64,000 nucleotides of DNA from a virus. Location: positions 2,556 to 66,555 of the IMG/VR virus record IMGVR_UViG_3300036760_001538. One strand, written 5' to 3'. The notes beneath the pieces are model-generated. The model was not told the DNA's origin and made no database searches. It saw only the letters and a program-made list of their open reading frames with translations. Both the position numbers and the translations under genes were made by a program. This document shows, piece after piece, positions 1-64,000 of this stretch (positions are counted from its first letter, which is position 1; each line of letters starts with the position of its first letter).

Positions 1-2
1 TG

Positions 3-101
3 CTGGGACGAGATCCCGGCGGCCTGTCACTGGAGAGGCTGTATCGGCTGCCCCTCGCCTGGGAAGAGCAGAGACGGGCGCTGGGGTTCCCGGGAACGTA
101 G
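3..101 (+). CDS. 3' end of an upstream gene, probably a large serine recombinase or its associated protein (partial)
   Basis: Frame 3 reads LGRDPGGLSLERLYRLPLAWEEQRRALGFPGT*; the LPLxWEEQRxxLGF ending resembles C-termini in DUF2924/serine-recombinase modules (recalled). Confidence 0.5.
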   Translation: MGRDPGGLSLERLYRLPLAWEEQRRALGFPGT

Positions 102-481
102 CGCGCCCACGCTCGGCCAAACGGCGCGTTGCCCGTGTCGAGGGCAGGGATGATACCTACCCCGACCTCTGTTGGGGCACACAGGGGCTTCAGGCGCGGA
201 TTCTGGGGCAACGTTGGGGCTGGCGCCTAGTGGTGCGTCCCAGGAGTGCCTTTACAATACACGGCCTTGGACGAGATCCGCTCGCACGAGGCCGCACCAG
301 CGCCCTTCCACGCGGGCGCCGTGGCAAACTGTAAAGGTTCTTCAGGGACGGTGCACTAGCCCTCGGGGGCTGCCTACTGGAGGCCGGCCGAAAGCCGACC
401 GGCACTGCCTGCGGAACGGCACTCCCCTGGACGGAGACCGGGGCAAGAGCGCAGGAGGACGCTGGCTGGGAAAAATGACTC

Positions 482-510
482 TTGACAGGCAGTCTGGCGT
501 GAAGTATAAT
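482..510 (+). promoter_or_regulatory. Consensus sigma70 promoter of the XRE/ImmA operon
   Basis: TTGACA (482-487), 17 bp spacer, TATAAT (505-510). Confidence 0.85.
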
Positions 511-523
511 GTAAACAGGTTAC
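511..523. promoter_or_regulatory. Putative repressor operator 1
   Basis: GTAAAC-A-GGTTAC near-palindrome directly after the -10; matches the perfect palindrome at 1733-1745. Confidence 0.6.
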
Positions 524-597
524 AGAGGCAGCCCCCCGCTGTGGGGAGCGCCACCATAGGCCGGCCCAGCCGCGGCCGACGAGAATGGAGGAGCAGA

Positions 598-975
598 ATG
601 GCTGGTAATCCGGAGTTCGGAAAGAGAATAAGGGAGCTGCGGGAGGCGAAGAAGCGAACCGACCCGGCTTTCTCACTGCGGCGGTTCGCCCAGGCGCTCA
701 AGATGAGTGCGACCTTCATCAGCAAGATGGAGACGGGGCAGTTTGACCCTCCGCGCGCCGAGAACATCAAGAGAATGGCCGAGCTGCTGGGAGCGGACCC
801 TTACGAGTTGCTCCATTTGGCGAAGAAGGCTGACCCGGAGCTGGTCGAGATGGTCAAGGAGCAGCCGAAGGAGATGGCTGACTTCCTGCGCACGGCTCGC
901 GAGCAGGACGTCACAGCCGAGCAGCTGGCACAGTTCACTCGCTCGCTTCGTTCCCGGAAGAGGCAAACGCCGTGA
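598..975 (+). CDS. XRE-family HTH repressor (ImmR-like)
   Basis: ATG 598 with GGAGG RBS; FGKRIRELR...SLRRFAQALKMSATFISKMETG HTH; overlaps the ImmA-like gene. Confidence 0.85.
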   Translation: MAGNPEFGKRIRELREAKKRTDPAFSLRRFAQALKMSATFISKMETGQFDPPRAENIKRMAELLGADPYELLHLAKKADPELVEMVKEQPKEMADFLRTAREQDVTAEQLAQFTRSLRSRKRQTP

Positions 976-1709
976 CCCGATACCCGATAGGCGGCAGGAG
1001 AAGGGTACCATTCGTGAGGCCAGTTGAGATCGAGTCGGCGGCACAGAGGCTGCTGACAGCCTATGCCGAGAGGTTCAAGGTCGCCCTTGCTCCTCCCATC
1101 CCGGTAGACGAGATCCTGGAATCCCACCTCGAACTTGACCTGCGCTTCGACAATCTGCCGCGGCTTCTCACCGAGCCAAGGGCTCTGGGCGCTACCTGGG
1201 TCGTGCAACGGAGAGTGAGAATTGACGAATCTCTCGACCCGTCTGTGTACCCCGCGATGGAGGGGCGCTACCGGTTCACGCTGAGCCACGAGGTGGGCCA
1301 CTGGGAACTGCACCGTCACCTCTACCTGGGCCTCAAGGACCAGGGCCTGCTCTTCGGTGGCCTGGAGCAGCCCTCCGTAATCTGCCGGGCGGGCGAGAGG
1401 TTTGACCCGCAGGAGTGGCAGGCTAACCAGTTTGCTGGCTATCTGCTGATGCCTCGTGACATGGTCATTCATGCCTGGCAGGCGCGACGCGGCGACCTCG
1501 AGCCTTACGTTGCTGCTGATGAGATGGCAGATCTCTCGGTTCGCTGGTCCTTGGGCGAGAACGAGACCCCAACTGTCGAGATTGCCCGAGACCTGGCCCG
1601 GGAGTTCACCGTCTCTGGCCAGGCTATGCAAATCCGGTTGATCGGGATGGGACTGATTGTCACCAGCAAGGCCCAGCCGAGTCTGTTCCACGGGGAGAAC
1701 ACCAGGTAG
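972..1709 (+). CDS. ImmA/IrrE-family metallopeptidase (antirepressor)
   Basis: RFTLSHEVGHW (HExxH) and EWQANQFAGYLLMP motifs; coupled to the XRE gene. Confidence 0.9.
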   Translation: MTRYPIGGRRRVPFVRPVEIESAAQRLLTAYAERFKVALAPPIPVDEILESHLELDLRFDNLPRLLTEPRALGATWVVQRRVRIDESLDPSVYPAMEGRYRFTLSHEVGHWELHRHLYLGLKDQGLLFGGLEQPSVICRAGERFDPQEWQANQFAGYLLMPRDMVIHAWQARRGDLEPYVAADEMADLSVRWSLGENETPTVEIARDLAREFTVSGQAMQIRLIGMGLIVTSKAQPSLFHGENTR

Positions 1710-1732
1710 TGCTCTCTTTTTTTGCCCCTACC

Positions 1733-1751
1733 GTAAACGGTTTACTTGACA
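1733..1751 (+). promoter_or_regulatory. Putative operator 2 abutting a -35 box
   Basis: Perfect palindrome GTAAAC-G-GTTTAC (1733-1745) immediately followed by TTGACA (1746-1751); -10 not obvious. Confidence 0.6.
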
Positions 1752-1839
1752 GATAACAGAGTGCTACGCGGATGAACTGCATAAGGCTACATCGGGCGAG
1801 TGCCCGTGACGCAAATTCCATAGAAACGGAGGTAACTGC

Positions 1840-2208
1840 ATGTCCAGCCCCCCAGTTGTTCGTGTCCGGACCGCCACAACGGAGCAAGTAAGGAAGGCCT
1901 GCCTTCCGCCCGCTTGTCAGCGACTAGTGGAGTTGATGCAGGAGATCCACTTCGGTCGCATCGAGCGGCTGCTGATCCGTGATCATCAGCCCCAGTGGCG
2001 GCCGGCGCCTCGCGTCCTTCGTGATGTCGCTTTGGGCAAGGGAAGCCGCCCCCGCCGGCGAGGAGCGCGGGGCGACTTCCAGCTGAAGGGCACCGTCCGA
2101 GATCTGTTCCGCCATCTCGACAGGCTGTCGGATGGCACCATGATCAGCCTGATCATCCAGGACGGGCTCCCCGTTCGCCTCATCATCGAGGAACCGATCG
2201 AGGCCTGA
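1840..2208 (+). CDS. Small protein with two YezD/DUF2292-like repeats (candidate RNA-binding antiterminator)
   Basis: GGAGG RBS; repeats LVELMQEIHFGRIERLLIRDHQP and LFRHLDRLSDGTMISLIIQDGLP; immediately followed by leader element copy 1. Confidence 0.55.
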   Translation: MSSPPVVRVRTATTEQVRKACLPPACQRLVELMQEIHFGRIERLLIRDHQPQWRPAPRVLRDVALGKGSRPRRRGARGDFQLKGTVRDLFRHLDRLSDGTMISLIIQDGLPVRLIIEEPIEA

Positions 2209-2223
2209 TCCGGCCTCAACTCT

Positions 2224-2319
2224 ACAACCGAATACCACACCAGACATCGACTGGCCGGACGACGGAGGTCGCTGTGGGTGCCGCCATTCTGGCGTGCCTG
2301 CGGCGACCTCTGTTCGTGT
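2224..2319 (+). ncRNA. Structured leader element copy 1 (antiterminator/terminator switch) upstream of the sigma gene
   Basis: ACAACCGAATA (2224-2234); CGACT-GG-CCG-GACGA-CGG-A-GGTCG (2248-2271) overlapping a long G.U-rich hairpin at 2262-2313. Confidence 0.55.
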
Positions 2320-2381
2320 AGCCGTCTTCCCCAGTTGGCGGACACCCACTCGCCCTCCTCGGCGGCCGCAAGGAGGACGAG

Positions 2382-2981
2382 ATGGGTTCCGATCCCAGCC
2401 GCACGGAGCTCGACGCTTATGCCGTTCAGCTCATCAAGCACAGGGCCCGACAGTTGGTTGGCCGGGCCGGTTATACCAAGGACGAACGAGAGGATATTGA
2501 GCAGGACTTGAAGCTCGACCTGCTGCGCAGACTCCGCAAGTTTGACCCGTCCCGCGCGTCACGCAACACCTTCATCGCGCGGGTCGTTGAACACGGCGTC
2601 GCCCGGCTCATCGAGCGCCAAGAAGCCCCGATGCGCGACGTCCGCCGCTGCACGGCTTCCCTGAACGACCGGATAGAGGGCGAGGAAGGCGAGCACGTGG
2701 AGCGCGGCGACCTGGTTGACCAGGATACCTACCTGGAGAGCATCGGGCAGCCCACTATGCCCCTGGCCGATCGGGTCGCGCTGCGGGTGGACCTGGAGCG
2801 AGTGCTCGCGACGCTGACACCTGAGATGCGCGACCTGTGGGAGCGGCGCGCGGAAGGGCAGACCATCACCGAGATATCCCGCGAGACTGGCATTCCTCGC
2901 GGGACGCTCTATGACCGCATGAAGGAGCTGAGACGGCTGGCCGAAGACGCCGGATTGCGGGAGTACATGGAGCCCTCATGA
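2382..2981 (+). CDS. Phage-encoded sigma-70 (ECF-like) RNA polymerase sigma factor
   Basis: Region-2-like EDIEQDLKLDLLRRLRKFDPSRASRNTF; region-4 HTH TITEISRETGIPRGTLYDRM; AGGAGG RBS. Confidence 0.85.
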   Translation: MGSDPSRTELDAYAVQLIKHRARQLVGRAGYTKDEREDIEQDLKLDLLRRLRKFDPSRASRNTFIARVVEHGVARLIERQEAPMRDVRRCTASLNDRIEGEEGEHVERGDLVDQDTYLESIGQPTMPLADRVALRVDLERVLATLTPEMRDLWERRAEGQTITEISRETGIPRGTLYDRMKELRRLAEDAGLREYMEPS

Positions 2982-2987
2982 CCTGGC

Positions 2988-3019
2988 CCGACACTTTCAC
3001 GGCGGCTCCGGTAAGTAAC
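2988..3019 (+). promoter_or_regulatory. Bipartite motif copy 1 (putative phage-sigma promoter)
   Basis: CCGACACTT-N9-CTCCGGTAAGTAAC; identical boxes and spacing at 11907 and 12796. Confidence 0.7.
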
Positions 3020-3066
3020 ACCTGGAGGCCCAGCCGCAGGCCCCGACCTGTGCCTGGGAGGCCAAC

Positions 3067-3378
3067 GTGAACCGAGACATCTACCGATATCGTTTCAACG
3101 AGAATGTCCCACTGCGGGAAGCCGAGGAGTCGCTGCTACTGGCAGTCCTCGCGGTGGAGAGCCTTTACGGCCGCTCCCCGGTTCGCCTCGACGCAGCCTT
3201 CTGCCTTGACCGGGAGAAGCGCTCCTGCGTGGTGGACGCGGGAAGCGAGGTGGGGCGAGCGATCGCCCGTATCTTCACCGGCTTCCTCACCCGCCAGTTC
3301 GGCGAGGAGGCGTTCCGCGTTGAGCGGGCCGGGCCTGGAGCGCCGGAGCCAACGTCCTCGGTGGGGGTGCGCGCGTGA
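3067..3378 (+). CDS. Hypothetical phage protein
   Basis: GTG start with GGAGG RBS; GTGA overlap with the next gene. Confidence 0.7.
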   Translation: MNRDIYRYRFNENVPLREAEESLLLAVLAVESLYGRSPVRLDAAFCLDREKRSCVVDAGSEVGRAIARIFTGFLTRQFGEEAFRVERAGPGAPEPTSSVGVRA

Positions 3379-4310
3379 CGCCTCGCATGGCCACCACCTA
3401 TTCCCTGTGGAGCTTGTTCCGCAACTGCCGGAAGGCATGCTACTGGCGCTATATCCGAGAACTTGCGCCGATCAGGCGTGATCCTCGTCTCGGCTTCGGG
3501 ACGCTCATCCACGAGTGCCTGGAGCGATGGCACCGTGACCGTGACCTCACGGCAGTTCTGGGACACCTTGACCGAAGACTCCCCAACCGGAACCAGGATG
3601 ATGAGCAGTGCCGGGACTGGCGCCTGGCCACCGCTATGATGGCTGGCTACGCCAACCGCTACCCGGTCGAGGAATTCGAGGTTCTCGCCCTTGAGCACAC
3701 CTTCGGAGGGGAGATCGTCAACCCGGCCACTCGTGCACGGTCTCGCAGCTTCGTGCTCGCTGGCAAGGTGGACGGCCTGGTGCGCATCGGGGACGAGCAC
3801 TACGTGCTGGAGCATAAGACCGCCTCCAGTCTCGACGGCGGTTACCTGGAGCGGCTCTGGACCGACTTCCAGATCACCCTCTACGCCTACTACCTGGAGC
3901 AGGCGCTCAGCATTCGCATCACCGGCGTGTTCTACAACCTGCTGCTCAAGGCGCGGCTGAAGCAGCGCCGCACGGAGAGCGATACCGAGTTCGAGGGGCG
4001 CCTGGCAGCCAAGTACGCTCAGCCGGCCATGTTCCACCGGGAGATGCTCTACCTCTCCCGCGACCAGTTCACCGTGCTGCGCGCCGAGCTGTGGGAGCTG
4101 ACCCAGGCCTTCCTCGACGCCAGGCGACGGGACACCTGGTACCAGAACACCGCCTTCTGCTTTCACCACTACCGGCCGTGTCCTTACTTCGCTCTCTGCC
4201 GTTCCGGCGACAGCCCAAACGTGATTGACAACTTCTACCAGCACGTCTCCCCGCACGAAGAGCTGCGGGAACAGCCGGGTGCTTCCGCAAGCGAGGCCCC
4301 CGCATTCTGA
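3375..4310 (+). CDS. PD-(D/E)XK nuclease (Cas4/RecB-like exonuclease)
   Basis: GTLIHECLE, GKVDGLV...VLEHKT, Q.xxY and Cys cluster (CRK...CFHHYRPCPYFALC). Confidence 0.85.
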   Translation: MTPRMATTYSLWSLFRNCRKACYWRYIRELAPIRRDPRLGFGTLIHECLERWHRDRDLTAVLGHLDRRLPNRNQDDEQCRDWRLATAMMAGYANRYPVEEFEVLALEHTFGGEIVNPATRARSRSFVLAGKVDGLVRIGDEHYVLEHKTASSLDGGYLERLWTDFQITLYAYYLEQALSIRITGVFYNLLLKARLKQRRTESDTEFEGRLAAKYAQPAMFHREMLYLSRDQFTVLRAELWELTQAFLDARRRDTWYQNTAFCFHHYRPCPYFALCRSGDSPNVIDNFYQHVSPHEELREQPGASASEAPAF

Positions 4311-4329
4311 CCGAGGGAGGAGAACCACC

Positions 4330-5121
4330 ATGCTGCCAACCGAGAAGAGTCCACCCAAGCGGGATCTCGCCGACCTGACCGTGTTGGTCTACGGGCCAAG
4401 CAAGATCGGGAAGAGCACCTGGTGCTCGCAGGCTGAGGGCGCGGTGTTCCTGGCGACCGAGGCAGGCCTGAACAACCTGGAGGTGTTCCAGGTTCCGATC
4501 ACCACCTGGGAGGAGTTCCTGGTCGCCTGTCGCGAGGTGGCGGAGGGAAAGCACCCCTTCAAGACGGTCGTCATCGATACCGTCGATAACGCCTACCGCA
4601 TGTGCGTGGATCACGTCTGCGCGAAGTTCAAGATCCAGCACGAAAGCGATCTCGGCTTTGGCAAGGCCTACGCCGTGATCAACAACGAGTTTCACCGGGT
4701 ATTGAACAAGCTCTCTCTGCTGCCTTACGGGCTGTTCCTGGTCTCCCACTCCCAGGAGCGAGAGATCGAGACTCGCACCGGCAAGCACACCCGGATCGTC
4801 CCCACGCTGCCGGACAGGGTGCGACAGATCGTGCTGGGCATGGCCGATGTCATCCTGTACTGCGACTTCGAGATCACGACTGGACCGGACGGCGGCACGA
4901 CCACCCGCCGGGTGATGCGCACCAAGCCGCATGTCAACTACGAGGCCGGCGACCGCACCGGACGGCTGCCGGAAGTGATTGACCTGGACTTCGGCAAGTT
5001 CCTCGAGGCGTTCAAGCAGGACACATCCGCCCGAGCTGCGGAGCAGCCTGACAAACCCACTACCCCGTCCAAACCGGCCGCAGAGAGTCCGCGGCCGAAG
5101 CCCGCCTCGGCGGGCAGATAA
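4330..5121 (+). CDS. AAA_24 / Sak4-like ATPase
   Basis: Walker A YGPSKIGKST, Walker B VVIDT; typical nuclease-AAA-DUF669 context. Confidence 0.85.
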   Translation: MLPTEKSPPKRDLADLTVLVYGPSKIGKSTWCSQAEGAVFLATEAGLNNLEVFQVPITTWEEFLVACREVAEGKHPFKTVVIDTVDNAYRMCVDHVCAKFKIQHESDLGFGKAYAVINNEFHRVLNKLSLLPYGLFLVSHSQEREIETRTGKHTRIVPTLPDRVRQIVLGMADVILYCDFEITTGPDGGTTTRRVMRTKPHVNYEAGDRTGRLPEVIDLDFGKFLEAFKQDTSARAAEQPDKPTTPSKPAAESPRPKPASAGR

Positions 5122-5144
5122 TCCACTCACAAGGAGAGTGAAAG

Positions 5145-5654
5145 ATGAGCACCTATGAACCCGATGCCGCAACCCATCCAGCAAGCTCAGGGCAGGCCCA
5201 CGATGCCGACATTGACCTGGCGCAGTTCGATGACGACTTCGCCGAGGCCCCCATCGAGGAGCGCGACTTCGAACCGCTCCCCGATGGCAAGTACCAGGTC
5301 GCGGTCGAGAAGGTCGAGCTGACCCGTGCCCAGACCTCCGGCAATCCCATGTTGAAATGGACTTTGCGCGTGCTCGGCCCCCAGCACAAGGGCCGGCTGC
5401 TCTGGCGCAACAGCGTGATGGCCAGCCGCGAGAACCTCAAGTGGTTGAAGACCGACCTGCACACCTGCGGGCTCGACCTGGAGAAGCTGTCCGACCTGCC
5501 GGCCAACCTGGAGAGACTGCTGGATGTTCGGCTTGAGATCACGAAGCGCACGAAGGACGAGAACGAGAACGTCTACTTCAACCGGCGCATCGTGACCGAG
5601 GACGCGGGCCAGGGATACGACGCGGCCGCCCAGGACGCCCTGAACCCGTTCTAG
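5145..5654 (+). CDS. DUF669-like single-stranded DNA-binding protein
   Basis: FEPLPDGKYQVAVEKVEL...SGNPMLKWTLRV; acidic tail ending NPF. Confidence 0.8.
   Translation: MSTYEPDAATHPASSGQAHDADIDLAQFDDDFAEAPIEERDFEPLPDGKYQVAVEKVELTRAQTSGNPMLKWTLRVLGPQHKGRLLWRNSVMASRENLKWLKTDLHTCGLDLEKLSDLPANLERLLDVRLEITKRTKDENENVYFNRRIVTEDAGQGYDAAAQDALNPF
5173..5199 (+). repeat. REP-like palindrome family A, in frame in the DUF669 gene
   Basis: CCCATCCAGCAAGCTCAGGGCAGGCCC, encoding HPASSGQA. Confidence 0.5.
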
Positions 5655-5655
5655 C

Positions 5656-6126
5656 ATGCGGCCCGTTCGCCAAGCCCAGGGCAGGCCGGTGATCGTGGTT
5701 GACACGCGCGAAATCGAGCCTTACTCCTTCGACCCGGAGCGCGTGGCGGTGATTCGTCGCGCGCTCCCCGCCGGGGACTACTCGCTCGACGGGCTTGAGG
5801 ATCGGGTCGCGGTGGAGCGCAAGACGCTGGACGATCTGGTCACCACCGTCATCCGGAGCAGAGATCGCTTCCGCCGCGAGCTGAAGCTGCTGAGGGAGTA
5901 CAAAGCGGCCTGCATCGTGGTCGAAGCCGACCTGGCGGAGGTTCTCGCAGGCCGCTACCACTCCGGCGCCCACCCAAGTGCGGTGCTGGGGGCAGTGGTC
6001 TCCATCGTGATCGACTACGGCGTTCCCGTGTTCTTCTGCTCCGACCGGCAGGTGGCTCGCCTGTTCACCGAATGCTACCTGCTTCGATTCTATCGAAAGG
6101 CTCAGACTGCATGCGAAGTGCCTTGA
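5656..6126 (+). CDS. ERCC4/XPF-domain nuclease
   Basis: VVDTRE, GDYS and VERKTLDD motifs. Confidence 0.9.
   Translation: MRPVRQAQGRPVIVVDTREIEPYSFDPERVAVIRRALPAGDYSLDGLEDRVAVERKTLDDLVTTVIRSRDRFRRELKLLREYKAACIVVEADLAEVLAGRYHSGAHPSAVLGAVVSIVIDYGVPVFFCSDRQVARLFTECYLLRFYRKAQTACEVP
5663..5687 (+). repeat. REP-like palindrome family A, in frame at the ERCC4 N-terminus
   Basis: CCGTTCGCCAAGCCCAGGGCAGGCC, encoding VRQAQGRP. Confidence 0.55.
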
Positions 6127-8303
6127 AGAAACCGGTCACGGTGCGCGGTCGTGTGGAGGAGGTCTTCTACTCCAGCCCTCGCTTCTCGGCTGGCCGACTG
6201 CGCACAGATGACACCGAGACCATCTCCTTCGCCGGGCCGATCATGGTGAGGGAGCATGACCCGGTCGTCCTTCGTGGCTGCTGGGAGGAGCACCCGAAGT
6301 ATGGTCGGCAACTCAGGGTCGAATCCCTGGAGTACGACACCGAACTTGATGCTGAGGGGCTGGCCAACTACCTGGCCAACCATCCCGACATCAAGGGTAT
6401 CGGGCCGGTCAAGGCGCGCCGGATCGCGGAGCAGTTCGGAGACGACTTCAACCGGGTGCTTTCGGAAGAGCCTGAGATCATCGCCGAGGCCGTCCATCTT
6501 TCCGTGGAAGCGGTGCACGCGCTGCGCGAGGAGTGGCTACGCACGAAAGCGGTCAATGCCGCCCTCATCTGGCTCTCGGCCTTCGGGCTGACCCACCATC
6601 AGGTCAGTACGCTCGTCGAGCGCTTCGGCAACAACGTGGTCGCCCTGCTGCAGACTGACCCGTACCTGATTGCACGGGAGGTGCCGGGCTTCGCCTTCAA
6701 GCGGGTGGACAAGATCGCCCGCAAGATGGGAACGCCCAAGGATCATCCGTCCCGCATCCGCGCTGGCATCCTGCACTGCGTGGAGGAGCGCGTCGAGCAG
6801 GGCGACTGCTGGGTCGAGTACGAGGAGCTGATTGACCAGGCGAACGCTCTCCTTGTCATGGACACCCTCGACAGCCGCGCCCGGATCGAGAAGGCGCTGG
6901 ATGCGCTGATCGAAGACAAGACGCTCTCATGTGCCTCGTGCGGCGGCCGGTTCCTCGTGGCCAAGCCTATGCTCCGGGCGATGGAGGAAGATCTGGGCAA
7001 GATCTTCAGTCGGCAACGCACCGCGAATCCTCACTTCAGCGAGGTCGGCGACCTCGAGCAACTCATTGACCACGCCGCGCCGCAGTTGAACGTCGGGCAA
7101 CGGGAGGCGGTGCTCACCACCCTGCGGAACCGCCTGGCCCTGATCTGCGGCGGCGCGGGGAGCGGGAAGACTTTCACCGTCGCTGCGATCACCGGGCTGT
7201 ACGAGGAGCAGGGGCTGTCCGTCATCCTCGCCGCGCCGACGGGCAAGGCGGCGAAGCGTCTCGAGCAGGTCGTGGGGCGAGAAGCCTACACCATCCATCG
7301 GCTGCTCGGCTACGACGGCCAGGAGTTCAAGCGCACGGCAGAAGACCCCCTCGAAGCCGCCGTGGTGATCGTGGACGAGGTCTCGATGGTTGACGTGCCC
7401 CTGGCCTGGCACCTCTTCCAGGCGATAGACCTGGAGCGGACCGCCGTCGTCCTGGTGGGCGACCACAACCAGCTCCCACCCGTGGGCCCGGGCAATGTGC
7501 TCCGGGATCTGATCGACACGCGGGCACTGCCGACAGTTGTCCTCGACGAGATCGTCCGCCAGGCCGGGGTGCTCAAGGAGAACTCCATCGCCATCCTGCG
7601 GGGCGAAGTGGAGAAGACAGCGCCCGAGAACGGAACCGGGCGTCGCCCCTGGTATCTCGTGGATCAGTTCACCGACGTCTGGGACATTCAGCGTTTCCTG
7701 ATCGAGCTGTTCGAGTCCGTGCTGATCGAGCGATTGGACTTCCACCTGGTGCAAGACGTTCAAGTCCTCACTCCGACGCGCAAAGGGCCGCTCGGCGTCG
7801 AGGAGCTCAACGTGAAGCTGCAGCGCGCGGTGCAGGAGATGCTCTGGGGCGTGGATGTGCCTCCTCCGAGACCAGGACGCCGGCCGCGTTTCCTGCTGCA
7901 CGACAAGGTCATCCAGAATCGGAACAACTACCAGCTGGGGGTGATGAACGGCGCGGTGGGCCAGGTGACGGCCATCGAGCGCGACGGCGCGATGGAGGTG
8001 GTCTTCGATGGTCAGCCGGTCACTATCACACCGGACTCCGGCCGCCTCTCAGATCTGTCCCTGGCCTATGCTCTCACGATTCACAAGGCGCAGGGCTCCG
8101 AGTTCCCCTGCGCTATCGTGCTGGTGCACAAGTCTCATTCCTTCATGCATCACCGTAATCTCTTCTATACCGGCGTGACCCGGGCGCAGGAGGTTGCCAT
8201 CGTGATCGGTGACCGCTGGGGCCTGCGTAACTGCGCCCAGCGCAGACACCTGGAGCGGCGCAAGACCTTCCTCTCACTGCTGGAGCGGCCGGCAGCCATA
8301 TGA
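6111..8303 (+). CDS. RecD2-like SF1 DNA helicase
   Basis: HhH IKGIGPVKA, GGAGSGKT, VDEVSM, VGDHNQLPPVG, YALTIHKAQGSEF, YTGVTRA. Confidence 0.92.
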   Translation: MRSALKKPVTVRGRVEEVFYSSPRFSAGRLRTDDTETISFAGPIMVREHDPVVLRGCWEEHPKYGRQLRVESLEYDTELDAEGLANYLANHPDIKGIGPVKARRIAEQFGDDFNRVLSEEPEIIAEAVHLSVEAVHALREEWLRTKAVNAALIWLSAFGLTHHQVSTLVERFGNNVVALLQTDPYLIAREVPGFAFKRVDKIARKMGTPKDHPSRIRAGILHCVEERVEQGDCWVEYEELIDQANALLVMDTLDSRARIEKALDALIEDKTLSCASCGGRFLVAKPMLRAMEEDLGKIFSRQRTANPHFSEVGDLEQLIDHAAPQLNVGQREAVLTTLRNRLALICGGAGSGKTFTVAAITGLYEEQGLSVILAAPTGKAAKRLEQVVGREAYTIHRLLGYDGQEFKRTAEDPLEAAVVIVDEVSMVDVPLAWHLFQAIDLERTAVVLVGDHNQLPPVGPGNVLRDLIDTRALPTVVLDEIVRQAGVLKENSIAILRGEVEKTAPENGTGRRPWYLVDQFTDVWDIQRFLIELFESVLIERLDFHLVQDVQVLTPTRKGPLGVEELNVKLQRAVQEMLWGVDVPPPRPGRRPRFLLHDKVIQNRNNYQLGVMNGAVGQVTAIERDGAMEVVFDGQPVTITPDSGRLSDLSLAYALTIHKAQGSEFPCAIVLVHKSHSFMHHRNLFYTGVTRAQEVAIVIGDRWGLRNCAQRRHLERRKTFLSLLERPAAI

Positions 8304-11300
8304 GCAACGTCAAGGACTACTATCGGCAGGTCACGGAGGTGGATATCGGGGAGATCGCCCGCGAACTCCTCGGCGCACGTGTCGTGCATGAGAGCGCGCG
8401 ACTGCTCGAGGCCGACTGCCCGCACCACCAGAGCCAGTCGAAGCGCTCGCTTCACATCATGCTGGACAAGCAGGGATGGTACTGCTTCGGGTGCGGCCTG
8501 GGCGGCGACGTGCTCCAGTTGGTGGAGTTCGTGCGCTCCGGCCAGGTGACACGCGGCCAGTCGGGTTCCATGCCCGAGAGCCACCGCCAGGCACGGGACT
8601 TCCTGGCCGCAAAGGTAGGGCTGCCGCCGCTGGCCCAGCACGGCATGACACCTGCCCAGGTCGCGGAAGTCGAGGCGGCCCGCGCCTTCGAGCTACGGGT
8701 ACAGGAAGCGCTGACCGAACTTGCTCGCTACTACCACGCACGGCTGAAGGCCACCCCCCAGGCCCTGGAATGGTTGCAGTCACGCTACCGGATCGCTGCC
8801 GAGACCGTAGATCACCTGCTGATCGGGTTCTCGGCCAACGACCCCTGGCGTGAGGGAGACGAGGAGCGGCCCGGGGTACTCTCCTGCCTGACCAAGGAAC
8901 CACATGACTTCACGCCACGCGAGTTGGCAGCAACCGGGGCATTCCGCCCCACCTCACAGGATGGGCTGACGCCGTTCTTCGAAGGCAGGATCATCTTCCC
9001 CTACTGGAAGAGCGGGCGCGTGGTGTTCCTGATCGGCCGGCGCACGCCGTGGACTCCCGATCAGCCCTGGGAGCAAGGCAAGTATAAGAAGCTCCCCGTG
9101 CACGACGACCAAGCTCGCCGGCACATCGCTCCCTGCATCAACAACTCCGTCCTCTACAACGAGGACTGCCTGCTCACACGGCCGGAGCGAGTCATCATCA
9201 CCGAGGGGGTGACCGACTGTATCTCGCTCATGGAGGCCGGCTTCCCGACGCTCTCGCCGGTCACGGTCAACATCCGCGAGGCCGACTGGGAGCGGCTGTT
9301 GCCGAAGATCGCGGGCGTGAAGACGGTCTACATCTGCCAGGACAACGAGGTCTCGCAGGCAGGGATAAACGGGGCGCTGCGCACCGCGCGGGTGCTGAAC
9401 GAGCATGGCATTGACACGCGGGTAGTCATCCTGCCGTTGGAGGAGAAGCACCGGAAGGCCCGCCAGGAACTGGCCGACCGCTTCGAACTGGAGGCCGCCG
9501 TCGGCCCGCGCGAGCTGGCAAAGCGATTGGAGGGACGGTCACAGGAGGAGATCGCCGAAGCCGAGCGTCTGCTCTCGGAAGCCAAGTTCGATGTGAACGA
9601 GTATTTCGCCGCCGGCCACAGCGCAGAAGAGTTCGAGGCCCTGATCGCCAGGGCGCAGACGCCGCTTGAGTTCGCCATCTCGCGCCTGCCCAGGGATTCC
9701 CCAGAGGAGGAACGCAACCGGCTGCTGGAACCCATCCTTCACGACATCGCTGCGCTCGCGCCCCTGGAGCAGAACCGTTACCTGAAACTGGCGCAGGAGC
9801 ACTTCGGAAAGGACGCGCTGCCCCTGGCGGCCGTCCGGGAGCAGGTGCGTGCCATTCAGAAGCAGCGGCGCGCCCATGCCCGCGAACGGCGTCGCCGGGA
9901 GAAGCGCCAGTCGGATGCTCCCGAGGGATCATGCCGCGCCTGTGTCGAGCAGGTGCTGCTGGCCACGGAGGAGGAAAGCGGCGCGCCCGACTGGGCCCGG
10001 GCCGCGGAGGCGGGCTACACCTGGTTCGCGGAACACGGCGCCCGCTTCTTTCGCACCCTGGCCGGGGAGCCGTTCCTGTTCTTCGAGGAGACCATCTACT
10101 GGATGGACTCCTCCGACCGGGGCCGGCGGCGGCTCTTCAATGCCCTGATCTACAAGCACACCGGCCTGGTGCACACCACCAATGGCGGGCGCACCTTCTA
10201 CGAGGTGCTCGCCAACCTCGCCGTCCAACGCGGCGAGCTGCGCGACCATTTCACTTGGCTGCACACGGATGTCAGTCGTTGCGCTGTCTACTTCAACCTG
10301 AATAACCCGGAGCACGAGATCGCGAAGATCTCGCCGGCGGGCGTGGAGATACTCAGGAACGGCGGAAACGACGACGGCATCATCCTGGAGGGGTCGCGCA
10401 AGATACAGCCCATCCGCTACCTACCCGAGGCCGACCTGGAGCAGGCCGACCGCCTGCTCGTGGAACTGATCGTTGACAACCTGACCTGTCCCTCCGGCGA
10501 CCGCTTCCTGATCCTCTCCTGGCTCTCGTGTTTCCTGCTCATGGACTTCGCCGGCACCCGCCCCATGACTCGCTTCGAGGGGCCGACAGGCTCAGGCAAG
10601 ACCACCGCCAGCAAGCTGATCTCGGCGCTGCTCTACGGCGAGCCGCAGCAGAAGAAGAGCACCGACGCCGCCAACTACAGCGACGGCTCCCAGAACCCGC
10701 TGATCGTCCTCGACAACATCGAGGCCAGGCAAATGACGGAGGACCTCACGACCTTCATGCTGACCTCGATCACCGGCATCGCCAAGGAGAAGCGAAAGTC
10801 CGGCACCGACTCCGAGACGGTCATCGAGCGCACGAAGTGCCTGCTCAACACCACCGGCATCGAGCCCCTGGGCGGCGAGCTGGCCGAGATCCTCTCCCGC
10901 TCGTTCATCATCCGCTTCGACATGGACGAGGAGGCCCAGGACTGCTTCCTCGAGTCCCAGGTATTGGCTCGCATCCGCGAGAACCGGGATCTCCTGCTGT
11001 CGGCCTTGATGAAGCGAACCAGCCAGGCACTGGCGATGATCCGAGACGGGGCGCAGGAGCGGGTCATGCGCCTGCTGCACGCCTCTCTGGGCAACCACAA
11101 CAAGCGCCGCTGCAACGACTACCTGAGCCTGATGTACCTGATGCTGCTGGCGGGCGGAGACGAGGAGACGGTATCGGCCGGGCTGGAAGCCGTCCACCCG
11201 CGCTTCCTGGAGCAGATCGGCTCCCTGAACATCACCACCCAGGAGACCGCTCGCGAGTCCAATCCGATCGCCACCGCGCTGAACAGCCTGTTTCGCGCCT

Positions 11301-11617
11301 ACCGGCAGGCGCTGGAGGCCGACCGCAATTCCACCGCCGACCACGTGGTCAAGTCGAACAAGGACGCCTTCCTGGAGCGCTACCAGATCGAGTTCGAGGA
11401 AGAGGACGCGATCGGCGGAGTACTGGGGCGCGACCTGTTCGTGGCGCTGCGGCGAGTGGCGAAGGAGTTCAACCTGTCCTTCCAGATGACCTCGGTGCAG
11501 CAGTTCGCCCAGCGTTTCAGCAACGATCTGGCTGCGATCCGGGAAGGCGGCTTCGAGATCACCATCAACGAGCTGCGCAGCCGCGGGCGCACCTACGATA
11601 TCCGGCGCTCACAGTAG
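8300..11617 (+). CDS. DNA primase (Zn finger + TOPRIM) fused to a C-terminal P-loop ATPase/helicase
   Basis: CPHH...CFGC Zn finger, ITEGVTD and CQDNE TOPRIM, GPTGSGKT Walker A, VLDN Walker B. Confidence 0.88.
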   Translation: MSNVKDYYRQVTEVDIGEIARELLGARVVHESARLLEADCPHHQSQSKRSLHIMLDKQGWYCFGCGLGGDVLQLVEFVRSGQVTRGQSGSMPESHRQARDFLAAKVGLPPLAQHGMTPAQVAEVEAARAFELRVQEALTELARYYHARLKATPQALEWLQSRYRIAAETVDHLLIGFSANDPWREGDEERPGVLSCLTKEPHDFTPRELAATGAFRPTSQDGLTPFFEGRIIFPYWKSGRVVFLIGRRTPWTPDQPWEQGKYKKLPVHDDQARRHIAPCINNSVLYNEDCLLTRPERVIITEGVTDCISLMEAGFPTLSPVTVNIREADWERLLPKIAGVKTVYICQDNEVSQAGINGALRTARVLNEHGIDTRVVILPLEEKHRKARQELADRFELEAAVGPRELAKRLEGRSQEEIAEAERLLSEAKFDVNEYFAAGHSAEEFEALIARAQTPLEFAISRLPRDSPEEERNRLLEPILHDIAALAPLEQNRYLKLAQEHFGKDALPLAAVREQVRAIQKQRRAHARERRRREKRQSDAPEGSCRACVEQVLLATEEESGAPDWARAAEAGYTWFAEHGARFFRTLAGEPFLFFEETIYWMDSSDRGRRRLFNALIYKHTGLVHTTNGGRTFYEVLANLAVQRGELRDHFTWLHTDVSRCAVYFNLNNPEHEIAKISPAGVEILRNGGNDDGIILEGSRKIQPIRYLPEADLEQADRLLVELIVDNLTCPSGDRFLILSWLSCFLLMDFAGTRPMTRFEGPTGSGKTTASKLISALLYGEPQQKKSTDAANYSDGSQNPLIVLDNIEARQMTEDLTTFMLTSITGIAKEKRKSGTDSETVIERTKCLLNTTGIEPLGGELAEILSRSFIIRFDMDEEAQDCFLESQVLARIRENRDLLLSALMKRTSQALAMIRDGAQERVMRLLHASLGNHNKRRCNDYLSLMYLMLLAGGDEETVSAGLEAVHPRFLEQIGSLNITTQETARESNPIATALNSLFRAYRQALEADRNSTADHVVKSNKDAFLERYQIEFEEEDAIGGVLGRDLFVALRRVAKEFNLSFQMTSVQQFAQRFSNDLAAIREGGFEITINELRSRGRTYDIRRSQ

Positions 11618-11658
11618 CCCCGCTTCCGTATCTCTGCGCCCACCCCGACCTGCCTCGT

Positions 11659-11895
11659 GGTGAAAGGGGTGAGGTGAAAGGTCGGAAACAACACCCCCCT
11701 CTAGCGAAAAAGAAAAAACATGCATGGTCGGCCCGGCGCGTGTTTTTTCTCGGCCTATTATAGACACACATTTCCTACTTACCCTTTCACCCTTTCACCA
11801 AAAATCAAATCAATCAATCAAATCAAGGCAGGAAGCCCGGTGAAAGGCGTCGGTGAAAGGTCTGTGAAAGGTCTCTGACCCGTCACCCTTTCACC
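11659..11895. repeat. Iteron-like repeats flanking an AT-rich tract; putative replication origin
   Basis: (G)GTGAAAGG at 11659, 11673, 11839, 11852, 11864; inverse CCTTTCACC at 11783, 11791, 11887; AATC-repeat tract at 11800-11826. Confidence 0.7.
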
Positions 11896-11906
11896 TTCTT
11901 CGGTTA

Positions 11907-11938
11907 CCGACACTTCGCGCGTTCCTCCGGTAAGTAAC
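11907..11938 (+). promoter_or_regulatory. Bipartite motif copy 2 (putative phage-sigma promoter)
   Basis: CCGACACTT-CGCGCGTTC-CTCCGGTAAGTAAC. Confidence 0.7.
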
Positions 11939-11969
11939 CTCTGGAACCCGATTATCGGAGGATTACCCC

Positions 11970-12833
11970 TTGTCACTGCTTCACGCGATGCTCCGTCATG
12001 ATGAGAGGTTCGGGGAGCCGGGGGTGACTGGATCTTCTCCTCCGCCCCCTGGCAACGCGCTGGCTGGGGCGGGCGCCGGACTGCCAGCCGAGGCCGGCTC
12101 TTCGGCCTCCGCCCTCTACGTGGCTACCAGCCTGGAGACCTGGGAGACCTGCACACCGGAGCCCGACCAAGACGCGATCTGCGAGCCCCGTGGGTTCAGA
12201 CGGCTCGACCCGGAGTACTATGCCTGGCTGCGCTCCAGGATGGCACTGGCGCAGAAGCGCTACCAGGCCGGGCGACTACCCCAACGGCAGTATGACGAGC
12301 TGCGCACCCGCTTCAATGGCGTTCATGTCTGGGCGGTCGAGCGGTTCGGGGAGCCGGTGCTCCTGGAGGCGGTGCGGACCCTCGATCCACGGGCCTACCA
12401 TCCTCCTGCTGTCAAGGACGCAGAGGAAGGCGACTCGTCAGACGTGGTGGAGGCGCCGCCGCCTGCCCACCTCTACCCTGCCCACGGAGACTGGCGCTTC
12501 ACGGAGCCCGTACCACCCGAAGCAGTCGCCAAGGCTAACGCCGTCCGCGAGCAAGCCTTGGCAGCCGGCTGGTCAGAAGCCCAACTGTACCAGAACCGCG
12601 GGCGCTACAGCTTTCCCTGCGGCCAGGACTATGGCCTGGTCTGCTTCCTCCACGGTGATGACCAGGTAGGTGAGATCACCCACCAGTCCATCGAGATTAT
12701 CAACGCAAGGGGCAGCCGGCTGCGGTTTTACAACCCCAATGTCGACCAGCCCTGGCTTCATCACGTGGGAATCTCTGAAGCCACAGCAAGCCGGCCCGAC
12801 ACTTTGACGACTGCTCCGGTAAGTAACTACTGA
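11970..12833 (+). CDS. Hypothetical phage protein
   Basis: TTG start with GGAGGA RBS, downstream of motif copy 2; 287 aa. Confidence 0.65.
   Translation: MSLLHAMLRHDERFGEPGVTGSSPPPPGNALAGAGAGLPAEAGSSASALYVATSLETWETCTPEPDQDAICEPRGFRRLDPEYYAWLRSRMALAQKRYQAGRLPQRQYDELRTRFNGVHVWAVERFGEPVLLEAVRTLDPRAYHPPAVKDAEEGDSSDVVEAPPPAHLYPAHGDWRFTEPVPPEAVAKANAVREQALAAGWSEAQLYQNRGRYSFPCGQDYGLVCFLHGDDQVGEITHQSIEIINARGSRLRFYNPNVDQPWLHHVGISEATASRPDTLTTAPVSNY
12796..12827 (+). promoter_or_regulatory. Bipartite motif copy 3 (putative phage-sigma promoter)
   Basis: CCGACACTT-TGACGACTG-CTCCGGTAAGTAAC. Confidence 0.7.
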
Positions 12834-12895
12834 GGAACCCAGAGCGAATGCTGGCCAGTCTTCAACACGACAACGAGACGGCGACGCAGGGATGG

Positions 12896-13336
12896 TTAGC
12901 GCACGGGGGAGCGATACTTCTCCTCCAGGATGCGCACGCCCATGGTCTGCTCGAAGAGCTCGACCACCTTGAGCCGCTCCTCGAGTCCCCTGGTGTCGTC
13001 CTCGCTGCGCGGGAAGGCGGGGTGCAATGCGGAGCCGGCCGGCTTCCAGGTGGGGTGGCTGACCGCGTACTGGAAGGCGCGGTTGATGGCGCGGGCGCGC
13101 TCAGAGGCAGCCGCCTCTCCAGAGAGCGCGTCTTCAGAGACGAAGTAGTCGAGCGGCTTCGCCACCAGGCGGGCGAAAGAGATGAGCGCCTCCAGGTTGA
13201 TGCGGGCCAGGCCGTTCGTCCACTGCCGCACCGCCCCGCCGGTCACTCCCAAATGGTGGGCCACCTGGTCGCTGGTGAGGCGGGCGTCACTCATCGCCGC
13301 CTTCATCCGCTCGCCGATCCGCTTGTAGGTTTCCAT
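12896..13336 (-). CDS. Second XRE-family HTH repressor
   Basis: IGERMKAAM...LTSDQVAHHLGVTGGAVRQWTNG...INLEALISFARLV; divergent from the 13586 operon. Confidence 0.8.
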   Translation of the reverse strand: METYKRIGERMKAAMSDARLTSDQVAHHLGVTGGAVRQWTNGLARINLEALISFARLVAKPLDYFVSEDALSGEAAASERARAINRAFQYAVSHPTWKPAGSALHPAFPRSEDDTRGLEERLKVVELFEQTMGVRILEEKYRSPVR

Positions 13337-13585
13337 GCTTCGCGTCCTTTCGAGACGATTGCGCTCGCCATATTAGCGCAAGATGCCCGATTTGGCAAGG
13401 TAGCGCCTGAAGATTCTTCGCCCCTGGCCTTGACTGTTGCGCCCTTTCGAGGAAACATTCACGTAACGGCTGCGAGCGCCGCTCCAGCCGAAATCAAAGC
13501 CGGAAGGGCGTTAGAAATCGTGGCAGAACCGCTCGCTGAGGACACATTCGCAGCCTGCCCTCCGGCGGAAAGAGGAGGTCATGCT

Positions 13586-14875
13586 GTGAGTACCACTCTC
13601 ACACCTGCTCCCAGCCAAATGGCGAGCAGGCAAGAACCCATGGGGGAGAACGGCCGCGCCGAAGGACGGGCAAGCCTGGACCTGTCGAGCTATGACTCGC
13701 AGGCCTACAACATCCTCTCCCCTGTCCTCCGACTGGACACGGCCGCTCCCTACCTGCGCTTCCGCGCAGTGGAGGTGCGGCTCGACCCCGATGCAAACCG
13801 GGGCGACTGCTATGCTGCGCCGGGCACGAAGTGGACGAGGGATCGCCGCACCGGCGAACTGCTGCCCACCCACGTGTCCCCGGCCAAACCTGGCCTGCTG
13901 AAGATTGCCTCAGCAACCGGGTTGGTCATTGACCCCCACAACTCCCGCCGCATCAAGCCGGATGCGTGCGAGCGCTGCATCGACATGGCTCGCGCCACCG
14001 GCCAGGCGGTGCGGTGCGGAGACTGTCCCTCCCGCTATGACGTCGCCTACCAGCAAATCGGTGCGGTGCGCACCGACACCGGCTGGCGCATCGTCAAGGC
14101 TTCCTACGAGTGGAACCTCGACGCGCAGCGGCGCAAGATTGTCCGCGAGGGGAAGAAGCGACTGGCCAAGGCCCAGGAGGAGGGTAAGTCCTTTGACCTG
14201 GAGGGCTATGTTGAAGACCGCGTCGACCAGGTCATCACTGAGCGATACGGTCTCGCCGAGACCAAATCGCTGCTGCGGTTAGTGCGCGCGATCTGTCACC
14301 TGCGGCAAGCCTACTTGCGGGAGGAGATGGCTCGCCCCTTCGTGGTGGTGCGCACCGAACTCGCGCCCGACTTCGCTGACCCTGCGGTGCGCCAGGCGCT
14401 GGCCCAGAAGGCCCTTGCCAGCGGCGCGGAGATCTTCGGCCCGGCGCACGAAGAGGCACCCGCGGCAGCGCTGCGCGCTGCTGCCGTGGACGCCCAGGTC
14501 GTGGAGCAACTGGCCAGCGAGCCGGACTTCACGGATGCCGAGGCCAAAGCAGAAGAAGCGACGGCTCCTGTAGATGACGAGCCGGCCCCCGACAACGGAC
14601 AGACGCACGTCACAGACAACGGGCCAACCGCTTCTGCTGATTCGCCGGTGGCAGATCCGCCAGCCGAGGAATCCTCTGCTGACCACGAGTCAGGCGAGAC
14701 CCCCGAAGAGGAATCGGACGCTGTCCGCTGCGACGACTGCAACGCGGCCTTGCCTGCGAACGTGGTCGCCTACTGCCAAAGCGCCAAAGGCCGAGAGGCC
14801 TTCGGCGGTGCGAACTACTGCTTCAAGTGCCAGAACAAGCGTCGCGGCAAGGGCGAGAGAGGTGACGCGCGATGA
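13586..14875 (+). CDS. Putative recombination/ssDNA-annealing protein with acidic linker and C-terminal Zn ribbon
   Basis: GTG 13586 with GAGGAGG RBS; KPGLLKIA..., AETKSLLRLVR; CDDC...CFKC tail; upstream of SbcDC. Confidence 0.55.
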   Translation: MSTTLTPAPSQMASRQEPMGENGRAEGRASLDLSSYDSQAYNILSPVLRLDTAAPYLRFRAVEVRLDPDANRGDCYAAPGTKWTRDRRTGELLPTHVSPAKPGLLKIASATGLVIDPHNSRRIKPDACERCIDMARATGQAVRCGDCPSRYDVAYQQIGAVRTDTGWRIVKASYEWNLDAQRRKIVREGKKRLAKAQEEGKSFDLEGYVEDRVDQVITERYGLAETKSLLRLVRAICHLRQAYLREEMARPFVVVRTELAPDFADPAVRQALAQKALASGAEIFGPAHEEAPAAALRAAAVDAQVVEQLASEPDFTDAEAKAEEATAPVDDEPAPDNGQTHVTDNGPTASADSPVADPPAEESSADHESGETPEEESDAVRCDDCNAALPANVVAYCQSAKGREAFGGANYCFKCQNKRRGKGERGDAR

Positions 14876-16095
14876 AGCTCGTTCACACCGCGGACTGGCA
14901 CCTCTCCTCGCAACGTAGCAGGCTCGACGTCGAGACTGGCCTGAACGCGAGGCTCATGGACTTCTACCGCTGCGCGCGGTTCACCGTCGAGGATGGTCTC
15001 GCTCGGGGGGCGCAGGCGATCCTTCACGCCGGCGATGCGTTTCACGGCTGTCGGCCCACGCCCACGGAAGTGCGGCTCTTCCGCGAGGCGGTCGGGCCGG
15101 CCCTGGAGGCCGGGGTGCCCGTGGTGCTGTTGCTTGGCAACCACGACGCACCCCGGTCTCCGGTGGAACAGCATGCCCTCGACCTGCTGCGGGAGACCGA
15201 GGGGCTGGCAGTAATCGACCAGCCAACGCTGCTGTTCTTCCAGCATCTTGAGACCGAACAGCGCGACTTCTTGCGGTCGTGCACGGCGAAGCAGGCTGAC
15301 CTTCAGATCGCGTGCGTGCCCTGGCCCAACAAGCAGCTGCTGCTTGCGAGTGAAGAGAACCGCAAACTCGACCCGGGCCAGCTCAACGAGCTGGTGCGGG
15401 AGAAGATGATGGACTGCCTGCGGGGACTGGCCGCGCAGCTCACTCCTGGCATTCCCGCGATACTGCTGGGCCACTTCTCGGTCGACCTGGCGCAGGCGGG
15501 CGGCCAGAACCGACTCATGATGCTCGGAGGGGAATGGACGCTGAACGCCCACGAGATAGCCGCCCTCCCCTTCTGCTACTTCGCTCTCGGCCATATCCAC
15601 AAGCCACAAATGGTCGGCGGGCTGCCGCACGTCTGGTACTGCGGCTCGCCCGAAGCGGTCACCTTCGGAGAGGAGGGAGAGGAGAAAGGCTATCACCTTG
15701 TGTCCCTCGAGCCCGCGGGCATCGGGGATATCAAACGCATCAGCACGCCCTACCGGCGATTCGTCACCGTGGAACTCGGCGACGGCGCGGCCCTGCCGGC
15801 GGCAGATGAACTGGCCGGCGCAATCGTGCGGGTGCGGATTCCGCAGGCCAATGACGTGGACTTCAATGCTCTCCGCCGCGATCTCGAAGCAGCCGGTGTG
15901 CACGAATACCAGGTCGAGACTGAGCGTGCTGAGGCTGTGCGCCGCAGGGCCGTTGAGGTTTCGTCCGAGATGGCGCTGGAGGATGCGCTCAAGGCCTGGC
16001 TCGAGCAGCGCCCCGACCTTCAACCGATGACGGAGGCTCTCATTGCCGAAGCGCGCACCGTGGAGCAGGCGCTGCAAGAAGGAGGTGCCGCATGA
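14872..16095 (+). CDS. sbcD: SbcD/Mre11-like metallophosphoesterase nuclease
   Basis: HTADWH, AGD, LGNHD and ALGHIH motifs. Confidence 0.9.
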   Translation: MKLVHTADWHLSSQRSRLDVETGLNARLMDFYRCARFTVEDGLARGAQAILHAGDAFHGCRPTPTEVRLFREAVGPALEAGVPVVLLLGNHDAPRSPVEQHALDLLRETEGLAVIDQPTLLFFQHLETEQRDFLRSCTAKQADLQIACVPWPNKQLLLASEENRKLDPGQLNELVREKMMDCLRGLAAQLTPGIPAILLGHFSVDLAQAGGQNRLMMLGGEWTLNAHEIAALPFCYFALGHIHKPQMVGGLPHVWYCGSPEAVTFGEEGEEKGYHLVSLEPAGIGDIKRISTPYRRFVTVELGDGAALPAADELAGAIVRVRIPQANDVDFNALRRDLEAAGVHEYQVETERAEAVRRRAVEVSSEMALEDALKAWLEQRPDLQPMTEALIAEARTVEQALQEGGAA

Positions 16096-18413
16096 GACCG
16101 GTCCGGCTGACCCTCGACAACTTCCTGTCCTATCGCGGCGAGCACACCATCGAGTTCGACGGCGTCACCCTCGCGGTGCTGAGCGGCCAGAACGGCGCGG
16201 GGAAGTCGAGCGTTGTGGACGCGATGCGCTTTGCCCTCTTCGGCCACACCCGCGGCGGCCTCGACGGCGTCATCACCGAAGGCGAGCAAGCCTGCCGCGC
16301 CGAGTTCGTCTTCGCCTTGGGGGAGGGCACCTACCTGGTGTCTCGGCAGCGCAGCCGCAAGGGAAATGGTAGCACGCTGCTGTCATTCCAGATGCTTACC
16401 CGCCAGAGCCTTGGTGAAGGCGGGTCAAACGGCGATGGTTGGTCAGTGCTGGACGGCAAGAGCGTGGCCGAGACCCAGGCGCGGATTGAGCAGACGCTGC
16501 GCCTAACCGACGACCTGTTCACCGTGACTGCCTGTGCCAATCAGGGCAATGTCGCCGCCTTCAGTCAAGCCAAGCCGGCAGAGCGCAAGCAGGTGCTCTC
16601 CGATATTCTCGACCTCGCCGCCTGGGAGCGCCGTGCCGAGATGACGCGGCAGATGGGGCGCGACCTGGCGGGGCAAATCGAGAGCGAACAGGCGCGCCAC
16701 GAGGCGCTACGTGCGGCTGCCGCTGCAGTGGACGGCTTACGGGAGCAGATCGCCCAGAACGAGGCGACACAGGGCGACGTGGTGCGCCAGTCGGCGCAAC
16801 ACGAAGGCGACCTTACCCAGGCGCAGGAGGCGAAAGAGGCGCTGCTGGCCGATCGTGAGGCCGACCGCGCTCGCCGCAAGGAACTTGACGATCTTGCCGC
16901 CCGGGCGCAACGGGCGCAAGCGGGCATAGGCGAAGCTGCGTCCCGGCTGGAGTCGCTGCGGCGGACTGCGAAAGACAAGCCGGCCATCCTCGAAGGCCTG
17001 CGGCGGGCCGAAGAGGCGCAGATCTACGCGCAGGAACTCGAAGCCAAACGCCAGGAGGATGAGTGCCTGCGCCACGAGGCTGAACTCGTCCGCCAACGCC
17101 AGCAGTCCGCAGTTGCGGAGCACGCCCGCAAGGTCGAAGCGCTGAAGGAGCGCGTCACCCACTTTCGCGCTGCCCACGAGCGCGAGGTCAAGAACCTGGA
17201 GCAGCGGCTTGCGCTGCTGAGCAAGCAGAGCGAAGTGCTGGACGAGGTGCCGTGCGCCAACCCGGTTGACGAGGCCACGCGCCCCTCGTTCTTCGCTATT
17301 CGAGACAAGTGCCCGCTGATCGCCCAAGCGCGAGACGCCCGGACGGCGCTGCCCGCGCTCGAAGAGCGAATGCGGAAGTTGCAGTCAGAGCAGCCGTGGG
17401 CCGAGGACGAGCGTCGGCTACAGGAACTGCAGGCGCAGACAGCCGGTGATGAAGAGGCCGCCCGTCTGCGCGAGATCGCCGAGCAACGTGCGGAGGTGGC
17501 GTACGAGCCCAAGGAGCACGCCGAGGCGAAGCGCCAGGCAGGGCGCCTCCAGGAACTCCAGCAGGCACTGCGGGGAGTCGAGCGCGCCGAAGCCCAGATG
17601 GCTGAGGTGCAGGTCAACCTCGGCGCGATTCAGGCCGAGGCGAAGCAGATCGCGGAGCGCAAGGCCGCCTTGGAGAAGGAGCTCGGCCCGCAGCGCAACT
17701 GGGATGCGATGCTCGCCCAGGTGGAGCGCAGCCTCAAGGAGACGCGGGCAGCGCTTGGCGATCTCCAGGCTCGCGTCCAGTCCCTCCGACAGCAGCGCGG
17801 AAGCCTCGAGGAGCGCCTGCGAGCTGCTGAACAAGCAGCCAAGGAAGCCGAGGAGCTTGCGGCTGCACTGCGCGAGAACGAGCGCCGTTTGCAGGTGCTC
17901 AAGGTGCTCGCCCAGGCCTTCGGCAAGCAGGGCATCCCTGCCTTGCTAATCGAGAAGGCCGTGCCCGACCTGGAGGCCGTCGCCAACGACGTGCTGTCGG
18001 TGCTGAGCGACGGCCGCATGTCCCTGGAGCTTCGCAGCCAGCGGGAGACCAAGGCGAAGACGCTCCAGGAGACGCTGGACATCATCATCGCCGACGAGCA
18101 CGGCTCGCGGCCCTACGAGAACTTCTCCGGGGGCGAGGCGATGAGAGTCGACCTCGCCCTGCGCATTGCGCTGTCCGTGCTGCTTGCGAGCCGGGCCGGC
18201 GCGCGGTGCGAACTGCTTGTGCTGGACGAAACCTGCGCTCCGCTCGATGCCCAGGGGCGGGCGCTGTTCGTCGAGTCTCTCCAGAAGATCGCAGACCACT
18301 TCGCCACAATTCTGGTCATCACCCACGTGGAGGAACTCAAGGATTTGTTTCCCTTCCGCTTCGACGTCACGAAGAACGCGGAAGGCAGCCGCGTCAACCT
18401 TGTCGCCGCGTGA
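16092..18413 (+). CDS. sbcC: SbcC/Rad50-like SMC ATPase
   Basis: GQNGAGKSS, long coiled coil, FSGGE signature, VLDE, ITH. Confidence 0.9.
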   Translation: MRPVRLTLDNFLSYRGEHTIEFDGVTLAVLSGQNGAGKSSVVDAMRFALFGHTRGGLDGVITEGEQACRAEFVFALGEGTYLVSRQRSRKGNGSTLLSFQMLTRQSLGEGGSNGDGWSVLDGKSVAETQARIEQTLRLTDDLFTVTACANQGNVAAFSQAKPAERKQVLSDILDLAAWERRAEMTRQMGRDLAGQIESEQARHEALRAAAAAVDGLREQIAQNEATQGDVVRQSAQHEGDLTQAQEAKEALLADREADRARRKELDDLAARAQRAQAGIGEAASRLESLRRTAKDKPAILEGLRRAEEAQIYAQELEAKRQEDECLRHEAELVRQRQQSAVAEHARKVEALKERVTHFRAAHEREVKNLEQRLALLSKQSEVLDEVPCANPVDEATRPSFFAIRDKCPLIAQARDARTALPALEERMRKLQSEQPWAEDERRLQELQAQTAGDEEAARLREIAEQRAEVAYEPKEHAEAKRQAGRLQELQQALRGVERAEAQMAEVQVNLGAIQAEAKQIAERKAALEKELGPQRNWDAMLAQVERSLKETRAALGDLQARVQSLRQQRGSLEERLRAAEQAAKEAEELAAALRENERRLQVLKVLAQAFGKQGIPALLIEKAVPDLEAVANDVLSVLSDGRMSLELRSQRETKAKTLQETLDIIIADEHGSRPYENFSGGEAMRVDLALRIALSVLLASRAGARCELLVLDETCAPLDAQGRALFVESLQKIADHFATILVITHVEELKDLFPFRFDVTKNAEGSRVNLVAA
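16398..16425 (+). repeat. REP-like palindrome family B, in frame in sbcC
   Basis: ACCCGCC-AGAGCCTTGGTGAA-GGCGGGT, encoding TRQSLGEGG. Confidence 0.55.
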
Positions 18414-18426
18414 ACCGCGGCGACAC

Positions 18427-18458
18427 GCCCCGGCTTTCGGGCCGGGGCTGTTCTTCTT
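18427..18458 (+). terminator. Intrinsic terminator after sbcC
   Basis: GCCCCGGC-TTTCGG-GCCGGGGC followed by TGTTCTTCTT. Confidence 0.65.
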
Positions 18459-18472
18459 CACACGAGGACATT

Positions 18473-18826
18473 ATGCAGACCACATCTCGAAGGCCGCTCC
18501 GTCGTGTGCGGTGGGGACGTATCGCCGAGACCGGTTTCCTCGCTCTCATGCTGTTCTACGTGTTCGGCTATGTCTACTGGCACTTCTGGGCGTTCATCTT
18601 CTCGCCCGCGGCGGCCTGGATTATCACCGCGCTCGTGTGCGGCGGGCTGCCAGCGGCGTTCCTCTGCGGCAGGCTCTGGCGCGCGTCGTGCCACGGCTGC
18701 CGGGAGCGCGACGCCACCATCAATCTGCTTGAGGATCGGGTAGTCGAGCTGCTCCGAGAGCGGGACCGCCTGCGCTTTCGGATTCACAACAAGCTCGCTG
18801 AGACCATATGCGGGAAGTCCGAATAG
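18473..18826 (+). CDS. Small membrane protein
   Basis: ATG 18473 with GAGGA RBS; two hydrophobic segments and a coiled-coil tail. Confidence 0.6.
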   Translation: MQTTSRRPLRRVRWGRIAETGFLALMLFYVFGYVYWHFWAFIFSPAAAWIITALVCGGLPAAFLCGRLWRASCHGCRERDATINLLEDRVVELLRERDRLRFRIHNKLAETICGKSE

Positions 18827-20535
18827 GCCATTGCGTGGATGTGCTGCGGGAAATGGAGGCAGAGAGCGTCCAGTGTGTTGTCACGTCCCCGCCCTATTGG
18901 GGAAAACGCTGCTATGACGGGGAGCAGGAAACGGCCTGGGGAGGCGGTACCGCCTGCGAACACGATTGGGTCTCTCGCCGCTACTACACCGAACGGTCCG
19001 CCGGAAAGAGCGGCAAGGAGGCCTTCGCGGAGGCCGGGGAGGCGAATAGCGAACGGCTCAAGGCAGCACGCTGGCGACAAGACGCGGTTTGCACCAGGTG
19101 CAGAGCCTGGCTGGGGGCCTACGGGCTGGAGCCGACCATCGACCTATACGTGCAGCATACCGCTGAGATCCTGCAGGCGATCCGGCGCGTGCTCCGGCCC
19201 GACGGAGTCGTTTGGTGGAATCTGGGAGATTCCCGGGCGGGAAGCGGCGGCGCACACACCGAGCACCACCGGAACCCCGGGATCTCCAAATCGTGGAAAC
19301 GCCGCGGCGTCCCCCATTGGGGAGCGCTCGGTCAGCCAGGTAACTACCTCGCGCCGAAGGGCCTCAAGCCCAAAGACTTGTGCTTGATTCCTTTCCGCGT
19401 CGCGTTGGCGGCACAGGGGTTTGCCGTGGTCTCCGGCGCCGAGATCCTCAAGGCGGCCGATCTCCTGGGCGAGGCGCGCCGAGTCGGAGACTGGAGTCTG
19501 GTGGAGATGGTGGAGAACCTGCTACGGCAATGGGCGCTGTTGTGTCTCGTCGCTCCGGAGACGCAGTGGGTCAGGTCGGTGATCGTCTGGGACAAGCCCA
19601 ACCCCTTACCGGAATCGACGAATGATAGGGCGACCGATGCCCACGAGTACATTCTCCTGCTGGCGAAGAACGAGCGCTATTTCTATGACGCTGACGCCGT
19701 GCGGGAACCGAACCATCCCGACGGCCGGCGGGTAACCCGCGTCGTCGGCGGCAACGGAAGCATTCAGCATCGGGACGGCGAAAGGTGGCCCAATCCCTCC
19801 GGTCGCAATCTCCGGAGCGTCTGGACTTTCCCGACGCGCGGCTATCCCGGTGCCCACTTTGCGGTCTTTCCTCCCGAGCTACCGAGACGCTGCATCCTGG
19901 CCGGCACGCCTCCCAAGGTCTGCGCAACCTGTGCAACTCCCTGGCGGCGTCAGACGCGGCGGGAAGTTGATAATACGGGGTACCCGGGCGGACCCGGCGG
20001 CAACTACGCGTCGAAAGGCCGGCCGCCGGGCGGGCAAGAGCATGCGGACTCAAGTACGCTCGGCAAGGTTGCACGCTACCGGGTGACTACGCTCGGCTGG
20101 CAGCCAACCTGCAGCTGTCATGGGGAGCCATCGACCAAGACGGCTGACTGCGAAGCCTGCCAGGGAACGGGTATTGAGCAGGCCTATCCCGGCGAAGGGC
20201 CGAACACCGCCGACCGCAACAAGGAGCCGTATGCCGGCAACAACCCCCATCTCCTGCGGCTGGAGAAGCAGCCGACGGGCAAACTGTGTCCAGAATGCGG
20301 CGGGACGGGCAAGACAACTGTCGAGGTATGGAGTCAGGAAGCGCTTGAACGCTGGGCGACACGTCCGGCCATTGTGCTCGACCCTTTCGCAGGTAGCGGC
20401 ACCACGCTGATGGTCGCCGAGGAACTCGGCCGATGGTGGATCGGCATAGACATCTGCGAAGACTACCTGCCGCAGATCCGAAAGCGCACCGCCCAACGGT
20501 CGCTGGCTGGAGCCTTTGAGAATGCGACGCACTGA
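18808..20535 (+). CDS. N4/N6 DNA methyltransferase (beta class) with Zn-finger insertions
   Basis: VTSPPY, HFAVFP, LDPFAGSGTT; inserted CEACQGTG and CPECGGTG motifs. Confidence 0.9.
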   Translation: MREVRIGHCVDVLREMEAESVQCVVTSPPYWGKRCYDGEQETAWGGGTACEHDWVSRRYYTERSAGKSGKEAFAEAGEANSERLKAARWRQDAVCTRCRAWLGAYGLEPTIDLYVQHTAEILQAIRRVLRPDGVVWWNLGDSRAGSGGAHTEHHRNPGISKSWKRRGVPHWGALGQPGNYLAPKGLKPKDLCLIPFRVALAAQGFAVVSGAEILKAADLLGEARRVGDWSLVEMVENLLRQWALLCLVAPETQWVRSVIVWDKPNPLPESTNDRATDAHEYILLLAKNERYFYDADAVREPNHPDGRRVTRVVGGNGSIQHRDGERWPNPSGRNLRSVWTFPTRGYPGAHFAVFPPELPRRCILAGTPPKVCATCATPWRRQTRREVDNTGYPGGPGGNYASKGRPPGGQEHADSSTLGKVARYRVTTLGWQPTCSCHGEPSTKTADCEACQGTGIEQAYPGEGPNTADRNKEPYAGNNPHLLRLEKQPTGKLCPECGGTGKTTVEVWSQEALERWATRPAIVLDPFAGSGTTLMVAEELGRWWIGIDICEDYLPQIRKRTAQRSLAGAFENATH

Positions 20536-20857
20536 GGTTGGCCCGGCAATGACTCGGAGGGAGTTCAAGCGCGCTCTGGCTGCGCAGCTCGAGTCCGTCG
20601 AAGGTCTGGTGAATCGGCGGAACGCGGCCTACGCCGGCGCCGATGCTCTCAAGTGCTGGCGGAAGCGGGGCCTCGCCGGCCTGCTGGTACGGCTGGAGGA
20701 CAAGCTCGCCAGGTTCGACACCTTCATGGAGCGGGGCGGGGTGACGGAAGCAGAGTGGCGGGAGTTGCTGAGCGATATCGCCGGCTACGCCCTGTGCGGG
20801 CTGGTGTGGCTGGCGCATGGTAGCGATCCCAGCATCGGAGACGGACGCGATGAATAG
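20522..20857 (+). CDS. Nucleotide-modification-associated (DUF1599/MazG-like) protein
   Basis: RRNAAYAG...VRLEDKLARF...LSDIAGYA pattern; start may be 20549. Confidence 0.6.
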   Translation: MRRTEVGPAMTRREFKRALAAQLESVEGLVNRRNAAYAGADALKCWRKRGLAGLLVRLEDKLARFDTFMERGGVTEAEWRELLSDIAGYALCGLVWLAHGSDPSIGDGRDE

Positions 20858-21059
20858 CCGCCGCGGTCAGAAGACCGACTGCGCACGCTGCCGATACCGG
20901 GGGCCGAGGGTGCATGTGAACGGAGCAGTCTATGCGACCTGTCTGCGCCACCGCATGGATGGCGAGGCGCATGCGCTGCCGCAGGAGTGGCTGGAGGCGA
21001 TGGAATCCGAGAAAGTGCGCTGCGATCTGTTCCAACCTGCGCTGCGGAGGGCGGCCTGA
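20850..21059 (+). CDS. Small Cys-rich hypothetical protein
   Basis: CARCRY...CDLF; overlaps both neighbours. Confidence 0.55.
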   Translation: MNSRRGQKTDCARCRYRGPRVHVNGAVYATCLRHRMDGEAHALPQEWLEAMESEKVRCDLFQPALRRAA

Positions 21060-22096
21060 TGCCCTGGCGTGGGTTCGAGGCCCTGCCACCCTATTTCGGC
21101 GGGAAGAGGCGGCTCTGCCCGCGCATCTTCCGGGAGATAACGCGGGTGCATCCGCGCGAGACATGGCCGTCGCTGCGTCTGGTTGACCCGTTCCTGGGCG
21201 GCGGGAGCGTCAGCCTCTATGCCAAGGCGCAGGGCTTCGGCGTGCTGTGCGGCGACCTGGCAGAGCGGAGCGTGATCATCGGGAAGGCGCTGGTTGAGAA
21301 TGACGGCGTGAGACTGGACGAGCAAGACCTGCTGCGGCTGTTCGTGCCAGCCGAAGGCAACGGACACGTGATCGAGCGGAACTATGTGCCCGACTGCTTC
21401 GCGCTCACCTCGGCGCAGTTCCTGGACAACGCCTTCGCCGTGGTGGAGCAGGTCGAAGACGCGACGAAGAGGTCGCTGCTGCGCCTGCTGCTGATCAAGT
21501 ACATCTACTGGCTGCGGCCGCACTCGAAGTTCTCGTCTCCGGGGGCCTTCAACCGGCCCTTCGCTGAAGGCCGCTACGACGACATCAAGGCGACCTACAA
21601 GCACGCCATCGCCGCCAACGCGAGCCACCCGCTGCTGGCAGTGCGGGCGCTGGCAAAGGATATCAACCGGGCGATAGCGCGTGGCTCACAGCCGTGCCAG
21701 ACGATGAAGGGCGATGCGCTGGAGACCATCCGCGCCGGCGAGGGGGCAGAGGTGCTCTACCTGGACCCGCCTTACAGCGGCACGCTTTCCTATGAGGAAG
21801 AGTATCGCATCCTAGACGAGATACTGGGAGAGCGCCATCAGCCGAGCGCGTTCTCCGAGCGCGACGGGCTGAACCACTTCGCTTCGTTGCTGGAGCAGTG
21901 TGGAGCCTACCCGCTCTGGGTGATCTCCTACGGGAACGCGGTGGCCGACCTCGGTGCGGTGCGGGGGGCGGTCGAGCGGTTCCGCCCGACGCAGGCAGTG
22001 GAGATCGCCTACTCCCACATGAACGCGGTGGCCACCCAGGCAAAGCGGGAGGCGAACCGCGAGTTCATCATACTCGCTGGAGAGATGCTGAGATGA
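21059..22096 (+). CDS. Dam/D12-class DNA adenine methyltransferase
   Basis: PYFGGKRRL, DPFLGGGSV, YLDPPY. Confidence 0.88.
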   Translation: MPWRGFEALPPYFGGKRRLCPRIFREITRVHPRETWPSLRLVDPFLGGGSVSLYAKAQGFGVLCGDLAERSVIIGKALVENDGVRLDEQDLLRLFVPAEGNGHVIERNYVPDCFALTSAQFLDNAFAVVEQVEDATKRSLLRLLLIKYIYWLRPHSKFSSPGAFNRPFAEGRYDDIKATYKHAIAANASHPLLAVRALAKDINRAIARGSQPCQTMKGDALETIRAGEGAEVLYLDPPYSGTLSYEEEYRILDEILGERHQPSAFSERDGLNHFASLLEQCGAYPLWVISYGNAVADLGAVRGAVERFRPTQAVEIAYSHMNAVATQAKREANREFIILAGEMLR

Positions 22097-22437
22097 AGGT
22101 CTACGTGGCAGGCCCCTACACCCCACAAGACGGACGCGATGAGTCGCGCCTGGAGAACATTCGACGCGCGAGCCTGGCTGCGCAGCGGCTACTCAAAGCC
22201 GGCCATACGCCCTTTTGCCCGCACACCATGACGGCGGGCTGGGAGGAGAGCTGCGGTTATGAGGACTTCCTACGGCTGGGCATGGCGTGGCTGGCAACCT
22301 GCGACGCCATCCTGCTGCTGCCAGGCTGGGAGCAGAGCAAAGGCGCGCGGCGGGAGTATGAGGAGGCTGTGACGTTGGGTCTGTTGATCACAGACGACCT
22401 GGAGAGTCTGGTTTCCGGAGGTGTGGACCATGTCTGA
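22093..22437 (+). CDS. Nucleoside 2-deoxyribosyltransferase-like protein (DUF1937/DUF4406-like)
   Basis: MKVYVAGPYT...PFCPH...CDAILLLPGWEQSKGARRE. Confidence 0.8.
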   Translation: MKVYVAGPYTPQDGRDESRLENIRRASLAAQRLLKAGHTPFCPHTMTAGWEESCGYEDFLRLGMAWLATCDAILLLPGWEQSKGARREYEEAVTLGLLITDDLESLVSGGVDHV

Positions 22438-23119
22438 GATGATCCCGCGAGAGCGCATTCGACCGAATGACTGGAACGCCAACGCCTTCGATCCGGCCAA
22501 CTACCCAAAGTTGGTAGAGAGCATTCGCGATAAGGGCATCATGGAGCCGCTCAAGGTCATGCCCGATCCTGAGCGCGAAGGCGACCCTTCGACCGGCTCA
22601 GGGCAAGGCTTCTTGCTGGTGGACGGCTACCATCGCTGGAAGGCGGCCGGCGACCTCGGCCTCGAAGAGCTGCCCTGCGAGGTGTGGGACATCTCGCCCG
22701 AGGAGGCGAAGGTGCGGGGCCTCCAGCTCAACTACCTGCGGGGTCAGCCAATACCAGTCCGGCTCGCCAACCTGGTGCATGATCTGAACCGCACCTACTC
22801 TGTAGACGATCTGGCGAGCATGCTGCCCTGGTCGGAGAGCCAACTGCGTGATTCGTTGGAGTTGCTGAAGCTTCCGGCCGACCTGCAGGGCAAGCTGGAG
22901 GAACAGGCCATGCGGGAGGCTGCCGAAGCGCCAGTTCCGGTGACGGTGGTGCTGTTGGGCAAGGAGCATGACTATTTCCAACGAGCGATGCAGCAGGCGA
23001 AACAGCGACTGGGCAAAGGCGCACGACGCGGAGAGTGCCTGGCCACAATCTGCAGTCATTTCATAAGCGGGCACATGCCCTCCGAAGAAACCGCAGAAAC
23101 GGAGACAGCGGATGAGTGA
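22430..23119 (+). CDS. ParB/Srx-family protein
   Basis: PNDWNAN...LVESIRDKGIMEPLKV...LVDGYHRW. Confidence 0.85.
   Translation: MSEMIPRERIRPNDWNANAFDPANYPKLVESIRDKGIMEPLKVMPDPEREGDPSTGSGQGFLLVDGYHRWKAAGDLGLEELPCEVWDISPEEAKVRGLQLNYLRGQPIPVRLANLVHDLNRTYSVDDLASMLPWSESQLRDSLELLKLPADLQGKLEEQAMREAAEAPVPVTVVLLGKEHDYFQRAMQQAKQRLGKGARRGECLATICSHFISGHMPSEETAETETADE
22568..22607. repeat. REP-like palindrome family A, inverted pair in frame in the ParB gene
   Basis: CCTGAGCGCGAAGG-CGA-CCCTTCGACCGGCTCAGGGCAAG; adds DPSTGSGQG before the conserved LVDG. Confidence 0.65.
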
Positions 23120-24476
23120 GCCATTGGCGTCCCCCTCGGCCGCGCTCGGGGTAAACGTAAGCACTGAGTATGAGATAGAACTCTGGCCTATCGCGCGCCT
23201 GCAGGCTAATCCGCGCAACTACCGCTCCCACCCGCCGGAGCAGATACAGGTGCTGCGAGCGAGTCTGCTGCGCCACGGCCAGCAAAAGCCCATCGTGGTG
23301 ACACCGGAAGGCGTCATCCTGGCGGGGCATGGGGTGCTCGTGGCCGCAAAGGCTGCTGGCTGGCTCGAAGTGGCCGTCAAGGTCTATACCAGCAGCAATC
23401 CGGGAGCCTACCTGCTCGATGACAACGAGACGGTACGTCTCGCGGTGGACGACGAGCAGATCCTGGCCCGCCTTCTGCAGGAGCGCCAGCAGGCAGGCAC
23501 GCTGGATTCCACCGGCTGGGATGAAGATTCGCTGCGTGAGCTTCTCTCCCGTCTGGAGACCGGACAGGAATCCGGGCTGATCGACCCGGGCCCGGGTGAA
23601 CCGCCAGCCGAGCCCTTCACCCGGAGTGGAGACATCTGGGAGCTGGGCGAGCACCGGCTGATCTGCGGGGATGCCCGCGATCCGGACACGTTGGAGTTAC
23701 TTCTGGAAGGCAGCAAAGCCCAACTGGCTATCACCTCGCCTCCCTACGGCGTCGGCAAGGAGTACGAGGAGAAAGGCATTACGCCCTGGTTTGAGACCGT
23801 CAAGCCGGTGATCGAGAACCTGGGCCGGTGTGCCGAGATCGTCTGCTGGCAGATGGTGGACTTGTATGCGACCGGCACCCAGTTCATCGAGCCCACGCTC
23901 GCCTATTCCATCCAACTCTTCATGCAGGCGGGGATGCGGCCCATCTGGATTCGTATCTGGGAGAAGCAGGGCTTGAACTTCGGAGTGGGACCCTATCACC
24001 TCGTCTCCAACAAACCGGCGCAGCAGTACGAGTATGTGGCGACGTTTGCAGAGGAGAATGCAGCTCTCGAAATGCCCGAAGAGCGGCCCTATGCCTTCGT
24101 CACGGCTTTCGCCCAGGCGCAGCATCGCTTTGTGCAACGGCTGACCCAGGTGGAGCGCAAGGCCTGGGGATATGCGGGCGTCTGGAAGATCAACACGGTG
24201 CACGCCAACGATCTGCATCCGGCAATGTTCCCCGTCGAGCTGCCGGAACGCTGCTTGAAGATGCACTCGGACGTGGGCGGGCTGATCCTGGAGCCGTTCT
24301 GCGGCGCGGGCACGACGCTCATCGCGGCCGAACGGCTGGGACGGCGTTGCCGCGCGGTGGAACTGCAGCCGGCCTACTGCGATGTCACCATCGTGCGCTG
24401 GCAACAGATGACGGGCAAGGAGGCGATCCGCGCGGGCGACGGGGCGCGGTTTCCCAGGCGTGCGGAGGCGGGATAA
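23112..24476 (+). CDS. ParB-N domain fused to an N4/N6 DNA methyltransferase
   Basis: NPRNYRSH...ILAGHG; GDIWELGEHRLICGD; TSPPY; HPAMFP; EPFCGAGTT. Confidence 0.9.
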   Translation: MSEPLASPSAALGVNVSTEYEIELWPIARLQANPRNYRSHPPEQIQVLRASLLRHGQQKPIVVTPEGVILAGHGVLVAAKAAGWLEVAVKVYTSSNPGAYLLDDNETVRLAVDDEQILARLLQERQQAGTLDSTGWDEDSLRELLSRLETGQESGLIDPGPGEPPAEPFTRSGDIWELGEHRLICGDARDPDTLELLLEGSKAQLAITSPPYGVGKEYEEKGITPWFETVKPVIENLGRCAEIVCWQMVDLYATGTQFIEPTLAYSIQLFMQAGMRPIWIRIWEKQGLNFGVGPYHLVSNKPAQQYEYVATFAEENAALEMPEERPYAFVTAFAQAQHRFVQRLTQVERKAWGYAGVWKINTVHANDLHPAMFPVELPERCLKMHSDVGGLILEPFCGAGTTLIAAERLGRRCRAVELQPAYCDVTIVRWQQMTGKEAIRAGDGARFPRRAEAG

Positions 24477-24513
24477 TGGCGCAAAATGACGCGCCCAGGG
24501 GGATGATGAGCTG

Positions 24514-25083
24514 ATGCCGCGAGGGACGCCGGAAGAACGAGAGGCGATTGCGCGCCGGCAGGAGCGGGTCTGGCACTTGCGCGTGGTGCGCAAACTGACC
24601 GAACACGAGGTCGGCCAGCTCATGAGCATCTCGCGGCGCACCATCACCCGCGACCTGGCGGCGATGCGAGCGCGAGGGCAGTCCGCGGTAGCCCTTTCGG
24701 CGGCTTCAGAGAAGGCGGTGGTGGACGCGGGGCTGCAAGCGGCCTCGGAGTTGGACGCCATCGTGCGGCAGGCCTGGACCGACTGCATGGCCGCTCCCGA
24801 CGGGTCGCTGGCGCGGGTGGGCTATCTCAACCTCGTTCTCAAATCCATCGGGGAACGGCTGCGCATCCTGCAGTCCCTTGGACTGATGAAGAAGGTTCCG
24901 GAGGAGGTGTTACTTGGTGACCTCGATTTGCGACGACTCAGCGACAGGGAGGCCGAATCTGCCCTTACCTTCCTCCGCGCGTGTGCGAGAGGCGCTGGAG
25001 GCCCGGCTGGCGGCCCTGCTGGAGGAGCGGCGGAATCCCAGGCCGTGGATCGAAGCGAACCTGTGGATTCGCACGAAGGATAG
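24514..25083 (+). CDS. Putative terminase small subunit (N-terminal HTH)
   Basis: TEHEVGQLMSISRRTITRDL HTH; directly upstream of and overlapping terL. Confidence 0.7.
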   Translation: MPRGTPEEREAIARRQERVWHLRVVRKLTEHEVGQLMSISRRTITRDLAAMRARGQSAVALSAASEKAVVDAGLQAASELDAIVRQAWTDCMAAPDGSLARVGYLNLVLKSIGERLRILQSLGLMKKVPEEVLLGDLDLRRLSDREAESALTFLRACARGAGGPAGGPAGGAAESQAVDRSEPVDSHEG

Positions 25084-26539
25084 ACGAGTGATTCCGTTCC
25101 TGCTCAACGCGGCCCAGGTAGATTACTGGGATCACCGCACGCTTCGGGACATGATTCTGAAGCCGCGGCAGCTCGGCTTCACGACACTGATCTGCGGCCT
25201 GTTCTTCGCGGACACTTTGCTGCGACTGAATACGACTTCGGTGATCGTGGCCCACGATACTGACTCGAGCGAGAAGATCTTTCGGATCGTGCAACTGTTC
25301 TGGGAGCGGCTGCCAGAGGAGGAGCGCCGACGAGTAGGGCCGCCTCGTTTCTCAAACCGCAGAGAGTTCCTGTGGCCGAAGATCAACAGCCAGTTCTACG
25401 TGGGCACCGCCGGCAGCCTGACGTTCGGACGGGGACAGACCATCAACAACCTGCACTGCTCGGAGTTCGCCTTCTGGCCGAAGCCTGAAGAAGCCCTGAC
25501 TGCGCTGACGGAAGCGGTGCCAACCGGTGGGCGGATCGTCATGGAGTCCACCGCAAATGGGATGGGCAACTTCTTTCACAGCCTTTGGACCGAGGCCAAA
25601 AGCGGCGGCAATGACTTTGCGACGGCGTTCTATGTCTGGTGGGAAGACCCAGCCTATCGGATCGCGGGCGAGCCACTGACCGACCTCAGCCAGGAGGAGA
25701 CGCGGCTCAAGCGCGCGTGGAGCCTTGACGACGATCAGATTCGTTGGCGGCGCGATAAGCAGCGGCAGCTTCGAGACCGCTTCAAGGCCGAATACCCTGA
25801 GGATGATGTGACTTGCTTCCTAGCGAGCGGGCGCTGCTGCTTCGACACCCAGTCGCTGCTGGCAATCCAGGCCCGCATCGTCACCGAGCCCGCGCCGGTT
25901 GTGCTTGCTTCGCTCAAGGGCACCAGGAGCAGCGACCTCAGCGTCGCTCCTGCGCGTTTGTTGATCTGGAAAAGGCCGGAGGCGGGTCGGCAGTACGTCA
26001 TTGGCGCGGATGTCGGTGAAGGACTGGCCGGTGGGGATGCCTCCTGCGCCTGTGTGCTGGATCGGGAGAGCGGAGAGCAAGTGGCGGAACTGCACGGCCG
26101 TATCTCGCCGGATCGCTTTGGCCACCTGCTGGATGCCCTGGGCCGCTCCTACAACCTCGCGACGGTGGCAGTGGAGCGAAACAACCACGGGCACTCGACG
26201 CTGAACACGCTGCGGAACGTATGTCGCTATGCGCGGCTTTACTACCACGTGCGCTATGACCAGACGGGCAGAGGGAAGCCCATGCTCGGCTGGCCGACCG
26301 ATCAGGCCACCAAGCCCATCCTGGTGGACGACCTGGCAGCGGCGATTGCGGGCGGGCACCTGCTGATTCACTCGCCCGACCTGGTGGACGAATGCCTGAC
26401 CTTCGTGACCACGGACAGCGGCTCCCAGGAGGCGCAAGAGGGCAAGTTCGACGACCGGGTCATGGCGGCTGGTATCGCCTGGCAGGCGCGCAAGCGCGGT
26501 GTGTCTCGCGGCACGACTCAACGACCGGCGGGATGGTAG
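24983..26539 (+). CDS. terL: Terminase large subunit (start uncertain; ORF open from 24914)
   Basis: ILKPRQLGFTT, LHCSEFAFW, ESTANG, IGADVGEG, ERNNHG, DDRVMA. Confidence 0.92.
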   Translation: MREALEARLAALLEERRNPRPWIEANLWIRTKDRRVIPFLLNAAQVDYWDHRTLRDMILKPRQLGFTTLICGLFFADTLLRLNTTSVIVAHDTDSSEKIFRIVQLFWERLPEEERRRVGPPRFSNRREFLWPKINSQFYVGTAGSLTFGRGQTINNLHCSEFAFWPKPEEALTALTEAVPTGGRIVMESTANGMGNFFHSLWTEAKSGGNDFATAFYVWWEDPAYRIAGEPLTDLSQEETRLKRAWSLDDDQIRWRRDKQRQLRDRFKAEYPEDDVTCFLASGRCCFDTQSLLAIQARIVTEPAPVVLASLKGTRSSDLSVAPARLLIWKRPEAGRQYVIGADVGEGLAGGDASCACVLDRESGEQVAELHGRISPDRFGHLLDALGRSYNLATVAVERNNHGHSTLNTLRNVCRYARLYYHVRYDQTGRGKPMLGWPTDQATKPILVDDLAAAIAGGHLLIHSPDLVDECLTFVTTDSGSQEAQEGKFDDRVMAAGIAWQARKRGVSRGTTQRPAGW

Positions 26540-26549
26540 GGAAAAGGCA

Positions 26550-26810
26550 ATGCAAACATTGAAAGCACCAGCCACGAGTCTCAAGTCTCTGGGAGAGGCC
26601 CTCCTCCAGATCAGCGACGAGTTGCCAGTGAAACTGCCTGCCGGTTGTGAGCTGCGAGTCGTCTCCGCCGCCCAGGCGGCGCTGCTCGACTTCTTCGCCG
26701 ACAATCCCTACTGCACCATCGAGGGTCTCGACGTGCACGCGGGCGAACCGGAACTGGTGCGGCTGCGGTTGTCGGAGGCGGCGGTAAAGAAGATCAAGCT
26801 CGCCAGGTGA
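26550..26810 (+). CDS. Small YezD/DUF2292-like protein
   Basis: QAALLDFFADNPYCTIEGLDVHAGEPELVR...KKIKL resembles each half of the 1840 protein. Confidence 0.55.
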   Translation: MQTLKAPATSLKSLGEALLQISDELPVKLPAGCELRVVSAAQAALLDFFADNPYCTIEGLDVHAGEPELVRLRLSEAAVKKIKLAR

Positions 26811-26873
26811 CGGCAATCACGCGAGCCTGCATGCCTGGCTCCCGAATTCCTGTCCCACCCTGCTACAGCTATC

Positions 26874-26902
26874 TTGACCATTGTTTCGGTATATGGTATA
26901 GT
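26874..26902 (+). promoter_or_regulatory. sigma70 promoter of the defence cassette
   Basis: TTGACC, 17 bp spacer, TGnTATAGT. Confidence 0.75.
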
Positions 26903-26985
26903 TTCACCGAGACGGTGAAACTGGCGACTTGGCGAAACACCTCGGCGGTTCGGCAGGGCGGCTATGTTCACCGTTACGGTGGAGC
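26900..26985. promoter_or_regulatory. Two inverted-repeat operators (AbiEi-type autoregulation)
   Basis: Perfect AGTTTCACCG-AGA-CGGTGAAACT (26900-26922) and related TGTTCACCG-TTA-CGGTGGAGC (26965-26985). Confidence 0.65.
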
Positions 26986-26990
26986 AAGCC

Positions 26991-28091
26991 ATGCCAGCGA
27001 TCAAAGAGCGAGACCTGACAGCAGAGACCGCGCAGCGCCTTCGTGAGGTGCTGGAGGGAGTGCCATTCGTGGATGTATTGCGGATCGAGCAGCAGGTCCC
27101 CATCGCGCCCGGGCGCGTGTCCGACCTGGTGGTGGAGATTCAGACGCCCGTCGGAGCGCGCCGGCTCCTGGTGGAGGTGAAGACAGAGGGTCTTCCGAGG
27201 ACCCTGCGTAATGCAGGAGAGCAGCTCAAGGCTTATGTCGCGAGTGTGCCAGATGCCTACGGGGTGGTGGCTGCTCCCTACATCAGCGACCGGGGCCGGG
27301 CTCTCTGCCAGCAGTTCGGGGTCGGCTGTCTCGATCTGGCTGGGAATGTTCTGCTCGCCTTTGACCAAGTGTTCATTGAGAAGACCGGATACCCCAATCC
27401 CTCGCCCGTGCGGAAACTTCGGAGGGCGCTGTTCTCACCGCGGTCCACGCGGGTCTTGCGTGTCCTACTCGCCGACCCTACGCGGCGGTGGTACGTCCGC
27501 GACCTGGCGGCCGAAGCGCGGATCAGTCTTGCGCAGACGTCCAACTTGAAGCGGGCGCTGCTCGAACAAGAGCTGCTGGGCGAAGAGCGCCGCCGCTTCT
27601 GGCTGGCGAAACCTGAAGACCTCCTTCGCGATTGGGCGCAGGCCTACACCTACGAAGTGAACGACGTGCGGTCTTTGTACTCGATGCTCCGCATTCCAGA
27701 AGTGGAAGAGCGCCTTGCCGCGGAGTGTGAACGGAGAGGCATGCGCTACGGCTTGGCCCTGTTTTCGGGTGCAAGCCGGGTCGCGCCGTTCGCTCGCTAT
27801 GACCGCGCCTTTGCATTCGTTGATGAGAGACCCGAGGAGATTGCAGCGGCATTGGAGTTGAAGCCAGTCCCCACGGGGGCCAACGTGTTCCTGCTCCGCC
27901 CCTACGATGAGGGCGTCTTCTACGGGCTCCAGGAGGTCGGGGGAGCGAAGGTCGTGTCGGACATCCAACTTTACCTCGACTTGAGGAGCTACAAGGGCCG
28001 TGGCGAAGAGGCCGCAGACTTCCTCTACGAAAGGCGCATCAAGCCGCGATGGAACCCAGAACCCGATCAGACTACACAGCCAGAGCAGTAG
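26991..28091 (+). CDS. AbiEi-like type IV TA antitoxin / transcriptional regulator with N-terminal REase-like domain
   Basis: ATG 26991 after GGAG; LVEVK, GCLDLAGN, wHTH VRDLAAEARIS, VSDIQLYLDL...GRGEEAA. Confidence 0.75.
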   Translation: MPAIKERDLTAETAQRLREVLEGVPFVDVLRIEQQVPIAPGRVSDLVVEIQTPVGARRLLVEVKTEGLPRTLRNAGEQLKAYVASVPDAYGVVAAPYISDRGRALCQQFGVGCLDLAGNVLLAFDQVFIEKTGYPNPSPVRKLRRALFSPRSTRVLRVLLADPTRRWYVRDLAAEARISLAQTSNLKRALLEQELLGEERRRFWLAKPEDLLRDWAQAYTYEVNDVRSLYSMLRIPEVEERLAAECERRGMRYGLALFSGASRVAPFARYDRAFAFVDERPEEIAAALELKPVPTGANVFLLRPYDEGVFYGLQEVGGAKVVSDIQLYLDLRSYKGRGEEAADFLYERRIKPRWNPEPDQTTQPEQ

Positions 28092-28906
28092 ACGCGGCCT
28101 TCTCGGTGCTCATCGAGTTGTTCGGCATGCTCGGCGAGTTCCGCGAACACATCGCGGTCATCGGCGGCTGGGTGCCGCACCTGATCCTCCGCGATGCAGA
28201 CACGGAGCCAGCGGGCACCTTGGATGTTGATCTGGCGATAGACTTTGCGCACATCTCAGACGATACCTACAGCACGTTCCTCAAGGCGCTTGAGACGCGC
28301 GGCTACCGACAAGACCACGAGCAGCCCTTCCGATTCTTCAAGGCGGTCACCATCGGAGATGGCCCGCCGGTCGAGGTCGAAGTTGATCTCCTGGCCGGAG
28401 AGTACGGGGGGACCGGGAAGGGGCGTCGCACGCAAGTCGTCCAGGATGTCCGAGCCCGCAAAGCACGTGGGGCTGACTTGGTCTTCGACCACTGCGTCCA
28501 GGTTCGCGTCGAGGGACGGCTGCCGAACGGTGCGCTTGACACGGTGACCGTGAAGGTCGCAGACGTGGTGGCCTTCCTCGTGATGAAGGGAATGGCTCTT
28601 CATGACCGGCGCAAGGAGAAGGATTGCTACGACATCTTCTACTGCGTCGCCAACTACCCAGGAGGTGTTGCTGCCTTGGTAGAGGCCTTCCGGCCTCATA
28701 TCGACAAGCGGCTGGTGGCTGAAGGCTTGTCGAAGATACGGAGCAAGTTCCTCTCACCTGAGCATTTCGGGCCGGTCGCGGTCGCTGAGTTTCTTGAGAT
28801 CGCCGATCCGGAGGAGCGTGCCATCGTGACTCGCGATGCCTATGAGCGCCTGAATGCGCTCCTGGAGCAACTGCAAGTCAGGCTCTGGGAGGATTCCCCG
28901 GCGTAA
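28049..28906 (+). CDS. AbiEii-like nucleotidyltransferase toxin
   Basis: VIGGW...GTLDVDL...VDLL...MKG...KDCYDI. Confidence 0.8.
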   Translation: MEPRTRSDYTARAVDAAFSVLIELFGMLGEFREHIAVIGGWVPHLILRDADTEPAGTLDVDLAIDFAHISDDTYSTFLKALETRGYRQDHEQPFRFFKAVTIGDGPPVEVEVDLLAGEYGGTGKGRRTQVVQDVRARKARGADLVFDHCVQVRVEGRLPNGALDTVTVKVADVVAFLVMKGMALHDRRKEKDCYDIFYCVANYPGGVAALVEAFRPHIDKRLVAEGLSKIRSKFLSPEHFGPVAVAEFLEIADPEERAIVTRDAYERLNALLEQLQVRLWEDSPA

Positions 28907-29000
28907 CATGATCAGATTTGGCGTCCGGCAGTCCTTCAACACAGTCGTTCAACAGGAGAGGGTTCTTGCTGAACGAACTGGGAGCGAAGAGGGGTGAGCA

Positions 29001-29435
29001 ATGAGCAAGGATGTGACGGTAGGATATAGGCACGCTGGCAACCTGGAAGATCTTCTGAGTGCCGTGAAGCAAGCGATAGGTGAGATGGGTCTGGTGCTCA
29101 GGAATGAGCAGGCGTCAGACGAGTCGTTCAGGATCGAGGCCGGCGAGAGAATGAGGTGGCTCACTACGAACTGGCCAGTGAAGTTCGACATCAAAGCCGT
29201 TCGAGAGGATGACTGCAACAGACTGATCATCCACGCGTGGGCGTCTCTCTTCTCCATCACGCAGGAGTTCAGCACCAACGCCAAAGCACAGGAGTTCCTT
29301 GGGCTCATCAAGCTACACGCACCAGAAGCGCCTGGGCATGCGACCGACGGCGTAGAGAGAAAGGCCTGCCCCAGGTGCGGCGAGATGATAGCCAAGACCG
29401 CGAAGATGTGCCGCTTCTGCAAGTCTGAATTGTAG
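29001..29435 (+). CDS. Hypothetical protein with C-terminal Zn ribbon
   Basis: CPRCGEMIAKTAKMCRFC. Confidence 0.7.
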   Translation: MSKDVTVGYRHAGNLEDLLSAVKQAIGEMGLVLRNEQASDESFRIEAGERMRWLTTNWPVKFDIKAVREDDCNRLIIHAWASLFSITQEFSTNAKAQEFLGLIKLHAPEAPGHATDGVERKACPRCGEMIAKTAKMCRFCKSEL

Positions 29436-29469
29436 ACCTGGCGTAGCGGGCAGAATACAAGGACCCAAC

Positions 29470-30615
29470 ATGGATCACGAAACGCCACCTGCACTGCTCC
29501 CTCAGATGGAAGTCGAAGCGACCATCGACGGAACTCCTGGGATACTGGCGATGGAGGTGGGGCCGTTCGGCCAGACTAAGGTTCTGTTCAGGACCGAACG
29601 GATGCTTGTTCAGACCGACTCGGCGGAAGACAACCTGACGGACTGGACGGCCGATCTTGCCGATGGCCGGAGGGTAACAATGCATCGCTGTTACCCGACC
29701 CGTGTGTGCTTCTCGCTCGGTGCCAACGCCGGTAAGGGATGTAGCACAAGCCTGCTCCCCGCGGGAGGCATAACCATCGAGAGACCAGCGTCTCATTATT
29801 CAACGGCCGAGTTCGCACTGGCGAACCTCTGGCTTCCCGCTATCGCGCCACTCAAGTTCGACGCCTTGGACGTCGAGTTTGTGCCTGCTGCATGGGGCGG
29901 CCCTCACTACGTCGACCTTCCGAAGGGTAGTGAAGCAAGAGTAGTCTGGTGGATGCGGGTTCAGCTTGGTGGGACCACCAGGATTGAGGAAGCATACGAA
30001 GCTGCCCTGTGCTTCTCCGATCTCGCGTCGCTCTTCCTTGATGAAAGGGTCAGAGTGCCCGCGTACAGAGTGCTGGATGCTGAAGGTAACGAAGTGCTCT
30101 CTCACTTAAACAGCATCCGTTGGCCAGTCATTACGAAGCGTGGACGGGACTACACCGACCGGGTACAGGATGCTCTGCTGGCGGTCGGAGCCGCACCTGT
30201 GCGCGCCGAATTTGAGGGCCTCCACCTCCACCGCTACGTCGACACAGTGCTTGAGGCCTGGCGCGAAGACGTGTTCCTGGAGACCAGTCTCGCGTGCATC
30301 CTGATGGCACTGGAGGGGATCACGTACCGATGGGAGATCACTAAGGGAGGCATGTCACCGGAGGAAGCACAGAAACGGAATCTCGTAGAGAAACTGCGCT
30401 TCATGAACACGTCGCTGCAGTTCATAGATAAGAGATACATGAGCGACCCATTGCGCGAGGACCTTCGTAACCCCATTGTCCACACTGGAGCCGTGCCATC
30501 TATGACGGCCCAGGAGTTGCATCGATGGGTTGATGACTTAGTGCTTCTGGCTCGTGATGTTTTCTTCCGGGTACTGGGCTTCAGTCGAACCTTTGTCGGG
30601 ACGAGCACTCCTTGA
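29470..30615 (+). CDS. ApeA-like HEPN-domain protein
   Basis: Beta-rich N-terminus; ALEG...LRNPIVHTG (RxxxxH) C-terminus. Confidence 0.6.
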   Translation: MDHETPPALLPQMEVEATIDGTPGILAMEVGPFGQTKVLFRTERMLVQTDSAEDNLTDWTADLADGRRVTMHRCYPTRVCFSLGANAGKGCSTSLLPAGGITIERPASHYSTAEFALANLWLPAIAPLKFDALDVEFVPAAWGGPHYVDLPKGSEARVVWWMRVQLGGTTRIEEAYEAALCFSDLASLFLDERVRVPAYRVLDAEGNEVLSHLNSIRWPVITKRGRDYTDRVQDALLAVGAAPVRAEFEGLHLHRYVDTVLEAWREDVFLETSLACILMALEGITYRWEITKGGMSPEEAQKRNLVEKLRFMNTSLQFIDKRYMSDPLREDLRNPIVHTGAVPSMTAQELHRWVDDLVLLARDVFFRVLGFSRTFVGTSTP

Positions 30616-30640
30616 CGCTGCCGCACCCCGGGCATAGAAT
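30612..30640 (+). promoter_or_regulatory. sigma70 promoter upstream of the portal leader
   Basis: TTGACG, 17 bp spacer, TAGAAT. Confidence 0.7.
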
Positions 30641-30644
30641 GCTG

Positions 30645-30726
30645 ACAATCGAATAGACGCTCGGCGACCGGATAACCGGAGGCGAGCCGCAGGTTCCCTG
30701 ACAGGACCTCGGCTCGCTTTTGCTTT
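30645..30726 (+). ncRNA. Structured leader element copy 2 (antiterminator/terminator switch) upstream of the portal
   Basis: ACAATCGAATAG; GCTCGGC-GA-CCGG-ATAA-CCGG-A-GGCGAGC overlapping terminator stem 30682-30717 followed by TTTTGCTTT. Confidence 0.7.
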
Positions 30727-30748
30727 CCCAGCGGAAAGGAGATATGTA

Positions 30749-32248
30749 GTGGCACTTGATCTGAGCACATATTCGCCCAAGGGGCACCAGGAGCGGATCG
30801 CCGCCTACCAGCGGTATGAGCGGCTGTTCCTGGGGCAGCACAAGCTGGTCTTCGCGGTAGTGCCGCAGCCCTACCAGATGAAGCGCTATATCGTGGCCAA
30901 CTTCGCCGGGCTGATCTCGCGCTTATCCGCAGATCTCCTGTTCGGCGAGCAGCCGGACTTCCTTTCGCCTTCGCTCAAGGCAGGCCTGGCAACACAGGAG
31001 GATGAGAAGGCGCAGGAAGCGCTGGCCCAGGTCGTCAGTCGCAATAACCTGCACGCCGTCAACTACGAATCGGCTCTGTCCAACTCGTTCCGGGGGGATG
31101 CAGTCTACAAGGTGCGCTGGGGGAAGCGGACTCCGCAGGCGCAGCAACCTGAAGCCATCATCGAGGAGGTGCCTGCGAGCATCTACTTCCCCGAACTAGA
31201 TGACGATGATGTGCGCAAGGTGATCCGCGTCACCCTCGCCTGGGTGAAGCGTGATCCGAAGGATACCAAGCGTGCCTACCTTCGGGCAGAGGTGCACGAG
31301 CCAGGCGTCATCCGCCACCAGCTCTTCGACCTTGGCAGCGTCTCGACCCTGTCTGTGGCTGGCAGTCAGGTTGGCACGATCACGATTGGAGGCAAGACGC
31401 TCCAGCAGATTCCCCTCAAGACCCTCGAGGCCTACCAGGACCTGCCGGAGGAAGAGCAGACTGGTCTCGACCACATCCCGATCTTCCACGTGCCGAACTT
31501 CCGCTATGGGTCTCGCTTCTGGGGCATCTCGGACTACGAGGGACTGGAGTCACTCTTCGAGTCCTTGAACAACCGCGTCTCGCAGATCGACGAGGTGCTG
31601 GATAAGCACGTGGCTCCGAAAATCGTGGTGCCGCCCGGCTTCGTGGACGAGGATGGCAAGATCCGCTTCGACCGGATGGAGACCATCGAGTTGGGCCCGG
31701 GCGATCAGCCGCCCTCCTACATCACCTGGGACGCCCACCTGACCGCGGCGTTCACGCAGTTTGAGAAGCTGCTCGACCTGCTGTTCATGCTCTCAGAGAC
31801 TGCGCCTTCTGCGTTTGGCCTGGATAAGTTCGGCGTCGCCGAGAGCGGGCGGGCGCTGCGCCTGCGGCTGCTCCGGACGCTCGCGAAGATCAATCGCAAG
31901 CGGCTCTACTACGATACTGCGCTCAAGGCGGCGCTGCACACCGCCCAAATTCTCGATGTGACCCATGGCTCAGGAGAATACGAGCCTGCCGAGCCAACCA
32001 TCCAGTGGGCAGACGGGCTGCCGGAGGACATGGTCGAGATGGCGGAGATCGAAAGCCAGCGCTTGGCGGCAGGCAACACTTCGGTCGAGTCCTCGGTGCG
32101 CCGCCTGGACGGCCCAGACGCGGTGGAGGCTGAGATGGGGCGGATCGGCGAGGAGACGGGACAGGCAATCGCTCTCACCGGGGCGGCCGGCGGTAAGGGG
32201 CAGGAAGCCCGCACCGAGGAGCAGCCGGAGGCCGGGGCAGAGCAGTGA
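30749..32248 (+). CDS. Phage portal protein (SPP1 gp6-like)
   Basis: 499 aa; ANFAGLISRLSADLLFGE, WGISDY, ESGRALRLR; located between terL and the minor head gene. Confidence 0.88.
   Translation: MALDLSTYSPKGHQERIAAYQRYERLFLGQHKLVFAVVPQPYQMKRYIVANFAGLISRLSADLLFGEQPDFLSPSLKAGLATQEDEKAQEALAQVVSRNNLHAVNYESALSNSFRGDAVYKVRWGKRTPQAQQPEAIIEEVPASIYFPELDDDDVRKVIRVTLAWVKRDPKDTKRAYLRAEVHEPGVIRHQLFDLGSVSTLSVAGSQVGTITIGGKTLQQIPLKTLEAYQDLPEEEQTGLDHIPIFHVPNFRYGSRFWGISDYEGLESLFESLNNRVSQIDEVLDKHVAPKIVVPPGFVDEDGKIRFDRMETIELGPGDQPPSYITWDAHLTAAFTQFEKLLDLLFMLSETAPSAFGLDKFGVAESGRALRLRLLRTLAKINRKRLYYDTALKAALHTAQILDVTHGSGEYEPAEPTIQWADGLPEDMVEMAEIESQRLAAGNTSVESSVRRLDGPDAVEAEMGRIGEETGQAIALTGAAGGKGQEARTEEQPEAGAEQ
30961..30986 (+). 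repeat. REP-like palindrome family A variant, in frame in the portal gene
   Basis: CCTTTCGCCTTCGCTCAAGGCAGGCC, encoding SPSLKAG. Confidence 0.45.
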
Positions 32249-32349
32249 GCTGTACGTGGCGGATCTGTATGGCCCCATGTGCGCCGTGCGCAGTCTGGTT
32301 TGGGGCCTGTGGACACAGTGTCACAGCCTGTCGTGAGGAGTGTTGAGGC

Positions 32350-34416
32350 GTGCCTCCTCCCATCGGGCGTCGCAGCATTGAGGAGTTTCGGCGGGCGTTC
32401 ACCGGCGAGATAGACTCGCTGGCCGCCCTTTACCGCGATGCGGCCGCAGATATGATGGATGTGCTGGCCGACGCGGCCGCCCTGGCCGGCCAGCGAGCGC
32501 GCGCTGTCGCCCACCTTCGCCAGTATCAGACCATCCTCGCCAACCTCGGTGACGAGGCGGCTGCCTGGATAGAGTTCAACATCCCCCGCGCCTACGAGGT
32601 CGGGATCGAGTTTGCGGACGAGGGAATCAGGAACATCCGCCGGGCGGGAATCAACCTGCGTCGTCGAGGCACGACGATAACGGGTCGGCGTGAGAGAGAT
32701 GTATTCTCCCAGGTGCACCGGGAGGCGGCGCACGCGATCATGCAGTCCATGCTCCAGACCACCAGTGTAGCACTGGCGCAGATTGGCCGACGCGTGGACG
32801 ATGTTTTCCGCCGCGAGGGAATGCTGGCTGTTGCCAGGGGGATTGCAGGCGGGCGTGCTCGCATCGACGTAAGCCGCGAACTGGAGCAGCGGCTGCTCGC
32901 TGCGGGCAGGCCGACGTTCGTGGATGCGCTGGGGCGGCAGTGGCCCCTTGACCGCTACGCCGAGATGGTGGCTCGCACCACCACCCGCGAGGCGATGACC
33001 CAGGGGACGATCAACCGTCTGCGGGAGCACGGCGTTACTCTGGCCCAGGTCTCGGCCCATAACGCGGAAGACTTCTGCCGCTACTACGAAAACGCCATTG
33101 TCTCCCTGGACGGCTCGCACCCTGTCTACCCGCCGATCTCGGCGATCAACGGCCCCCCGCCCTGGCATCCGAACTGTATCCACGTGCTCACGCCCTTCGT
33201 GGAGCGCCTAGCGACTGACGAGGAGAAGAAACGGGGCATCATCTCGCCCGACCTGCTCAACAAGCCTCCGGCCGAACTCCAGCGGCGCTTCCGCAAGGAG
33301 TTTCCTGGCGTGGCCCGGGCCGCGGGAAAGCGAGGGCTTGCACGGGCGGGGCGGGCAAGGGTTGCCGCGGCGCGAGGGCGGCCCAAGCCCACACGGGCGC
33401 ATGCCCCCGAGCCTGAGCTGCGCGCCCTGGAGGAGGGGACTGTCCTGCGCCGCACCTACAAGGGCCGCGAGTACCTCGTCCAGGTGGTGGAGGGAGGCAA
33501 GGTCTACTTCGAGGGCGGCGTCTATCACTCGCTGACCGATGTCGCCCGGATCATCACTGGGCAGAGGGCAATCAGCGGGCCGGCTTTCTTCGGCGTGGCG
33601 GAGCGCGGCAAGCGCACCGGGCAGGCCGTGGCCGCCGCGCGGCCCGTCGCTGCTCCGCCCAAGCTGCCGAAGCCGAAGACAGACCTGGAACTGACGGGGC
33701 GCACTTGCGATGACTTGGCTGAGATGATGGGCGCGAAGCATGGATGGAATGGAGACTTGCGCACCGGTCGAGGCGCCTTCGGCGGGCACAAGGACTGGGA
33801 CTGCGCCATCAGCATCGGCTCGGAGGCAAGGGATCGCGTGGATGCGATGCTGAAGCACGATGCAGCTTCCTGGGCAAAGCTTTCCCGGAACCAGAAGATG
33901 GAAATGACCTCTTCCTTCAACACCCTGGTGCATGAGGCGACTCATGCTATGGGGGTGGAGGGGGCAATCAAGACCCACGAGTACGCGACGGCGGCGCAGC
34001 GGTGGATAGAGGAAGGCCTTACCGCCGCGGGGGCCGACGAGACGGCGCCGAAGCTCTTCGAGCGGATCATGGGGTTCCCCTCCGGCCTGGACAAGCGCGA
34101 CTTTGCCGGGATGGCAAGCTACAGCGATTACCAGCAGGCCCTGGCGAAGGCGCTCGGCGGGCCTTATGCCGGGCGCTCGATGTCTGAGCCAATGCGGGGG
34201 ATTGACCCAAAGCTCTACCTGGACTTGGCCTACCGCACGCCTCGCGACCAGCGGCTCTGGGAGCTATCGAAGCGCATGGAGAGCTACTACGGACGAACAG
34301 AGCGCGGCGTGAGAACGGCGGTGGAGATAGAAGCCATCGTAGGGCACTCGGCAGACCACAAAGTGGTGGTGAATTTCGCCGAAGAGGCCCTGGCACTACA
34401 GCAAGCGAGGCCGTAA
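32350..34416 (+). CDS. MuF-like minor head protein fused to DUF2924-like and zincin metallopeptidase domains
   Basis: GRQWPLDRYAEMVART...PPWHPNCIH; GTVLRRTYKGREY...YHSLTDVARIITG...GPAFFG; LVHEATH...WIEEG. Confidence 0.8.
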   Translation: MPPPIGRRSIEEFRRAFTGEIDSLAALYRDAAADMMDVLADAAALAGQRARAVAHLRQYQTILANLGDEAAAWIEFNIPRAYEVGIEFADEGIRNIRRAGINLRRRGTTITGRRERDVFSQVHREAAHAIMQSMLQTTSVALAQIGRRVDDVFRREGMLAVARGIAGGRARIDVSRELEQRLLAAGRPTFVDALGRQWPLDRYAEMVARTTTREAMTQGTINRLREHGVTLAQVSAHNAEDFCRYYENAIVSLDGSHPVYPPISAINGPPPWHPNCIHVLTPFVERLATDEEKKRGIISPDLLNKPPAELQRRFRKEFPGVARAAGKRGLARAGRARVAAARGRPKPTRAHAPEPELRALEEGTVLRRTYKGREYLVQVVEGGKVYFEGGVYHSLTDVARIITGQRAISGPAFFGVAERGKRTGQAVAAARPVAAPPKLPKPKTDLELTGRTCDDLAEMMGAKHGWNGDLRTGRGAFGGHKDWDCAISIGSEARDRVDAMLKHDAASWAKLSRNQKMEMTSSFNTLVHEATHAMGVEGAIKTHEYATAAQRWIEEGLTAAGADETAPKLFERIMGFPSGLDKRDFAGMASYSDYQQALAKALGGPYAGRSMSEPMRGIDPKLYLDLAYRTPRDQRLWELSKRMESYYGRTERGVRTAVEIEAIVGHSADHKVVVNFAEEALALQQARP

Positions 34417-34418
34417 GC

Positions 34419-34646
34419 ATGTCCGATTTCATCGACGAACTACTGCGTGGAAGGAGGAAAGGGCACCGCATCCGGCCCGGCTTCATGGAAGAGGCGAGCG
34501 CCGCGATTATGCGGGCCGCTGGCACGCCGGAGGCCCGGCGGACCCTCCAGCGCTATCTCCGACGAGCCCGAGGCGGCCTGGAGCGCGCCCAGCTCATGCG
34601 CATGGAGGAGATGCTTGTCATGGCGGAGGGCGCCGGCGAGGATTGA
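34419..34646 (+). CDS. Small helical protein (candidate immunity protein)
   Basis: Starts 2 bp after the MuF stop; 75 aa. Confidence 0.55.
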   Translation: MSDFIDELLRGRRKGHRIRPGFMEEASAAIMRAAGTPEARRTLQRYLRRARGGLERAQLMRMEEMLVMAEGAGED

Positions 34647-34738
34647 CAAGCCCCCTCGGATCAGGTCAGGGGCGGACAGCAAGGCGCTGGCACGCAGCAG
34701 ACCACCCCGCCCGGGACACAGGCCGCGGGAAGAGGGTA

Positions 34739-34766
34739 TTGACACCTGGCCCGGGTGCGATAGAAT
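34739..34766 (+). promoter_or_regulatory. sigma70 promoter of the capsid operon leader
   Basis: TTGACA, 16 bp spacer, TAGAAT. Confidence 0.7.
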
Positions 34767-34771
34767 AGGGT

Positions 34772-34875
34772 GAACTGAATAGCATACCGCCGACTCGATA
34801 ACGAGAGGCGGGCTTTCTGAGAGCTGTGCCTGGTAGCCCCAGGCGGCTCAGAGAAAGCCCGCCTCTTTGCTTTTT
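34772..34875 (+). ncRNA. Structured leader element copy 3 (antiterminator/terminator switch) upstream of the capsid operon
   Basis: GAACTGAATAG; CCGCC-GA-CTCG-ATAA-CGAG-A-GGCGG overlapping a 15-bp terminator stem (34804-34818/34852-34866) followed by TTGCTTTTT. Confidence 0.7.
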
Positions 34876-34890
34876 CAGGAGATGCTGGAG

Positions 34891-35244
34891 ATGGCGATCC
34901 GGATTGACAACTCGACGGTTTCGGACAAGGCGTGGGGCGACGTGGACAAGGCCGCCCTGGCGCGGCGGCTTGCTGAGAACGGCGACGCCGCCGTGATACG
35001 GGAAGCCTTTGCCTACGTGCCTGACCTGGAGAACCGCAGCGAGTGGGGCGGGCCGCACCACGAACTCCAGGGAGACACCCTGGTGGTGAACCGCAACGGC
35101 GTGCATGCGCTCGCAGCCGCGCTGTCCGGCGCGCGCGGCGGGGTGAAGTGGCCTCGCTCGGCGCGGGTGGCAGCGCTGGCCCACGTCCGCAAGCACTACG
35201 GCGCAACGGATGAGGAGCCGCCGGAGGGCATGAGTGCCGAGTAA
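34891..35244 (+). CDS. Conserved head-module hypothetical protein
   Basis: WGDVDK...PHHE...VNRNGVHALAAAL...HVRKHY; AGGAG RBS. Confidence 0.65.
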   Translation: MAIRIDNSTVSDKAWGDVDKAALARRLAENGDAAVIREAFAYVPDLENRSEWGGPHHELQGDTLVVNRNGVHALAAALSGARGGVKWPRSARVAALAHVRKHYGATDEEPPEGMSAE

Positions 35245-35340
35245 CGGCTTCCCGCCATAGGCGGGCAAGCCTCTGAGATAACCGCTCGCCGGAGCGATAT
35301 CCGGCGCACCCGCCGCGGGGCGTTAAACCGGAGGGAGACC

Positions 35341-36204
35341 ATGAGCGAAGGAACCGAGAACCAGCAGGGACAGCAAGGAACTGGCAGCCAGGGTCAGGCC
35401 GACGCCCAGTCGGTCGGCTCAGAGCAGGCCGTCCAGGGCGCTAACGCCGCTCAGTCGGCAAGCGCCGGGCAGGCGGGCCAGCCCGCCGCGCAGACAGGCC
35501 AGTCCAGCACAGGCGGACAGCAACCTGCCCAGGGACAGCAAGCCGAGGGTGCCCAGACCCGCCAGACTGAGGGCGGGCAAGCTCAATCGCAAACGCCGGC
35601 GACACAGGCGAAGGGCATTCAGGTGAAGCTGAGCCAGGAGCAGATCGACCGCCTGGTCAAGGACGGCACCCTGGAGTTGAGCGACGACACGTTCACCGGC
35701 GCGGTGCGGGATCGCATTGCGCAGTTGACTGCCCGCGCGAAGGGTGCCGAGCGGCGGCTGGCCGAGATCGCCGCCGCGCAGGAAGAGACCGAGCGTAAAG
35801 CCCTGGAGGAGCAGGAGCGCTTCAAGGAGCTTTACGAGAAGGAGCGCCAGGCGCGGGAGAAAGAGGCATCCGGCCGTAAGGACGACGCCATCCGCGCTCG
35901 CTTCCTGCTCGCTGCTCAATCGAAGGGAATCGTTGATCCCGATGTCGCCTTCATCATCGCCAGGTCGCTGCCTCCTTTCGGAGCGGTGCAGGTGGATGAT
36001 GAGGGCAAGGTCACGGGGATCGACGAGGTCGTCGAGACGCTGGTCAAAGAGAAGCCCTACCTGGTCTCCCAGCCACAACAGCAACCCAAGCCGCAGAGCG
36101 TGGGGGCGGCAAGCAACCCGGCTCAGCAGAGCCCGCCGCCTCCCAAGAATCTCGCCGAGGCCGGAGATCGCCTGGAGCAAGCATTGCGCACCGGCGTGAC
36201 CTAA
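35341..36204 (+). CDS. Capsid scaffolding protein
   Basis: Q/G-rich N-terminus, coiled coil, LVKEKPYLV; directly upstream of the major capsid gene. Confidence 0.75.
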   Translation: MSEGTENQQGQQGTGSQGQADAQSVGSEQAVQGANAAQSASAGQAGQPAAQTGQSSTGGQQPAQGQQAEGAQTRQTEGGQAQSQTPATQAKGIQVKLSQEQIDRLVKDGTLELSDDTFTGAVRDRIAQLTARAKGAERRLAEIAAAQEETERKALEEQERFKELYEKERQAREKEASGRKDDAIRARFLLAAQSKGIVDPDVAFIIARSLPPFGAVQVDDEGKVTGIDEVVETLVKEKPYLVSQPQQQPKPQSVGAASNPAQQSPPPPKNLAEAGDRLEQALRTGVT

Positions 36205-36213
36205 CCCGGCACA

Positions 36214-36239
36214 CCCGCCGTCGCCAAGGCTATGGCGGG
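36214..36239 (-). repeat. REP-like palindrome family B (intergenic)
   Basis: Reverse complement reads CCCGCC-ATAGCCTTGGCGAC-GGCGGG. Confidence 0.6.
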
Positions 36240-36257
36240 CTAAAGAAGGAGTGAGAA

Positions 36258-37196
36258 ATGGCTGCGACCACAACCACGCTGGCCGAACTGATCGTCCAGC
36301 TCTACAAAGGGCCGTGGGTGGAGGCCCTGTTCACCAACACCTTCCTGCTCGCGCGCATCGGACAGAAGCCAGGGGCGGGCGAGGGAGTTCGCTGGCCGGT
36401 GCGCTATGCCGGCAACAGCTCGGCTGGGTCCTACGCGGAGGGCGACTCCGGGGCGGGCGCGGGCAACCAGGGCTTCAAGAAAGCCTTCCTGGGCTGGAGA
36501 CTCAACAAGGTCGAGGTGGAGGTCTCCGGCCTGGCGCAAGCGGTAGGTGATGCAGGCGGGATGATCGTCCCCGCACTGCGCACCGAGCTTGACCTGGGCC
36601 TCTCCGACGTCCGGGGCAACATCAACACCCAGTTGATGTCCGATGGCACCGGCAACTCGGGCAAGGACATCACCGGCCTGTTCGCGGGGATTGCCGACAC
36701 CGGCACTTACGCCGGTCTGGATCGCGGCACCTATACTTGGTGGAAGGCCTACGTCAACGCCAACGGCGGCACCCCGCGCAACCTCACCGAGGAGCTGATG
36801 CGGGATGTGAAGTCGGCCGCGGAGGCGCGAGGCGGACGCATCAAGGCCATCTACTGCGGCTCCAAGCAGTGGTATCGCTACGGCGACTTGCTGCGCGCTG
36901 AGCGGCGTCAGTTCACCCCGTTCACGGTGAGCCAACAGCAGACTGCCAACGGCCTGACGGGCGGCTACCAGGCGCTGGACTTCGAGGGCGTGCCGGTGAT
37001 CAAGGTGCCCGGTTATCCGCAGACCCGGATGGACTTCGTGGACGAGGAGTTGCTTGAGTACGTGGTGCTCAAGGACTTCGAGGCCAAGCCCATGGCGAAG
37101 ACCAAGGACTCCGACGTGATCTGGGTCACCCACTATAGCCAACTGGTCTGCCGGAACCCCTACCGCATGGGGAGCCTGCAAGACCTGGCGCAGTAA
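36258..37196 (+). CDS. Major capsid protein
   Basis: 312 aa after the scaffold; DGTGNSGKDITGL, FEGVPV, LVCRNP. Confidence 0.85.
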   Translation: MAATTTTLAELIVQLYKGPWVEALFTNTFLLARIGQKPGAGEGVRWPVRYAGNSSAGSYAEGDSGAGAGNQGFKKAFLGWRLNKVEVEVSGLAQAVGDAGGMIVPALRTELDLGLSDVRGNINTQLMSDGTGNSGKDITGLFAGIADTGTYAGLDRGTYTWWKAYVNANGGTPRNLTEELMRDVKSAAEARGGRIKAIYCGSKQWYRYGDLLRAERRQFTPFTVSQQQTANGLTGGYQALDFEGVPVIKVPGYPQTRMDFVDEELLEYVVLKDFEAKPMAKTKDSDVIWVTHYSQLVCRNPYRMGSLQDLAQ

Positions 37197-37207
37197 GGAG
37201 GTGAGAC

Positions 37208-37510
37208 ATGGCGAGCGTCGCGCGGATCATCTCTGACTGCCGGGACGGGCGCAAGATCGCCCGCGGGGTGACCTCGGTCACCGGGTCGGCCACCAACATC
37301 GCCACCGGGCTTTCCCAGGTGGAGGATGTGCTGGTCTCGATCAAGCGGTCGACCGCTCCGGCCCTGGAGGTCGCGTTGGCGACCTGGGGACTGGGCGGAG
37401 CCGCGGGTCAGATCAACCTCTACTGCTGGAAGCACACGGCGGCCAACGACTGCACGCTGATCGCTGCCACGGTTGCTGTAGACGTGGAGTGGCTGGCGAT
37501 CGGCAAGTGA
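37208..37510 (+). CDS. Putative head decoration/structural protein
   Basis: AAGGAGG RBS; beta-rich, ends VEWLAIGK. Confidence 0.6.
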   Translation: MASVARIISDCRDGRKIARGVTSVTGSATNIATGLSQVEDVLVSIKRSTAPALEVALATWGLGGAAGQINLYCWKHTAANDCTLIAATVAVDVEWLAIGK

Positions 37511-37560
37511 ACGACCGGGGCCGGTTGAGCCCGGCCCCGGACTGACTCTGGGAGGTCAAC

Positions 37561-37929
37561 ATGCGAAAGGAAACGAGCATCCTGCCTGGGGACGCCGAGA
37601 GCGATCCCACCGCAGGCCAAGAGCCGGCAGTGAACGAGGCAGGGGTTGCGACGGCAGAACCAACGCCCGTGCCAACGAGAGGGAAGCCGGGCAGGCTCGC
37701 CGCCTTGATGGCGTTGGAGGAACCGGCGCGCACTGAGGCCTTGGAGAAGGCCGCGAACTCCGGCCTCACTGTGAACCTGCGCAGCAGGACGGGCGAGGAC
37801 GTGCGCTGGCGCTACGGCGAGCACATCCTGACGGTGCCGCCGACGCCCAAGCCGTTCGCTGCTCCGCATGCGATTCACCTGCTCTTCTGCGCGGCCGACT
37901 TGGTGGAGGAAGTCGAAGACACTCCATAG
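37561..37929 (+). CDS. Hypothetical protein
   Basis: GGAGG RBS; stop codon falls inside a family B repeat. Confidence 0.55.
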   Translation: MRKETSILPGDAESDPTAGQEPAVNEAGVATAEPTPVPTRGKPGRLAALMALEEPARTEALEKAANSGLTVNLRSRTGEDVRWRYGEHILTVPPTPKPFAAPHAIHLLFCAADLVEEVEDTP

Positions 37930-37966
37930 CCTTCATGCGCCTTGCGCGCATTGGCGACGGAGTGTC
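37918..37966 (+). repeat. REP-like palindrome family B with an internal extra hairpin
   Basis: GACACTCC-ATAGCCTT-[CATGCGCCTTGCGCGCAT]-TGGCGAC-GGAGTGTC. Confidence 0.55.
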
Positions 37967-37978
37967 GAGGGGTAAGCG

Positions 37979-38569
37979 ATGGCCATCGACGCGACGCCGG
38001 GAGGCGAGAGCAGCAACTCCTATGTGACGCTCCAGGAGGCGGAGGCCTACTTCGCCGACCGTTTGCGCGTCGATGCGTGGAGTGGCGCGAGCAGCGCGGA
38101 CAAGGAGAAGGCGCTGTTGACAGCCTGCCGCCACGTCGAGGCCTGCCGCATCCGGGTTCATAGACGGCCTCACGGCTATCCCGGCGAGCCGCCGGACGCG
38201 ATGGGCCGGCCCTATGATCCGCTCGCTCCTTCCAACCCCAATCAAGCGCTCTCCTTCCCGCGCCAGCGGGACAAGGACAGCGATGGCAACTACGCCATCC
38301 CCAAGCGTGTGAAAGATGCGCAGCGCGAAGAGGCGCTGGCGCTGCTGGCGCGAGGGGCCGAGCACGAACGCAGGCGCGCCTTGCAGGCTGCGGGCGTGTC
38401 CTCATTCTCGGTGGATGGGCTGAGCGAATCCTATGGCTCGCCAGCCACAGCGCATCCGTTAGAAAGCGCAGAGGCAAGGGCATTGCTCGGACCTCTTGTC
38501 GACAAAGGTGGTGTGATCGCTACTTCAGATCTTCCCGACGGCGAGTGGTCGCCAGGGAGCGCGACATGA
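37979..38569 (+). CDS. Head-tail connector (DnaT-like family)
   Basis: NSYVTLQEAEAYF...QALSFPR...IPKRVKDAQ. Confidence 0.8.
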   Translation: MAIDATPGGESSNSYVTLQEAEAYFADRLRVDAWSGASSADKEKALLTACRHVEACRIRVHRRPHGYPGEPPDAMGRPYDPLAPSNPNQALSFPRQRDKDSDGNYAIPKRVKDAQREEALALLARGAEHERRRALQAAGVSSFSVDGLSESYGSPATAHPLESAEARALLGPLVDKGGVIATSDLPDGEWSPGSAT

Positions 38570-38871
38570 TCGGGGACTACCTGGCTCAGGACATCTGGCG
38601 CAAGGCGAGGACAGGCGTTGACGGTTACGGCCAGCCGACCTTCGGCGCGGCGGTTCAGACGAAAGGCCGCTGGCTGGAGAAGCGCCGTCTCGTTCGGAAC
38701 GCCGAGGGCGAGCAGGTGATCTCGGAGGTCACCGTCAGCCTGAAGCCTGATGAGCCAGCGGTTGTCGGAGATCAACTGTCTGCCGACGGTGCGACTTACC
38801 TGGATGTGATCGCCGTCTCGGTCTCCCGAGGTCTGGGAGGCGAGGCGGCTCTGAAGAGGGCCTATCTGTAG
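38566..38871 (+). CDS. Head closure/stopper protein
   Basis: GVDGYGQPTF...LVRNAEGEQVIS; position after the connector. Confidence 0.7.
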   Translation: MIGDYLAQDIWRKARTGVDGYGQPTFGAAVQTKGRWLEKRRLVRNAEGEQVISEVTVSLKPDEPAVVGDQLSADGATYLDVIAVSVSRGLGGEAALKRAYL

Positions 38872-38892
38872 GCTCGAACGGAGGAACGCAAG

Positions 38893-39093
38893 ATGGGACT
38901 CAACTGGAAACTGACCCTGACCAAAGGGCTTGTTGTAGGAGCGCTGGCTGCACTGGGAGTCTGGGCTGCCGATATTCAGTCGGTGTCCGCCTGGTGGGCC
39001 GGCGCGGCGGTACTGGCTATCGAGGCCGTGCGCGATCTGGTCAAGTCGCGCTTCGGCAGTTTCCCTGGCCGGGCAGGCGTTCCAAGCGGATAG
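38893..39093 (+). CDS. Small two-helix membrane protein (holin-like)
   Basis: GGAGG RBS; two hydrophobic helices. Confidence 0.55.
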   Translation: MGLNWKLTLTKGLVVGALAALGVWAADIQSVSAWWAGAAVLAIEAVRDLVKSRFGSFPGRAGVPSG

Positions 39094-39096
39094 CCC

Positions 39097-39600
39097 ATGC
39101 CCACCATTCGCCGCCAAACCTACGGCAAGTTCGGAGTCGCCCTCAAGGGGCTGGAGGAACTCTCGCGGCAGATCGCTCGCGACGGCGAGGTGTGGCAGCG
39201 CGTTCAACAGGCCGCCGTCAAGGGCATGATCGAGAACACCGAAGACCTGCTCGGTCGGGCCATGCGGGACGCTCCGGTTGATGAGGGGACGCTGCGCGCC
39301 AGCGGCTCGGCGGCGGTCTACGCGAATGGCCGGGCGGTCGCTCGTCGCGGGTTCCGTGAGGTTGGCGGACAGCCCGAGGCTCCGGAGATGGTGGAGCGCA
39401 AGGTGGTCGAGGGCGGCCTGGGCGACGCGGTGGTGGGCGAGGTGGGCTTCAACACTCCGTATGCGCTGGTGCAGCACGAGCGCCTGGACTTCAACCATCC
39501 CAAGGGCGGGAAGGCCAAGTACCTGGAGGACAATCTCAAGGAGCAGGCTGACCGCTACCAGGGCAACCTGAACGACCATCTGCGAGGGGCGCTTGCATGA
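39097..39600 (+). CDS. HK97 gp10-like tail completion/neck protein
   Basis: APVDEGTLRAS...NTPYALVQHE...KAKYLE. Confidence 0.8.
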   Translation: MPTIRRQTYGKFGVALKGLEELSRQIARDGEVWQRVQQAAVKGMIENTEDLLGRAMRDAPVDEGTLRASGSAAVYANGRAVARRGFREVGGQPEAPEMVERKVVEGGLGDAVVGEVGFNTPYALVQHERLDFNHPKGGKAKYLEDNLKEQADRYQGNLNDHLRGALA

Positions 39601-39998
39601 GCCTGCTCATTGACCAACTGGCAACCTACCTGGAGAGCCAGGGCGAGGGAACGGTGGGGACAGACATCTTCAAGCTTCACCGGCCCTCCTCGCCGCTTGC
39701 CTGCGTGAGCCTGCACGCCACCGGGGGCTATCCGCCTGACCGATACACGGAGCGCGAGCACCCCACAGTGATGCTCTTCGCGCGGGCGGCGACTCCTGAT
39801 GCAGCCCTGCGAAAGGCCTACAGCCTCTACGGCAGGCTGCACCGCAAGCAGAACCTGGACCTGGGCGGAGGCCTGTGGGCGCTCACCATCGAGGCGGTGG
39901 CCAGCCCCGCATACACGGGGACCGAACAGGCCGCCAACCAGACTGCGCACCTCGCATCTTTCAACATCGCCCTTGATCTGCGGAGGCCGTCTTCGTAG
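39597..39998 (+). CDS. Tail terminator-like protein
   Basis: Position before the tail tube gene; YLESQG.GTVGTDIF pattern. Confidence 0.7.
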   Translation: MSLLIDQLATYLESQGEGTVGTDIFKLHRPSSPLACVSLHATGGYPPDRYTEREHPTVMLFARAATPDAALRKAYSLYGRLHRKQNLDLGGGLWALTIEAVASPAYTGTEQAANQTAHLASFNIALDLRRPSS

Positions 39999-40019
39999 GC
40001 GGGGCAGGGAGGAAACAAC

Positions 40020-40838
40020 GTGGCAACCATCACCGACGTATATCCGAGCTACGCGAAAGCGGGAGACTCGGCGATCAAGATCATCGGGACCGGCTTCCTG
40101 GATGCGCCGAGCGAGACCAAGGTCTACCACCGCAAGCACGGCCAGACCGCCTGGGAGAACGTTGACCCATCGCGCGTGACGTACGTCTCGGCGACGGAAC
40201 TCACCATCGCCATCGACGCGGCCAACACTGACGGCTTGGACAACGGCCTCAACGACGTGGGCGTTTCTGATTCCGGAGAGAGCACGCCGGACGGTTCCGT
40301 CGCCCAGGCGCTGTTCTTCTTCACCGCAGGCGCGTTCGCGCCCGACGACGTGATCAAGGGAGCGGTGGAGGAGCTCTACATCGAGGGGCTGTTCATGGGC
40401 CACACCCACGGCTCCCTCGATGTGGAGCATGGCGTCGAGACCTCGGACATCGAGGTCGACCAGTCGCTGCTTCCGGTGCGCACCATCAAGGCGGGCGAGA
40501 CCTTTTCGCTCGCGGTGCCGCTGGCGGAAGTGACGCTCGAGCACATCAAGGAAGTGTGGGGCATCTCGGCTTCCATCGAGGACCTCGGCACCGGACGCCG
40601 GCGTTTGACCTTCGGCGGCGACACCGCGATCACCGAGAAGTCGGTGATGCTGGTGCTGCCGGCCGGTTCCGGCAAGAAGTTCGCCCTGACCTTCTACCGC
40701 TGCGCGGTGCTGGCCTCGGGCACGCTCTCCTGGAGCAAGGAGGAGCAGGTTGACCTGCCAGTTCAGCTCACCGTGCTGGCAGACACCAGCCGACCTGCCG
40801 GTGACCAGGTTGGACGGTGGGAGGAGTACACCGCGTAG
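40020..40838 (+). CDS. Major tail tube protein with N-terminal IPT/TIG-like domain
   Basis: TITDVYPS...IKIIGTGF...YVSATELTI; MGHTHGSL...PLAEVTLE tube-like C-terminal half. Confidence 0.75.
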   Translation: MATITDVYPSYAKAGDSAIKIIGTGFLDAPSETKVYHRKHGQTAWENVDPSRVTYVSATELTIAIDAANTDGLDNGLNDVGVSDSGESTPDGSVAQALFFFTAGAFAPDDVIKGAVEELYIEGLFMGHTHGSLDVEHGVETSDIEVDQSLLPVRTIKAGETFSLAVPLAEVTLEHIKEVWGISASIEDLGTGRRRLTFGGDTAITEKSVMLVLPAGSGKKFALTFYRCAVLASGTLSWSKEEQVDLPVQLTVLADTSRPAGDQVGRWEEYTA

Positions 40839-40942
40839 CGTGAGCGCATGACCAGATGAGCCGGGGACAGCCGGGCTTCGCAGGCGGCTCGCAGCATTGC
40901 CTGGCCGTCCCCGGTCACAGACCTGTGGAGGCAACGAAGAGC

Positions 40943-41356
40943 ATGACAGAGATAGACATCAAGCCACCGACTCCGGATGAAGTCGTGATGCCCCAGGAGC
41001 GGCGCTTCCAGGTTGGCGAGCGTGAGATCGTGGTTCGCCCCCTGGTGATCGGCGACTTCAAGCGCATCGCGGCAGATCTGGGCGCGATCGCACAGCGAGT
41101 GGCACGGGAGCATCCAGAGATTGATCTCGCCAAACCGGACGAGCACCTGGAGGCGATCTTCCCGATCCTGGGCGAGGCCGTCGGGCGGCTGTTCCAGCGT
41201 CTCTTCGGGGTCGAGGAAGCCTACCTGGACGAGCACCTGACCCTGGCGCAGGCGGCGCAGATCATCGCCGCCGCGCTGGAAGTCAACCAGCTCCCGGACA
41301 TCCGAAAAAACGTGGGGCGCGCCCTCCAGTTAGCGAAGACAACGGCGATTCCCTGA
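40943..41356 (+). CDS. Tail assembly chaperone (gpG-like)
   Basis: Between tube and tape measure genes; slippery site near the 3' end. Confidence 0.75.
   Translation: MTEIDIKPPTPDEVVMPQERRFQVGEREIVVRPLVIGDFKRIAADLGAIAQRVAREHPEIDLAKPDEHLEAIFPILGEAVGRLFQRLFGVEEAYLDEHLTLAQAAQIIAAALEVNQLPDIRKNVGRALQLAKTTAIP
41305..41311 (+). other. -1 ribosomal frameshift slippery site
   Basis: A AAA AAC in the frame of CGA AAA AAC; the -1 frame is open to 41679. Confidence 0.8.
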
Positions 41357-41679
41357 GTCTGGGCTGGGCGGGCGCGTTCGATCTGCTGCAGAGCGAGTAC
41401 GGGTGGACGCACGAGTACATCCTTTGGCACGCAACCCCGGCGCAGGCGCTGGTGTGGGCGGAATGCATCCGCCGCAGGCGAGCGCTGTGTCTCGCCGAGG
41501 AGGCGGAGTTGGCCTATATCGCGGCCGCGGCGGCACAGGGAGGCAAGAAGGCCTACCAGGCGCTGCGCTCGGTCGTGCGCAGGCTGCGTAGAGACGCGGG
41601 CGCCGTCACGTCCACGAAGCCAGAGGAACTCGCGCGCTCGCTGGGGCTGACTGACCGCAGACGAGAGAAGACAGAATGA
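41311..41679 (+). CDS. gpGT-like frameshift extension of the tail chaperone
   Basis: -1 frame reads RGARPP...AFDLLQSEYGWTHEYILW... and joins ORF 41452-41679. Confidence 0.7.
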   Translation, partial: RGARPPVSEDNGDSLSLGWAGAFDLLQSEYGWTHEYILWHATPAQALVWAECIRRRRALCLAEEAELAYIAAAAAQGGKKAYQALRSVVRRLRRDAGAVTSTKPEELARSLGLTDRRREKTE

Positions 41680-44600
41680 CTGTTGGTGCGATCACCGCCC
41701 AACTGCGGCTGGACATGACGAACTTCCGGGCGGGACTGGGCAAGGCCAACTCCCTCCTGGAGCAATACAGCGCCGCAACCATGAAGGCGAGCGCGATGCT
41801 GGGTGGCTTCGGCGCAGCCGTGGCCGGTGGCATGGCCCTGGCGGTGAAGGCCTCGGCGGAGTTCGAGGCCCAGATGCGCAACGTCAACTCCATCCTCAAG
41901 GAGAGCGAGCCGGCCTTCCGCGCGCTTTCAGAATCGGTGCTGGCGCTTTCGGGCAAGGTAGGGCAGGCTCCCGAAGTCCTCGCTCGCGGCCTCTACGACA
42001 TCGCCTCTTCGGGGTTCAATGGCGCTGCGGGTCTGAAGGTGCTGGAGGCCTCCGCGGTCGCCGCCACTGCGGGAATCACTGACACCGCCACTGCCAGCCG
42101 GGCAATCACCGCTGTCCTCAATGCCTATGGCCTGTCCGCCGACAAGGCGGGCTATGTCTCGGATGTGCTCTTCAAGACGGTGGAGCGCGGCGTGCTGACC
42201 TTCGGGGAACTCGCCCAGAACATCGGCGACGTGATCTCCACGGCGGCGCAGGCGAAGGTTCCCATTGAGGATGTGGGCGCGGCTATCGCCACCATGACCC
42301 GCGCCGGCGTGGTGCCAGCGGAAGCGGTTACCTCCCTGAACCAGGTGCTGCTGTCGTTTATCTCCCCATCGGAGCAGGCGAAAGCCGCGGCCACCAAGCT
42401 CGGCATCCAGCTCACCGCCACCAACCTGGCTGCCAAGGGGCTGGGCGGCGTGGTGCAGGAGATGGCGGCCGCGCTCAAGCTCGGCGGAGACGACCTGGAG
42501 GCGATGCAGAAGGCCGGGGCCTCCGACGCGGAGGTCATGGCCCTGGTGGCGCAGCGTTCGGGGATGGCGACCGAGTCCCTGGCCGCGCTCTTTCCCAACG
42601 TCCGCGCTCTTCGCGGCGCGTTGGCGTTAGCCTCGCAGGGAGGCAAGAACTTCTCCGAGGACGTGCAGGCGATGGCCCAGGCGACCGGCGCATCGGCCGC
42701 CGCCTTCGCCGAGCAGAGCAAGTCCTTCCAGGTGCAATGGGCAAAGACCTGGGCTGGTATGAGAGCCTTCATGGTGCAGGTGGGGTCGACCTTCCTGCCC
42801 GTGCTCAAGGCGCTGGCGGAGGTGCTGAAGACCGTGGTTCAGATGGCCCAGGCAATTCCCGCGCCACTGCGCACTATCCTGGCAGTAGTGGCGCTGCTGG
42901 CGGCCGGATTCGCGTCTCTCACCGCCGCCTTCATCCTCTACAACGCCTACCTGAAGGAGGCCGTGGTTCTCTCCGGCGGACTCGTCGGCGCGATGCGCCA
43001 GATGATGGCGAGCATGGCCGCCGCCAATGTCGAGATCAACCTGACCGGACTCTCGCTTGGCAAACTCGCAGCGGGCGCGAAGACAGCAGGGGCGGCCCTG
43101 CTCTCCAGCCTGCGTGGCGGGGCGCTGGGATTCGTCGCGATCACGGTCGGCCTGGGACTGCTCTACCGCCAGTTCTCCGAGGCCGACCGGATGGGAAAGG
43201 AGTTCTCCCAGACGCTGCTCGATCTGGACAGGCGCGCCTTCAAGGTGAAGGTGCGCCTGGAGGAGATCAAGACGCCCTCTTTCTGGAGCCGGATGATGGA
43301 GTGGGCCGGCTACCGCACCCAGGATATGGATCGCTTCCTCGCGCAGATGAACCAGTACAAGCAGAAGGTCGAGGGAGCAGAGAAGGCCCAGCAAAGCCAG
43401 GAGGCACGCACTGCCAAACTCAAGCAGATCGAGCAGGAGCTGGCGCGCTTCCGCGGCGAGGCGCACGAGGCGCGCTTGAAGCAGATCGCCGAGGAGGCGC
43501 AGACGCTGGAGAAAGACCTGGCCCAGGCAGGGATGAAGCCCGAAGAGGCCAGGGCGCAGGCGGCAAAGTGGGCAGCAGCAGCGCGGGCGGCAGCGGAGCG
43601 TGAAGCCAGCAAGGACATCCAGGAAGCCGAGATCAAGCTGCTCGAATTGCAGAGCCGCAACCACGAGGCGCGCATGCGCCAGATCGAACTCGAGGCCCAA
43701 GCGGTCAAGGAGAAATACCTGGCCGCCGGGCGCGGCGAAGAGGCGGAGGAGGCAGCCCGACAGTATCGCCTTGCCGCCATCGCCGCCTACGAGCGTGAGC
43801 GCAAGGACATCGTCCTCCAGGCCGAGCAGAAGCTCGTCGAGGCGCTGGTCGGCCACGAAGATCAGATCGCTGGCGCACGAGAGCGCATCCACCGCGTCCG
43901 CCTCCAGCAGATCCAGTCGGAGGCCGAGGCGATCAAGAATCAGCTGATCGGCGCCGGGGAAGATGCGACGAAGGCCGAACTCGCGCGGAAGCAATTCCTC
44001 GCGGCGAAGACAGCCGAACTCGCCAAGCAGGAAGCGACAGAGAGGGCTCGCATCTTCGAGCAAGGCGCGGAGGCCATCGTCTCCACCTGGATTGCCGCGG
44101 TGGAGGGGATGCGCCAGGCCGACCGACTGCAGACGGGCGAATATCTCTCGCAGCTCTCTCGGATTCTCGAGCTGATTCGCCAGGTCAATGCTGCGCGGGC
44201 AGACGCTGGCCAAGGCCGTCTCTTTCAGCAGGAGGAACTCCGCCTCGCCCAAACCATCTTCTCCGAGCGCCAGCGCATGCAGCGCGAGTTGACGACGGAC
44301 GAAAAGAAGCTCGCGGATGAACGCAAGCAGTGGGGACAGGCAGAACTGGAGCAGCGCACTCGCCTGCATGCCTACGAAATGTCCCTGATCGACCTCACCT
44401 TCCAGCATCGCCGCGATCTGGCGCGCATCACGGGCGAGGAAGATCAGCAGACCATGGCTCGCATCGCGGCCGACGAGCTTGCCGCGCTGCAGCAGCGACG
44501 CGCCGAGGAGCAGCTCAGCGCGCAGGAGCGCCTGGATTCCCTGGAGCGCGAGCGCCAACTGATCCTGGAGATGGCGCAGTCAGGCGAGATGCCGGAGCCT

Positions 44601-45017
44601 GCGGCTACCGCGGCATTGGAGTCAACTTTCGCCGAGATGCAGAGGGCGAAGGAAGAACTGGCGGCCCAGGACCGGGCGGCCTTCGAGGAGCGTCAACGCC
44701 AGCACGCGGAGACGCTCAAACAGATCGAGACCGAGCAGAAGACGCTGCGCGACCAGCTCTCTCAAACAGGTGGGCGAATCGTGCAGATCGCGCAGCAAGT
44801 CTTCGATGGTTTGCAGCAGCGGCTCCAGGCACTGGCTTCGGTGAAGCTGCAACCGGCGTTGGCAACGGGCGGGCTACCGGGTCCGGCGCAGGGCGCACCG
44901 CGCACCTACAATTTCTACATCGGCGGGCGGCAAGTGGCTGCCGGAGCGGACATCAGCCGGATCGCCGACCAGCTCGCGGAGGTGCTGGAACGCGAGCACA
45001 CCTACGCGAGGGATTGA
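41676..45017 (+). CDS. Tail tape measure protein (TP901-like)
   Basis: 1113 aa, Ala-rich; FEAQMRNVNS...GLYDIASSG core. Confidence 0.92.
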   Translation: MTVGAITAQLRLDMTNFRAGLGKANSLLEQYSAATMKASAMLGGFGAAVAGGMALAVKASAEFEAQMRNVNSILKESEPAFRALSESVLALSGKVGQAPEVLARGLYDIASSGFNGAAGLKVLEASAVAATAGITDTATASRAITAVLNAYGLSADKAGYVSDVLFKTVERGVLTFGELAQNIGDVISTAAQAKVPIEDVGAAIATMTRAGVVPAEAVTSLNQVLLSFISPSEQAKAAATKLGIQLTATNLAAKGLGGVVQEMAAALKLGGDDLEAMQKAGASDAEVMALVAQRSGMATESLAALFPNVRALRGALALASQGGKNFSEDVQAMAQATGASAAAFAEQSKSFQVQWAKTWAGMRAFMVQVGSTFLPVLKALAEVLKTVVQMAQAIPAPLRTILAVVALLAAGFASLTAAFILYNAYLKEAVVLSGGLVGAMRQMMASMAAANVEINLTGLSLGKLAAGAKTAGAALLSSLRGGALGFVAITVGLGLLYRQFSEADRMGKEFSQTLLDLDRRAFKVKVRLEEIKTPSFWSRMMEWAGYRTQDMDRFLAQMNQYKQKVEGAEKAQQSQEARTAKLKQIEQELARFRGEAHEARLKQIAEEAQTLEKDLAQAGMKPEEARAQAAKWAAAARAAAEREASKDIQEAEIKLLELQSRNHEARMRQIELEAQAVKEKYLAAGRGEEAEEAARQYRLAAIAAYERERKDIVLQAEQKLVEALVGHEDQIAGARERIHRVRLQQIQSEAEAIKNQLIGAGEDATKAELARKQFLAAKTAELAKQEATERARIFEQGAEAIVSTWIAAVEGMRQADRLQTGEYLSQLSRILELIRQVNAARADAGQGRLFQQEELRLAQTIFSERQRMQRELTTDEKKLADERKQWGQAELEQRTRLHAYEMSLIDLTFQHRRDLARITGEEDQQTMARIAADELAALQQRRAEEQLSAQERLDSLERERQLILEMAQSGEMPEPAATAALESTFAEMQRAKEELAAQDRAAFEERQRQHAETLKQIETEQKTLRDQLSQTGGRIVQIAQQVFDGLQQRLQALASVKLQPALATGGLPGPAQGAPRTYNFYIGGRQVAAGADISRIADQLAEVLEREHTYARD

Positions 45018-45076
45018 TTCTCCTTCGCCAAGTCGAAGACGCTCCATAGCCTTGGCGACGGAGCGGCTACGGAGAA
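45018..45076. repeat. Nested REP-like family B palindromes
   Basis: Inner CGCTCC-ATAGCCTTGGCGAC-GGAGCG (45040-45065) lies inside an opposite-orientation TTCTCC-TTCGCCAAG...GCTAC-GGAGAA. Confidence 0.6.
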
Positions 45077-45083
45077 CAAGGCG

Positions 45084-45458
45084 ATGGCTGCCTGTTATAT
45101 GAGCAAGCCTGACGATACCGAGAAGACGTATCTCGACGAGGACCCGTCCTCCTATGACGACGGGCCGGCGGAGCGGCGAGCATCCTCGCACGCCACCTTC
45201 GGCGGCAGCCGCGTCTGGCAGGACTTCGGGGCGAAGGACGTTGACCGGCAGATCAGGCTGCGGACGGACTGGATGACACAGACGACGCTGGACGCGCTCA
45301 AAGCCAAGTTCGCCCAGGCGGCCATGGTCTGGAAGTGGCTGGATCACAGGGGGCATGAATACCGTGTCTTCTTCCGAGGGCTGAATCCGGAGCGCATCCG
45401 GGGGCACGACGCCTACCGGGTGGAGATGCTGCTGGATGTGGTGCAGGTGGTCGTCTGA
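45084..45458 (+). CDS. Distal tail-like protein
   Basis: Directly after the tape measure gene; 124 aa. Confidence 0.6.
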   Translation: MAACYMSKPDDTEKTYLDEDPSSYDDGPAERRASSHATFGGSRVWQDFGAKDVDRQIRLRTDWMTQTTLDALKAKFAQAAMVWKWLDHRGHEYRVFFRGLNPERIRGHDAYRVEMLLDVVQVVV

Positions 45459-45522
45459 GGAGCGGACTGCCCGACACAGGGCGACGTGCGGCGAAACGCG
45501 GGCTACGTGAGAGAGGGAGACG

Positions 45523-46233
45523 ATGGCGAAGCAGGTCACGAAATACGAGAGCGACGGCGTAACACCAGCCGCTGCGTCCTATGATGAGGGCAGCGTCCTC
45601 GACGGCGCGCAGACCACGCCGCGGCGCATCTGGTGGAAGAACACCTCCACCGCCTCGGAGATCCTGCAGAACTGCCGCTTCCGGCGGGTGCAGAGCGGGG
45701 CAAACGACGGCCTGAACTTCCTCCAGACTGCCCAGGACGTGCCCCTGAGTCCTCCCGGCGCGCTGACGCTGGCCCTGGCCGCCGGAACCGAACTGGGCAT
45801 CGGCCTCTACCAGTATGCCATCACCTTCGTAACCGCCAACGGTGAGACGACTCCTGGGACGCAGGCACAGATCACAACTACTTCCGGAAACCAGCGCGTG
45901 CAGCTCAGCAATATCCCTATCGGGCCAAGCGGCACGACCGCGCGGAGAATCTACCGCAGCGCAGTCGGCGGCGGGCAGAAGAAGCTCGTCACCACCATCG
46001 CCGACAATATAACGACAAGTTATCTCGACCAGATCCCCGATGCGAGTCTGGGGGCGAATGCTCCGACGCTGAACACCTCCGGGTCGCCGGGGACCTGGCA
46101 GACCGCTAATATCACCATCGGCAGCATGGCCGTGGGCGACTACGCTCCCTGCTGGATGCGCTACAACGTGCCGGGCGGGACCAGTCAGGTAGGCAATCCA
46201 CGACGCGCCTACGTGCAGTTCGAGGAAGCTTGA
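45523..46233 (+). CDS. Tail structural protein with Ig-like module
   Basis: GETTPG...GPSGTTARRIYRS module shared with the 48101 protein. Confidence 0.65.
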   Translation: MAKQVTKYESDGVTPAAASYDEGSVLDGAQTTPRRIWWKNTSTASEILQNCRFRRVQSGANDGLNFLQTAQDVPLSPPGALTLALAAGTELGIGLYQYAITFVTANGETTPGTQAQITTTSGNQRVQLSNIPIGPSGTTARRIYRSAVGGGQKKLVTTIADNITTSYLDQIPDASLGANAPTLNTSGSPGTWQTANITIGSMAVGDYAPCWMRYNVPGGTSQVGNPRRAYVQFEEA

Positions 46234-46475
46234 TGCTTGGACTGACTGACCAACTGGAACTCCTCGTTTCGGTCATCCCGAAGTTGACCGACCAGGTGCG
46301 CCTGGATGTGCAGGTGTTCCACGACCGGGTGACAGATGCGGTGCTGCTGGAAGCTAACGTGACTCCGAAGGTGACCGACGGGGTGCTCTTACTCACGAAC
46401 GTGGTGAACCAGAGCTTCGAGGCCGGCGCGCAGGCGAAAGTGCTCGCGCCGACGGCAGAAGTGACTTTCCTATAA
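46230..46475 (+). CDS. Small hypothetical tail protein
   Basis: Internal PK(L/V)TD repeats; coupled to both neighbours. Confidence 0.5.
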   Translation: MMLGLTDQLELLVSVIPKLTDQVRLDVQVFHDRVTDAVLLEANVTPKVTDGVLLLTNVVNQSFEAGAQAKVLAPTAEVTFL

Positions 46476-48104
46476 ATGGCGATCACTGTCAAACCGACAA
46501 CCTGTGAGATCGACTCCCGCCTGGGGAACCTCGCGGACTCGCTCGACCTCTCCCTGGTCGAGGAGGACTCCGCCGGGCCGGCTTCGCCTGTCGCGCAGGC
46601 CTGGCGCACCCTCAACCAGGGCGACCTGATCCGCGTGCGCCTGGGGCTGAATGGCTCCGGGCTGCTCGACTACGGACTGTTCCGCGTGGACGAGTGCGCG
46701 CTGGAGGCGACCGAATCCTCTTGGCGGGCGCGCATTCACGGACGGGACAAAGCGGCGCTGCTGATCGAGGAGCGGGCGCAGGAGGGATATGGCTTTGGCA
46801 CCTGGCCGGACGACGAGCCGAAGGAATACACCTACCCTTCGGCGCGCAGCCTGGCGAAGAGCATTGCGGCGCGCGTGGGCCTCGGCCTGATCTGGGACGC
46901 CCCCAACTACACGCTCACCTCGTTCACCCTCCAGCCCGAAGAGTCGGCAAGCCAGGCGATCTCCCGGCTACTGGAGCCACTTCGCGCGGGCAGCCGCTAC
47001 TACACCGACGCCTGTGTGGACGGAGAAAACCTGGTAGTGCGCCGGCGCGGCAATGGCCCGAACGAAGGAACGATTGACTGCTCCCTGGGGCAGGTCAGAA
47101 GCATCCGACGGGCGCGGCAGCCATCGGTGGGCGAGGTTAAGGTCCATGGCGCGACCTATGTCTACGCTACCACCTACGAGCACCAGACGAAGGAGTCTAA
47201 AGCCGGTTCAGGTGAGACCGGCGAGGGCGAGCCGCAGGCCAGCGTGCGCATCGTGGAGGACTCGCCCACTCACCGCGTGGTGGAGACCGGCATTGTCCAG
47301 GGCAACGGCGAGTTCGTCGTGATCACCAGGGAGACCGAAGACCTCACCTATGAGGACGTGACAGACGCCGAGGGCCACTGGCTGGGGCGGGTGCTGAAGA
47401 AGAGCGAGGTGCTGGAGGAGCGCGATCTGCACACCGACAAGCCGAAGCGCTCTCGTAAGAAGATCAGCTTCGGCTATGACAGCCAGTGGCGGCTGGTGCT
47501 GCGAGACGAACGCACCAGTGAGTATCAGGACGACGGCACGCTGAAAAATACCAGCCATGTGGTCACCCGCTTCGAGCAGATCACTCCCACTGACGTGCGC
47601 ACCGTCACCACGGAGTTCAAGGTCGCCGCCGACGGCACCGAGACGGTGAAGAAGGGCTTCCCCAAGTGGGAGCAGGCACCGGGTGTGCTGCAGTCCAGCA
47701 TCCGCCAGGCTCCTGACCCCGAGGGGAAATGGGATGAGAAGCCCGACGGCAGCGCCCCCGACAACTCCAAGAAGACCGAGTACACCTCGCAGTACCAGGG
47801 CAGCGCGGATGGCGGCGGGAGCATCCCAAGAGTCTATCGCAACGAGAACCTGGTGGGCAGCACGATCTGCCAGACCATCGCCGACGACCTGGCGGCCGAG
47901 AGCGGCAAGTGGCTCTATTCGGTGAGCCTTTTCTGGCCGCGCCCGTTCTCCTATCGCAAGGGCCAGAAGGTGACTCTCACCAACCTGCCCGGCGTCTGCC
48001 CTGACCTGATGGACGCAATCATCGTCGGCGTGCGCACCCACTACGACGAGGGCGCCGGCATGTGGGCGCATGATGTGGAGTTCGAGTGCTGGAGGGATTC
48101 GTGA
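46476..48104 (+). CDS. Baseplate hub / tail protein
   Basis: GLFRVDE...IHGRDKAALL hub-like N-terminus; position in the tail module. Confidence 0.65.
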   Translation: MAITVKPTTCEIDSRLGNLADSLDLSLVEEDSAGPASPVAQAWRTLNQGDLIRVRLGLNGSGLLDYGLFRVDECALEATESSWRARIHGRDKAALLIEERAQEGYGFGTWPDDEPKEYTYPSARSLAKSIAARVGLGLIWDAPNYTLTSFTLQPEESASQAISRLLEPLRAGSRYYTDACVDGENLVVRRRGNGPNEGTIDCSLGQVRSIRRARQPSVGEVKVHGATYVYATTYEHQTKESKAGSGETGEGEPQASVRIVEDSPTHRVVETGIVQGNGEFVVITRETEDLTYEDVTDAEGHWLGRVLKKSEVLEERDLHTDKPKRSRKKISFGYDSQWRLVLRDERTSEYQDDGTLKNTSHVVTRFEQITPTDVRTVTTEFKVAADGTETVKKGFPKWEQAPGVLQSSIRQAPDPEGKWDEKPDGSAPDNSKKTEYTSQYQGSADGGGSIPRVYRNENLVGSTICQTIADDLAAESGKWLYSVSLFWPRPFSYRKGQKVTLTNLPGVCPDLMDAIIVGVRTHYDEGAGMWAHDVEFECWRDS

Positions 48105-50239
48105 GTCGGCTGTCCTCCATAGTGCAGCGCATCCTGGCAGCGCACCGAACTTGCGGTTGGGGCAGAGTTGCTCAGGTGCCACGACCCGGTGAGGCGCGCC
48201 TGGAGAATCGCAACGAGCGGGTGCTCGTGGCCGGCAACGCCGCGCCCGCAGTCGGCGAGCACGTTCCCTGGCTGCGCCTTGACCGCGGCACGCTGGTGAC
48301 CACCCGCAACATCCGGCCCCGGCCGCCTCTGGTTCTTCCACCGGGGAAGGCGCTGCCAACCTGGACAGGCGAGTGGGGGCGCGTCATCACTTCGTCGTTC
48401 GACAACGGGCAATACGATAACGCCTCCCCCTGCTGCGCGGCGGACAGCGAGGGGCACGCGTGGACGGCAGTCTGCGAGTCAGTGGGTGACGTCTTTCGCC
48501 TGCACTTTTATCGCGGCGACAAGGACAACCTGCTCTCGCCGGGAGGCTGGATCAGCAAAGGTCACATCGACTTCCCCTACATCGGCGATCCCTACTACCG
48601 CACCAGCGGCCCGGGCTGGAGGACGCCTTGCCTGCTGGTGGACGACCAGGACAACCTCTTCGCCTGGTGGCACCGACAGTTCCTCTGGGAAGCAGGGCAG
48701 CAGACTGCGAATGCGCTCCAGGGAGTGAAGGGCGCGATCAATCCCGACACCAGCGCGCTCAGTCTGGACTCGCCGGTTGATCTCGGCCTGCCTTACGTGG
48801 ACGGCTTCGGGCCGGGCTACACTCCGGACTACAACGGCCTGCAGATCGCCCCGGACGGCTTCCTCTGGCTAATCACCTCACCGAAGGTGACGGTGCAGAC
48901 TCCAACCGTGGACTTGCTCTACGGCGATGATCTCCTGGTGGGCAACTACCGCTACGCTCTCGCTTACCAGTCGGCGAGCAGCGAGCTGGGATGCGGTTAC
49001 TACCGGCAAGTGACGACTCGCGCGCAGGCCGCTCTCCCCGGCGCGCCCAGTCAGTTCTCCAATCCGAACGTGGGCACATTCCAGGCCGGCTACCACTACT
49101 TCAAGGTGACCTTCTACAAGAGCGATGGCAGCTCAGGGGATGGCGAGACCACGCCAGGCAGCTATGGACCCTATAACCTGCCGGCGAACAACCGCTCCAT
49201 CCGCATGGCGATTCCCCGCTCGCTGCGCAACGGCGGGCGGAAGGTCTACTATGCGACCTCCGCAGGAGGCCCATACTACCTGATCCACACGCAGCCAGAC
49301 TGGAACACCGACTATATCGAAGTGTTCAACCCGGTCTCCAGTGGACCGCAGCCGCCGGCCGCGAACACCCTTCCCGCCAAGCGCACGCGTGTCTGGAACG
49401 TTGACCAGGGGCCGCCGGGAGCCACCGCACGGCGTATCTATCGCACCCAGGCCGGCGGTAGCGTCTATGGCCTGGTGCACACTGTCAACAACAATCAGAA
49501 CGACGAGGAGTGGGTTGACGATACGGGCGACTCCATCGGCGCGCCTCCACCGAACAATCCCACGAACCAGTCCTATCGCTGCCTGGCAGTAGGGCGCTCG
49601 AACGCGCCGCGCTCCTGGGCGAGTGGGGTGACCTGGGAGAAGGTCTTCGGCTGGTATCCCTGGTCGTGGCTGGGAGATCGCTGCGGCATTGTGGCACTCG
49701 GCGTCGGAGTGGCCGCCGTGGTCTACCAGAACACTTCCTGGGGCCTCTCGGCTCGCCGACGTACCACCGGCGGCGTCTGGGGTGACGAGGTCAATCTGGC
49801 TACCGAGAGCGGCCGCAGTTTCCGCCTGGGAACCATCTTGCTCCACGAAGGCGAGGCCCATCTTTGTTTCCTGGAATCCGGCGGCTATCCCAGCCTTGAT
49901 GAGTGGTACTACGCGCCGCTCTCAGTCAGCGACGACGGCATCAGCATTGGCAGCCCCGTGCTTGCAGGCGACGGTTGGCCCTACAGCGAGGAGCCGCCGC
50001 GGCTGTCCTGGGACGAAGACCAGGAAGTCATGGTGATGCACGGTGGCGGGTTCAACGACTACTGCCACATCTTCAACGTCGACGAGGGCGAGGTGGAGAG
50101 CGGCGGCGATGATCTCTCCACTGCTGGCGCAGACACCTCGTGGTGGACGGCTCCGTACCGCGTTCCCGGCCCGAGACTGTGGGGTCTCTTCATTGACTGG
50201 GACGGCTATCACGGGGCCGTGGAGTGGACACCTGAATGA
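48101..50239 (+). CDS. Tail tip/fibre protein
   Basis: GTG 48101; beta-rich, Gly/Trp/Tyr-rich with Ig-like inserts. Confidence 0.65.
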   Translation: MSRLSSIVQRILAAHRTCGWGRVAQVPRPGEARLENRNERVLVAGNAAPAVGEHVPWLRLDRGTLVTTRNIRPRPPLVLPPGKALPTWTGEWGRVITSSFDNGQYDNASPCCAADSEGHAWTAVCESVGDVFRLHFYRGDKDNLLSPGGWISKGHIDFPYIGDPYYRTSGPGWRTPCLLVDDQDNLFAWWHRQFLWEAGQQTANALQGVKGAINPDTSALSLDSPVDLGLPYVDGFGPGYTPDYNGLQIAPDGFLWLITSPKVTVQTPTVDLLYGDDLLVGNYRYALAYQSASSELGCGYYRQVTTRAQAALPGAPSQFSNPNVGTFQAGYHYFKVTFYKSDGSSGDGETTPGSYGPYNLPANNRSIRMAIPRSLRNGGRKVYYATSAGGPYYLIHTQPDWNTDYIEVFNPVSSGPQPPAANTLPAKRTRVWNVDQGPPGATARRIYRTQAGGSVYGLVHTVNNNQNDEEWVDDTGDSIGAPPPNNPTNQSYRCLAVGRSNAPRSWASGVTWEKVFGWYPWSWLGDRCGIVALGVGVAAVVYQNTSWGLSARRRTTGGVWGDEVNLATESGRSFRLGTILLHEGEAHLCFLESGGYPSLDEWYYAPLSVSDDGISIGSPVLAGDGWPYSEEPPRLSWDEDQEVMVMHGGGFNDYCHIFNVDEGEVESGGDDLSTAGADTSWWTAPYRVPGPRLWGLFIDWDGYHGAVEWTPE

Positions 50240-50478
50240 GCAGACTCTATTCCGCAATCAAGCGTCTGGCGCAGAAAGGCGACCGCGCCGCGATTGGGAC
50301 TGTTGCCGGCTACGCGGGCGGCGGCCGTTACCGCGTGCAGGTGGCGGGAAGCGAGTATGAAGTCCCGGCCGCCGGGGATGCGCAGGCGATGGACGGACAG
50401 AGCGTGGCTCTGCTGGTGAGCGGCGAGACCGGAAAGCCCATCGCCATGCTCGGCCCGGTGAGACAGACGGGAGCGTGA
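50236..50478 (+). CDS. Small OB-fold-like tail protein
   Basis: GTVAGYAGGGRYRVQV; coupled to neighbours. Confidence 0.5.
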   Translation: MSRLYSAIKRLAQKGDRAAIGTVAGYAGGGRYRVQVAGSEYEVPAAGDAQAMDGQSVALLVSGETGKPIAMLGPVRQTGA

Positions 50479-50479
50479 A

Positions 50480-51658
50480 GTGGCAAGCCAGCAGATCCTG
50501 CTGTCAACGAAAGCGGCGGACATCCAGCAGGGCCAGCCGGACTACAACCACGGCAGCCATGCCGATATCGCGGTGCGCTGGCACGCCACCATTGCCAACT
50601 ACCACTACCGCGCTCTGATCGAGTTCGACCTGGCGCTGCTCAGCCCGCAGCAGGCCTCCCAGATCGTCCAGGCGCGCCTGCGCGTGAGCTTCAACGGGGC
50701 GCTCAACAACCACAGCGACGCCGCCTACAACATCTCTTGCCACCGGCTGACCGCTGCCTGGGTCGAGGCACAGGTCACCTGGAACAGCAGGCAGACAGGA
50801 ACGCCCTGGGGCAGCGCAGGCGGCGACTTCGTTTCGCCCGCGGTGGTAACCATCTCCAGCCCTGACAACCCCAGCGGCTGGGCGACCGACTACCTCGACA
50901 TCACGCAGTTACTCAAGGACTGGCTGAACGGCACCTACCCGAACTGCGGCGTCATTCTCAAGTGCGAGGTGGAGAGCGACCTGAAGTGGAGCATCTACGA
51001 GTCGGACGATTCCGCTCAGGGCGAGCAATACAAACTAGCCCTGGTGGTTGATTACCTGGCCCCGCCAGCAGCTCCGTCGGGTCTCTCGGCGACGCCCAAT
51101 GGCGCGAACCGGATCGACCTTTCCTGGACTGACAACTCCAACAATGAGACAGGCTTCAAGATACAGCGCAAGTTGGGGGCAGGCGGCACCTGGAGCCAGA
51201 TCGATACGGTGGGGCCGAACGTCACCAGCTTCACGGACACGGCGGTCATGGGCAACGCCACCTACTACTACCGGGTCTGCGCCTACAACGCGGACGGCGA
51301 TTCGGCGTGGAGCAACGAGGCCAACGCCACTGCGATCCAGGCTGCGCCCACCGCCCTCTCGGCCACGCCGTCGGGCTTGACGGTCGACCTGGCGTGGACG
51401 GACAACGCTACCGACGAGAGCGGCTACAAGGTGGAGCGGAAACCGGAAGGCGGGGCCTATTCCCAGATAGGCACGGCCGGGCAGAACGCCACTTCCTACG
51501 CGGACGAGGGCGTGTCGCCCGGCACTTACTACTACCGCGTCAGGGCCTACAACGACTACGGCAACAGCGCCTACAGCAACGAGGCGAGCGCGACCGTTCA
51601 GGCCTTGGCTGACAACCTGGCGGACATCACGACGCTGATCCGAAGACGAAGGAGATAA
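50480..51658 (+). CDS. DNRLRE-like domain plus two fibronectin type III domains
   Basis: RALIEFDL...WVEAQVTWN...DITQLLKDW; two LxWTDN...YYYRVxAYNxxGxSAxSNE repeats. Confidence 0.85.
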   Translation: MASQQILLSTKAADIQQGQPDYNHGSHADIAVRWHATIANYHYRALIEFDLALLSPQQASQIVQARLRVSFNGALNNHSDAAYNISCHRLTAAWVEAQVTWNSRQTGTPWGSAGGDFVSPAVVTISSPDNPSGWATDYLDITQLLKDWLNGTYPNCGVILKCEVESDLKWSIYESDDSAQGEQYKLALVVDYLAPPAAPSGLSATPNGANRIDLSWTDNSNNETGFKIQRKLGAGGTWSQIDTVGPNVTSFTDTAVMGNATYYYRVCAYNADGDSAWSNEANATAIQAAPTALSATPSGLTVDLAWTDNATDESGYKVERKPEGGAYSQIGTAGQNATSYADEGVSPGTYYYRVRAYNDYGNSAYSNEASATVQALADNLADITTLIRRRRR

Positions 51659-51663
51659 CGCAT

Positions 51664-52002
51664 ATGCCCACCTATCACGAGAGCGTCACGAAGAACGGAG
51701 TCTCCCAGGCGGCACTGGAGGTCATCCTTCCGCCGCGCGACCTCGGGGAATATCCGATGAAGACGATCACCCTCAACAACGCCGCTGGTGGTGCGGCGCT
51801 GGCCGATGCGAAGATCGAAGTCGGCCCCACGGCAAGTGGCCCCTGGCTGGCCGAAGATCTGACGGGAACGGGGATTCCTACCCTCGCGCCCGGGGCGAGC
51901 GCGGCCTACCGCATGACGAAGGTTGATCGCTGGCTCCGGGTGCAGGCGAAGGCCACCGGAGCAGGCTGCAATCTCACTGTCTATCTCGACGCTGTGGGGT
52001 AG
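51664..52002 (+). CDS. Hypothetical structural protein
   Basis: AGGAG RBS; 112 aa, beta-rich. Confidence 0.6.
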   Translation: MPTYHESVTKNGVSQAALEVILPPRDLGEYPMKTITLNNAAGGAALADAKIEVGPTASGPWLAEDLTGTGIPTLAPGASAAYRMTKVDRWLRVQAKATGAGCNLTVYLDAVG

Positions 52003-52006
52003 ATCG

Positions 52007-52249
52007 ATGGTCGAGTATCTCAAGTACGGTGCGACGGGGTTGATCGCCGTCATCATCCTGGTGGTGATGGTGCCGGTCATCCGCGCCTTCATCGAGGAAC
52101 TCAAGGAGAGCCGCCGCGAGCGCCAGGAGATGAGAAAGGAGCACAACGACTTCGTCATCAACCACGCCCGCCATACCACCGAGGCCCTGCTCCAGGTGAA
52201 GGACGGACTGGAGCAGGTGTGTCGTCGGCTCAACGGTGAGAAAGAATGA
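52007..52249 (+). CDS. Holin-like membrane protein
   Basis: One N-terminal TM helix plus coiled coil; directly upstream of the endolysin. Confidence 0.6.
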   Translation: MVEYLKYGATGLIAVIILVVMVPVIRAFIEELKESRRERQEMRKEHNDFVINHARHTTEALLQVKDGLEQVCRRLNGEKE

Positions 52250-52722
52250 AGCCCTGGAAACCAACGAAAGCAGCCCACCTGCTGGTGCTTGCGCTCAAGG
52301 AAGTCGGCAAGCCGTATGTGCTCGGAAGTGAGGGACAGCCGGAAGAATCACTTCGCACCTGGGACTGCTCCGAACTGGTGCAGCACTTGCTCGCCCAGGT
52401 CGGCGTCATGCAGGTGACGGATTCAAAGGGGCGAGTCACTAACATCGCCGCGTTCGACGGCGCTGGCTTCCAGTGGGAGCGGACGCGCTCAATTCCCTTT
52501 GAGGCCGGTGTGAAACTCCCTGGCGCTCTGCTCTTCATACAGTCGGCCTCCGCCTACCCGCGCAAGCCCCACAAGATCGGTCACGTGGCGATCTCGTTGG
52601 GAAAGAGCTACATCCTGGAGGCGCGCGGTCGCGCCTATGGCGTGACCATCGGGCCAGTCCGACCCTCGTTCAACCTCGCCAGCAAAGTGCAGGAGCTGTA
52701 CGCCCCAGCAGTGCTGGGGTGA
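52246..52722 (+). CDS. NlpC/P60 peptidoglycan endopeptidase (endolysin)
   Basis: GKPYVLG...WDCSELV...GHVAISLG. Confidence 0.85.
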   Translation: MKPWKPTKAAHLLVLALKEVGKPYVLGSEGQPEESLRTWDCSELVQHLLAQVGVMQVTDSKGRVTNIAAFDGAGFQWERTRSIPFEAGVKLPGALLFIQSASAYPRKPHKIGHVAISLGKSYILEARGRAYGVTIGPVRPSFNLASKVQELYAPAVLG

Positions 52723-52757
52723 CTTCACAGCCCGAAAGGGCAGAAGGGAAGAACAGA

Positions 52758-53000
52758 ATGTGGACGTGGATGAAGTACCTCTATCTCGCCATCCGGTTGG
52801 GGACTCTCTGGGAGAACCTCAGGGGCATCCGCTCGGGCGACCCTTCAACCACCAGCGAGTCCTACCAGCCGGCCGCGGCCGCCATCCTGGATGATCCTGG
52901 GGTGCAGCGGTGGCTGGGCCGGCTCTCGCCAGAGGAGCAGGCGCGCTTCACCGAGGGCCTGCCGGTCTTCGTCTGGGGGCTGGACGCGCTCACCGAGTAG
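52758..53000 (+). CDS. Hypothetical protein
   Basis: ORF after the endolysin; start uncertain. Confidence 0.5.
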   Translation: MWTWMKYLYLAIRLGTLWENLRGIRSGDPSTTSESYQPAAAAILDDPGVQRWLGRLSPEEQARFTEGLPVFVWGLDALTE

Positions 53001-53027
53001 GGCAGCCGCGGCAGAATCAGGAGGACA

Positions 53028-53059
53028 GGCCCCGCTAAGCCGCGGCGGGGTCTTTCTTT
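53028..53059 (+). terminator. Intrinsic terminator ending the late operon
   Basis: GGCCCCGC...GCGGGGTC followed by TTTCTTT. Confidence 0.65.
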
Positions 53060-53233
53060 CTGCCTCACCCCCTCAGAAACCACTCACTTCGGCCTTGACT
53101 TCCTTGGCGAACAGCGTGATTCATGTGTCGCCCGGACGGAACGGGCCTCAGAAAGGACCACGGGTTCTGGCGAATTGCAGGCATGACTCACATGAGCGGC
53201 GAGGAGCCGCCAGAAAGTAGGGACGGCAAGAAG

Positions 53234-54190
53234 ATGGGTCAGAAGCAGATAGCAAGCAGCAAAGCGGAAGCTTACCGATTCGGTTGTGAGATAGAGTGCT
53301 TCCTGCCCGATCAGGCGATCAGGGATCTCCGCATCAGCATCGGCGCCTATCACCACGGTCACCCGCTGCCCTCGCCCTTCCCGCAGGGCTGGACAGCGGA
53401 GGGTGATGGCAGCCTGCGCACCGACCGCCGCGGTTACGTGCCCGTCGAGATTGTGAGCCCGATACTCCAGGGGCGTGCCGGAATCGAGCAGGTCAAGCAG
53501 GTGGCGCAGACGCTCAAGGGCCTGGGGGCAGTCGTGAATACCACAGCGGGGCTTCACGTGCACTGCTCAGCGGAGGCCGTCGCCGGCGAGAGCTTCACTA
53601 AGGTCGCCGAGTGGGTGGCCAAGCTCCTCTACCACGTGGCGATGCACGAGACGGCGCTCTATGCCTCCACCGGAACCCACCGCCGAGAGAACGGCGGCTA
53701 TGCCCGCAGCATCAAGGCGCAGAAGAACGCCGCCGATAGGGTGCGCCGCGCTCCCGATACTCGCAAGCGGGAAGCGCTCCAGGATGCAGTCTACGGACTG
53801 GCTCGCTATCACACGCTCAACCTCACCAACCTCTTCACTCGCAAGGCCACCGTCGAGTTCCGCCACGGTGCCGGGACGGTCGAGTGGACGAAGATGGTGG
53901 CCCACATCCAGATGGCGCTCGCCCTCTGCGAGCGGGCCACCGAGACCGCGAAGATGGACTGGGACGCCCTCGCCAGCGAGCGCACCTACCACGTAAGGGG
54001 CAAGGGCCTGCGGGAACTCAACCGGTTCTTCTACCTGGCGGGCTGGACGCTGGGCCGGCGGGATGTGGGCAAGCCGCAGGTGGAGATGGCCGGCTGGATT
54101 GCTGACCTGGCTGACCTGAAGCCGGTGAAACGGGAATTGAAGCGGCTCGCGCGCCGGTATGATTCTGCGGCGACGGAAAGGGCGGCCTGA
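53234..54190 (+). CDS. Amidoligase (COOH-NH2 ligase) family protein
   Basis: FGCEIEC, DGSL, EIVSPIL, GLHVH, RYHTLNL, TVEFR. Confidence 0.88.
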   Translation: MGQKQIASSKAEAYRFGCEIECFLPDQAIRDLRISIGAYHHGHPLPSPFPQGWTAEGDGSLRTDRRGYVPVEIVSPILQGRAGIEQVKQVAQTLKGLGAVVNTTAGLHVHCSAEAVAGESFTKVAEWVAKLLYHVAMHETALYASTGTHRRENGGYARSIKAQKNAADRVRRAPDTRKREALQDAVYGLARYHTLNLTNLFTRKATVEFRHGAGTVEWTKMVAHIQMALALCERATETAKMDWDALASERTYHVRGKGLRELNRFFYLAGWTLGRRDVGKPQVEMAGWIADLADLKPVKRELKRLARRYDSAATERAA

Positions 54191-54191
54191 G

Positions 54192-54917
54192 ATGTGCGGG
54201 GTCTTCGGATTCGCAGGCACCCTGAGCCGCCGCGAGTGGGCGCTCGCCCATCGCCTGATGGTGGAACTCGCGATTGCCTCCGAGGAGCGCGGGACAGACG
54301 CGGCCGGCTTCGCCGCTCTCACCGCCAGCGGCGAGCTCCTCTGGCAGCGGCAGCCAGGGCCGGCGCGGCTGCTCTTCCGGGGCAAAGAGTTCGCTGCGCT
54401 CCGGCGCAGGAGCGTGGTCGTGGCCATCGGCCACACGCGGCTCGCCACTACGGGAGCGCCCGCAGTCAACGGGAATAACCACCCTCATCTGGCAGGTGAC
54501 TTCCGCGGGGGGCGGGCGTGGGCGGTCGTGCACAACGGATTCATCCCGCTACACGACCGCAAGGCGGCCGCGCTCGGCATTCGCCTCAAGTCCCAGTGCG
54601 ACTCGGAGATTCTCGCGCAAGTCCTCGACCGCTACGGCGAGGCGGAAGGGCCGGACGTGTGCTTGGCCCTCGGTGGCAAGCAGTCCGTACTCGCCATCAA
54701 CGGCACTGCCCACGCGATGCTTGCCTGGACGAACGGGGAGATGCCCCTGGTCGCCTTTCGCGTCGAGGATATGCCCGCTGTCTGGTGGGCGTCCACGGAG
54801 GAGATAGCGGAGAAAGCGCTGTGCGAGGCGGGGCTGCTGGCGAGCTTCGCACGGGTCGAGCCGGGCGTGGTCTATCGCCTGGAAGCCACGACCGACCTGG
54901 CATGGGAGGGGCTGTGA
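54192..54917 (+). CDS. Class II glutamine amidotransferase
   Basis: MCGVFG, RGTDAAG, GHTRLATTG, NNHP, HNG, DSE. Confidence 0.88.
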   Translation: MCGVFGFAGTLSRREWALAHRLMVELAIASEERGTDAAGFAALTASGELLWQRQPGPARLLFRGKEFAALRRRSVVVAIGHTRLATTGAPAVNGNNHPHLAGDFRGGRAWAVVHNGFIPLHDRKAAALGIRLKSQCDSEILAQVLDRYGEAEGPDVCLALGGKQSVLAINGTAHAMLAWTNGEMPLVAFRVEDMPAVWWASTEEIAEKALCEAGLLASFARVEPGVVYRLEATTDLAWEGL

Positions 54918-55597
54918 TGCGGGAGTTTCTGTATCACGGGACAACGGAGGGCGCGGTGAAGGCGATTCTGCAGGACGGAATCATGCCGCGCCGCGGCGAG
55001 CGGCCAAGCACATGGGGCACCGTGCCGTCGGCCCCTGACCGAGTATACCTGGCCGAGGGATACGCACCCTATTTCGCGGCCGCAGCCGCGGCGGAAGGCG
55101 AGCGGCACGCGCTGGTAGAGGTGAGGCTGGCTGCCCTGGACGAGCGCCTGCTGCGACCCGATGAAGACTTCATCGCCCAGGTGCTCAAACGACAGGAACC
55201 GGGTTGCCGCGAGATGTCCTGGGCTGACCTCAACCGCCTGGTGTTGTCGCTTGGGCGATGGGACGGGCTTTGGAAGGAGTCCCTGCAAGCCCTGGGAACC
55301 TGCGCCTACGCCGAGACGATTCCGACCGAGGCCATCAGCCGTGTCGCCCTTTATGACCCGGCTGACAACCCCCAGATGGCGATGGCGGCGCTGGACCCGG
55401 CGATCTCCGTGCTCAACTGGCAGCTATGCGCCGAGAAATACCGGCTCCTCACACGTTGGCACATGGGCGACGAGTTGACCTTGGATGAGTGGCTGGAGGT
55501 GGAACCGGGCTTGAGGTCTCTTCTCGGGGAGGAGCACGTGTCGCAGATTGCTGCCGCGCTGAGGCGCCAGAGGATTGAGGTGAGGTGGAACCGATGA
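54917..55597 (+). CDS. ADP-ribosyltransferase-fold protein
   Basis: LYHGT...ILQDGIMPR...VYLA...LLRPDED. Confidence 0.65.
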   Translation: MREFLYHGTTEGAVKAILQDGIMPRRGERPSTWGTVPSAPDRVYLAEGYAPYFAAAAAAEGERHALVEVRLAALDERLLRPDEDFIAQVLKRQEPGCREMSWADLNRLVLSLGRWDGLWKESLQALGTCAYAETIPTEAISRVALYDPADNPQMAMAALDPAISVLNWQLCAEKYRLLTRWHMGDELTLDEWLEVEPGLRSLLGEEHVSQIAAALRRQRIEVRWNR

Positions 55598-55818
55598 CTG
55601 CTACCCAGGCAAAGGAACGCATCGAGCGGCACCTGCTCGGCAAGGGCTACAGCCGCAAAGAGGGTCAGAAGCACACCTATCTCGTCCACCCTGACGGGTC
55701 GGCGCGCTACATGCTGACCAGCCGCACGATCAAGCGCCAGAAGCGCTTCGAAGACGGCTGGGTGAACGTGAGTCGCGCCGCCTCGCTCATCGAGGTGGCC
55801 AGGAGGTTGGGAGAGTGA
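55594..55818 (+). CDS. Hypothetical protein
   Basis: ATGA overlap; GAGG RBS. Confidence 0.55.
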   Translation: MTATQAKERIERHLLGKGYSRKEGQKHTYLVHPDGSARYMLTSRTIKRQKRFEDGWVNVSRAASLIEVARRLGE

Positions 55819-56048
55819 TGTGGGTCGAGCCGATGGGCAGCGACAACCAGGGCGAGGACAAGCGGCACCCCGATGAAGCCTTGTGGCGACGCATTCGAGA
55901 GGCCATCTACAAGGCCGTGTACGCGGTCTTCAAGCCGCCTCCACCGGACGTCATCGAGAAGATAGAGGACGTCCTCGGGAGAGCGGAACGCGAGTGGAAG
56001 AAGGAGGAAGAAGAGCAATGCCAAGACGAAGCCAACGGGAAGCAGTAG
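55818..56048 (+). CDS. Hypothetical protein
   Basis: Coupled to the previous gene. Confidence 0.5.
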   Translation: MWVEPMGSDNQGEDKRHPDEALWRRIREAIYKAVYAVFKPPPPDVIEKIEDVLGRAEREWKKEEEEQCQDEANGKQ

Positions 56049-56428
56049 CAGAGAGGGCGGAAGCCCGGCTGGAGGAGCAGCGTCAGCGTCGTCGGGAAGC
56101 GGCGCAACGAGGCGCACAGACGCGCCGACAACGGCGCGAAGCGCAGGCAGCCGATCCACAGCCGCAGGGCGGGGCCGAAAGCCGCACACAGGGGCACGTG
56201 GCCCGCCGTTCGCGGCCCCGTGCGCACCCCGACCTTCTGACGGTGGCAATCCGCGGCCACTTCGCCGAGCGAATGCGGGCACTGTCCGAGAGCAGTGGGA
56301 TGAGCCTGGCGAAGATCCTCAAGGACGCCCTGCTCGTCTACGAGCGCGAGGTCGAGGGCGGCTATGAACCAGGCACGAGCCTGCGGAGGTGGCAAGAGAA
56401 CGCGGCAGAGGGCGGAGAGCAAACATAG
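56018..56428 (+). CDS. Putative DNA-binding protein (ribbon-helix-helix-like C-terminus)
   Basis: LTVAIRGHFAERMRALSESSGMSLAKILKDAL. Confidence 0.55.
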   Translation: MPRRSQREAVAERAEARLEEQRQRRREAAQRGAQTRRQRREAQAADPQPQGGAESRTQGHVARRSRPRAHPDLLTVAIRGHFAERMRALSESSGMSLAKILKDALLVYEREVEGGYEPGTSLRRWQENAAEGGEQT

Positions 56429-56493
56429 CAGTGCTACATCCGCTTGGAACTCACCGGGTTTCCGGTGGGCCCTCGTCATGGAGGCAAGACGTA

Positions 56494-56585
56494 GACTGTG
56501 AAAAACTGTGATGGATCTGCGATATCGGTAATTAACTGAAATTAACTGATCTACTCTTGACAAAACTGTGCTTCTCTAGGATAAT
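56494..56585 (+). promoter_or_regulatory. Promoter with 10-bp phased direct repeats
   Basis: TTGACA (56557), 17 bp, GATAAT (56580); ACTG at 56495, 56505, 56535, 56545, 56565; AATTAACTGA twice at 56530-56549. Confidence 0.65.
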
Positions 56586-56628
56586 ACGCCAAATACTGGA
56601 GAACACTATCGTGAACTTGGCCTCTGCA

Positions 56629-56901
56629 ATGGGCAATGGGCCTGAGCTGCTGACCGTTAAGGAGGCAGCTGATCTGCTGCGAATGAACCCGAGCTACTTG
56701 GCGAGTCGGCTCGCGGCTGGCGAATATCCAGTAGAGGTAGCGTTTCGAGTGGGCCGTACTTGGCGGGTGGATCGCGCTCGCCTGCTAGAGTGGTTCCAGA
56801 ACCGAGAGCAGCTCAGGCGACGCGCCGGCAGTAGGAAGGCTACAGCTGCGGCTCCTTCTCTTGCCAATATGGCGAACGGCAAGCGTAGGAGGCGGGCATG
56901 A
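56629..56901 (+). CDS. Xis/HTH_17-like DNA-binding protein
   Basis: LLTVKEAADLLRM...FRVGRTWRVDRARLLEW. Confidence 0.8.
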   Translation: MGNGPELLTVKEAADLLRMNPSYLASRLAAGEYPVEVAFRVGRTWRVDRARLLEWFQNREQLRRRAGSRKATAAAPSLANMANGKRRRRA

Positions 56902-58496
56902 GGGTCCTTCTTGTTGAGCCTGAGTATCGGCGGTTGTCTGCCTCGAAAAAGCGACTTGCTTCGGAGCCCTGCGTTGCGCCTTCCGTAGATGCGCGTGAGT
57001 CGCGAGACGACGAAACCCTCTGGTACCCCCCTTTGGGTCTGATGAAGCTCTCCCGATTCCACAAGGACCGCGGCGATGAAGTGCGCTTCGCGAGCGGCTG
57101 CGATCCGAGCATCGCCGTACAGCAGACTCTTCTCTCTCCGCCGGCGTTGTGGGACAGAGTCTACATCACCACCCTCTTCACTTACGACTTCGCTAAGATC
57201 GTGGAAACCATCAAGTTCTACAAGAACGCCGTAGGAGGAACCTCTCATCGGGTTTACGTCGGTGGCATCATGGCATCACTCATGCCGGACGCCGTGTATG
57301 AGGAGACCGGCATCTATCCCATCACCGGAGTATTGCATTCGCCCGCGCCTCTCGGTCTAGATGACGACGTTGACATCGACGCGTTGCCGCCGGACTACGA
57401 CATCGTCGACCCCCGCCTATATGCCGTCAATGACACTTATTACGGCTACACATCGCGAGGGTGCGTTAACACGTGTCCCTGGTGCGGAGTGCCGAAGGTC
57501 GAACCTGAGTTCGTTCCCTATATTGATATCAAGCCGGTCATCTGGGCGCTGCGAGCTCGGTACGGCGACAAGGCCAAGCTCAAGCTGATGGACAACAACG
57601 TACTGGCCTCACCGGCACTAGAGCAGATCGTGGCCGACCTTCTGAAACTCGGCTATGGCAAGGAGCAGTACACGGACACCGAATCCAAGAGGGCTAGGGT
57701 CATCGATTTCAACCAGGGCTTGGACGCCACGTTCATCACCGAAGAGCGGATCAGGCTCTTGGCACAACTGAACATCAAGCCGGTACGGATAGCGTTCGAC
57801 CGGGTCAGGGAGAAAGCGACTTATATGCGCGCGGTGGAGCTTGCACAGAAGTGCGGCTTCACGCAGTTCTCGAACTACATGCTCTACAACTTCGATGACT
57901 CCCCACGGGATCTATATGAGCGGCTCCTCGTTAACATCGGCATCAACAGGCAGTGGTTGGGTGAGGACGGTAACCGAGCAGGCGAGATCTATAGCTACCC
58001 AATGCGATATGCCCCGATAGATGAAACAAACGGCTCTAAGACAAGGGAGCGCCGCGATCATGTCCCTGCGGTGATGACAGAATCACGAGACTGGTTGCAG
58101 AACCCTGCGTGGACAAGGCGGTTCATTCGGAATGTCGCGATCATGACGGGTGCTGCGCACGGTGCCATTTCCCCGACCCCAAGCCTCGCACTCCGCACCA
58201 TTGGTGAGTCATTCGAGGAATTCGTGGCGAATCTCTACATGCCAGAGGAGCTTCTGCGGAACAGGAACAAGCACGAGCGCCGGCTCTATGAACATGAGCC
58301 AACTCGTGAGCCAGGCACTGGGCTGGTAGAGGGATTTCGTCAGTTCATCCTGCGCCTACTAGCCAAGCAAGGCGACGTTTTTCGTGCCTTCCATGAGGCG
58401 GTGTCGGAAAACCGCGCTGAGGCCGTAAAGCGCTATCGGAACGAATGCACGGACGAAGAGACTCGGAAATGGCTAGATCTGTACCTGAAGAGATAG
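56898..58496 (+). CDS. Radical SAM enzyme with B12-binding-like N-terminus
   Basis: YPPLGLMKLS...VGGIMASL; TSRGCVNTCPWC (CxxxCxxC); MDNN, DFNQGLDA. Confidence 0.88.
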   Translation: MRVLLVEPEYRRLSASKKRLASEPCVAPSVDARESRDDETLWYPPLGLMKLSRFHKDRGDEVRFASGCDPSIAVQQTLLSPPALWDRVYITTLFTYDFAKIVETIKFYKNAVGGTSHRVYVGGIMASLMPDAVYEETGIYPITGVLHSPAPLGLDDDVDIDALPPDYDIVDPRLYAVNDTYYGYTSRGCVNTCPWCGVPKVEPEFVPYIDIKPVIWALRARYGDKAKLKLMDNNVLASPALEQIVADLLKLGYGKEQYTDTESKRARVIDFNQGLDATFITEERIRLLAQLNIKPVRIAFDRVREKATYMRAVELAQKCGFTQFSNYMLYNFDDSPRDLYERLLVNIGINRQWLGEDGNRAGEIYSYPMRYAPIDETNGSKTRERRDHVPAVMTESRDWLQNPAWTRRFIRNVAIMTGAAHGAISPTPSLALRTIGESFEEFVANLYMPEELLRNRNKHERRLYEHEPTREPGTGLVEGFRQFILRLLAKQGDVFRAFHEAVSENRAEAVKRYRNECTDEETRKWLDLYLKR

Positions 58497-60028
58497 GAAA
58501 ACCGATTCCGGTTCGGGGGACCCTTGGAGCCCAGCTCCTGGAGGTAGTCACTGCCGGGATGTATAGTGACCCCAGGATGATTCTCAGGGAGTACATTCAG
58601 AACGCGGTGGATTCGCTTGACCTAGCAGAGGAGAAGGGTGTGATTGGGTCGACCGAGGGGATTGTCGACATTCGCCTGGAGGGGCAAGCGAGGACAATCA
58701 CGATCGAGGACAACGGCCTCGGAGTCCCCCTCGATGAGCTGTCCGAAAGGCTGGGCAGCCTTGGGCGCAGCGAGAAGGAGGGTATGAGGTGCAGAGGCTT
58801 TCGAGGGATCGGGCGACTCGGCGGCCTGGCCTACTGCGATGAGATCAGATTCGAGACCAGAGCGGACCGTGATCGGAAGATTGGTATTGTAACCTGGGAC
58901 GGTGTGGCTACCAGGGAGTTGATTCGGGAGACTCGAGGCAGGGGCAGGCTCGCCGACATAGTGCAGCGTGTCGCCAGCACATATGCTCGAAGGCCGTCCT
59001 CCGCTGATCCGTCGCGCTTCTTCCGCGTCACGCTTTCGAAGGTGCGGCCTTTTCATAGTGACGATTTGATGAACCTACACCGAGTGCGGGACTATCTCTC
59101 GCAGGTCGCACCTGTCCCGTTCGACCGAGAGCGATTCCGGTTTGCGGACGCGATAGACGAGCGGCTTAACGACCTTCCTGGGTATCGCAGCTATGAGATC
59201 CGCGTCAATGACCGCCGGATATGCCGACCATATAGCGATCAAATCCCGGTGAACGATGCGCGCACTGAGCGAATCCAGGCGGTTGAGCAAATGGATTTTG
59301 AGGGAGCCGATGGAAGGCTGATGGGTCGCGGCTGGTACGCGATCACCGATCTCTGCGCTGCCTTCCCCCCTAGTCTGATCGCGCGCGGTATCCGAATGCG
59401 GCAAGGCAACATAGGAGTCGGTGAGGAGTCCTTCCTGGAGCACTGCTTCACCGAGCGGCGCTTCGCCGCCTGGCACATCGGCGAGATACACGTGGACACA
59501 GGCATCCGGCCAAACGCCCGGCGCGACGGTTTTGAGCACTCGGCGGATTACGAGCGGTTCCTGGAACAGGCGCGAGTATTGGGGACTCACCTGAGTGCCC
59601 TATGCAGACGTTCATCCAAGAACAGAAGCATGGTCCGAACCGTGGGCGCACGACTCCTTGAACTCGAGCGGCAGGTCAGCGCAATGTTGTTCCCTAACCA
59701 GACACACTTGGAGTCGTTTCTGACCGGCTTCGACCGGTGCCTGCTCGACCTAGAGACGCGCATGGGAACGCTTGATGTAGACCATGGCTTGCGCGACCGT
59801 CTGCGCAGATTGAGGCGCAGGGCGGACGACATCCGTCGATGCCCAAGATACCTGTCGGACTCGCTCGACCGCCGCAAGCTCCGTCAGCTAGAGCCGGCCG
59901 AACTGCTGAAGCGGATCAGCGAGTCCATTTTGGCCGATCCGGCCAACGGCCTTGCATCCAAAGAGCTGCTGAGGACCATACTGGACCCGTATCTGAAGCC
60001 GTCTCTCCGAAGGCGGCTCCGTCACTAG
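58469..60028 (+). CDS. GHKL (Hsp90/MutL/MORC-like) ATPase
   Basis: REYIQNAVD, IEDNGLG, GFRGIGRLGG, PNARRDGF. Confidence 0.88.
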   Translation: MARSVPEEIGKPIPVRGTLGAQLLEVVTAGMYSDPRMILREYIQNAVDSLDLAEEKGVIGSTEGIVDIRLEGQARTITIEDNGLGVPLDELSERLGSLGRSEKEGMRCRGFRGIGRLGGLAYCDEIRFETRADRDRKIGIVTWDGVATRELIRETRGRGRLADIVQRVASTYARRPSSADPSRFFRVTLSKVRPFHSDDLMNLHRVRDYLSQVAPVPFDRERFRFADAIDERLNDLPGYRSYEIRVNDRRICRPYSDQIPVNDARTERIQAVEQMDFEGADGRLMGRGWYAITDLCAAFPPSLIARGIRMRQGNIGVGEESFLEHCFTERRFAAWHIGEIHVDTGIRPNARRDGFEHSADYERFLEQARVLGTHLSALCRRSSKNRSMVRTVGARLLELERQVSAMLFPNQTHLESFLTGFDRCLLDLETRMGTLDVDHGLRDRLRRLRRRADDIRRCPRYLSDSLDRRKLRQLEPAELLKRISESILADPANGLASKELLRTILDPYLKPSLRRRLRH

Positions 60029-60042
60029 GCGACCGCTGGCAT

Positions 60043-61038
60043 CTACGCGAATCTGGAGAGGAGCTTAGCTACGGCATCCCTGATCTTCTTCAACTCATAG
60101 ATGCACTTCTTCAGATGATCCTCACTCATCTCGTGAAAGTCGTCTCTCGTGTCCGGGTCACATATGTGATCGCGGAATTTCTTCAGTCTCTTCACCCATT
60201 CGTTCGTCGCTCCGCGACTTACCGCCCGCTCGTAGCACCTCTCGAGACTCCCCTTTGTTCCGATGAAGGTCGCGAGGGTCTTGCCCCCTGCACGACAGAT
60301 GGCCGTGACCTTTTCCCGAACGTCGACTGCTCGGGGTATCTCACCTGACTTTATCTTCTGGACGATCACCTTATCGAACGTTGGCTCTGTCCTCCGCGCC
60401 CTCCTGATGTACTGGGACTTCAGGAGTTCGTCGTAGTAGCTCCATCTCGAGACGTCATTGTCGCCATGTTCCCTCATGTAGGAATAGACCATAATCAGGT
60501 GCGACACGAGCTTGGCTGAGAGGCCCATCTCCGATGCGATTCTCGATGCATCAACGCCATGAACCTTACAGCGGCGCCACAGGTAACCGGCCTGTTCGTA
60601 CGGAGCCCAGTCTTTGCGACCGATTATGTGATACTCGCCCAGTAGGGCGAACACAACGTCGTCGCTCACGTCGGAGGGCAGGAGCTTCACCTTGATCTTG
60701 CCCCACTTGATCGGGTCCCCTTTAGCCAGCACCCGATAGGCTGCTAGTCGGCTGTTCCCTTCGAGCACGACGAAGTCGCCATCCCTGACCAGGACCGGGT
60801 CGGTTAGGCCACCGTTAGCCTTGATTGACTGGACCAACGCCTTTACATGGTCCACCGAGCTCAAACGCCGCTCGATCTCAGCCTGTGATGCCTCCTCCTC
60901 TCCGTTGAGTATGGAGTAGACTCTCGGGTTTTCAGTGTAGAATTGCAGTTGGGTCTGGCGCATGTGCCCGCACCGGACTACAATCTCCTGGTTTGCTATC
61001 GTAAGCGAATCCTCAATCCATTGGACTCTTTCCATCAC
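60043..61038 (-). CDS. ParB/Srx-like protein
   Basis: NPR...SIKANGGLTDPVLV...VLEGNSRLAA...WAPYEQAGYL. Confidence 0.8.
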   Translation of the reverse strand: MMERVQWIEDSLTIANQEIVVRCGHMRQTQLQFYTENPRVYSILNGEEEASQAEIERRLSSVDHVKALVQSIKANGGLTDPVLVRDGDFVVLEGNSRLAAYRVLAKGDPIKWGKIKVKLLPSDVSDDVVFALLGEYHIIGRKDWAPYEQAGYLWRRCKVHGVDASRIASEMGLSAKLVSHLIMVYSYMREHGDNDVSRWSYYDELLKSQYIRRARRTEPTFDKVIVQKIKSGEIPRAVDVREKVTAICRAGGKTLATFIGTKGSLERCYERAVSRGATNEWVKRLKKFRDHICDPDTRDDFHEMSEDHLKKCIYELKKIRDAVAKLLSRFA

Positions 61039-61041
61039 GGC

Positions 61042-62526
61042 TCATTCCCCTTGTTCAATGTTCAGAATCTCCCGGAGAACATGGCCGAAGTCATAGGACA
61101 TCTGGCTCTGATAGTACTCCAGCGAAATGTCCCCTTGTGCCAATTGCGCCGCTAGCTGCTTGCTGTGAAGCAGAACGTCGACCCACTCGTCTATGGAGTC
61201 CTGCATAATTAGGTTGGTGACATAGCAGGTCTTGCTCTGCGATATCCTGTGTATCCTGTCCTGGGCCTGCAAGTAGTCGTCCAGGCCGAAAGTCCGGTCG
61301 TAAAAGATCACGTGGTTGGCGACGGTAAGCGTGAGCCCCTCTCTTGCGGCGCCAGGCGTGGCAACGAGAACTCGACAGGCGGGTTCGGAGGTAAACCTAT
61401 CGATGGCCCGATTCCTGGTCTGCAGTGCCAGCTTGCCGTGAACCCGACAGGCTCCGTACGAGCGCATGTACCGGGCTAGCCAGTCCGCGTTCTCCGTGAA
61501 TGATGTCCATACGATGCACTTCTCACCGGACCTGACCACTCGCTCGACTTCATCACACAGCGGAGCCAGTTTGCCCGGCTCCGCCGAGTAGCTGTCATCG
61601 ATCAATCGCGGGTTCGAGGCGATCTGGACGAGCCGAAGGATACGCTTCAGCAGATCCTCTGACTTGTCCTCGGCAGGAATGCCGTCTCTGATGACGCTCG
61701 CTCGGAGGGTGTCGCGGACCTGGCGGTAGAGGTCATACTGATATGGTTCCCACGCAGTTGTGGTGGAGCGGAAGACTTTCTCAGGGAGATTCACCAAGCC
61801 GCTGCTCTTGACCTCCCTCACTGAGAACGCCGAGATCATGGCGAACAGCTCACCCAGGCGTTCTTCGAATCGCCGCTGCCCCACCGGATCGTCAGATAGC
61901 TCGTTCGAAAGGTCAAACTCGCGCCTGAACTCGGGGAAGCTGTTCCCCAGACTGCGTCCCTGATCGAGGAACCAGATCAATGCCCAGACGTCGTAGGGTC
62001 TATTCGCCACTGGGGTCCCCGTCATCACAACTCGTCGCTTGAACAGCGGCGCTAGATCGAAGAAGCACCTGGTCAGGGCGCTGTTTGGGTTCTTGATTTT
62101 GGTCGCCTCGTCCAGGATAGCTGCGACGTTGCGCGACCTAAGGAACAGGCGAAAGCGACTCTCCTCGCTCTTCAGCACCTCATAGTGCGTGAGCATGACT
62201 CTGGCGGGGCTGTTAAACGCGTAGAAATTCGACCGTCTGTCTTGGGTTATCTGCTTGGGTTCGAGGAACGTGTGAAGGGCAAACTCTCTCTGCCAGTTGT
62301 TGAGCAGGCTCTTTTTCACGATGAACAACACGGTGTCGACCAGTTTCTTCTCAAGCCAGTAGAGCGCCACATCAATGGCTATCTTGGTCTTGCCGAGGCC
62401 CTGTTCATGGAAGATGGCCGCATATTCAAGGTCTCGTACTGCCTGGACGGCTTCCAGTTGATAGGCAAAGGCCTGCTGCCGCAGGTCTAGCGGTGGCTCC
62501 TTTTTCAGCCTAATTCGCTGCGCCAT
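61042..62526 (-). CDS. SNF2-family helicase
   Basis: EQGLGKT, LDEATKIKN, MTGTPVAN, EGLTL, QAQDRIHRISQ. Confidence 0.9.
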   Translation of the reverse strand: MAQRIRLKKEPPLDLRQQAFAYQLEAVQAVRDLEYAAIFHEQGLGKTKIAIDVALYWLEKKLVDTVLFIVKKSLLNNWQREFALHTFLEPKQITQDRRSNFYAFNSPARVMLTHYEVLKSEESRFRLFLRSRNVAAILDEATKIKNPNSALTRCFFDLAPLFKRRVVMTGTPVANRPYDVWALIWFLDQGRSLGNSFPEFRREFDLSNELSDDPVGQRRFEERLGELFAMISAFSVREVKSSGLVNLPEKVFRSTTTAWEPYQYDLYRQVRDTLRASVIRDGIPAEDKSEDLLKRILRLVQIASNPRLIDDSYSAEPGKLAPLCDEVERVVRSGEKCIVWTSFTENADWLARYMRSYGACRVHGKLALQTRNRAIDRFTSEPACRVLVATPGAAREGLTLTVANHVIFYDRTFGLDDYLQAQDRIHRISQSKTCYVTNLIMQDSIDEWVDVLLHSKQLAAQLAQGDISLEYYQSQMSYDFGHVLREILNIEQGE

Positions 62527-62566
62527 GTCCGCTCTCCGGTATGCCACGGCCCGTGACCAACATCTC

Positions 62567-62974
62567 TCACCCAGCAATCCGGTCCAGAACGGCAACGTTG
62601 ACGCCGTCGGTATGGGTTCTCCGCTGCAAATGCGCGATCAGATTGCGTGCAGCCCTTGTCATATACCATGGGACCGCGACCACTAGAAGTGATCCGTCGT
62701 GGCAGGCACACCAGGTCAAGAACGCCATGAACTGTGCCTGCGAGTGTGGCCTCTCTAGGTCACGCGCAGTCTTCGCCTCCCCAACCAGAAAGCCTGTATC
62801 ACTGGGTTTGCTCACGTAGACGTCCGGGATGTAACCGCCAAGTGCTGGTGGCCGCGAGCCGCCCTCAATGCTGCCCGAATCAACGAGGACAATCCCGGGA
62901 GCAGGCCGACACGTCTCCTGTATCCAGGAGACGATGGCAGCAACAAGGTGCCCGTGAATGCGCGATTCGCCCAT
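62567..62974 (-). CDS. Small PD-(D/E)XK-like nuclease-fold protein
   Basis: ESRIH...IPDVYV...VGEAKT...HSQAQF. Confidence 0.7.
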   Translation of the reverse strand: MGESRIHGHLVAAIVSWIQETCRPAPGIVLVDSGSIEGGSRPPALGGYIPDVYVSKPSDTGFLVGEAKTARDLERPHSQAQFMAFLTWCACHDGSLLVVAVPWYMTRAARNLIAHLQRRTHTDGVNVAVLDRIAG

Positions 62975-62980
62975 AGCAGG

Positions 62981-64000
62981 TCAGACATCTGACTCAATAT
63001 CTGCGCAAAGCTGACTCAGGCTGTCTCTGGCTTCGCGGAGCATGTCCTTCTCCTCGCCGACCGCATCTTGTCGCAGTCTCTGCACCTCAGAGTAGGGCAG
63101 ATGAGCAACTCGCTTCGCTATCTCGCGGGCGAGCTGAGCCAAGGACGCTTCGGCAAGGGCGGCGTCAGCCGTGGGTGCGTCCAGGACAGTGATGGCTTCC
63201 TGAGCGCCATCCGAGAGGAAGACAGCCCGGCTCCTCTCGTTGGCAAGGATACGAGGCATCTGGCGCACTGTGTTGAGAGGGAAAATCAGCTGATCCTTCA
63301 CCCAGCGTGCGAAGTCAGTGTAGCTGAAGCCCGCATCCAAGACCGCCTTCTTCACCCTAGGATTCTGCAGTTCAACGAACGCGCTGAACCGGCTGGGGTC
63401 GAACTCCGCGTCGTGAGCCAGCATCGGCCTGTAGTACCTCTCCATGTCGTGAAAGGCATCGATGAAGTCACTCACCTCTTTCTTACGTCCGCCGCAGTAG
63501 TCGACGATCTGCGCAAGGGTCAGGTGCGCCGAGTTCCGTAGGTGATCCAAGTACTTTGCCTTCGAATAGGGGTCCCACTGCCGAGGGCCGACTAGGTGCG
63601 CCTGGAGCCGTATCGCATCAATGTCGGCCGGACTCAGGCTCATGTAGACGATGGCTGGGATTTCCGCCCAAGCGCCGTCTATTCCTTGAGCGAGGAACTC
63701 GCGGTAGATGAGGACTCGCGTGTTACCCTCGATTACCGTATACTTGCCGTCCGGGTCCTGGTTGACAATGATAGGGTGAATGATTCGGCCGCATGTCTTG
63801 ATAGACTCGCGGAGGCTGTGGAAAGTGGTACCGCCGTCGCCTGCAAGACTATCGCCGGCGCCGAGCGCCAGGCTCATCTGTTCCGCGGTGATATTGTCGC
63901 CGTACATCTCGATGTACTGCGCTATTCGTGGATTGGAAAGATCCAGTTCAAGCGCCGTCACGTCGAGAAGCTCATATGTGCAGACGATGTCGCTGGGCAT
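62981..64000 (-). CDS. ParB/Srx-like protein (paralogue of the 60043 gene; start at the window edge)
   Basis: NPRI...SIKTCGRIIHPIIV...VIEGNTRV...WDPYSKAKYL. Confidence 0.8.
   Translation of the reverse strand: MPSDIVCTYELLDVTALELDLSNPRIAQYIEMYGDNITAEQMSLALGAGDSLAGDGGTTFHSLRESIKTCGRIIHPIIVNQDPDGKYTVIEGNTRVLIYREFLAQGIDGAWAEIPAIVYMSLSPADIDAIRLQAHLVGPRQWDPYSKAKYLDHLRNSAHLTLAQIVDYCGGRKKEVSDFIDAFHDMERYYRPMLAHDAEFDPSRFSAFVELQNPRVKKAVLDAGFSYTDFARWVKDQLIFPLNTVRQMPRILANERSRAVFLSDGAQEAITVLDAPTADAALAEASLAQLAREIAKRVAHLPYSEVQRLRQDAVGEEKDMLREARDSLSQLCADIESDV

What the first reader, a model, noticed from the sequence alone, without database searches (positions are those of the whole stretch)
1840..34875. 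Candidate protein-RNA antitermination system: three covarying leader elements plus two YezD/DUF2292-like proteins
Seen: copies 2 and 3 align without gaps from the -10 box: TAGAAT-N10-GAATAG-N9-GA-[CCGG ATAA CCGG at 30668 / CTCG ATAA CGAG at 34794]-AGGCG. The 4-bp stem covaries, and the outer stem (GCTCG/CGAGC vs CCGCC/GGCGG) shares its 3' strand with the 5' arm of an intrinsic terminator ending TTTGCTTT. Copy 1 (2224-2319) has the same box (ACAACCGAATA) and CGACT-GG-CCG-GACGA-CGG-A-GGTCG overlapping a long hairpin. The three copies gate the sigma factor, the portal operon and the capsid operon. Copy 1 directly follows the tandem-repeat protein at 1840, and a single-repeat homologue (26550) sits before the cassette that precedes copy 2. 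Recalled: these proteins resemble YezD/DUF2292, function unknown. Inference: the small proteins bind the GA/A internal-loop hairpin and block termination, controlling phage gene expression. I know of no description of this pairing.
Basis: partly seen in the sequence, partly recalled or inferred. Interest (0 to 1): 0.92.

Follow-up and report, generated by a model that had tools for sequence, protein, structure and literature searches.

The report
Phage leader RNA switches with cognate small proteins
This prophage carries conserved RNA hairpin switches in front of its sigma-factor, portal and capsid genes, each class encoded next to a small protein of one uncharacterised superfamily that probably binds the hairpin to turn the genes on, a pairing that appears undescribed but is not yet shown by experiment.

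Summary
The observation largely holds. Copies 2 and 3 each consist of a sigma-70-type promoter, a box, an antiterminator hairpin and an overlapping intrinsic terminator. They belong to one RNA family (R1). R1 occurs twice per genome in all 7 related records scanned, before the portal gene and the capsid operon, and its stems covary.

Copy 1 is not an R1 member. It belongs to a second, widespread family (R2), a three-tier hairpin with strong covariation. In 66 of 82 hits R2 lies between a P0001-family gene and a sigma gene.

Profile comparison supports three points: P0001 is a tandem repeat, and both P0002 and the small proteins encoded after terminase in relatives are single-unit relatives of that repeat. 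Pfam DUF2292 is not reached.

Small-protein type and hairpin core switch together, including at the capsid leader 4 kb away, while the flanking genes stay 85-92% identical. This points to cognate protein-RNA pairs. Binding and antitermination remain inferred. In this window copy 1's competing hairpin has no U-tract, so its output may be translational.

There is no match in Rfam, Pfam, PHROGs or GenBank phages. The only earlier scan notes are on this same window.

The parts
1840..2208 (+). P0001, 122 aa. It is a tandem repeat of a helix + beta-hairpin unit and belongs to a large uncharacterised, mostly viral family.
   Evidence: Translation. The family has 1561 representative clusters at E<=1e-3. 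The repeat is supported by hhalign at probability 85%, with controls. There is no Pfam or PHROG family; DUF2292 scores 14.4 bits against a cut-off of 22.
2239..2280 (+). R2-class three-tier hairpin (copy 1 core). ACCAG box; P1 2244-2248/2271-2275; P2 2249-2252/2267-2270; GG bulge 2253-2254; P3 2255-2257/2263-2265; A bulge 2266; then GGGUG.
   Evidence: Model R2 scores 71.7 bits here. On 74 distinct family members 96.1% of cells are paired and 7 of 12 pairs show double changes. P1 was not part of the model, yet it is 92.7% paired.
2259..2319 (+). Long competing hairpin. Its 5' arm reuses the 3' strand of the R2 hairpin. It looks like a terminator but has no U-tract in this window.
   Evidence: Fold (whole leader -64.9 kcal/mol, z -4.1). 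Tail analysis: 20 of 74 relatives have a U-rich tail; the window does not.
2343..2378 (+). CACCCAC (2343-2349, complementary to GUGGGUG at 2274-2280), followed by an anti-SD CCUCCUC / SD GGAGGA hairpin just before the sigma start codon.
   Evidence: Sequence; folds of relatives. A CACCCAC-like box occurs in 56 of 74 relatives and an anti-SD..SD..ATG arrangement in 31 of 74, by regular expression.
2382..2981 (+). Phage sigma-factor-like gene, gated by copy 1.
   Evidence: Pfam Sigma70_r2 and r4_2; PHROG sigma factor 1.7e-16. Homologues follow 69 of 82 R2 hits.
26550..26810 (+). P0002, 86 aa. Single-unit small protein directly after the large terminase gene; candidate cognate factor of leaders 2 and 3.
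   Evidence: Translation. TerL ends at 26539. hhalign of the P0002 family against P0001 repeat 1 gives probability 90.6%. All 8 loci with this protein type carry the CCGG-AUAA-CCGG portal hairpin.
30612..30640 (+). Sigma-70-type promoter of leader 2 (TTGACG-17-TAGAAT).
   Evidence: A TTGAC-N17-TAnnnT promoter is conserved upstream of the portal gene in relatives.
30645..30656 (+). R1 5' box ACAAUCGAAUAG; role unknown.
   Evidence: Conserved columns in alignments A2 and A3.
30660..30686 (+). R1 antiterminator hairpin, portal leader. Outer stem CUCGGC/GGCGAG; bulges GA and A; inner stem CCGG/CCGG; loop AUAA.
   Evidence: Model R1 scores 43.7 bits. Covariation.
30677..30726 (+). Intrinsic terminator of leader 2, with U-tract at 30718-30726. 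It overlaps the hairpin's 3' half.
   Evidence: Fold; sequence.
30749..32248 (+). Portal gene.
   Evidence: PF05133, 4.3e-11.
34739..34766 (+). Sigma-70-type promoter of leader 3 (TTGACA-16-TAGAAT).
34773..34782 (+). R1 5' box AACUGAAUAG.
34787..34811 (+). R1 antiterminator hairpin, capsid leader. Outer stem CCGCC/GGCGG; bulges GA and A; inner stem CUCG/CGAG; loop AUAA.
   Evidence: Model R1 scores 49.1 bits. The hairpin alone folds at -14.1 kcal/mol, z -3.0.
34803..34875 (+). Intrinsic terminator of leader 3, with U-tract at 34866-34875. It overlaps the hairpin's 3' half.
   Evidence: Fold at -58.4 kcal/mol, z -7.25.
34891..37196 (+). Start of the capsid operon: a 117-aa conserved protein, the scaffold gene (35341-36204) and the major capsid gene (36258-37196).
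   Evidence: Pfam PF06810 and PF17236. Conservation across relatives.

Best explanation
The prophage uses two families of cis-acting leader RNA switches. Each is probably read by its own small RNA-binding protein, and the proteins belong to one superfamily built from a helix plus beta-hairpin unit.

R1 (leaders 2 and 3). A strong host-type promoter fires into a short leader. By default the leader folds into an intrinsic terminator. A less stable upstream hairpin shares its 3' strand with the base of that terminator. This hairpin has a 5-7 bp outer stem, a 5' two-purine bulge, a 3' A bulge, a variable 4-bp inner stem and a variable loop. The single-unit protein encoded just after the large terminase gene (P0002 here) is made from the preceding operon. 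It binds and holds this hairpin, so the terminator base cannot form and transcription runs into the portal and capsid operons. The gene order resembles lambda Q before PR'-tR'. The mechanism resembles LicT/BglG holding a RAT hairpin.

R2 (copy 1). The tandem-repeat protein P0001 is proposed to hold a three-tier hairpin. The 3' strand of that hairpin otherwise forms a long hairpin; in this window there is also an SD-sequestering hairpin further downstream. Binding would release expression of the sigma factor.

Shown here: the RNA structures, their mutual exclusivity with the competing hairpins, their genomic positions, the protein-RNA co-occurrence and co-variation, and the remote homology among the proteins.

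Inferred: that the proteins bind the RNA, and the direction of the effect.
For: R1 IS A REAL RNA FAMILY.
- 21 of 28 portal-upstream regions of relatives show promoter + hairpin + terminator. The 7 without have portals <=49% identical.
- Model R1 finds exactly two strong hits in each of 7 of 7 related records, G001-G007, and two in the window.
- On a sequence-only MAFFT alignment of 38 distinct cores, 88.8% of cells pair against 75.0% in shuffles. 58 cells carry double changes against 18.4 +/- 3.3 (0 of 500 shuffles reach this). Sliding the register drops pairing to 35-47%.
- One-sided changes in the outer stem are U-G only (24 cells at two columns, no A-C), as expected for RNA on this strand and not for a DNA palindrome.

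SPECIFICITY.
- Within a phage, the portal and capsid hairpin cores are identical or differ by <=2 nt. Between phages they differ.
- 39 loci have a small ORF starting at or just after the TerL stop. All 8 with the P0002 type carry GA-CCGG-AUAA-CCGG-A. All 9 with the type 'IPRDKQRCWEDL..' carry AU-C-AUC-G(C/U)GCA-GAU-A-C. All 12 with the type 'MPRCDVHANW..' carry GA-CUCG-ACAU(C/G)-CGAG-A. Each further type has its own core.
- Window versus L016: DNA is 91.9% identical up to the TerL stop and 84.8% from the portal start onward, with no alignable DNA over the small gene and leader 2.
- The 75-aa ORF before leader 3 is nearly the same in the window and in L016 and L013, which carry a different hairpin type, so it is not the specificity factor.

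R2.
- A DNA pattern taken from the hairpin core found >=120 viral contigs. 72 of the 77 loci tested give full-length R2 hits.
- 96.1% of cells are paired and 7 of 12 pairs show double changes. The P1 helix was not modelled, yet 4 of its 5 pairs covary.
- Of 82 hits, 66 have a P0001-family gene upstream and 69 have a sigma homologue downstream. Neither gene was part of the search.
- 13 further hits lie elsewhere, before a DUF2924 gene plus a serine recombinase, which implies a factor acting in trans.

PROTEINS.
- P0001 half 1 against half 2: probability 85%. P0002 family against half 1: 90.6%. TerL-adjacent family against half 1: 88.7%. Reversed or shuffled controls give <=19.5%; a sigma alignment gives 0.8%.
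- G006 has R1 leaders and a single-unit protein but no P0001-family hit. This fits one protein class per RNA class.
Against: - No experiment or expression data exist; no RNA run was listed for this DNA.
- AlphaFold models of P0002 and P0001 were of low confidence (pLDDT 51.8 and 51.2), so no RNA-binding fold could be recognised.
- No known RNA-binding domain is detected in any of the proteins.
- The small gene and the portal leader are adjacent, so part of their co-variation is simple linkage.
- Direct hhalign of the P0002 family against the TerL-adjacent family finds nothing (probability 0.2%). Their kinship rests only on both matching P0001 repeat 1.
- In L145 and L147 the P0001 homologue overlaps the sigma gene with no leader between them. 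This fits a protein-protein role with sigma equally well.
- In the window, copy 1's long hairpin lacks a U-tract.
- The window's two R1 inner stems differ at two pairs, so a stem-sequence-specific reader would have to tolerate that difference.
- The sequences used for pair counts were collected with structure-aware filters, which inflates the percentage paired, though not the double changes.
Confidence: 0.55

Rival explanations
1. The RNA switches are real, but something other than the neighbouring small proteins sets them. Candidates are a host elongation factor, RNA polymerase pausing at the box, or ribosome position on the upstream ORF. The small proteins would then do other jobs. P0001 could be a partner, anti-sigma or co-activator of the adjacent sigma factor. 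P0002 and the TerL-adjacent proteins could be packaging or head accessory proteins.
For: - The P0001-sigma gene pair is conserved in 66 of 82 R2 loci.
- The pair persists with overlapping genes and no leader in L145 and L147.
- In many relatives the single-unit ORF runs through the leader promoter and stops at the UAG or UAA of the leader box, 1-9 nt before the hairpin. A terminating ribosome could therefore mask the hairpin's 5' arm.
- No RNA-binding domain is detected.
Against: - The capsid leader keeps the same box and core although no real ORF ends there.
- Both hairpin cores of a phage change in step with the small protein while flanking genes stay similar.
- R2 second copies lie far from P0001 and sigma, which calls for a diffusible reader.
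- A host factor would not explain phage-specific cores.
- Two independent RNA classes each sit beside a member of the same protein superfamily.
Confidence: 0.25
2. The small proteins bind the hairpin, but as a loading site, like nut/boxB for lambda N. They would then travel with RNA polymerase as processive antiterminators, rather than simply blocking the adjacent terminator by holding the competing hairpin.
For: - The layout is a conserved single-stranded box followed by a hairpin close to the transcript's 5' end, like boxA-boxB.
- Cores are phage-specific, as with the N-boxB pairs of lambdoid phages. The N-boxB comparison is recalled knowledge.
- The operons behind the leaders are long.
Against: - In every R1 member the hairpin's 3' strand is part of the terminator stem. 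That overlap is needed for a competition switch and is unnecessary for a loading site.
- In R2 second copies the competing hairpin buries the SD and AUG, which is a translational output that a polymerase-bound factor would not explain.
Confidence: 0.12
3. The 'hairpins' are DNA palindromes: operators at +20 to +45 bound by a dimeric repressor or activator. The apparent covariation would then be half-site symmetry.
For: - The cores are inverted repeats placed just downstream of promoters.
- Symmetric operators co-evolving with their binders can mimic compensatory change.
Against: - One-sided changes are U-G wobbles only, and on one strand (UG 10 and 14 cells at two outer-stem columns, no A-C).
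- The bulges are asymmetric (2 nt against 1 nt).
- The 3' arm always overlaps a terminator or sequestering stem.
- R2 shows three stacked helices with covariation.
Confidence: 0.03

Closest known systems
LicT/BglG/SacY antiterminators with RAT hairpins (abstract of PMC5393181 seen; review PMC12591593 searched for terms)
   Same: A short, imperfect hairpin with internal loops overlaps the 5' arm of a more stable intrinsic terminator. A protein holding the hairpin would prevent termination.
   Different: - The proteins here have no CAT or PRD domains (no Pfam hit).
- They are 70-120 aa and phage-encoded.
- Their targets are phage late and regulatory operons.
- The hairpin cores are phage-specific.
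- The 2025 review contains no instance of 'phage', 'prophage', 'YezD' or 'DUF2292'.
Lambda Q with PR'-qut-tR' (abstract of PMC9388147 seen)
   Same: The regulator gene sits at the end of the earlier operon, immediately before a strong constitutive late promoter whose short transcript ends at a terminator. The result is temporal control of structural genes.
   Different: - Q binds DNA at the promoter and rides on the polymerase; no RNA hairpin competes with tR'.
- Here a covarying RNA hairpin overlaps the terminator.
- There are two such units per genome.
Lambda N with nut (boxA + boxB) (recalled; abstract of PMC3526286 seen)
   Same: A small phage protein, a box plus a hairpin near the 5' end of the transcript, and phage-specific hairpin/protein pairs.
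   Different: - N is processive and needs Nus factors.
- boxB does not overlap a terminator.
- No arginine-rich N-like peptide was recognised in P0002.
Phage Mu Com activating mom translation (abstract of PMC6483171 seen)
   Same: A small phage protein binds a hairpin and thereby opens a neighbouring structure that hides the translation start. This matches the R2 second copies and possibly the sigma leader.
   Different: - Com is a zinc finger; the proteins here have no such motif.
- R2 is also joined to terminator-like hairpins (20 of 74 with U-rich tails).
HK022 put RNA (recalled)
   Same: A structured RNA just downstream of phage promoters that governs read-through.
   Different: - put acts in cis on the polymerase without a protein and does not overlap the terminator.
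- It does not explain phage-specific cores tied to a variable protein.
Pfam DUF2292 / YezD
   Same: A small helix plus beta-hairpin unit with a G-x-hydrophobic ... G-x-P pattern. Weak hits from P0001, from one P0001 relative and from one TerL-adjacent protein all fall on that unit.
   Different: - All scores (13.9-14.4 bits) are below the 22-bit cut-off.
- P0002 has no hit.
- The family model finds nothing in the whole record at E<=1.
- No function is known for DUF2292 in the held literature.

Membership tests
Pfam PF10055 DUF2292 (YezD) | Score at or above the curated gathering cut-off (22 bits). | tested here: not met
   P0001 scores 14.4 bits. P0002 has no hit. The G006 small protein scores 13.9 bits. 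P0140 scores 14.3 bits. The family search of the whole record gives 0 matches at E<=1.
BglG/SacY/LicT-RAT antitermination | CAT RNA-binding domain followed by PRD domains in the protein. | tested here: not met
   No Pfam family for P0001, P0002 or the TerL-adjacent proteins at E<=1, other than the weak DUF2292 hits.
BglG/SacY/LicT-RAT antitermination | Antiterminator hairpin with internal loops whose 3' part overlaps the terminator's 5' arm. | tested here: met
   Folds and sequence of leaders 2 and 3. The same overlap is seen in the leaders of the relatives.
ANTAR antitermination | Two tandem hexaloop hairpins, plus an ANTAR domain protein. | tested here: not met
   There is a single bipartite hairpin with 3-6 nt loops. 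No ANTAR domain is found in the window proteins scanned.
Lambda Q-type late antitermination | Regulator gene directly upstream of a constitutive late promoter plus a terminator. | tested here: met
   The small ORF lies between TerL and the portal-leader promoter in 39 loci. In the window a cassette is inserted between them.
Lambda Q-type late antitermination | DNA Q-binding element in the promoter, and a sigma-dependent promoter-proximal pause. | not testable with these tools
   The box stays next to the hairpin when 35 nt are inserted after the start site. This argues against a pause element at a fixed distance from the start, but pausing itself cannot be measured here.
Lambda N/nut | boxA plus boxB on the RNA, and processive action with Nus factors. 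| tested here: inconclusive
   A box-plus-hairpin layout is present. Processivity and Nus dependence cannot be tested here. The overlap with the terminator argues for local competition.
Any Rfam 15 family | Covariance-model score at the gathering threshold. | tested here: not met
   0 matches in the whole window at gathering thresholds. Only sub-threshold chance-level hits appear around the three leaders.
Mu Com-type translational activator | Zinc-finger protein binding a hairpin next to a translation-inhibiting structure. | tested here: not met
   No zinc-finger family is detected in P0001 or P0002. The RNA logic is similar in the R2 second copies, where GGAG..AUG lies within 60 nt in 10 of 11.

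The most novel reading that the evidence does not exclude
A widespread, undescribed superfamily of phage small RNA-binding regulators, built from one or two helix/beta-hairpin units. Each type would have its own cognate bulged hairpin, forming orthogonal protein-RNA pairs comparable to N-boxB. These pairs would switch terminators or ribosome-binding-site sequestering hairpins off, and so time sigma-factor, integrase-module, portal and capsid expression in uncultivated phages.
Probability: 0.5. Interest if true: 0.88.

Novelty: new variant of a known kind. Interest (0 to 1): 0.8.

Why it matters
If the pairing holds, it adds a new protein family and two new RNA motif families to the short list of phage antitermination and anti-sequestration systems (N, Q, put, Com).

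It would show that hairpin-holding antitermination, so far known from bacterial metabolic operons, also times phage late genes. It would also supply a natural set of at least ten apparently orthogonal small-protein/hairpin pairs. Those pairs would be useful for studying RNA recognition and as compact genetic switches.

The scale is considerable. The tandem-repeat family has 1561 clusters at 50% identity. Its RNA partner occurs in more than 120 viral contigs. Yet neither is present in Pfam, PHROGs, Rfam or the GenBank phage records searched.

Tried and rejected
- **Structure prediction.** P0002 with a 22-row alignment gave pLDDT 51.8. P0001 with a 3-row alignment gave pLDDT 51.2. Both are too poor for fold search, so no fold search was run. 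With hindsight, the deeper P0001 alignment (A8) should have been used.
- **Complex prediction of sigma with P0001**: no verdict. It is not used as evidence either way.
- **The look-up of sequencing runs**: no RNA holder listed.
- **ESM Atlas.** P0001 returns only unnamed, mostly viral clusters. P0002 returns no usable hit.
- **tblastn of P0001 and P0002 against 50,697 GenBank phage records:** no match.
- **Genome-contig scan with the portal protein:** only 3 distant loci, all without leaders. The host therefore remains unknown. One TerL-adjacent family member is labelled by its source as coming from an Armatimonadota MAG.
- **Direct searches for P0002 in relatives** by the genome search found it only in G001 and G002. 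I first read this as evidence against the protein link. I dropped that reading when the positional equivalents appeared.
- **The 75-aa ORF at 34419-34646** was considered as the specificity factor and rejected.
- **A sigma-dependent pause reading of the GAAUAG box** was judged unlikely.
- **Exact-pattern scan for R1 in viral contigs** gave only close relatives plus chance hits.
- **Literature.** 'DUF2292'/'YezD' returned one genome announcement plus unrelated papers (listing only). A six-term antitermination search listed the known N, Q, p7, gp39, AlpA and LoaP systems (listing and abstracts). None describes this pairing. These two searches, are the whole basis for 'not in print'. Supplements were not consulted.

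Full report
**Setting.** The window is bases 2556-66555 of a 66,555-base IMG/VR provirus record, about 65% G+C. Nearly all genes lie on the + strand, in this order:
- XRE repressor and ImmA-like protease
- P0001 (1840-2208)
- a sigma-like gene (2382-2981)
- recombination and replication genes, then methylases
- a ParB-like gene, a small-terminase-like gene, and large terminase (24914-26539)
- P0002 (26550-26810)
- an AbiEi/nucleotidyltransferase cassette with its own promoter
- portal (30749-32248), then a MuF-like head protein
- scaffold and major capsid genes

**Observation, copies 2 and 3.** Each copy follows a near-consensus sigma-70 promoter. In each, the 3' half of a small bulged hairpin forms the base of the 5' arm of a hairpin followed by a U-tract.

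**R1 is a family.**
- Portal homologues retrieved 45 viral loci. Of the 28 upstream regions I printed, 21 had the same layout: TTGAC-N17-TAnnnT, a box resembling AACYGAAUAG, a bulged hairpin and a terminator. The other 7 had portals at most 49% identical and no intergenic space.
- I built covariance model R1 from 16 distinct sequences, leaving copy 1 out. It finds two strong hits in the window. It also finds two in each of the seven larger related records, G001-G007, always before the portal gene and the capsid operon. Fifty-one more hits came from metagenome loci.
- On a MAFFT alignment of 38 distinct cores, 88.8% of cells pair, against 75% in shuffles and 35-47% with a slid register. Fifty-eight cells carry changes on both sides, against 18.4 +/- 3.3 in shuffles (0 of 500 reach this).
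- The three variable inner pairs each use four pair types. One-sided changes in the outer stem are always U-G (smaller set). This pattern indicates RNA rather than a DNA palindrome.
- Caveat: the sequences were gathered with structure-aware tools. The percentage paired therefore leans high; the compensatory changes do not.

**Who reads R1?**
- Within one phage the two hairpin cores are identical or nearly so. Between phages they differ. That asks for a phage-specific factor acting in trans.
- BLAST-type searches found P0002 only in two close relatives. However, reading the DNA after the terminase stop in other relatives showed a 70-90 aa ORF at the same position. These ORFs share the pattern W..L......GG(F/Y/H)G.v.v.i.f..G.P..l.V. 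In several relatives the ORF runs through the leader promoter and ends at the UAG or UAA of the leader box.
- In 39 loci with such an ORF, protein type and portal-hairpin core correspond one to one (8, 9 and 12 loci for the three commonest types). Some of these loci are repeated samplings of one virus.
- Adjacency alone would produce this correspondence for the portal leader. It would not for the capsid leader, which lies 4-5 kb away beyond conserved genes and carries the same core.
- Window and L016 are 91.9% identical up to the terminase stop and 84.8% identical from the portal start onward. Even so, their small proteins and their hairpins are unrelated.
- The 75-aa ORF before leader 3 does not follow hairpin type.

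**Copy 1 belongs to a different family (R2).**
- R1 does not detect copy 1.
- P0001 homologues in 12 viral loci are followed by a sigma homologue. In most of them the spacer holds a conserved hairpin with the same general architecture: an outer stem, a GG bulge, CC(G/A)C-NNN-G(C/U)GG, and an A bulge. This hairpin overlaps a long hairpin.
- Model R2 does not hit copies 2 or 3.
Of 77 loci tested, 72 gave full-length R2 hits, 82 hits in all.
- The structure has three tiers. Over 74 distinct sequences, 96.1% of cells pair and 7 of 12 pairs show double changes. The outermost helix was not in the model, yet 4 of its 5 pairs covary.
- Of the 82 hits, 66 have a P0001-family gene upstream and 69 have a sigma homologue downstream. 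Three of the hits lacking P0001 have fewer than 40 nt of upstream sequence available.
- Thirteen hits lie elsewhere, before a small ORF, a DUF2924 gene and a large serine recombinase. There the competing hairpin buries GGAGG and AUG.
- Only 20 of 74 primary elements have a U-rich tail after the long hairpin, and the window's copy does not. In the window an anti-SD/SD hairpin precedes the sigma start codon. The output at copy 1 may therefore be translational, at least in part.

**The proteins.**
- The P0001 family is large: 1561 clusters at 50% identity with E<=1e-3. It is unnamed and mostly viral.
- I split a 30-row alignment into halves. Half 1 matches half 2 at hhalign probability 85%. The P0002 family matches half 1 at 90.6%, and the terminase-adjacent family at 88.7%. 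Reversed or column-shuffled halves reach at most 19.5%, and a sigma alignment 0.8%.
- The earlier whole-protein comparisons were weaker.
- Pfam DUF2292 is not reached (13.9-14.4 bits against a cut-off of 22).
- G006 has R1 leaders and a single-unit protein but no P0001-family hit.

**Mechanism.** The best reading is protein-held antiterminator or anti-sequestering hairpins. The logic is LicT-RAT-like. The gene order is Q-like for R1. The R2 copies that hide a start codon are Com-like. I put this at 0.55. Three rivals remain:
- Another reader sets the switches and the small proteins do other jobs, with P0001 as a sigma partner (0.25).
- The hairpin is a loading site for a processive, N-like factor (0.12).
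- The hairpins are DNA operators (0.03).

**Novelty.** I found no family in Rfam 15, Pfam, PHROGs or GenBank phages. A 2025 review of RNA-binding antiterminators does not mention phages or DUF2292. The logic is known; the parts and their context appear new.

**Limits.** Both structure models were poor. No RNA data were found. The host is unknown.

Noticed in passing
L015-L021, L063, L075, L078 (relatives); the equivalent window position is occupied by the cassette at 26811-30611: In relatives without the inserted cassette, the small ORF after terminase reads through the -35 and -10 of the portal-leader promoter. It stops at the UAG or UAA of the conserved leader box, so its C-terminal tail ('..PLTG..') is encoded by promoter DNA.
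   Followed up: partly
L152, L153, L163, L175, L180, L184, L212, L216, L222, L231 (second R2 hits); also L166, L174, L229: A second copy of the copy-1-type RNA lies 5-7 kb from the P0001-sigma pair. It sits before a small ORF, a DUF2924 gene and a large serine recombinase. Its competing hairpin buries the Shine-Dalgarno sequence and the AUG.
   Followed up: partly
window 35226-35267: A weak R1-like hit (17.8 bits). It is a hairpin, UCCCGCC-AU-AGGCGGG, after the first capsid-operon gene, and it is conserved in L013, L031 and L032. It may be an internal attenuator or terminator.
   Followed up: no
window 2274-2280 and 2343-2349: GUGGGUG, in the long hairpin's 5' arm, is complementary to CACCCAC, which lies just 5' of the anti-SD. 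This suggests a third alternative pairing that could link the hairpin switch to sigma translation. A CACCCAC-like box is present in 56 of 74 relatives.
   Followed up: partly
window 26874-30615: A cassette with its own promoter (TTGACC-17-TATAGT with a TG extension) is inserted between P0002 and leader 2. It carries an AbiEi-like gene, a nucleotidyltransferase, a zinc-ribbon protein and a 381-aa unknown. Relatives carry other cargo at the same site, for example a 214-aa ORF in L013.
   Followed up: partly
window 482-510: A perfect TTGACA-17-TATAAT promoter precedes the XRE repressor / ImmA-like protease pair, upstream of P0001.
   Followed up: no
G000 153-656 (upstream of the window) and window 32350-34416: A stand-alone DUF2924-like ORF at the record's start resembles the DUF2924 segment fused into the MuF-like head protein. 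In other phages DUF2924 sits beside the serine recombinase, behind an R2 copy.
   Followed up: no
L013, L031, L032 capsid leaders: An extra GC-rich hairpin of about 35 nt is inserted between the -10 element and the box. The box stays next to the antiterminator hairpin, so it belongs with the hairpin rather than with the promoter.
   Followed up: partly
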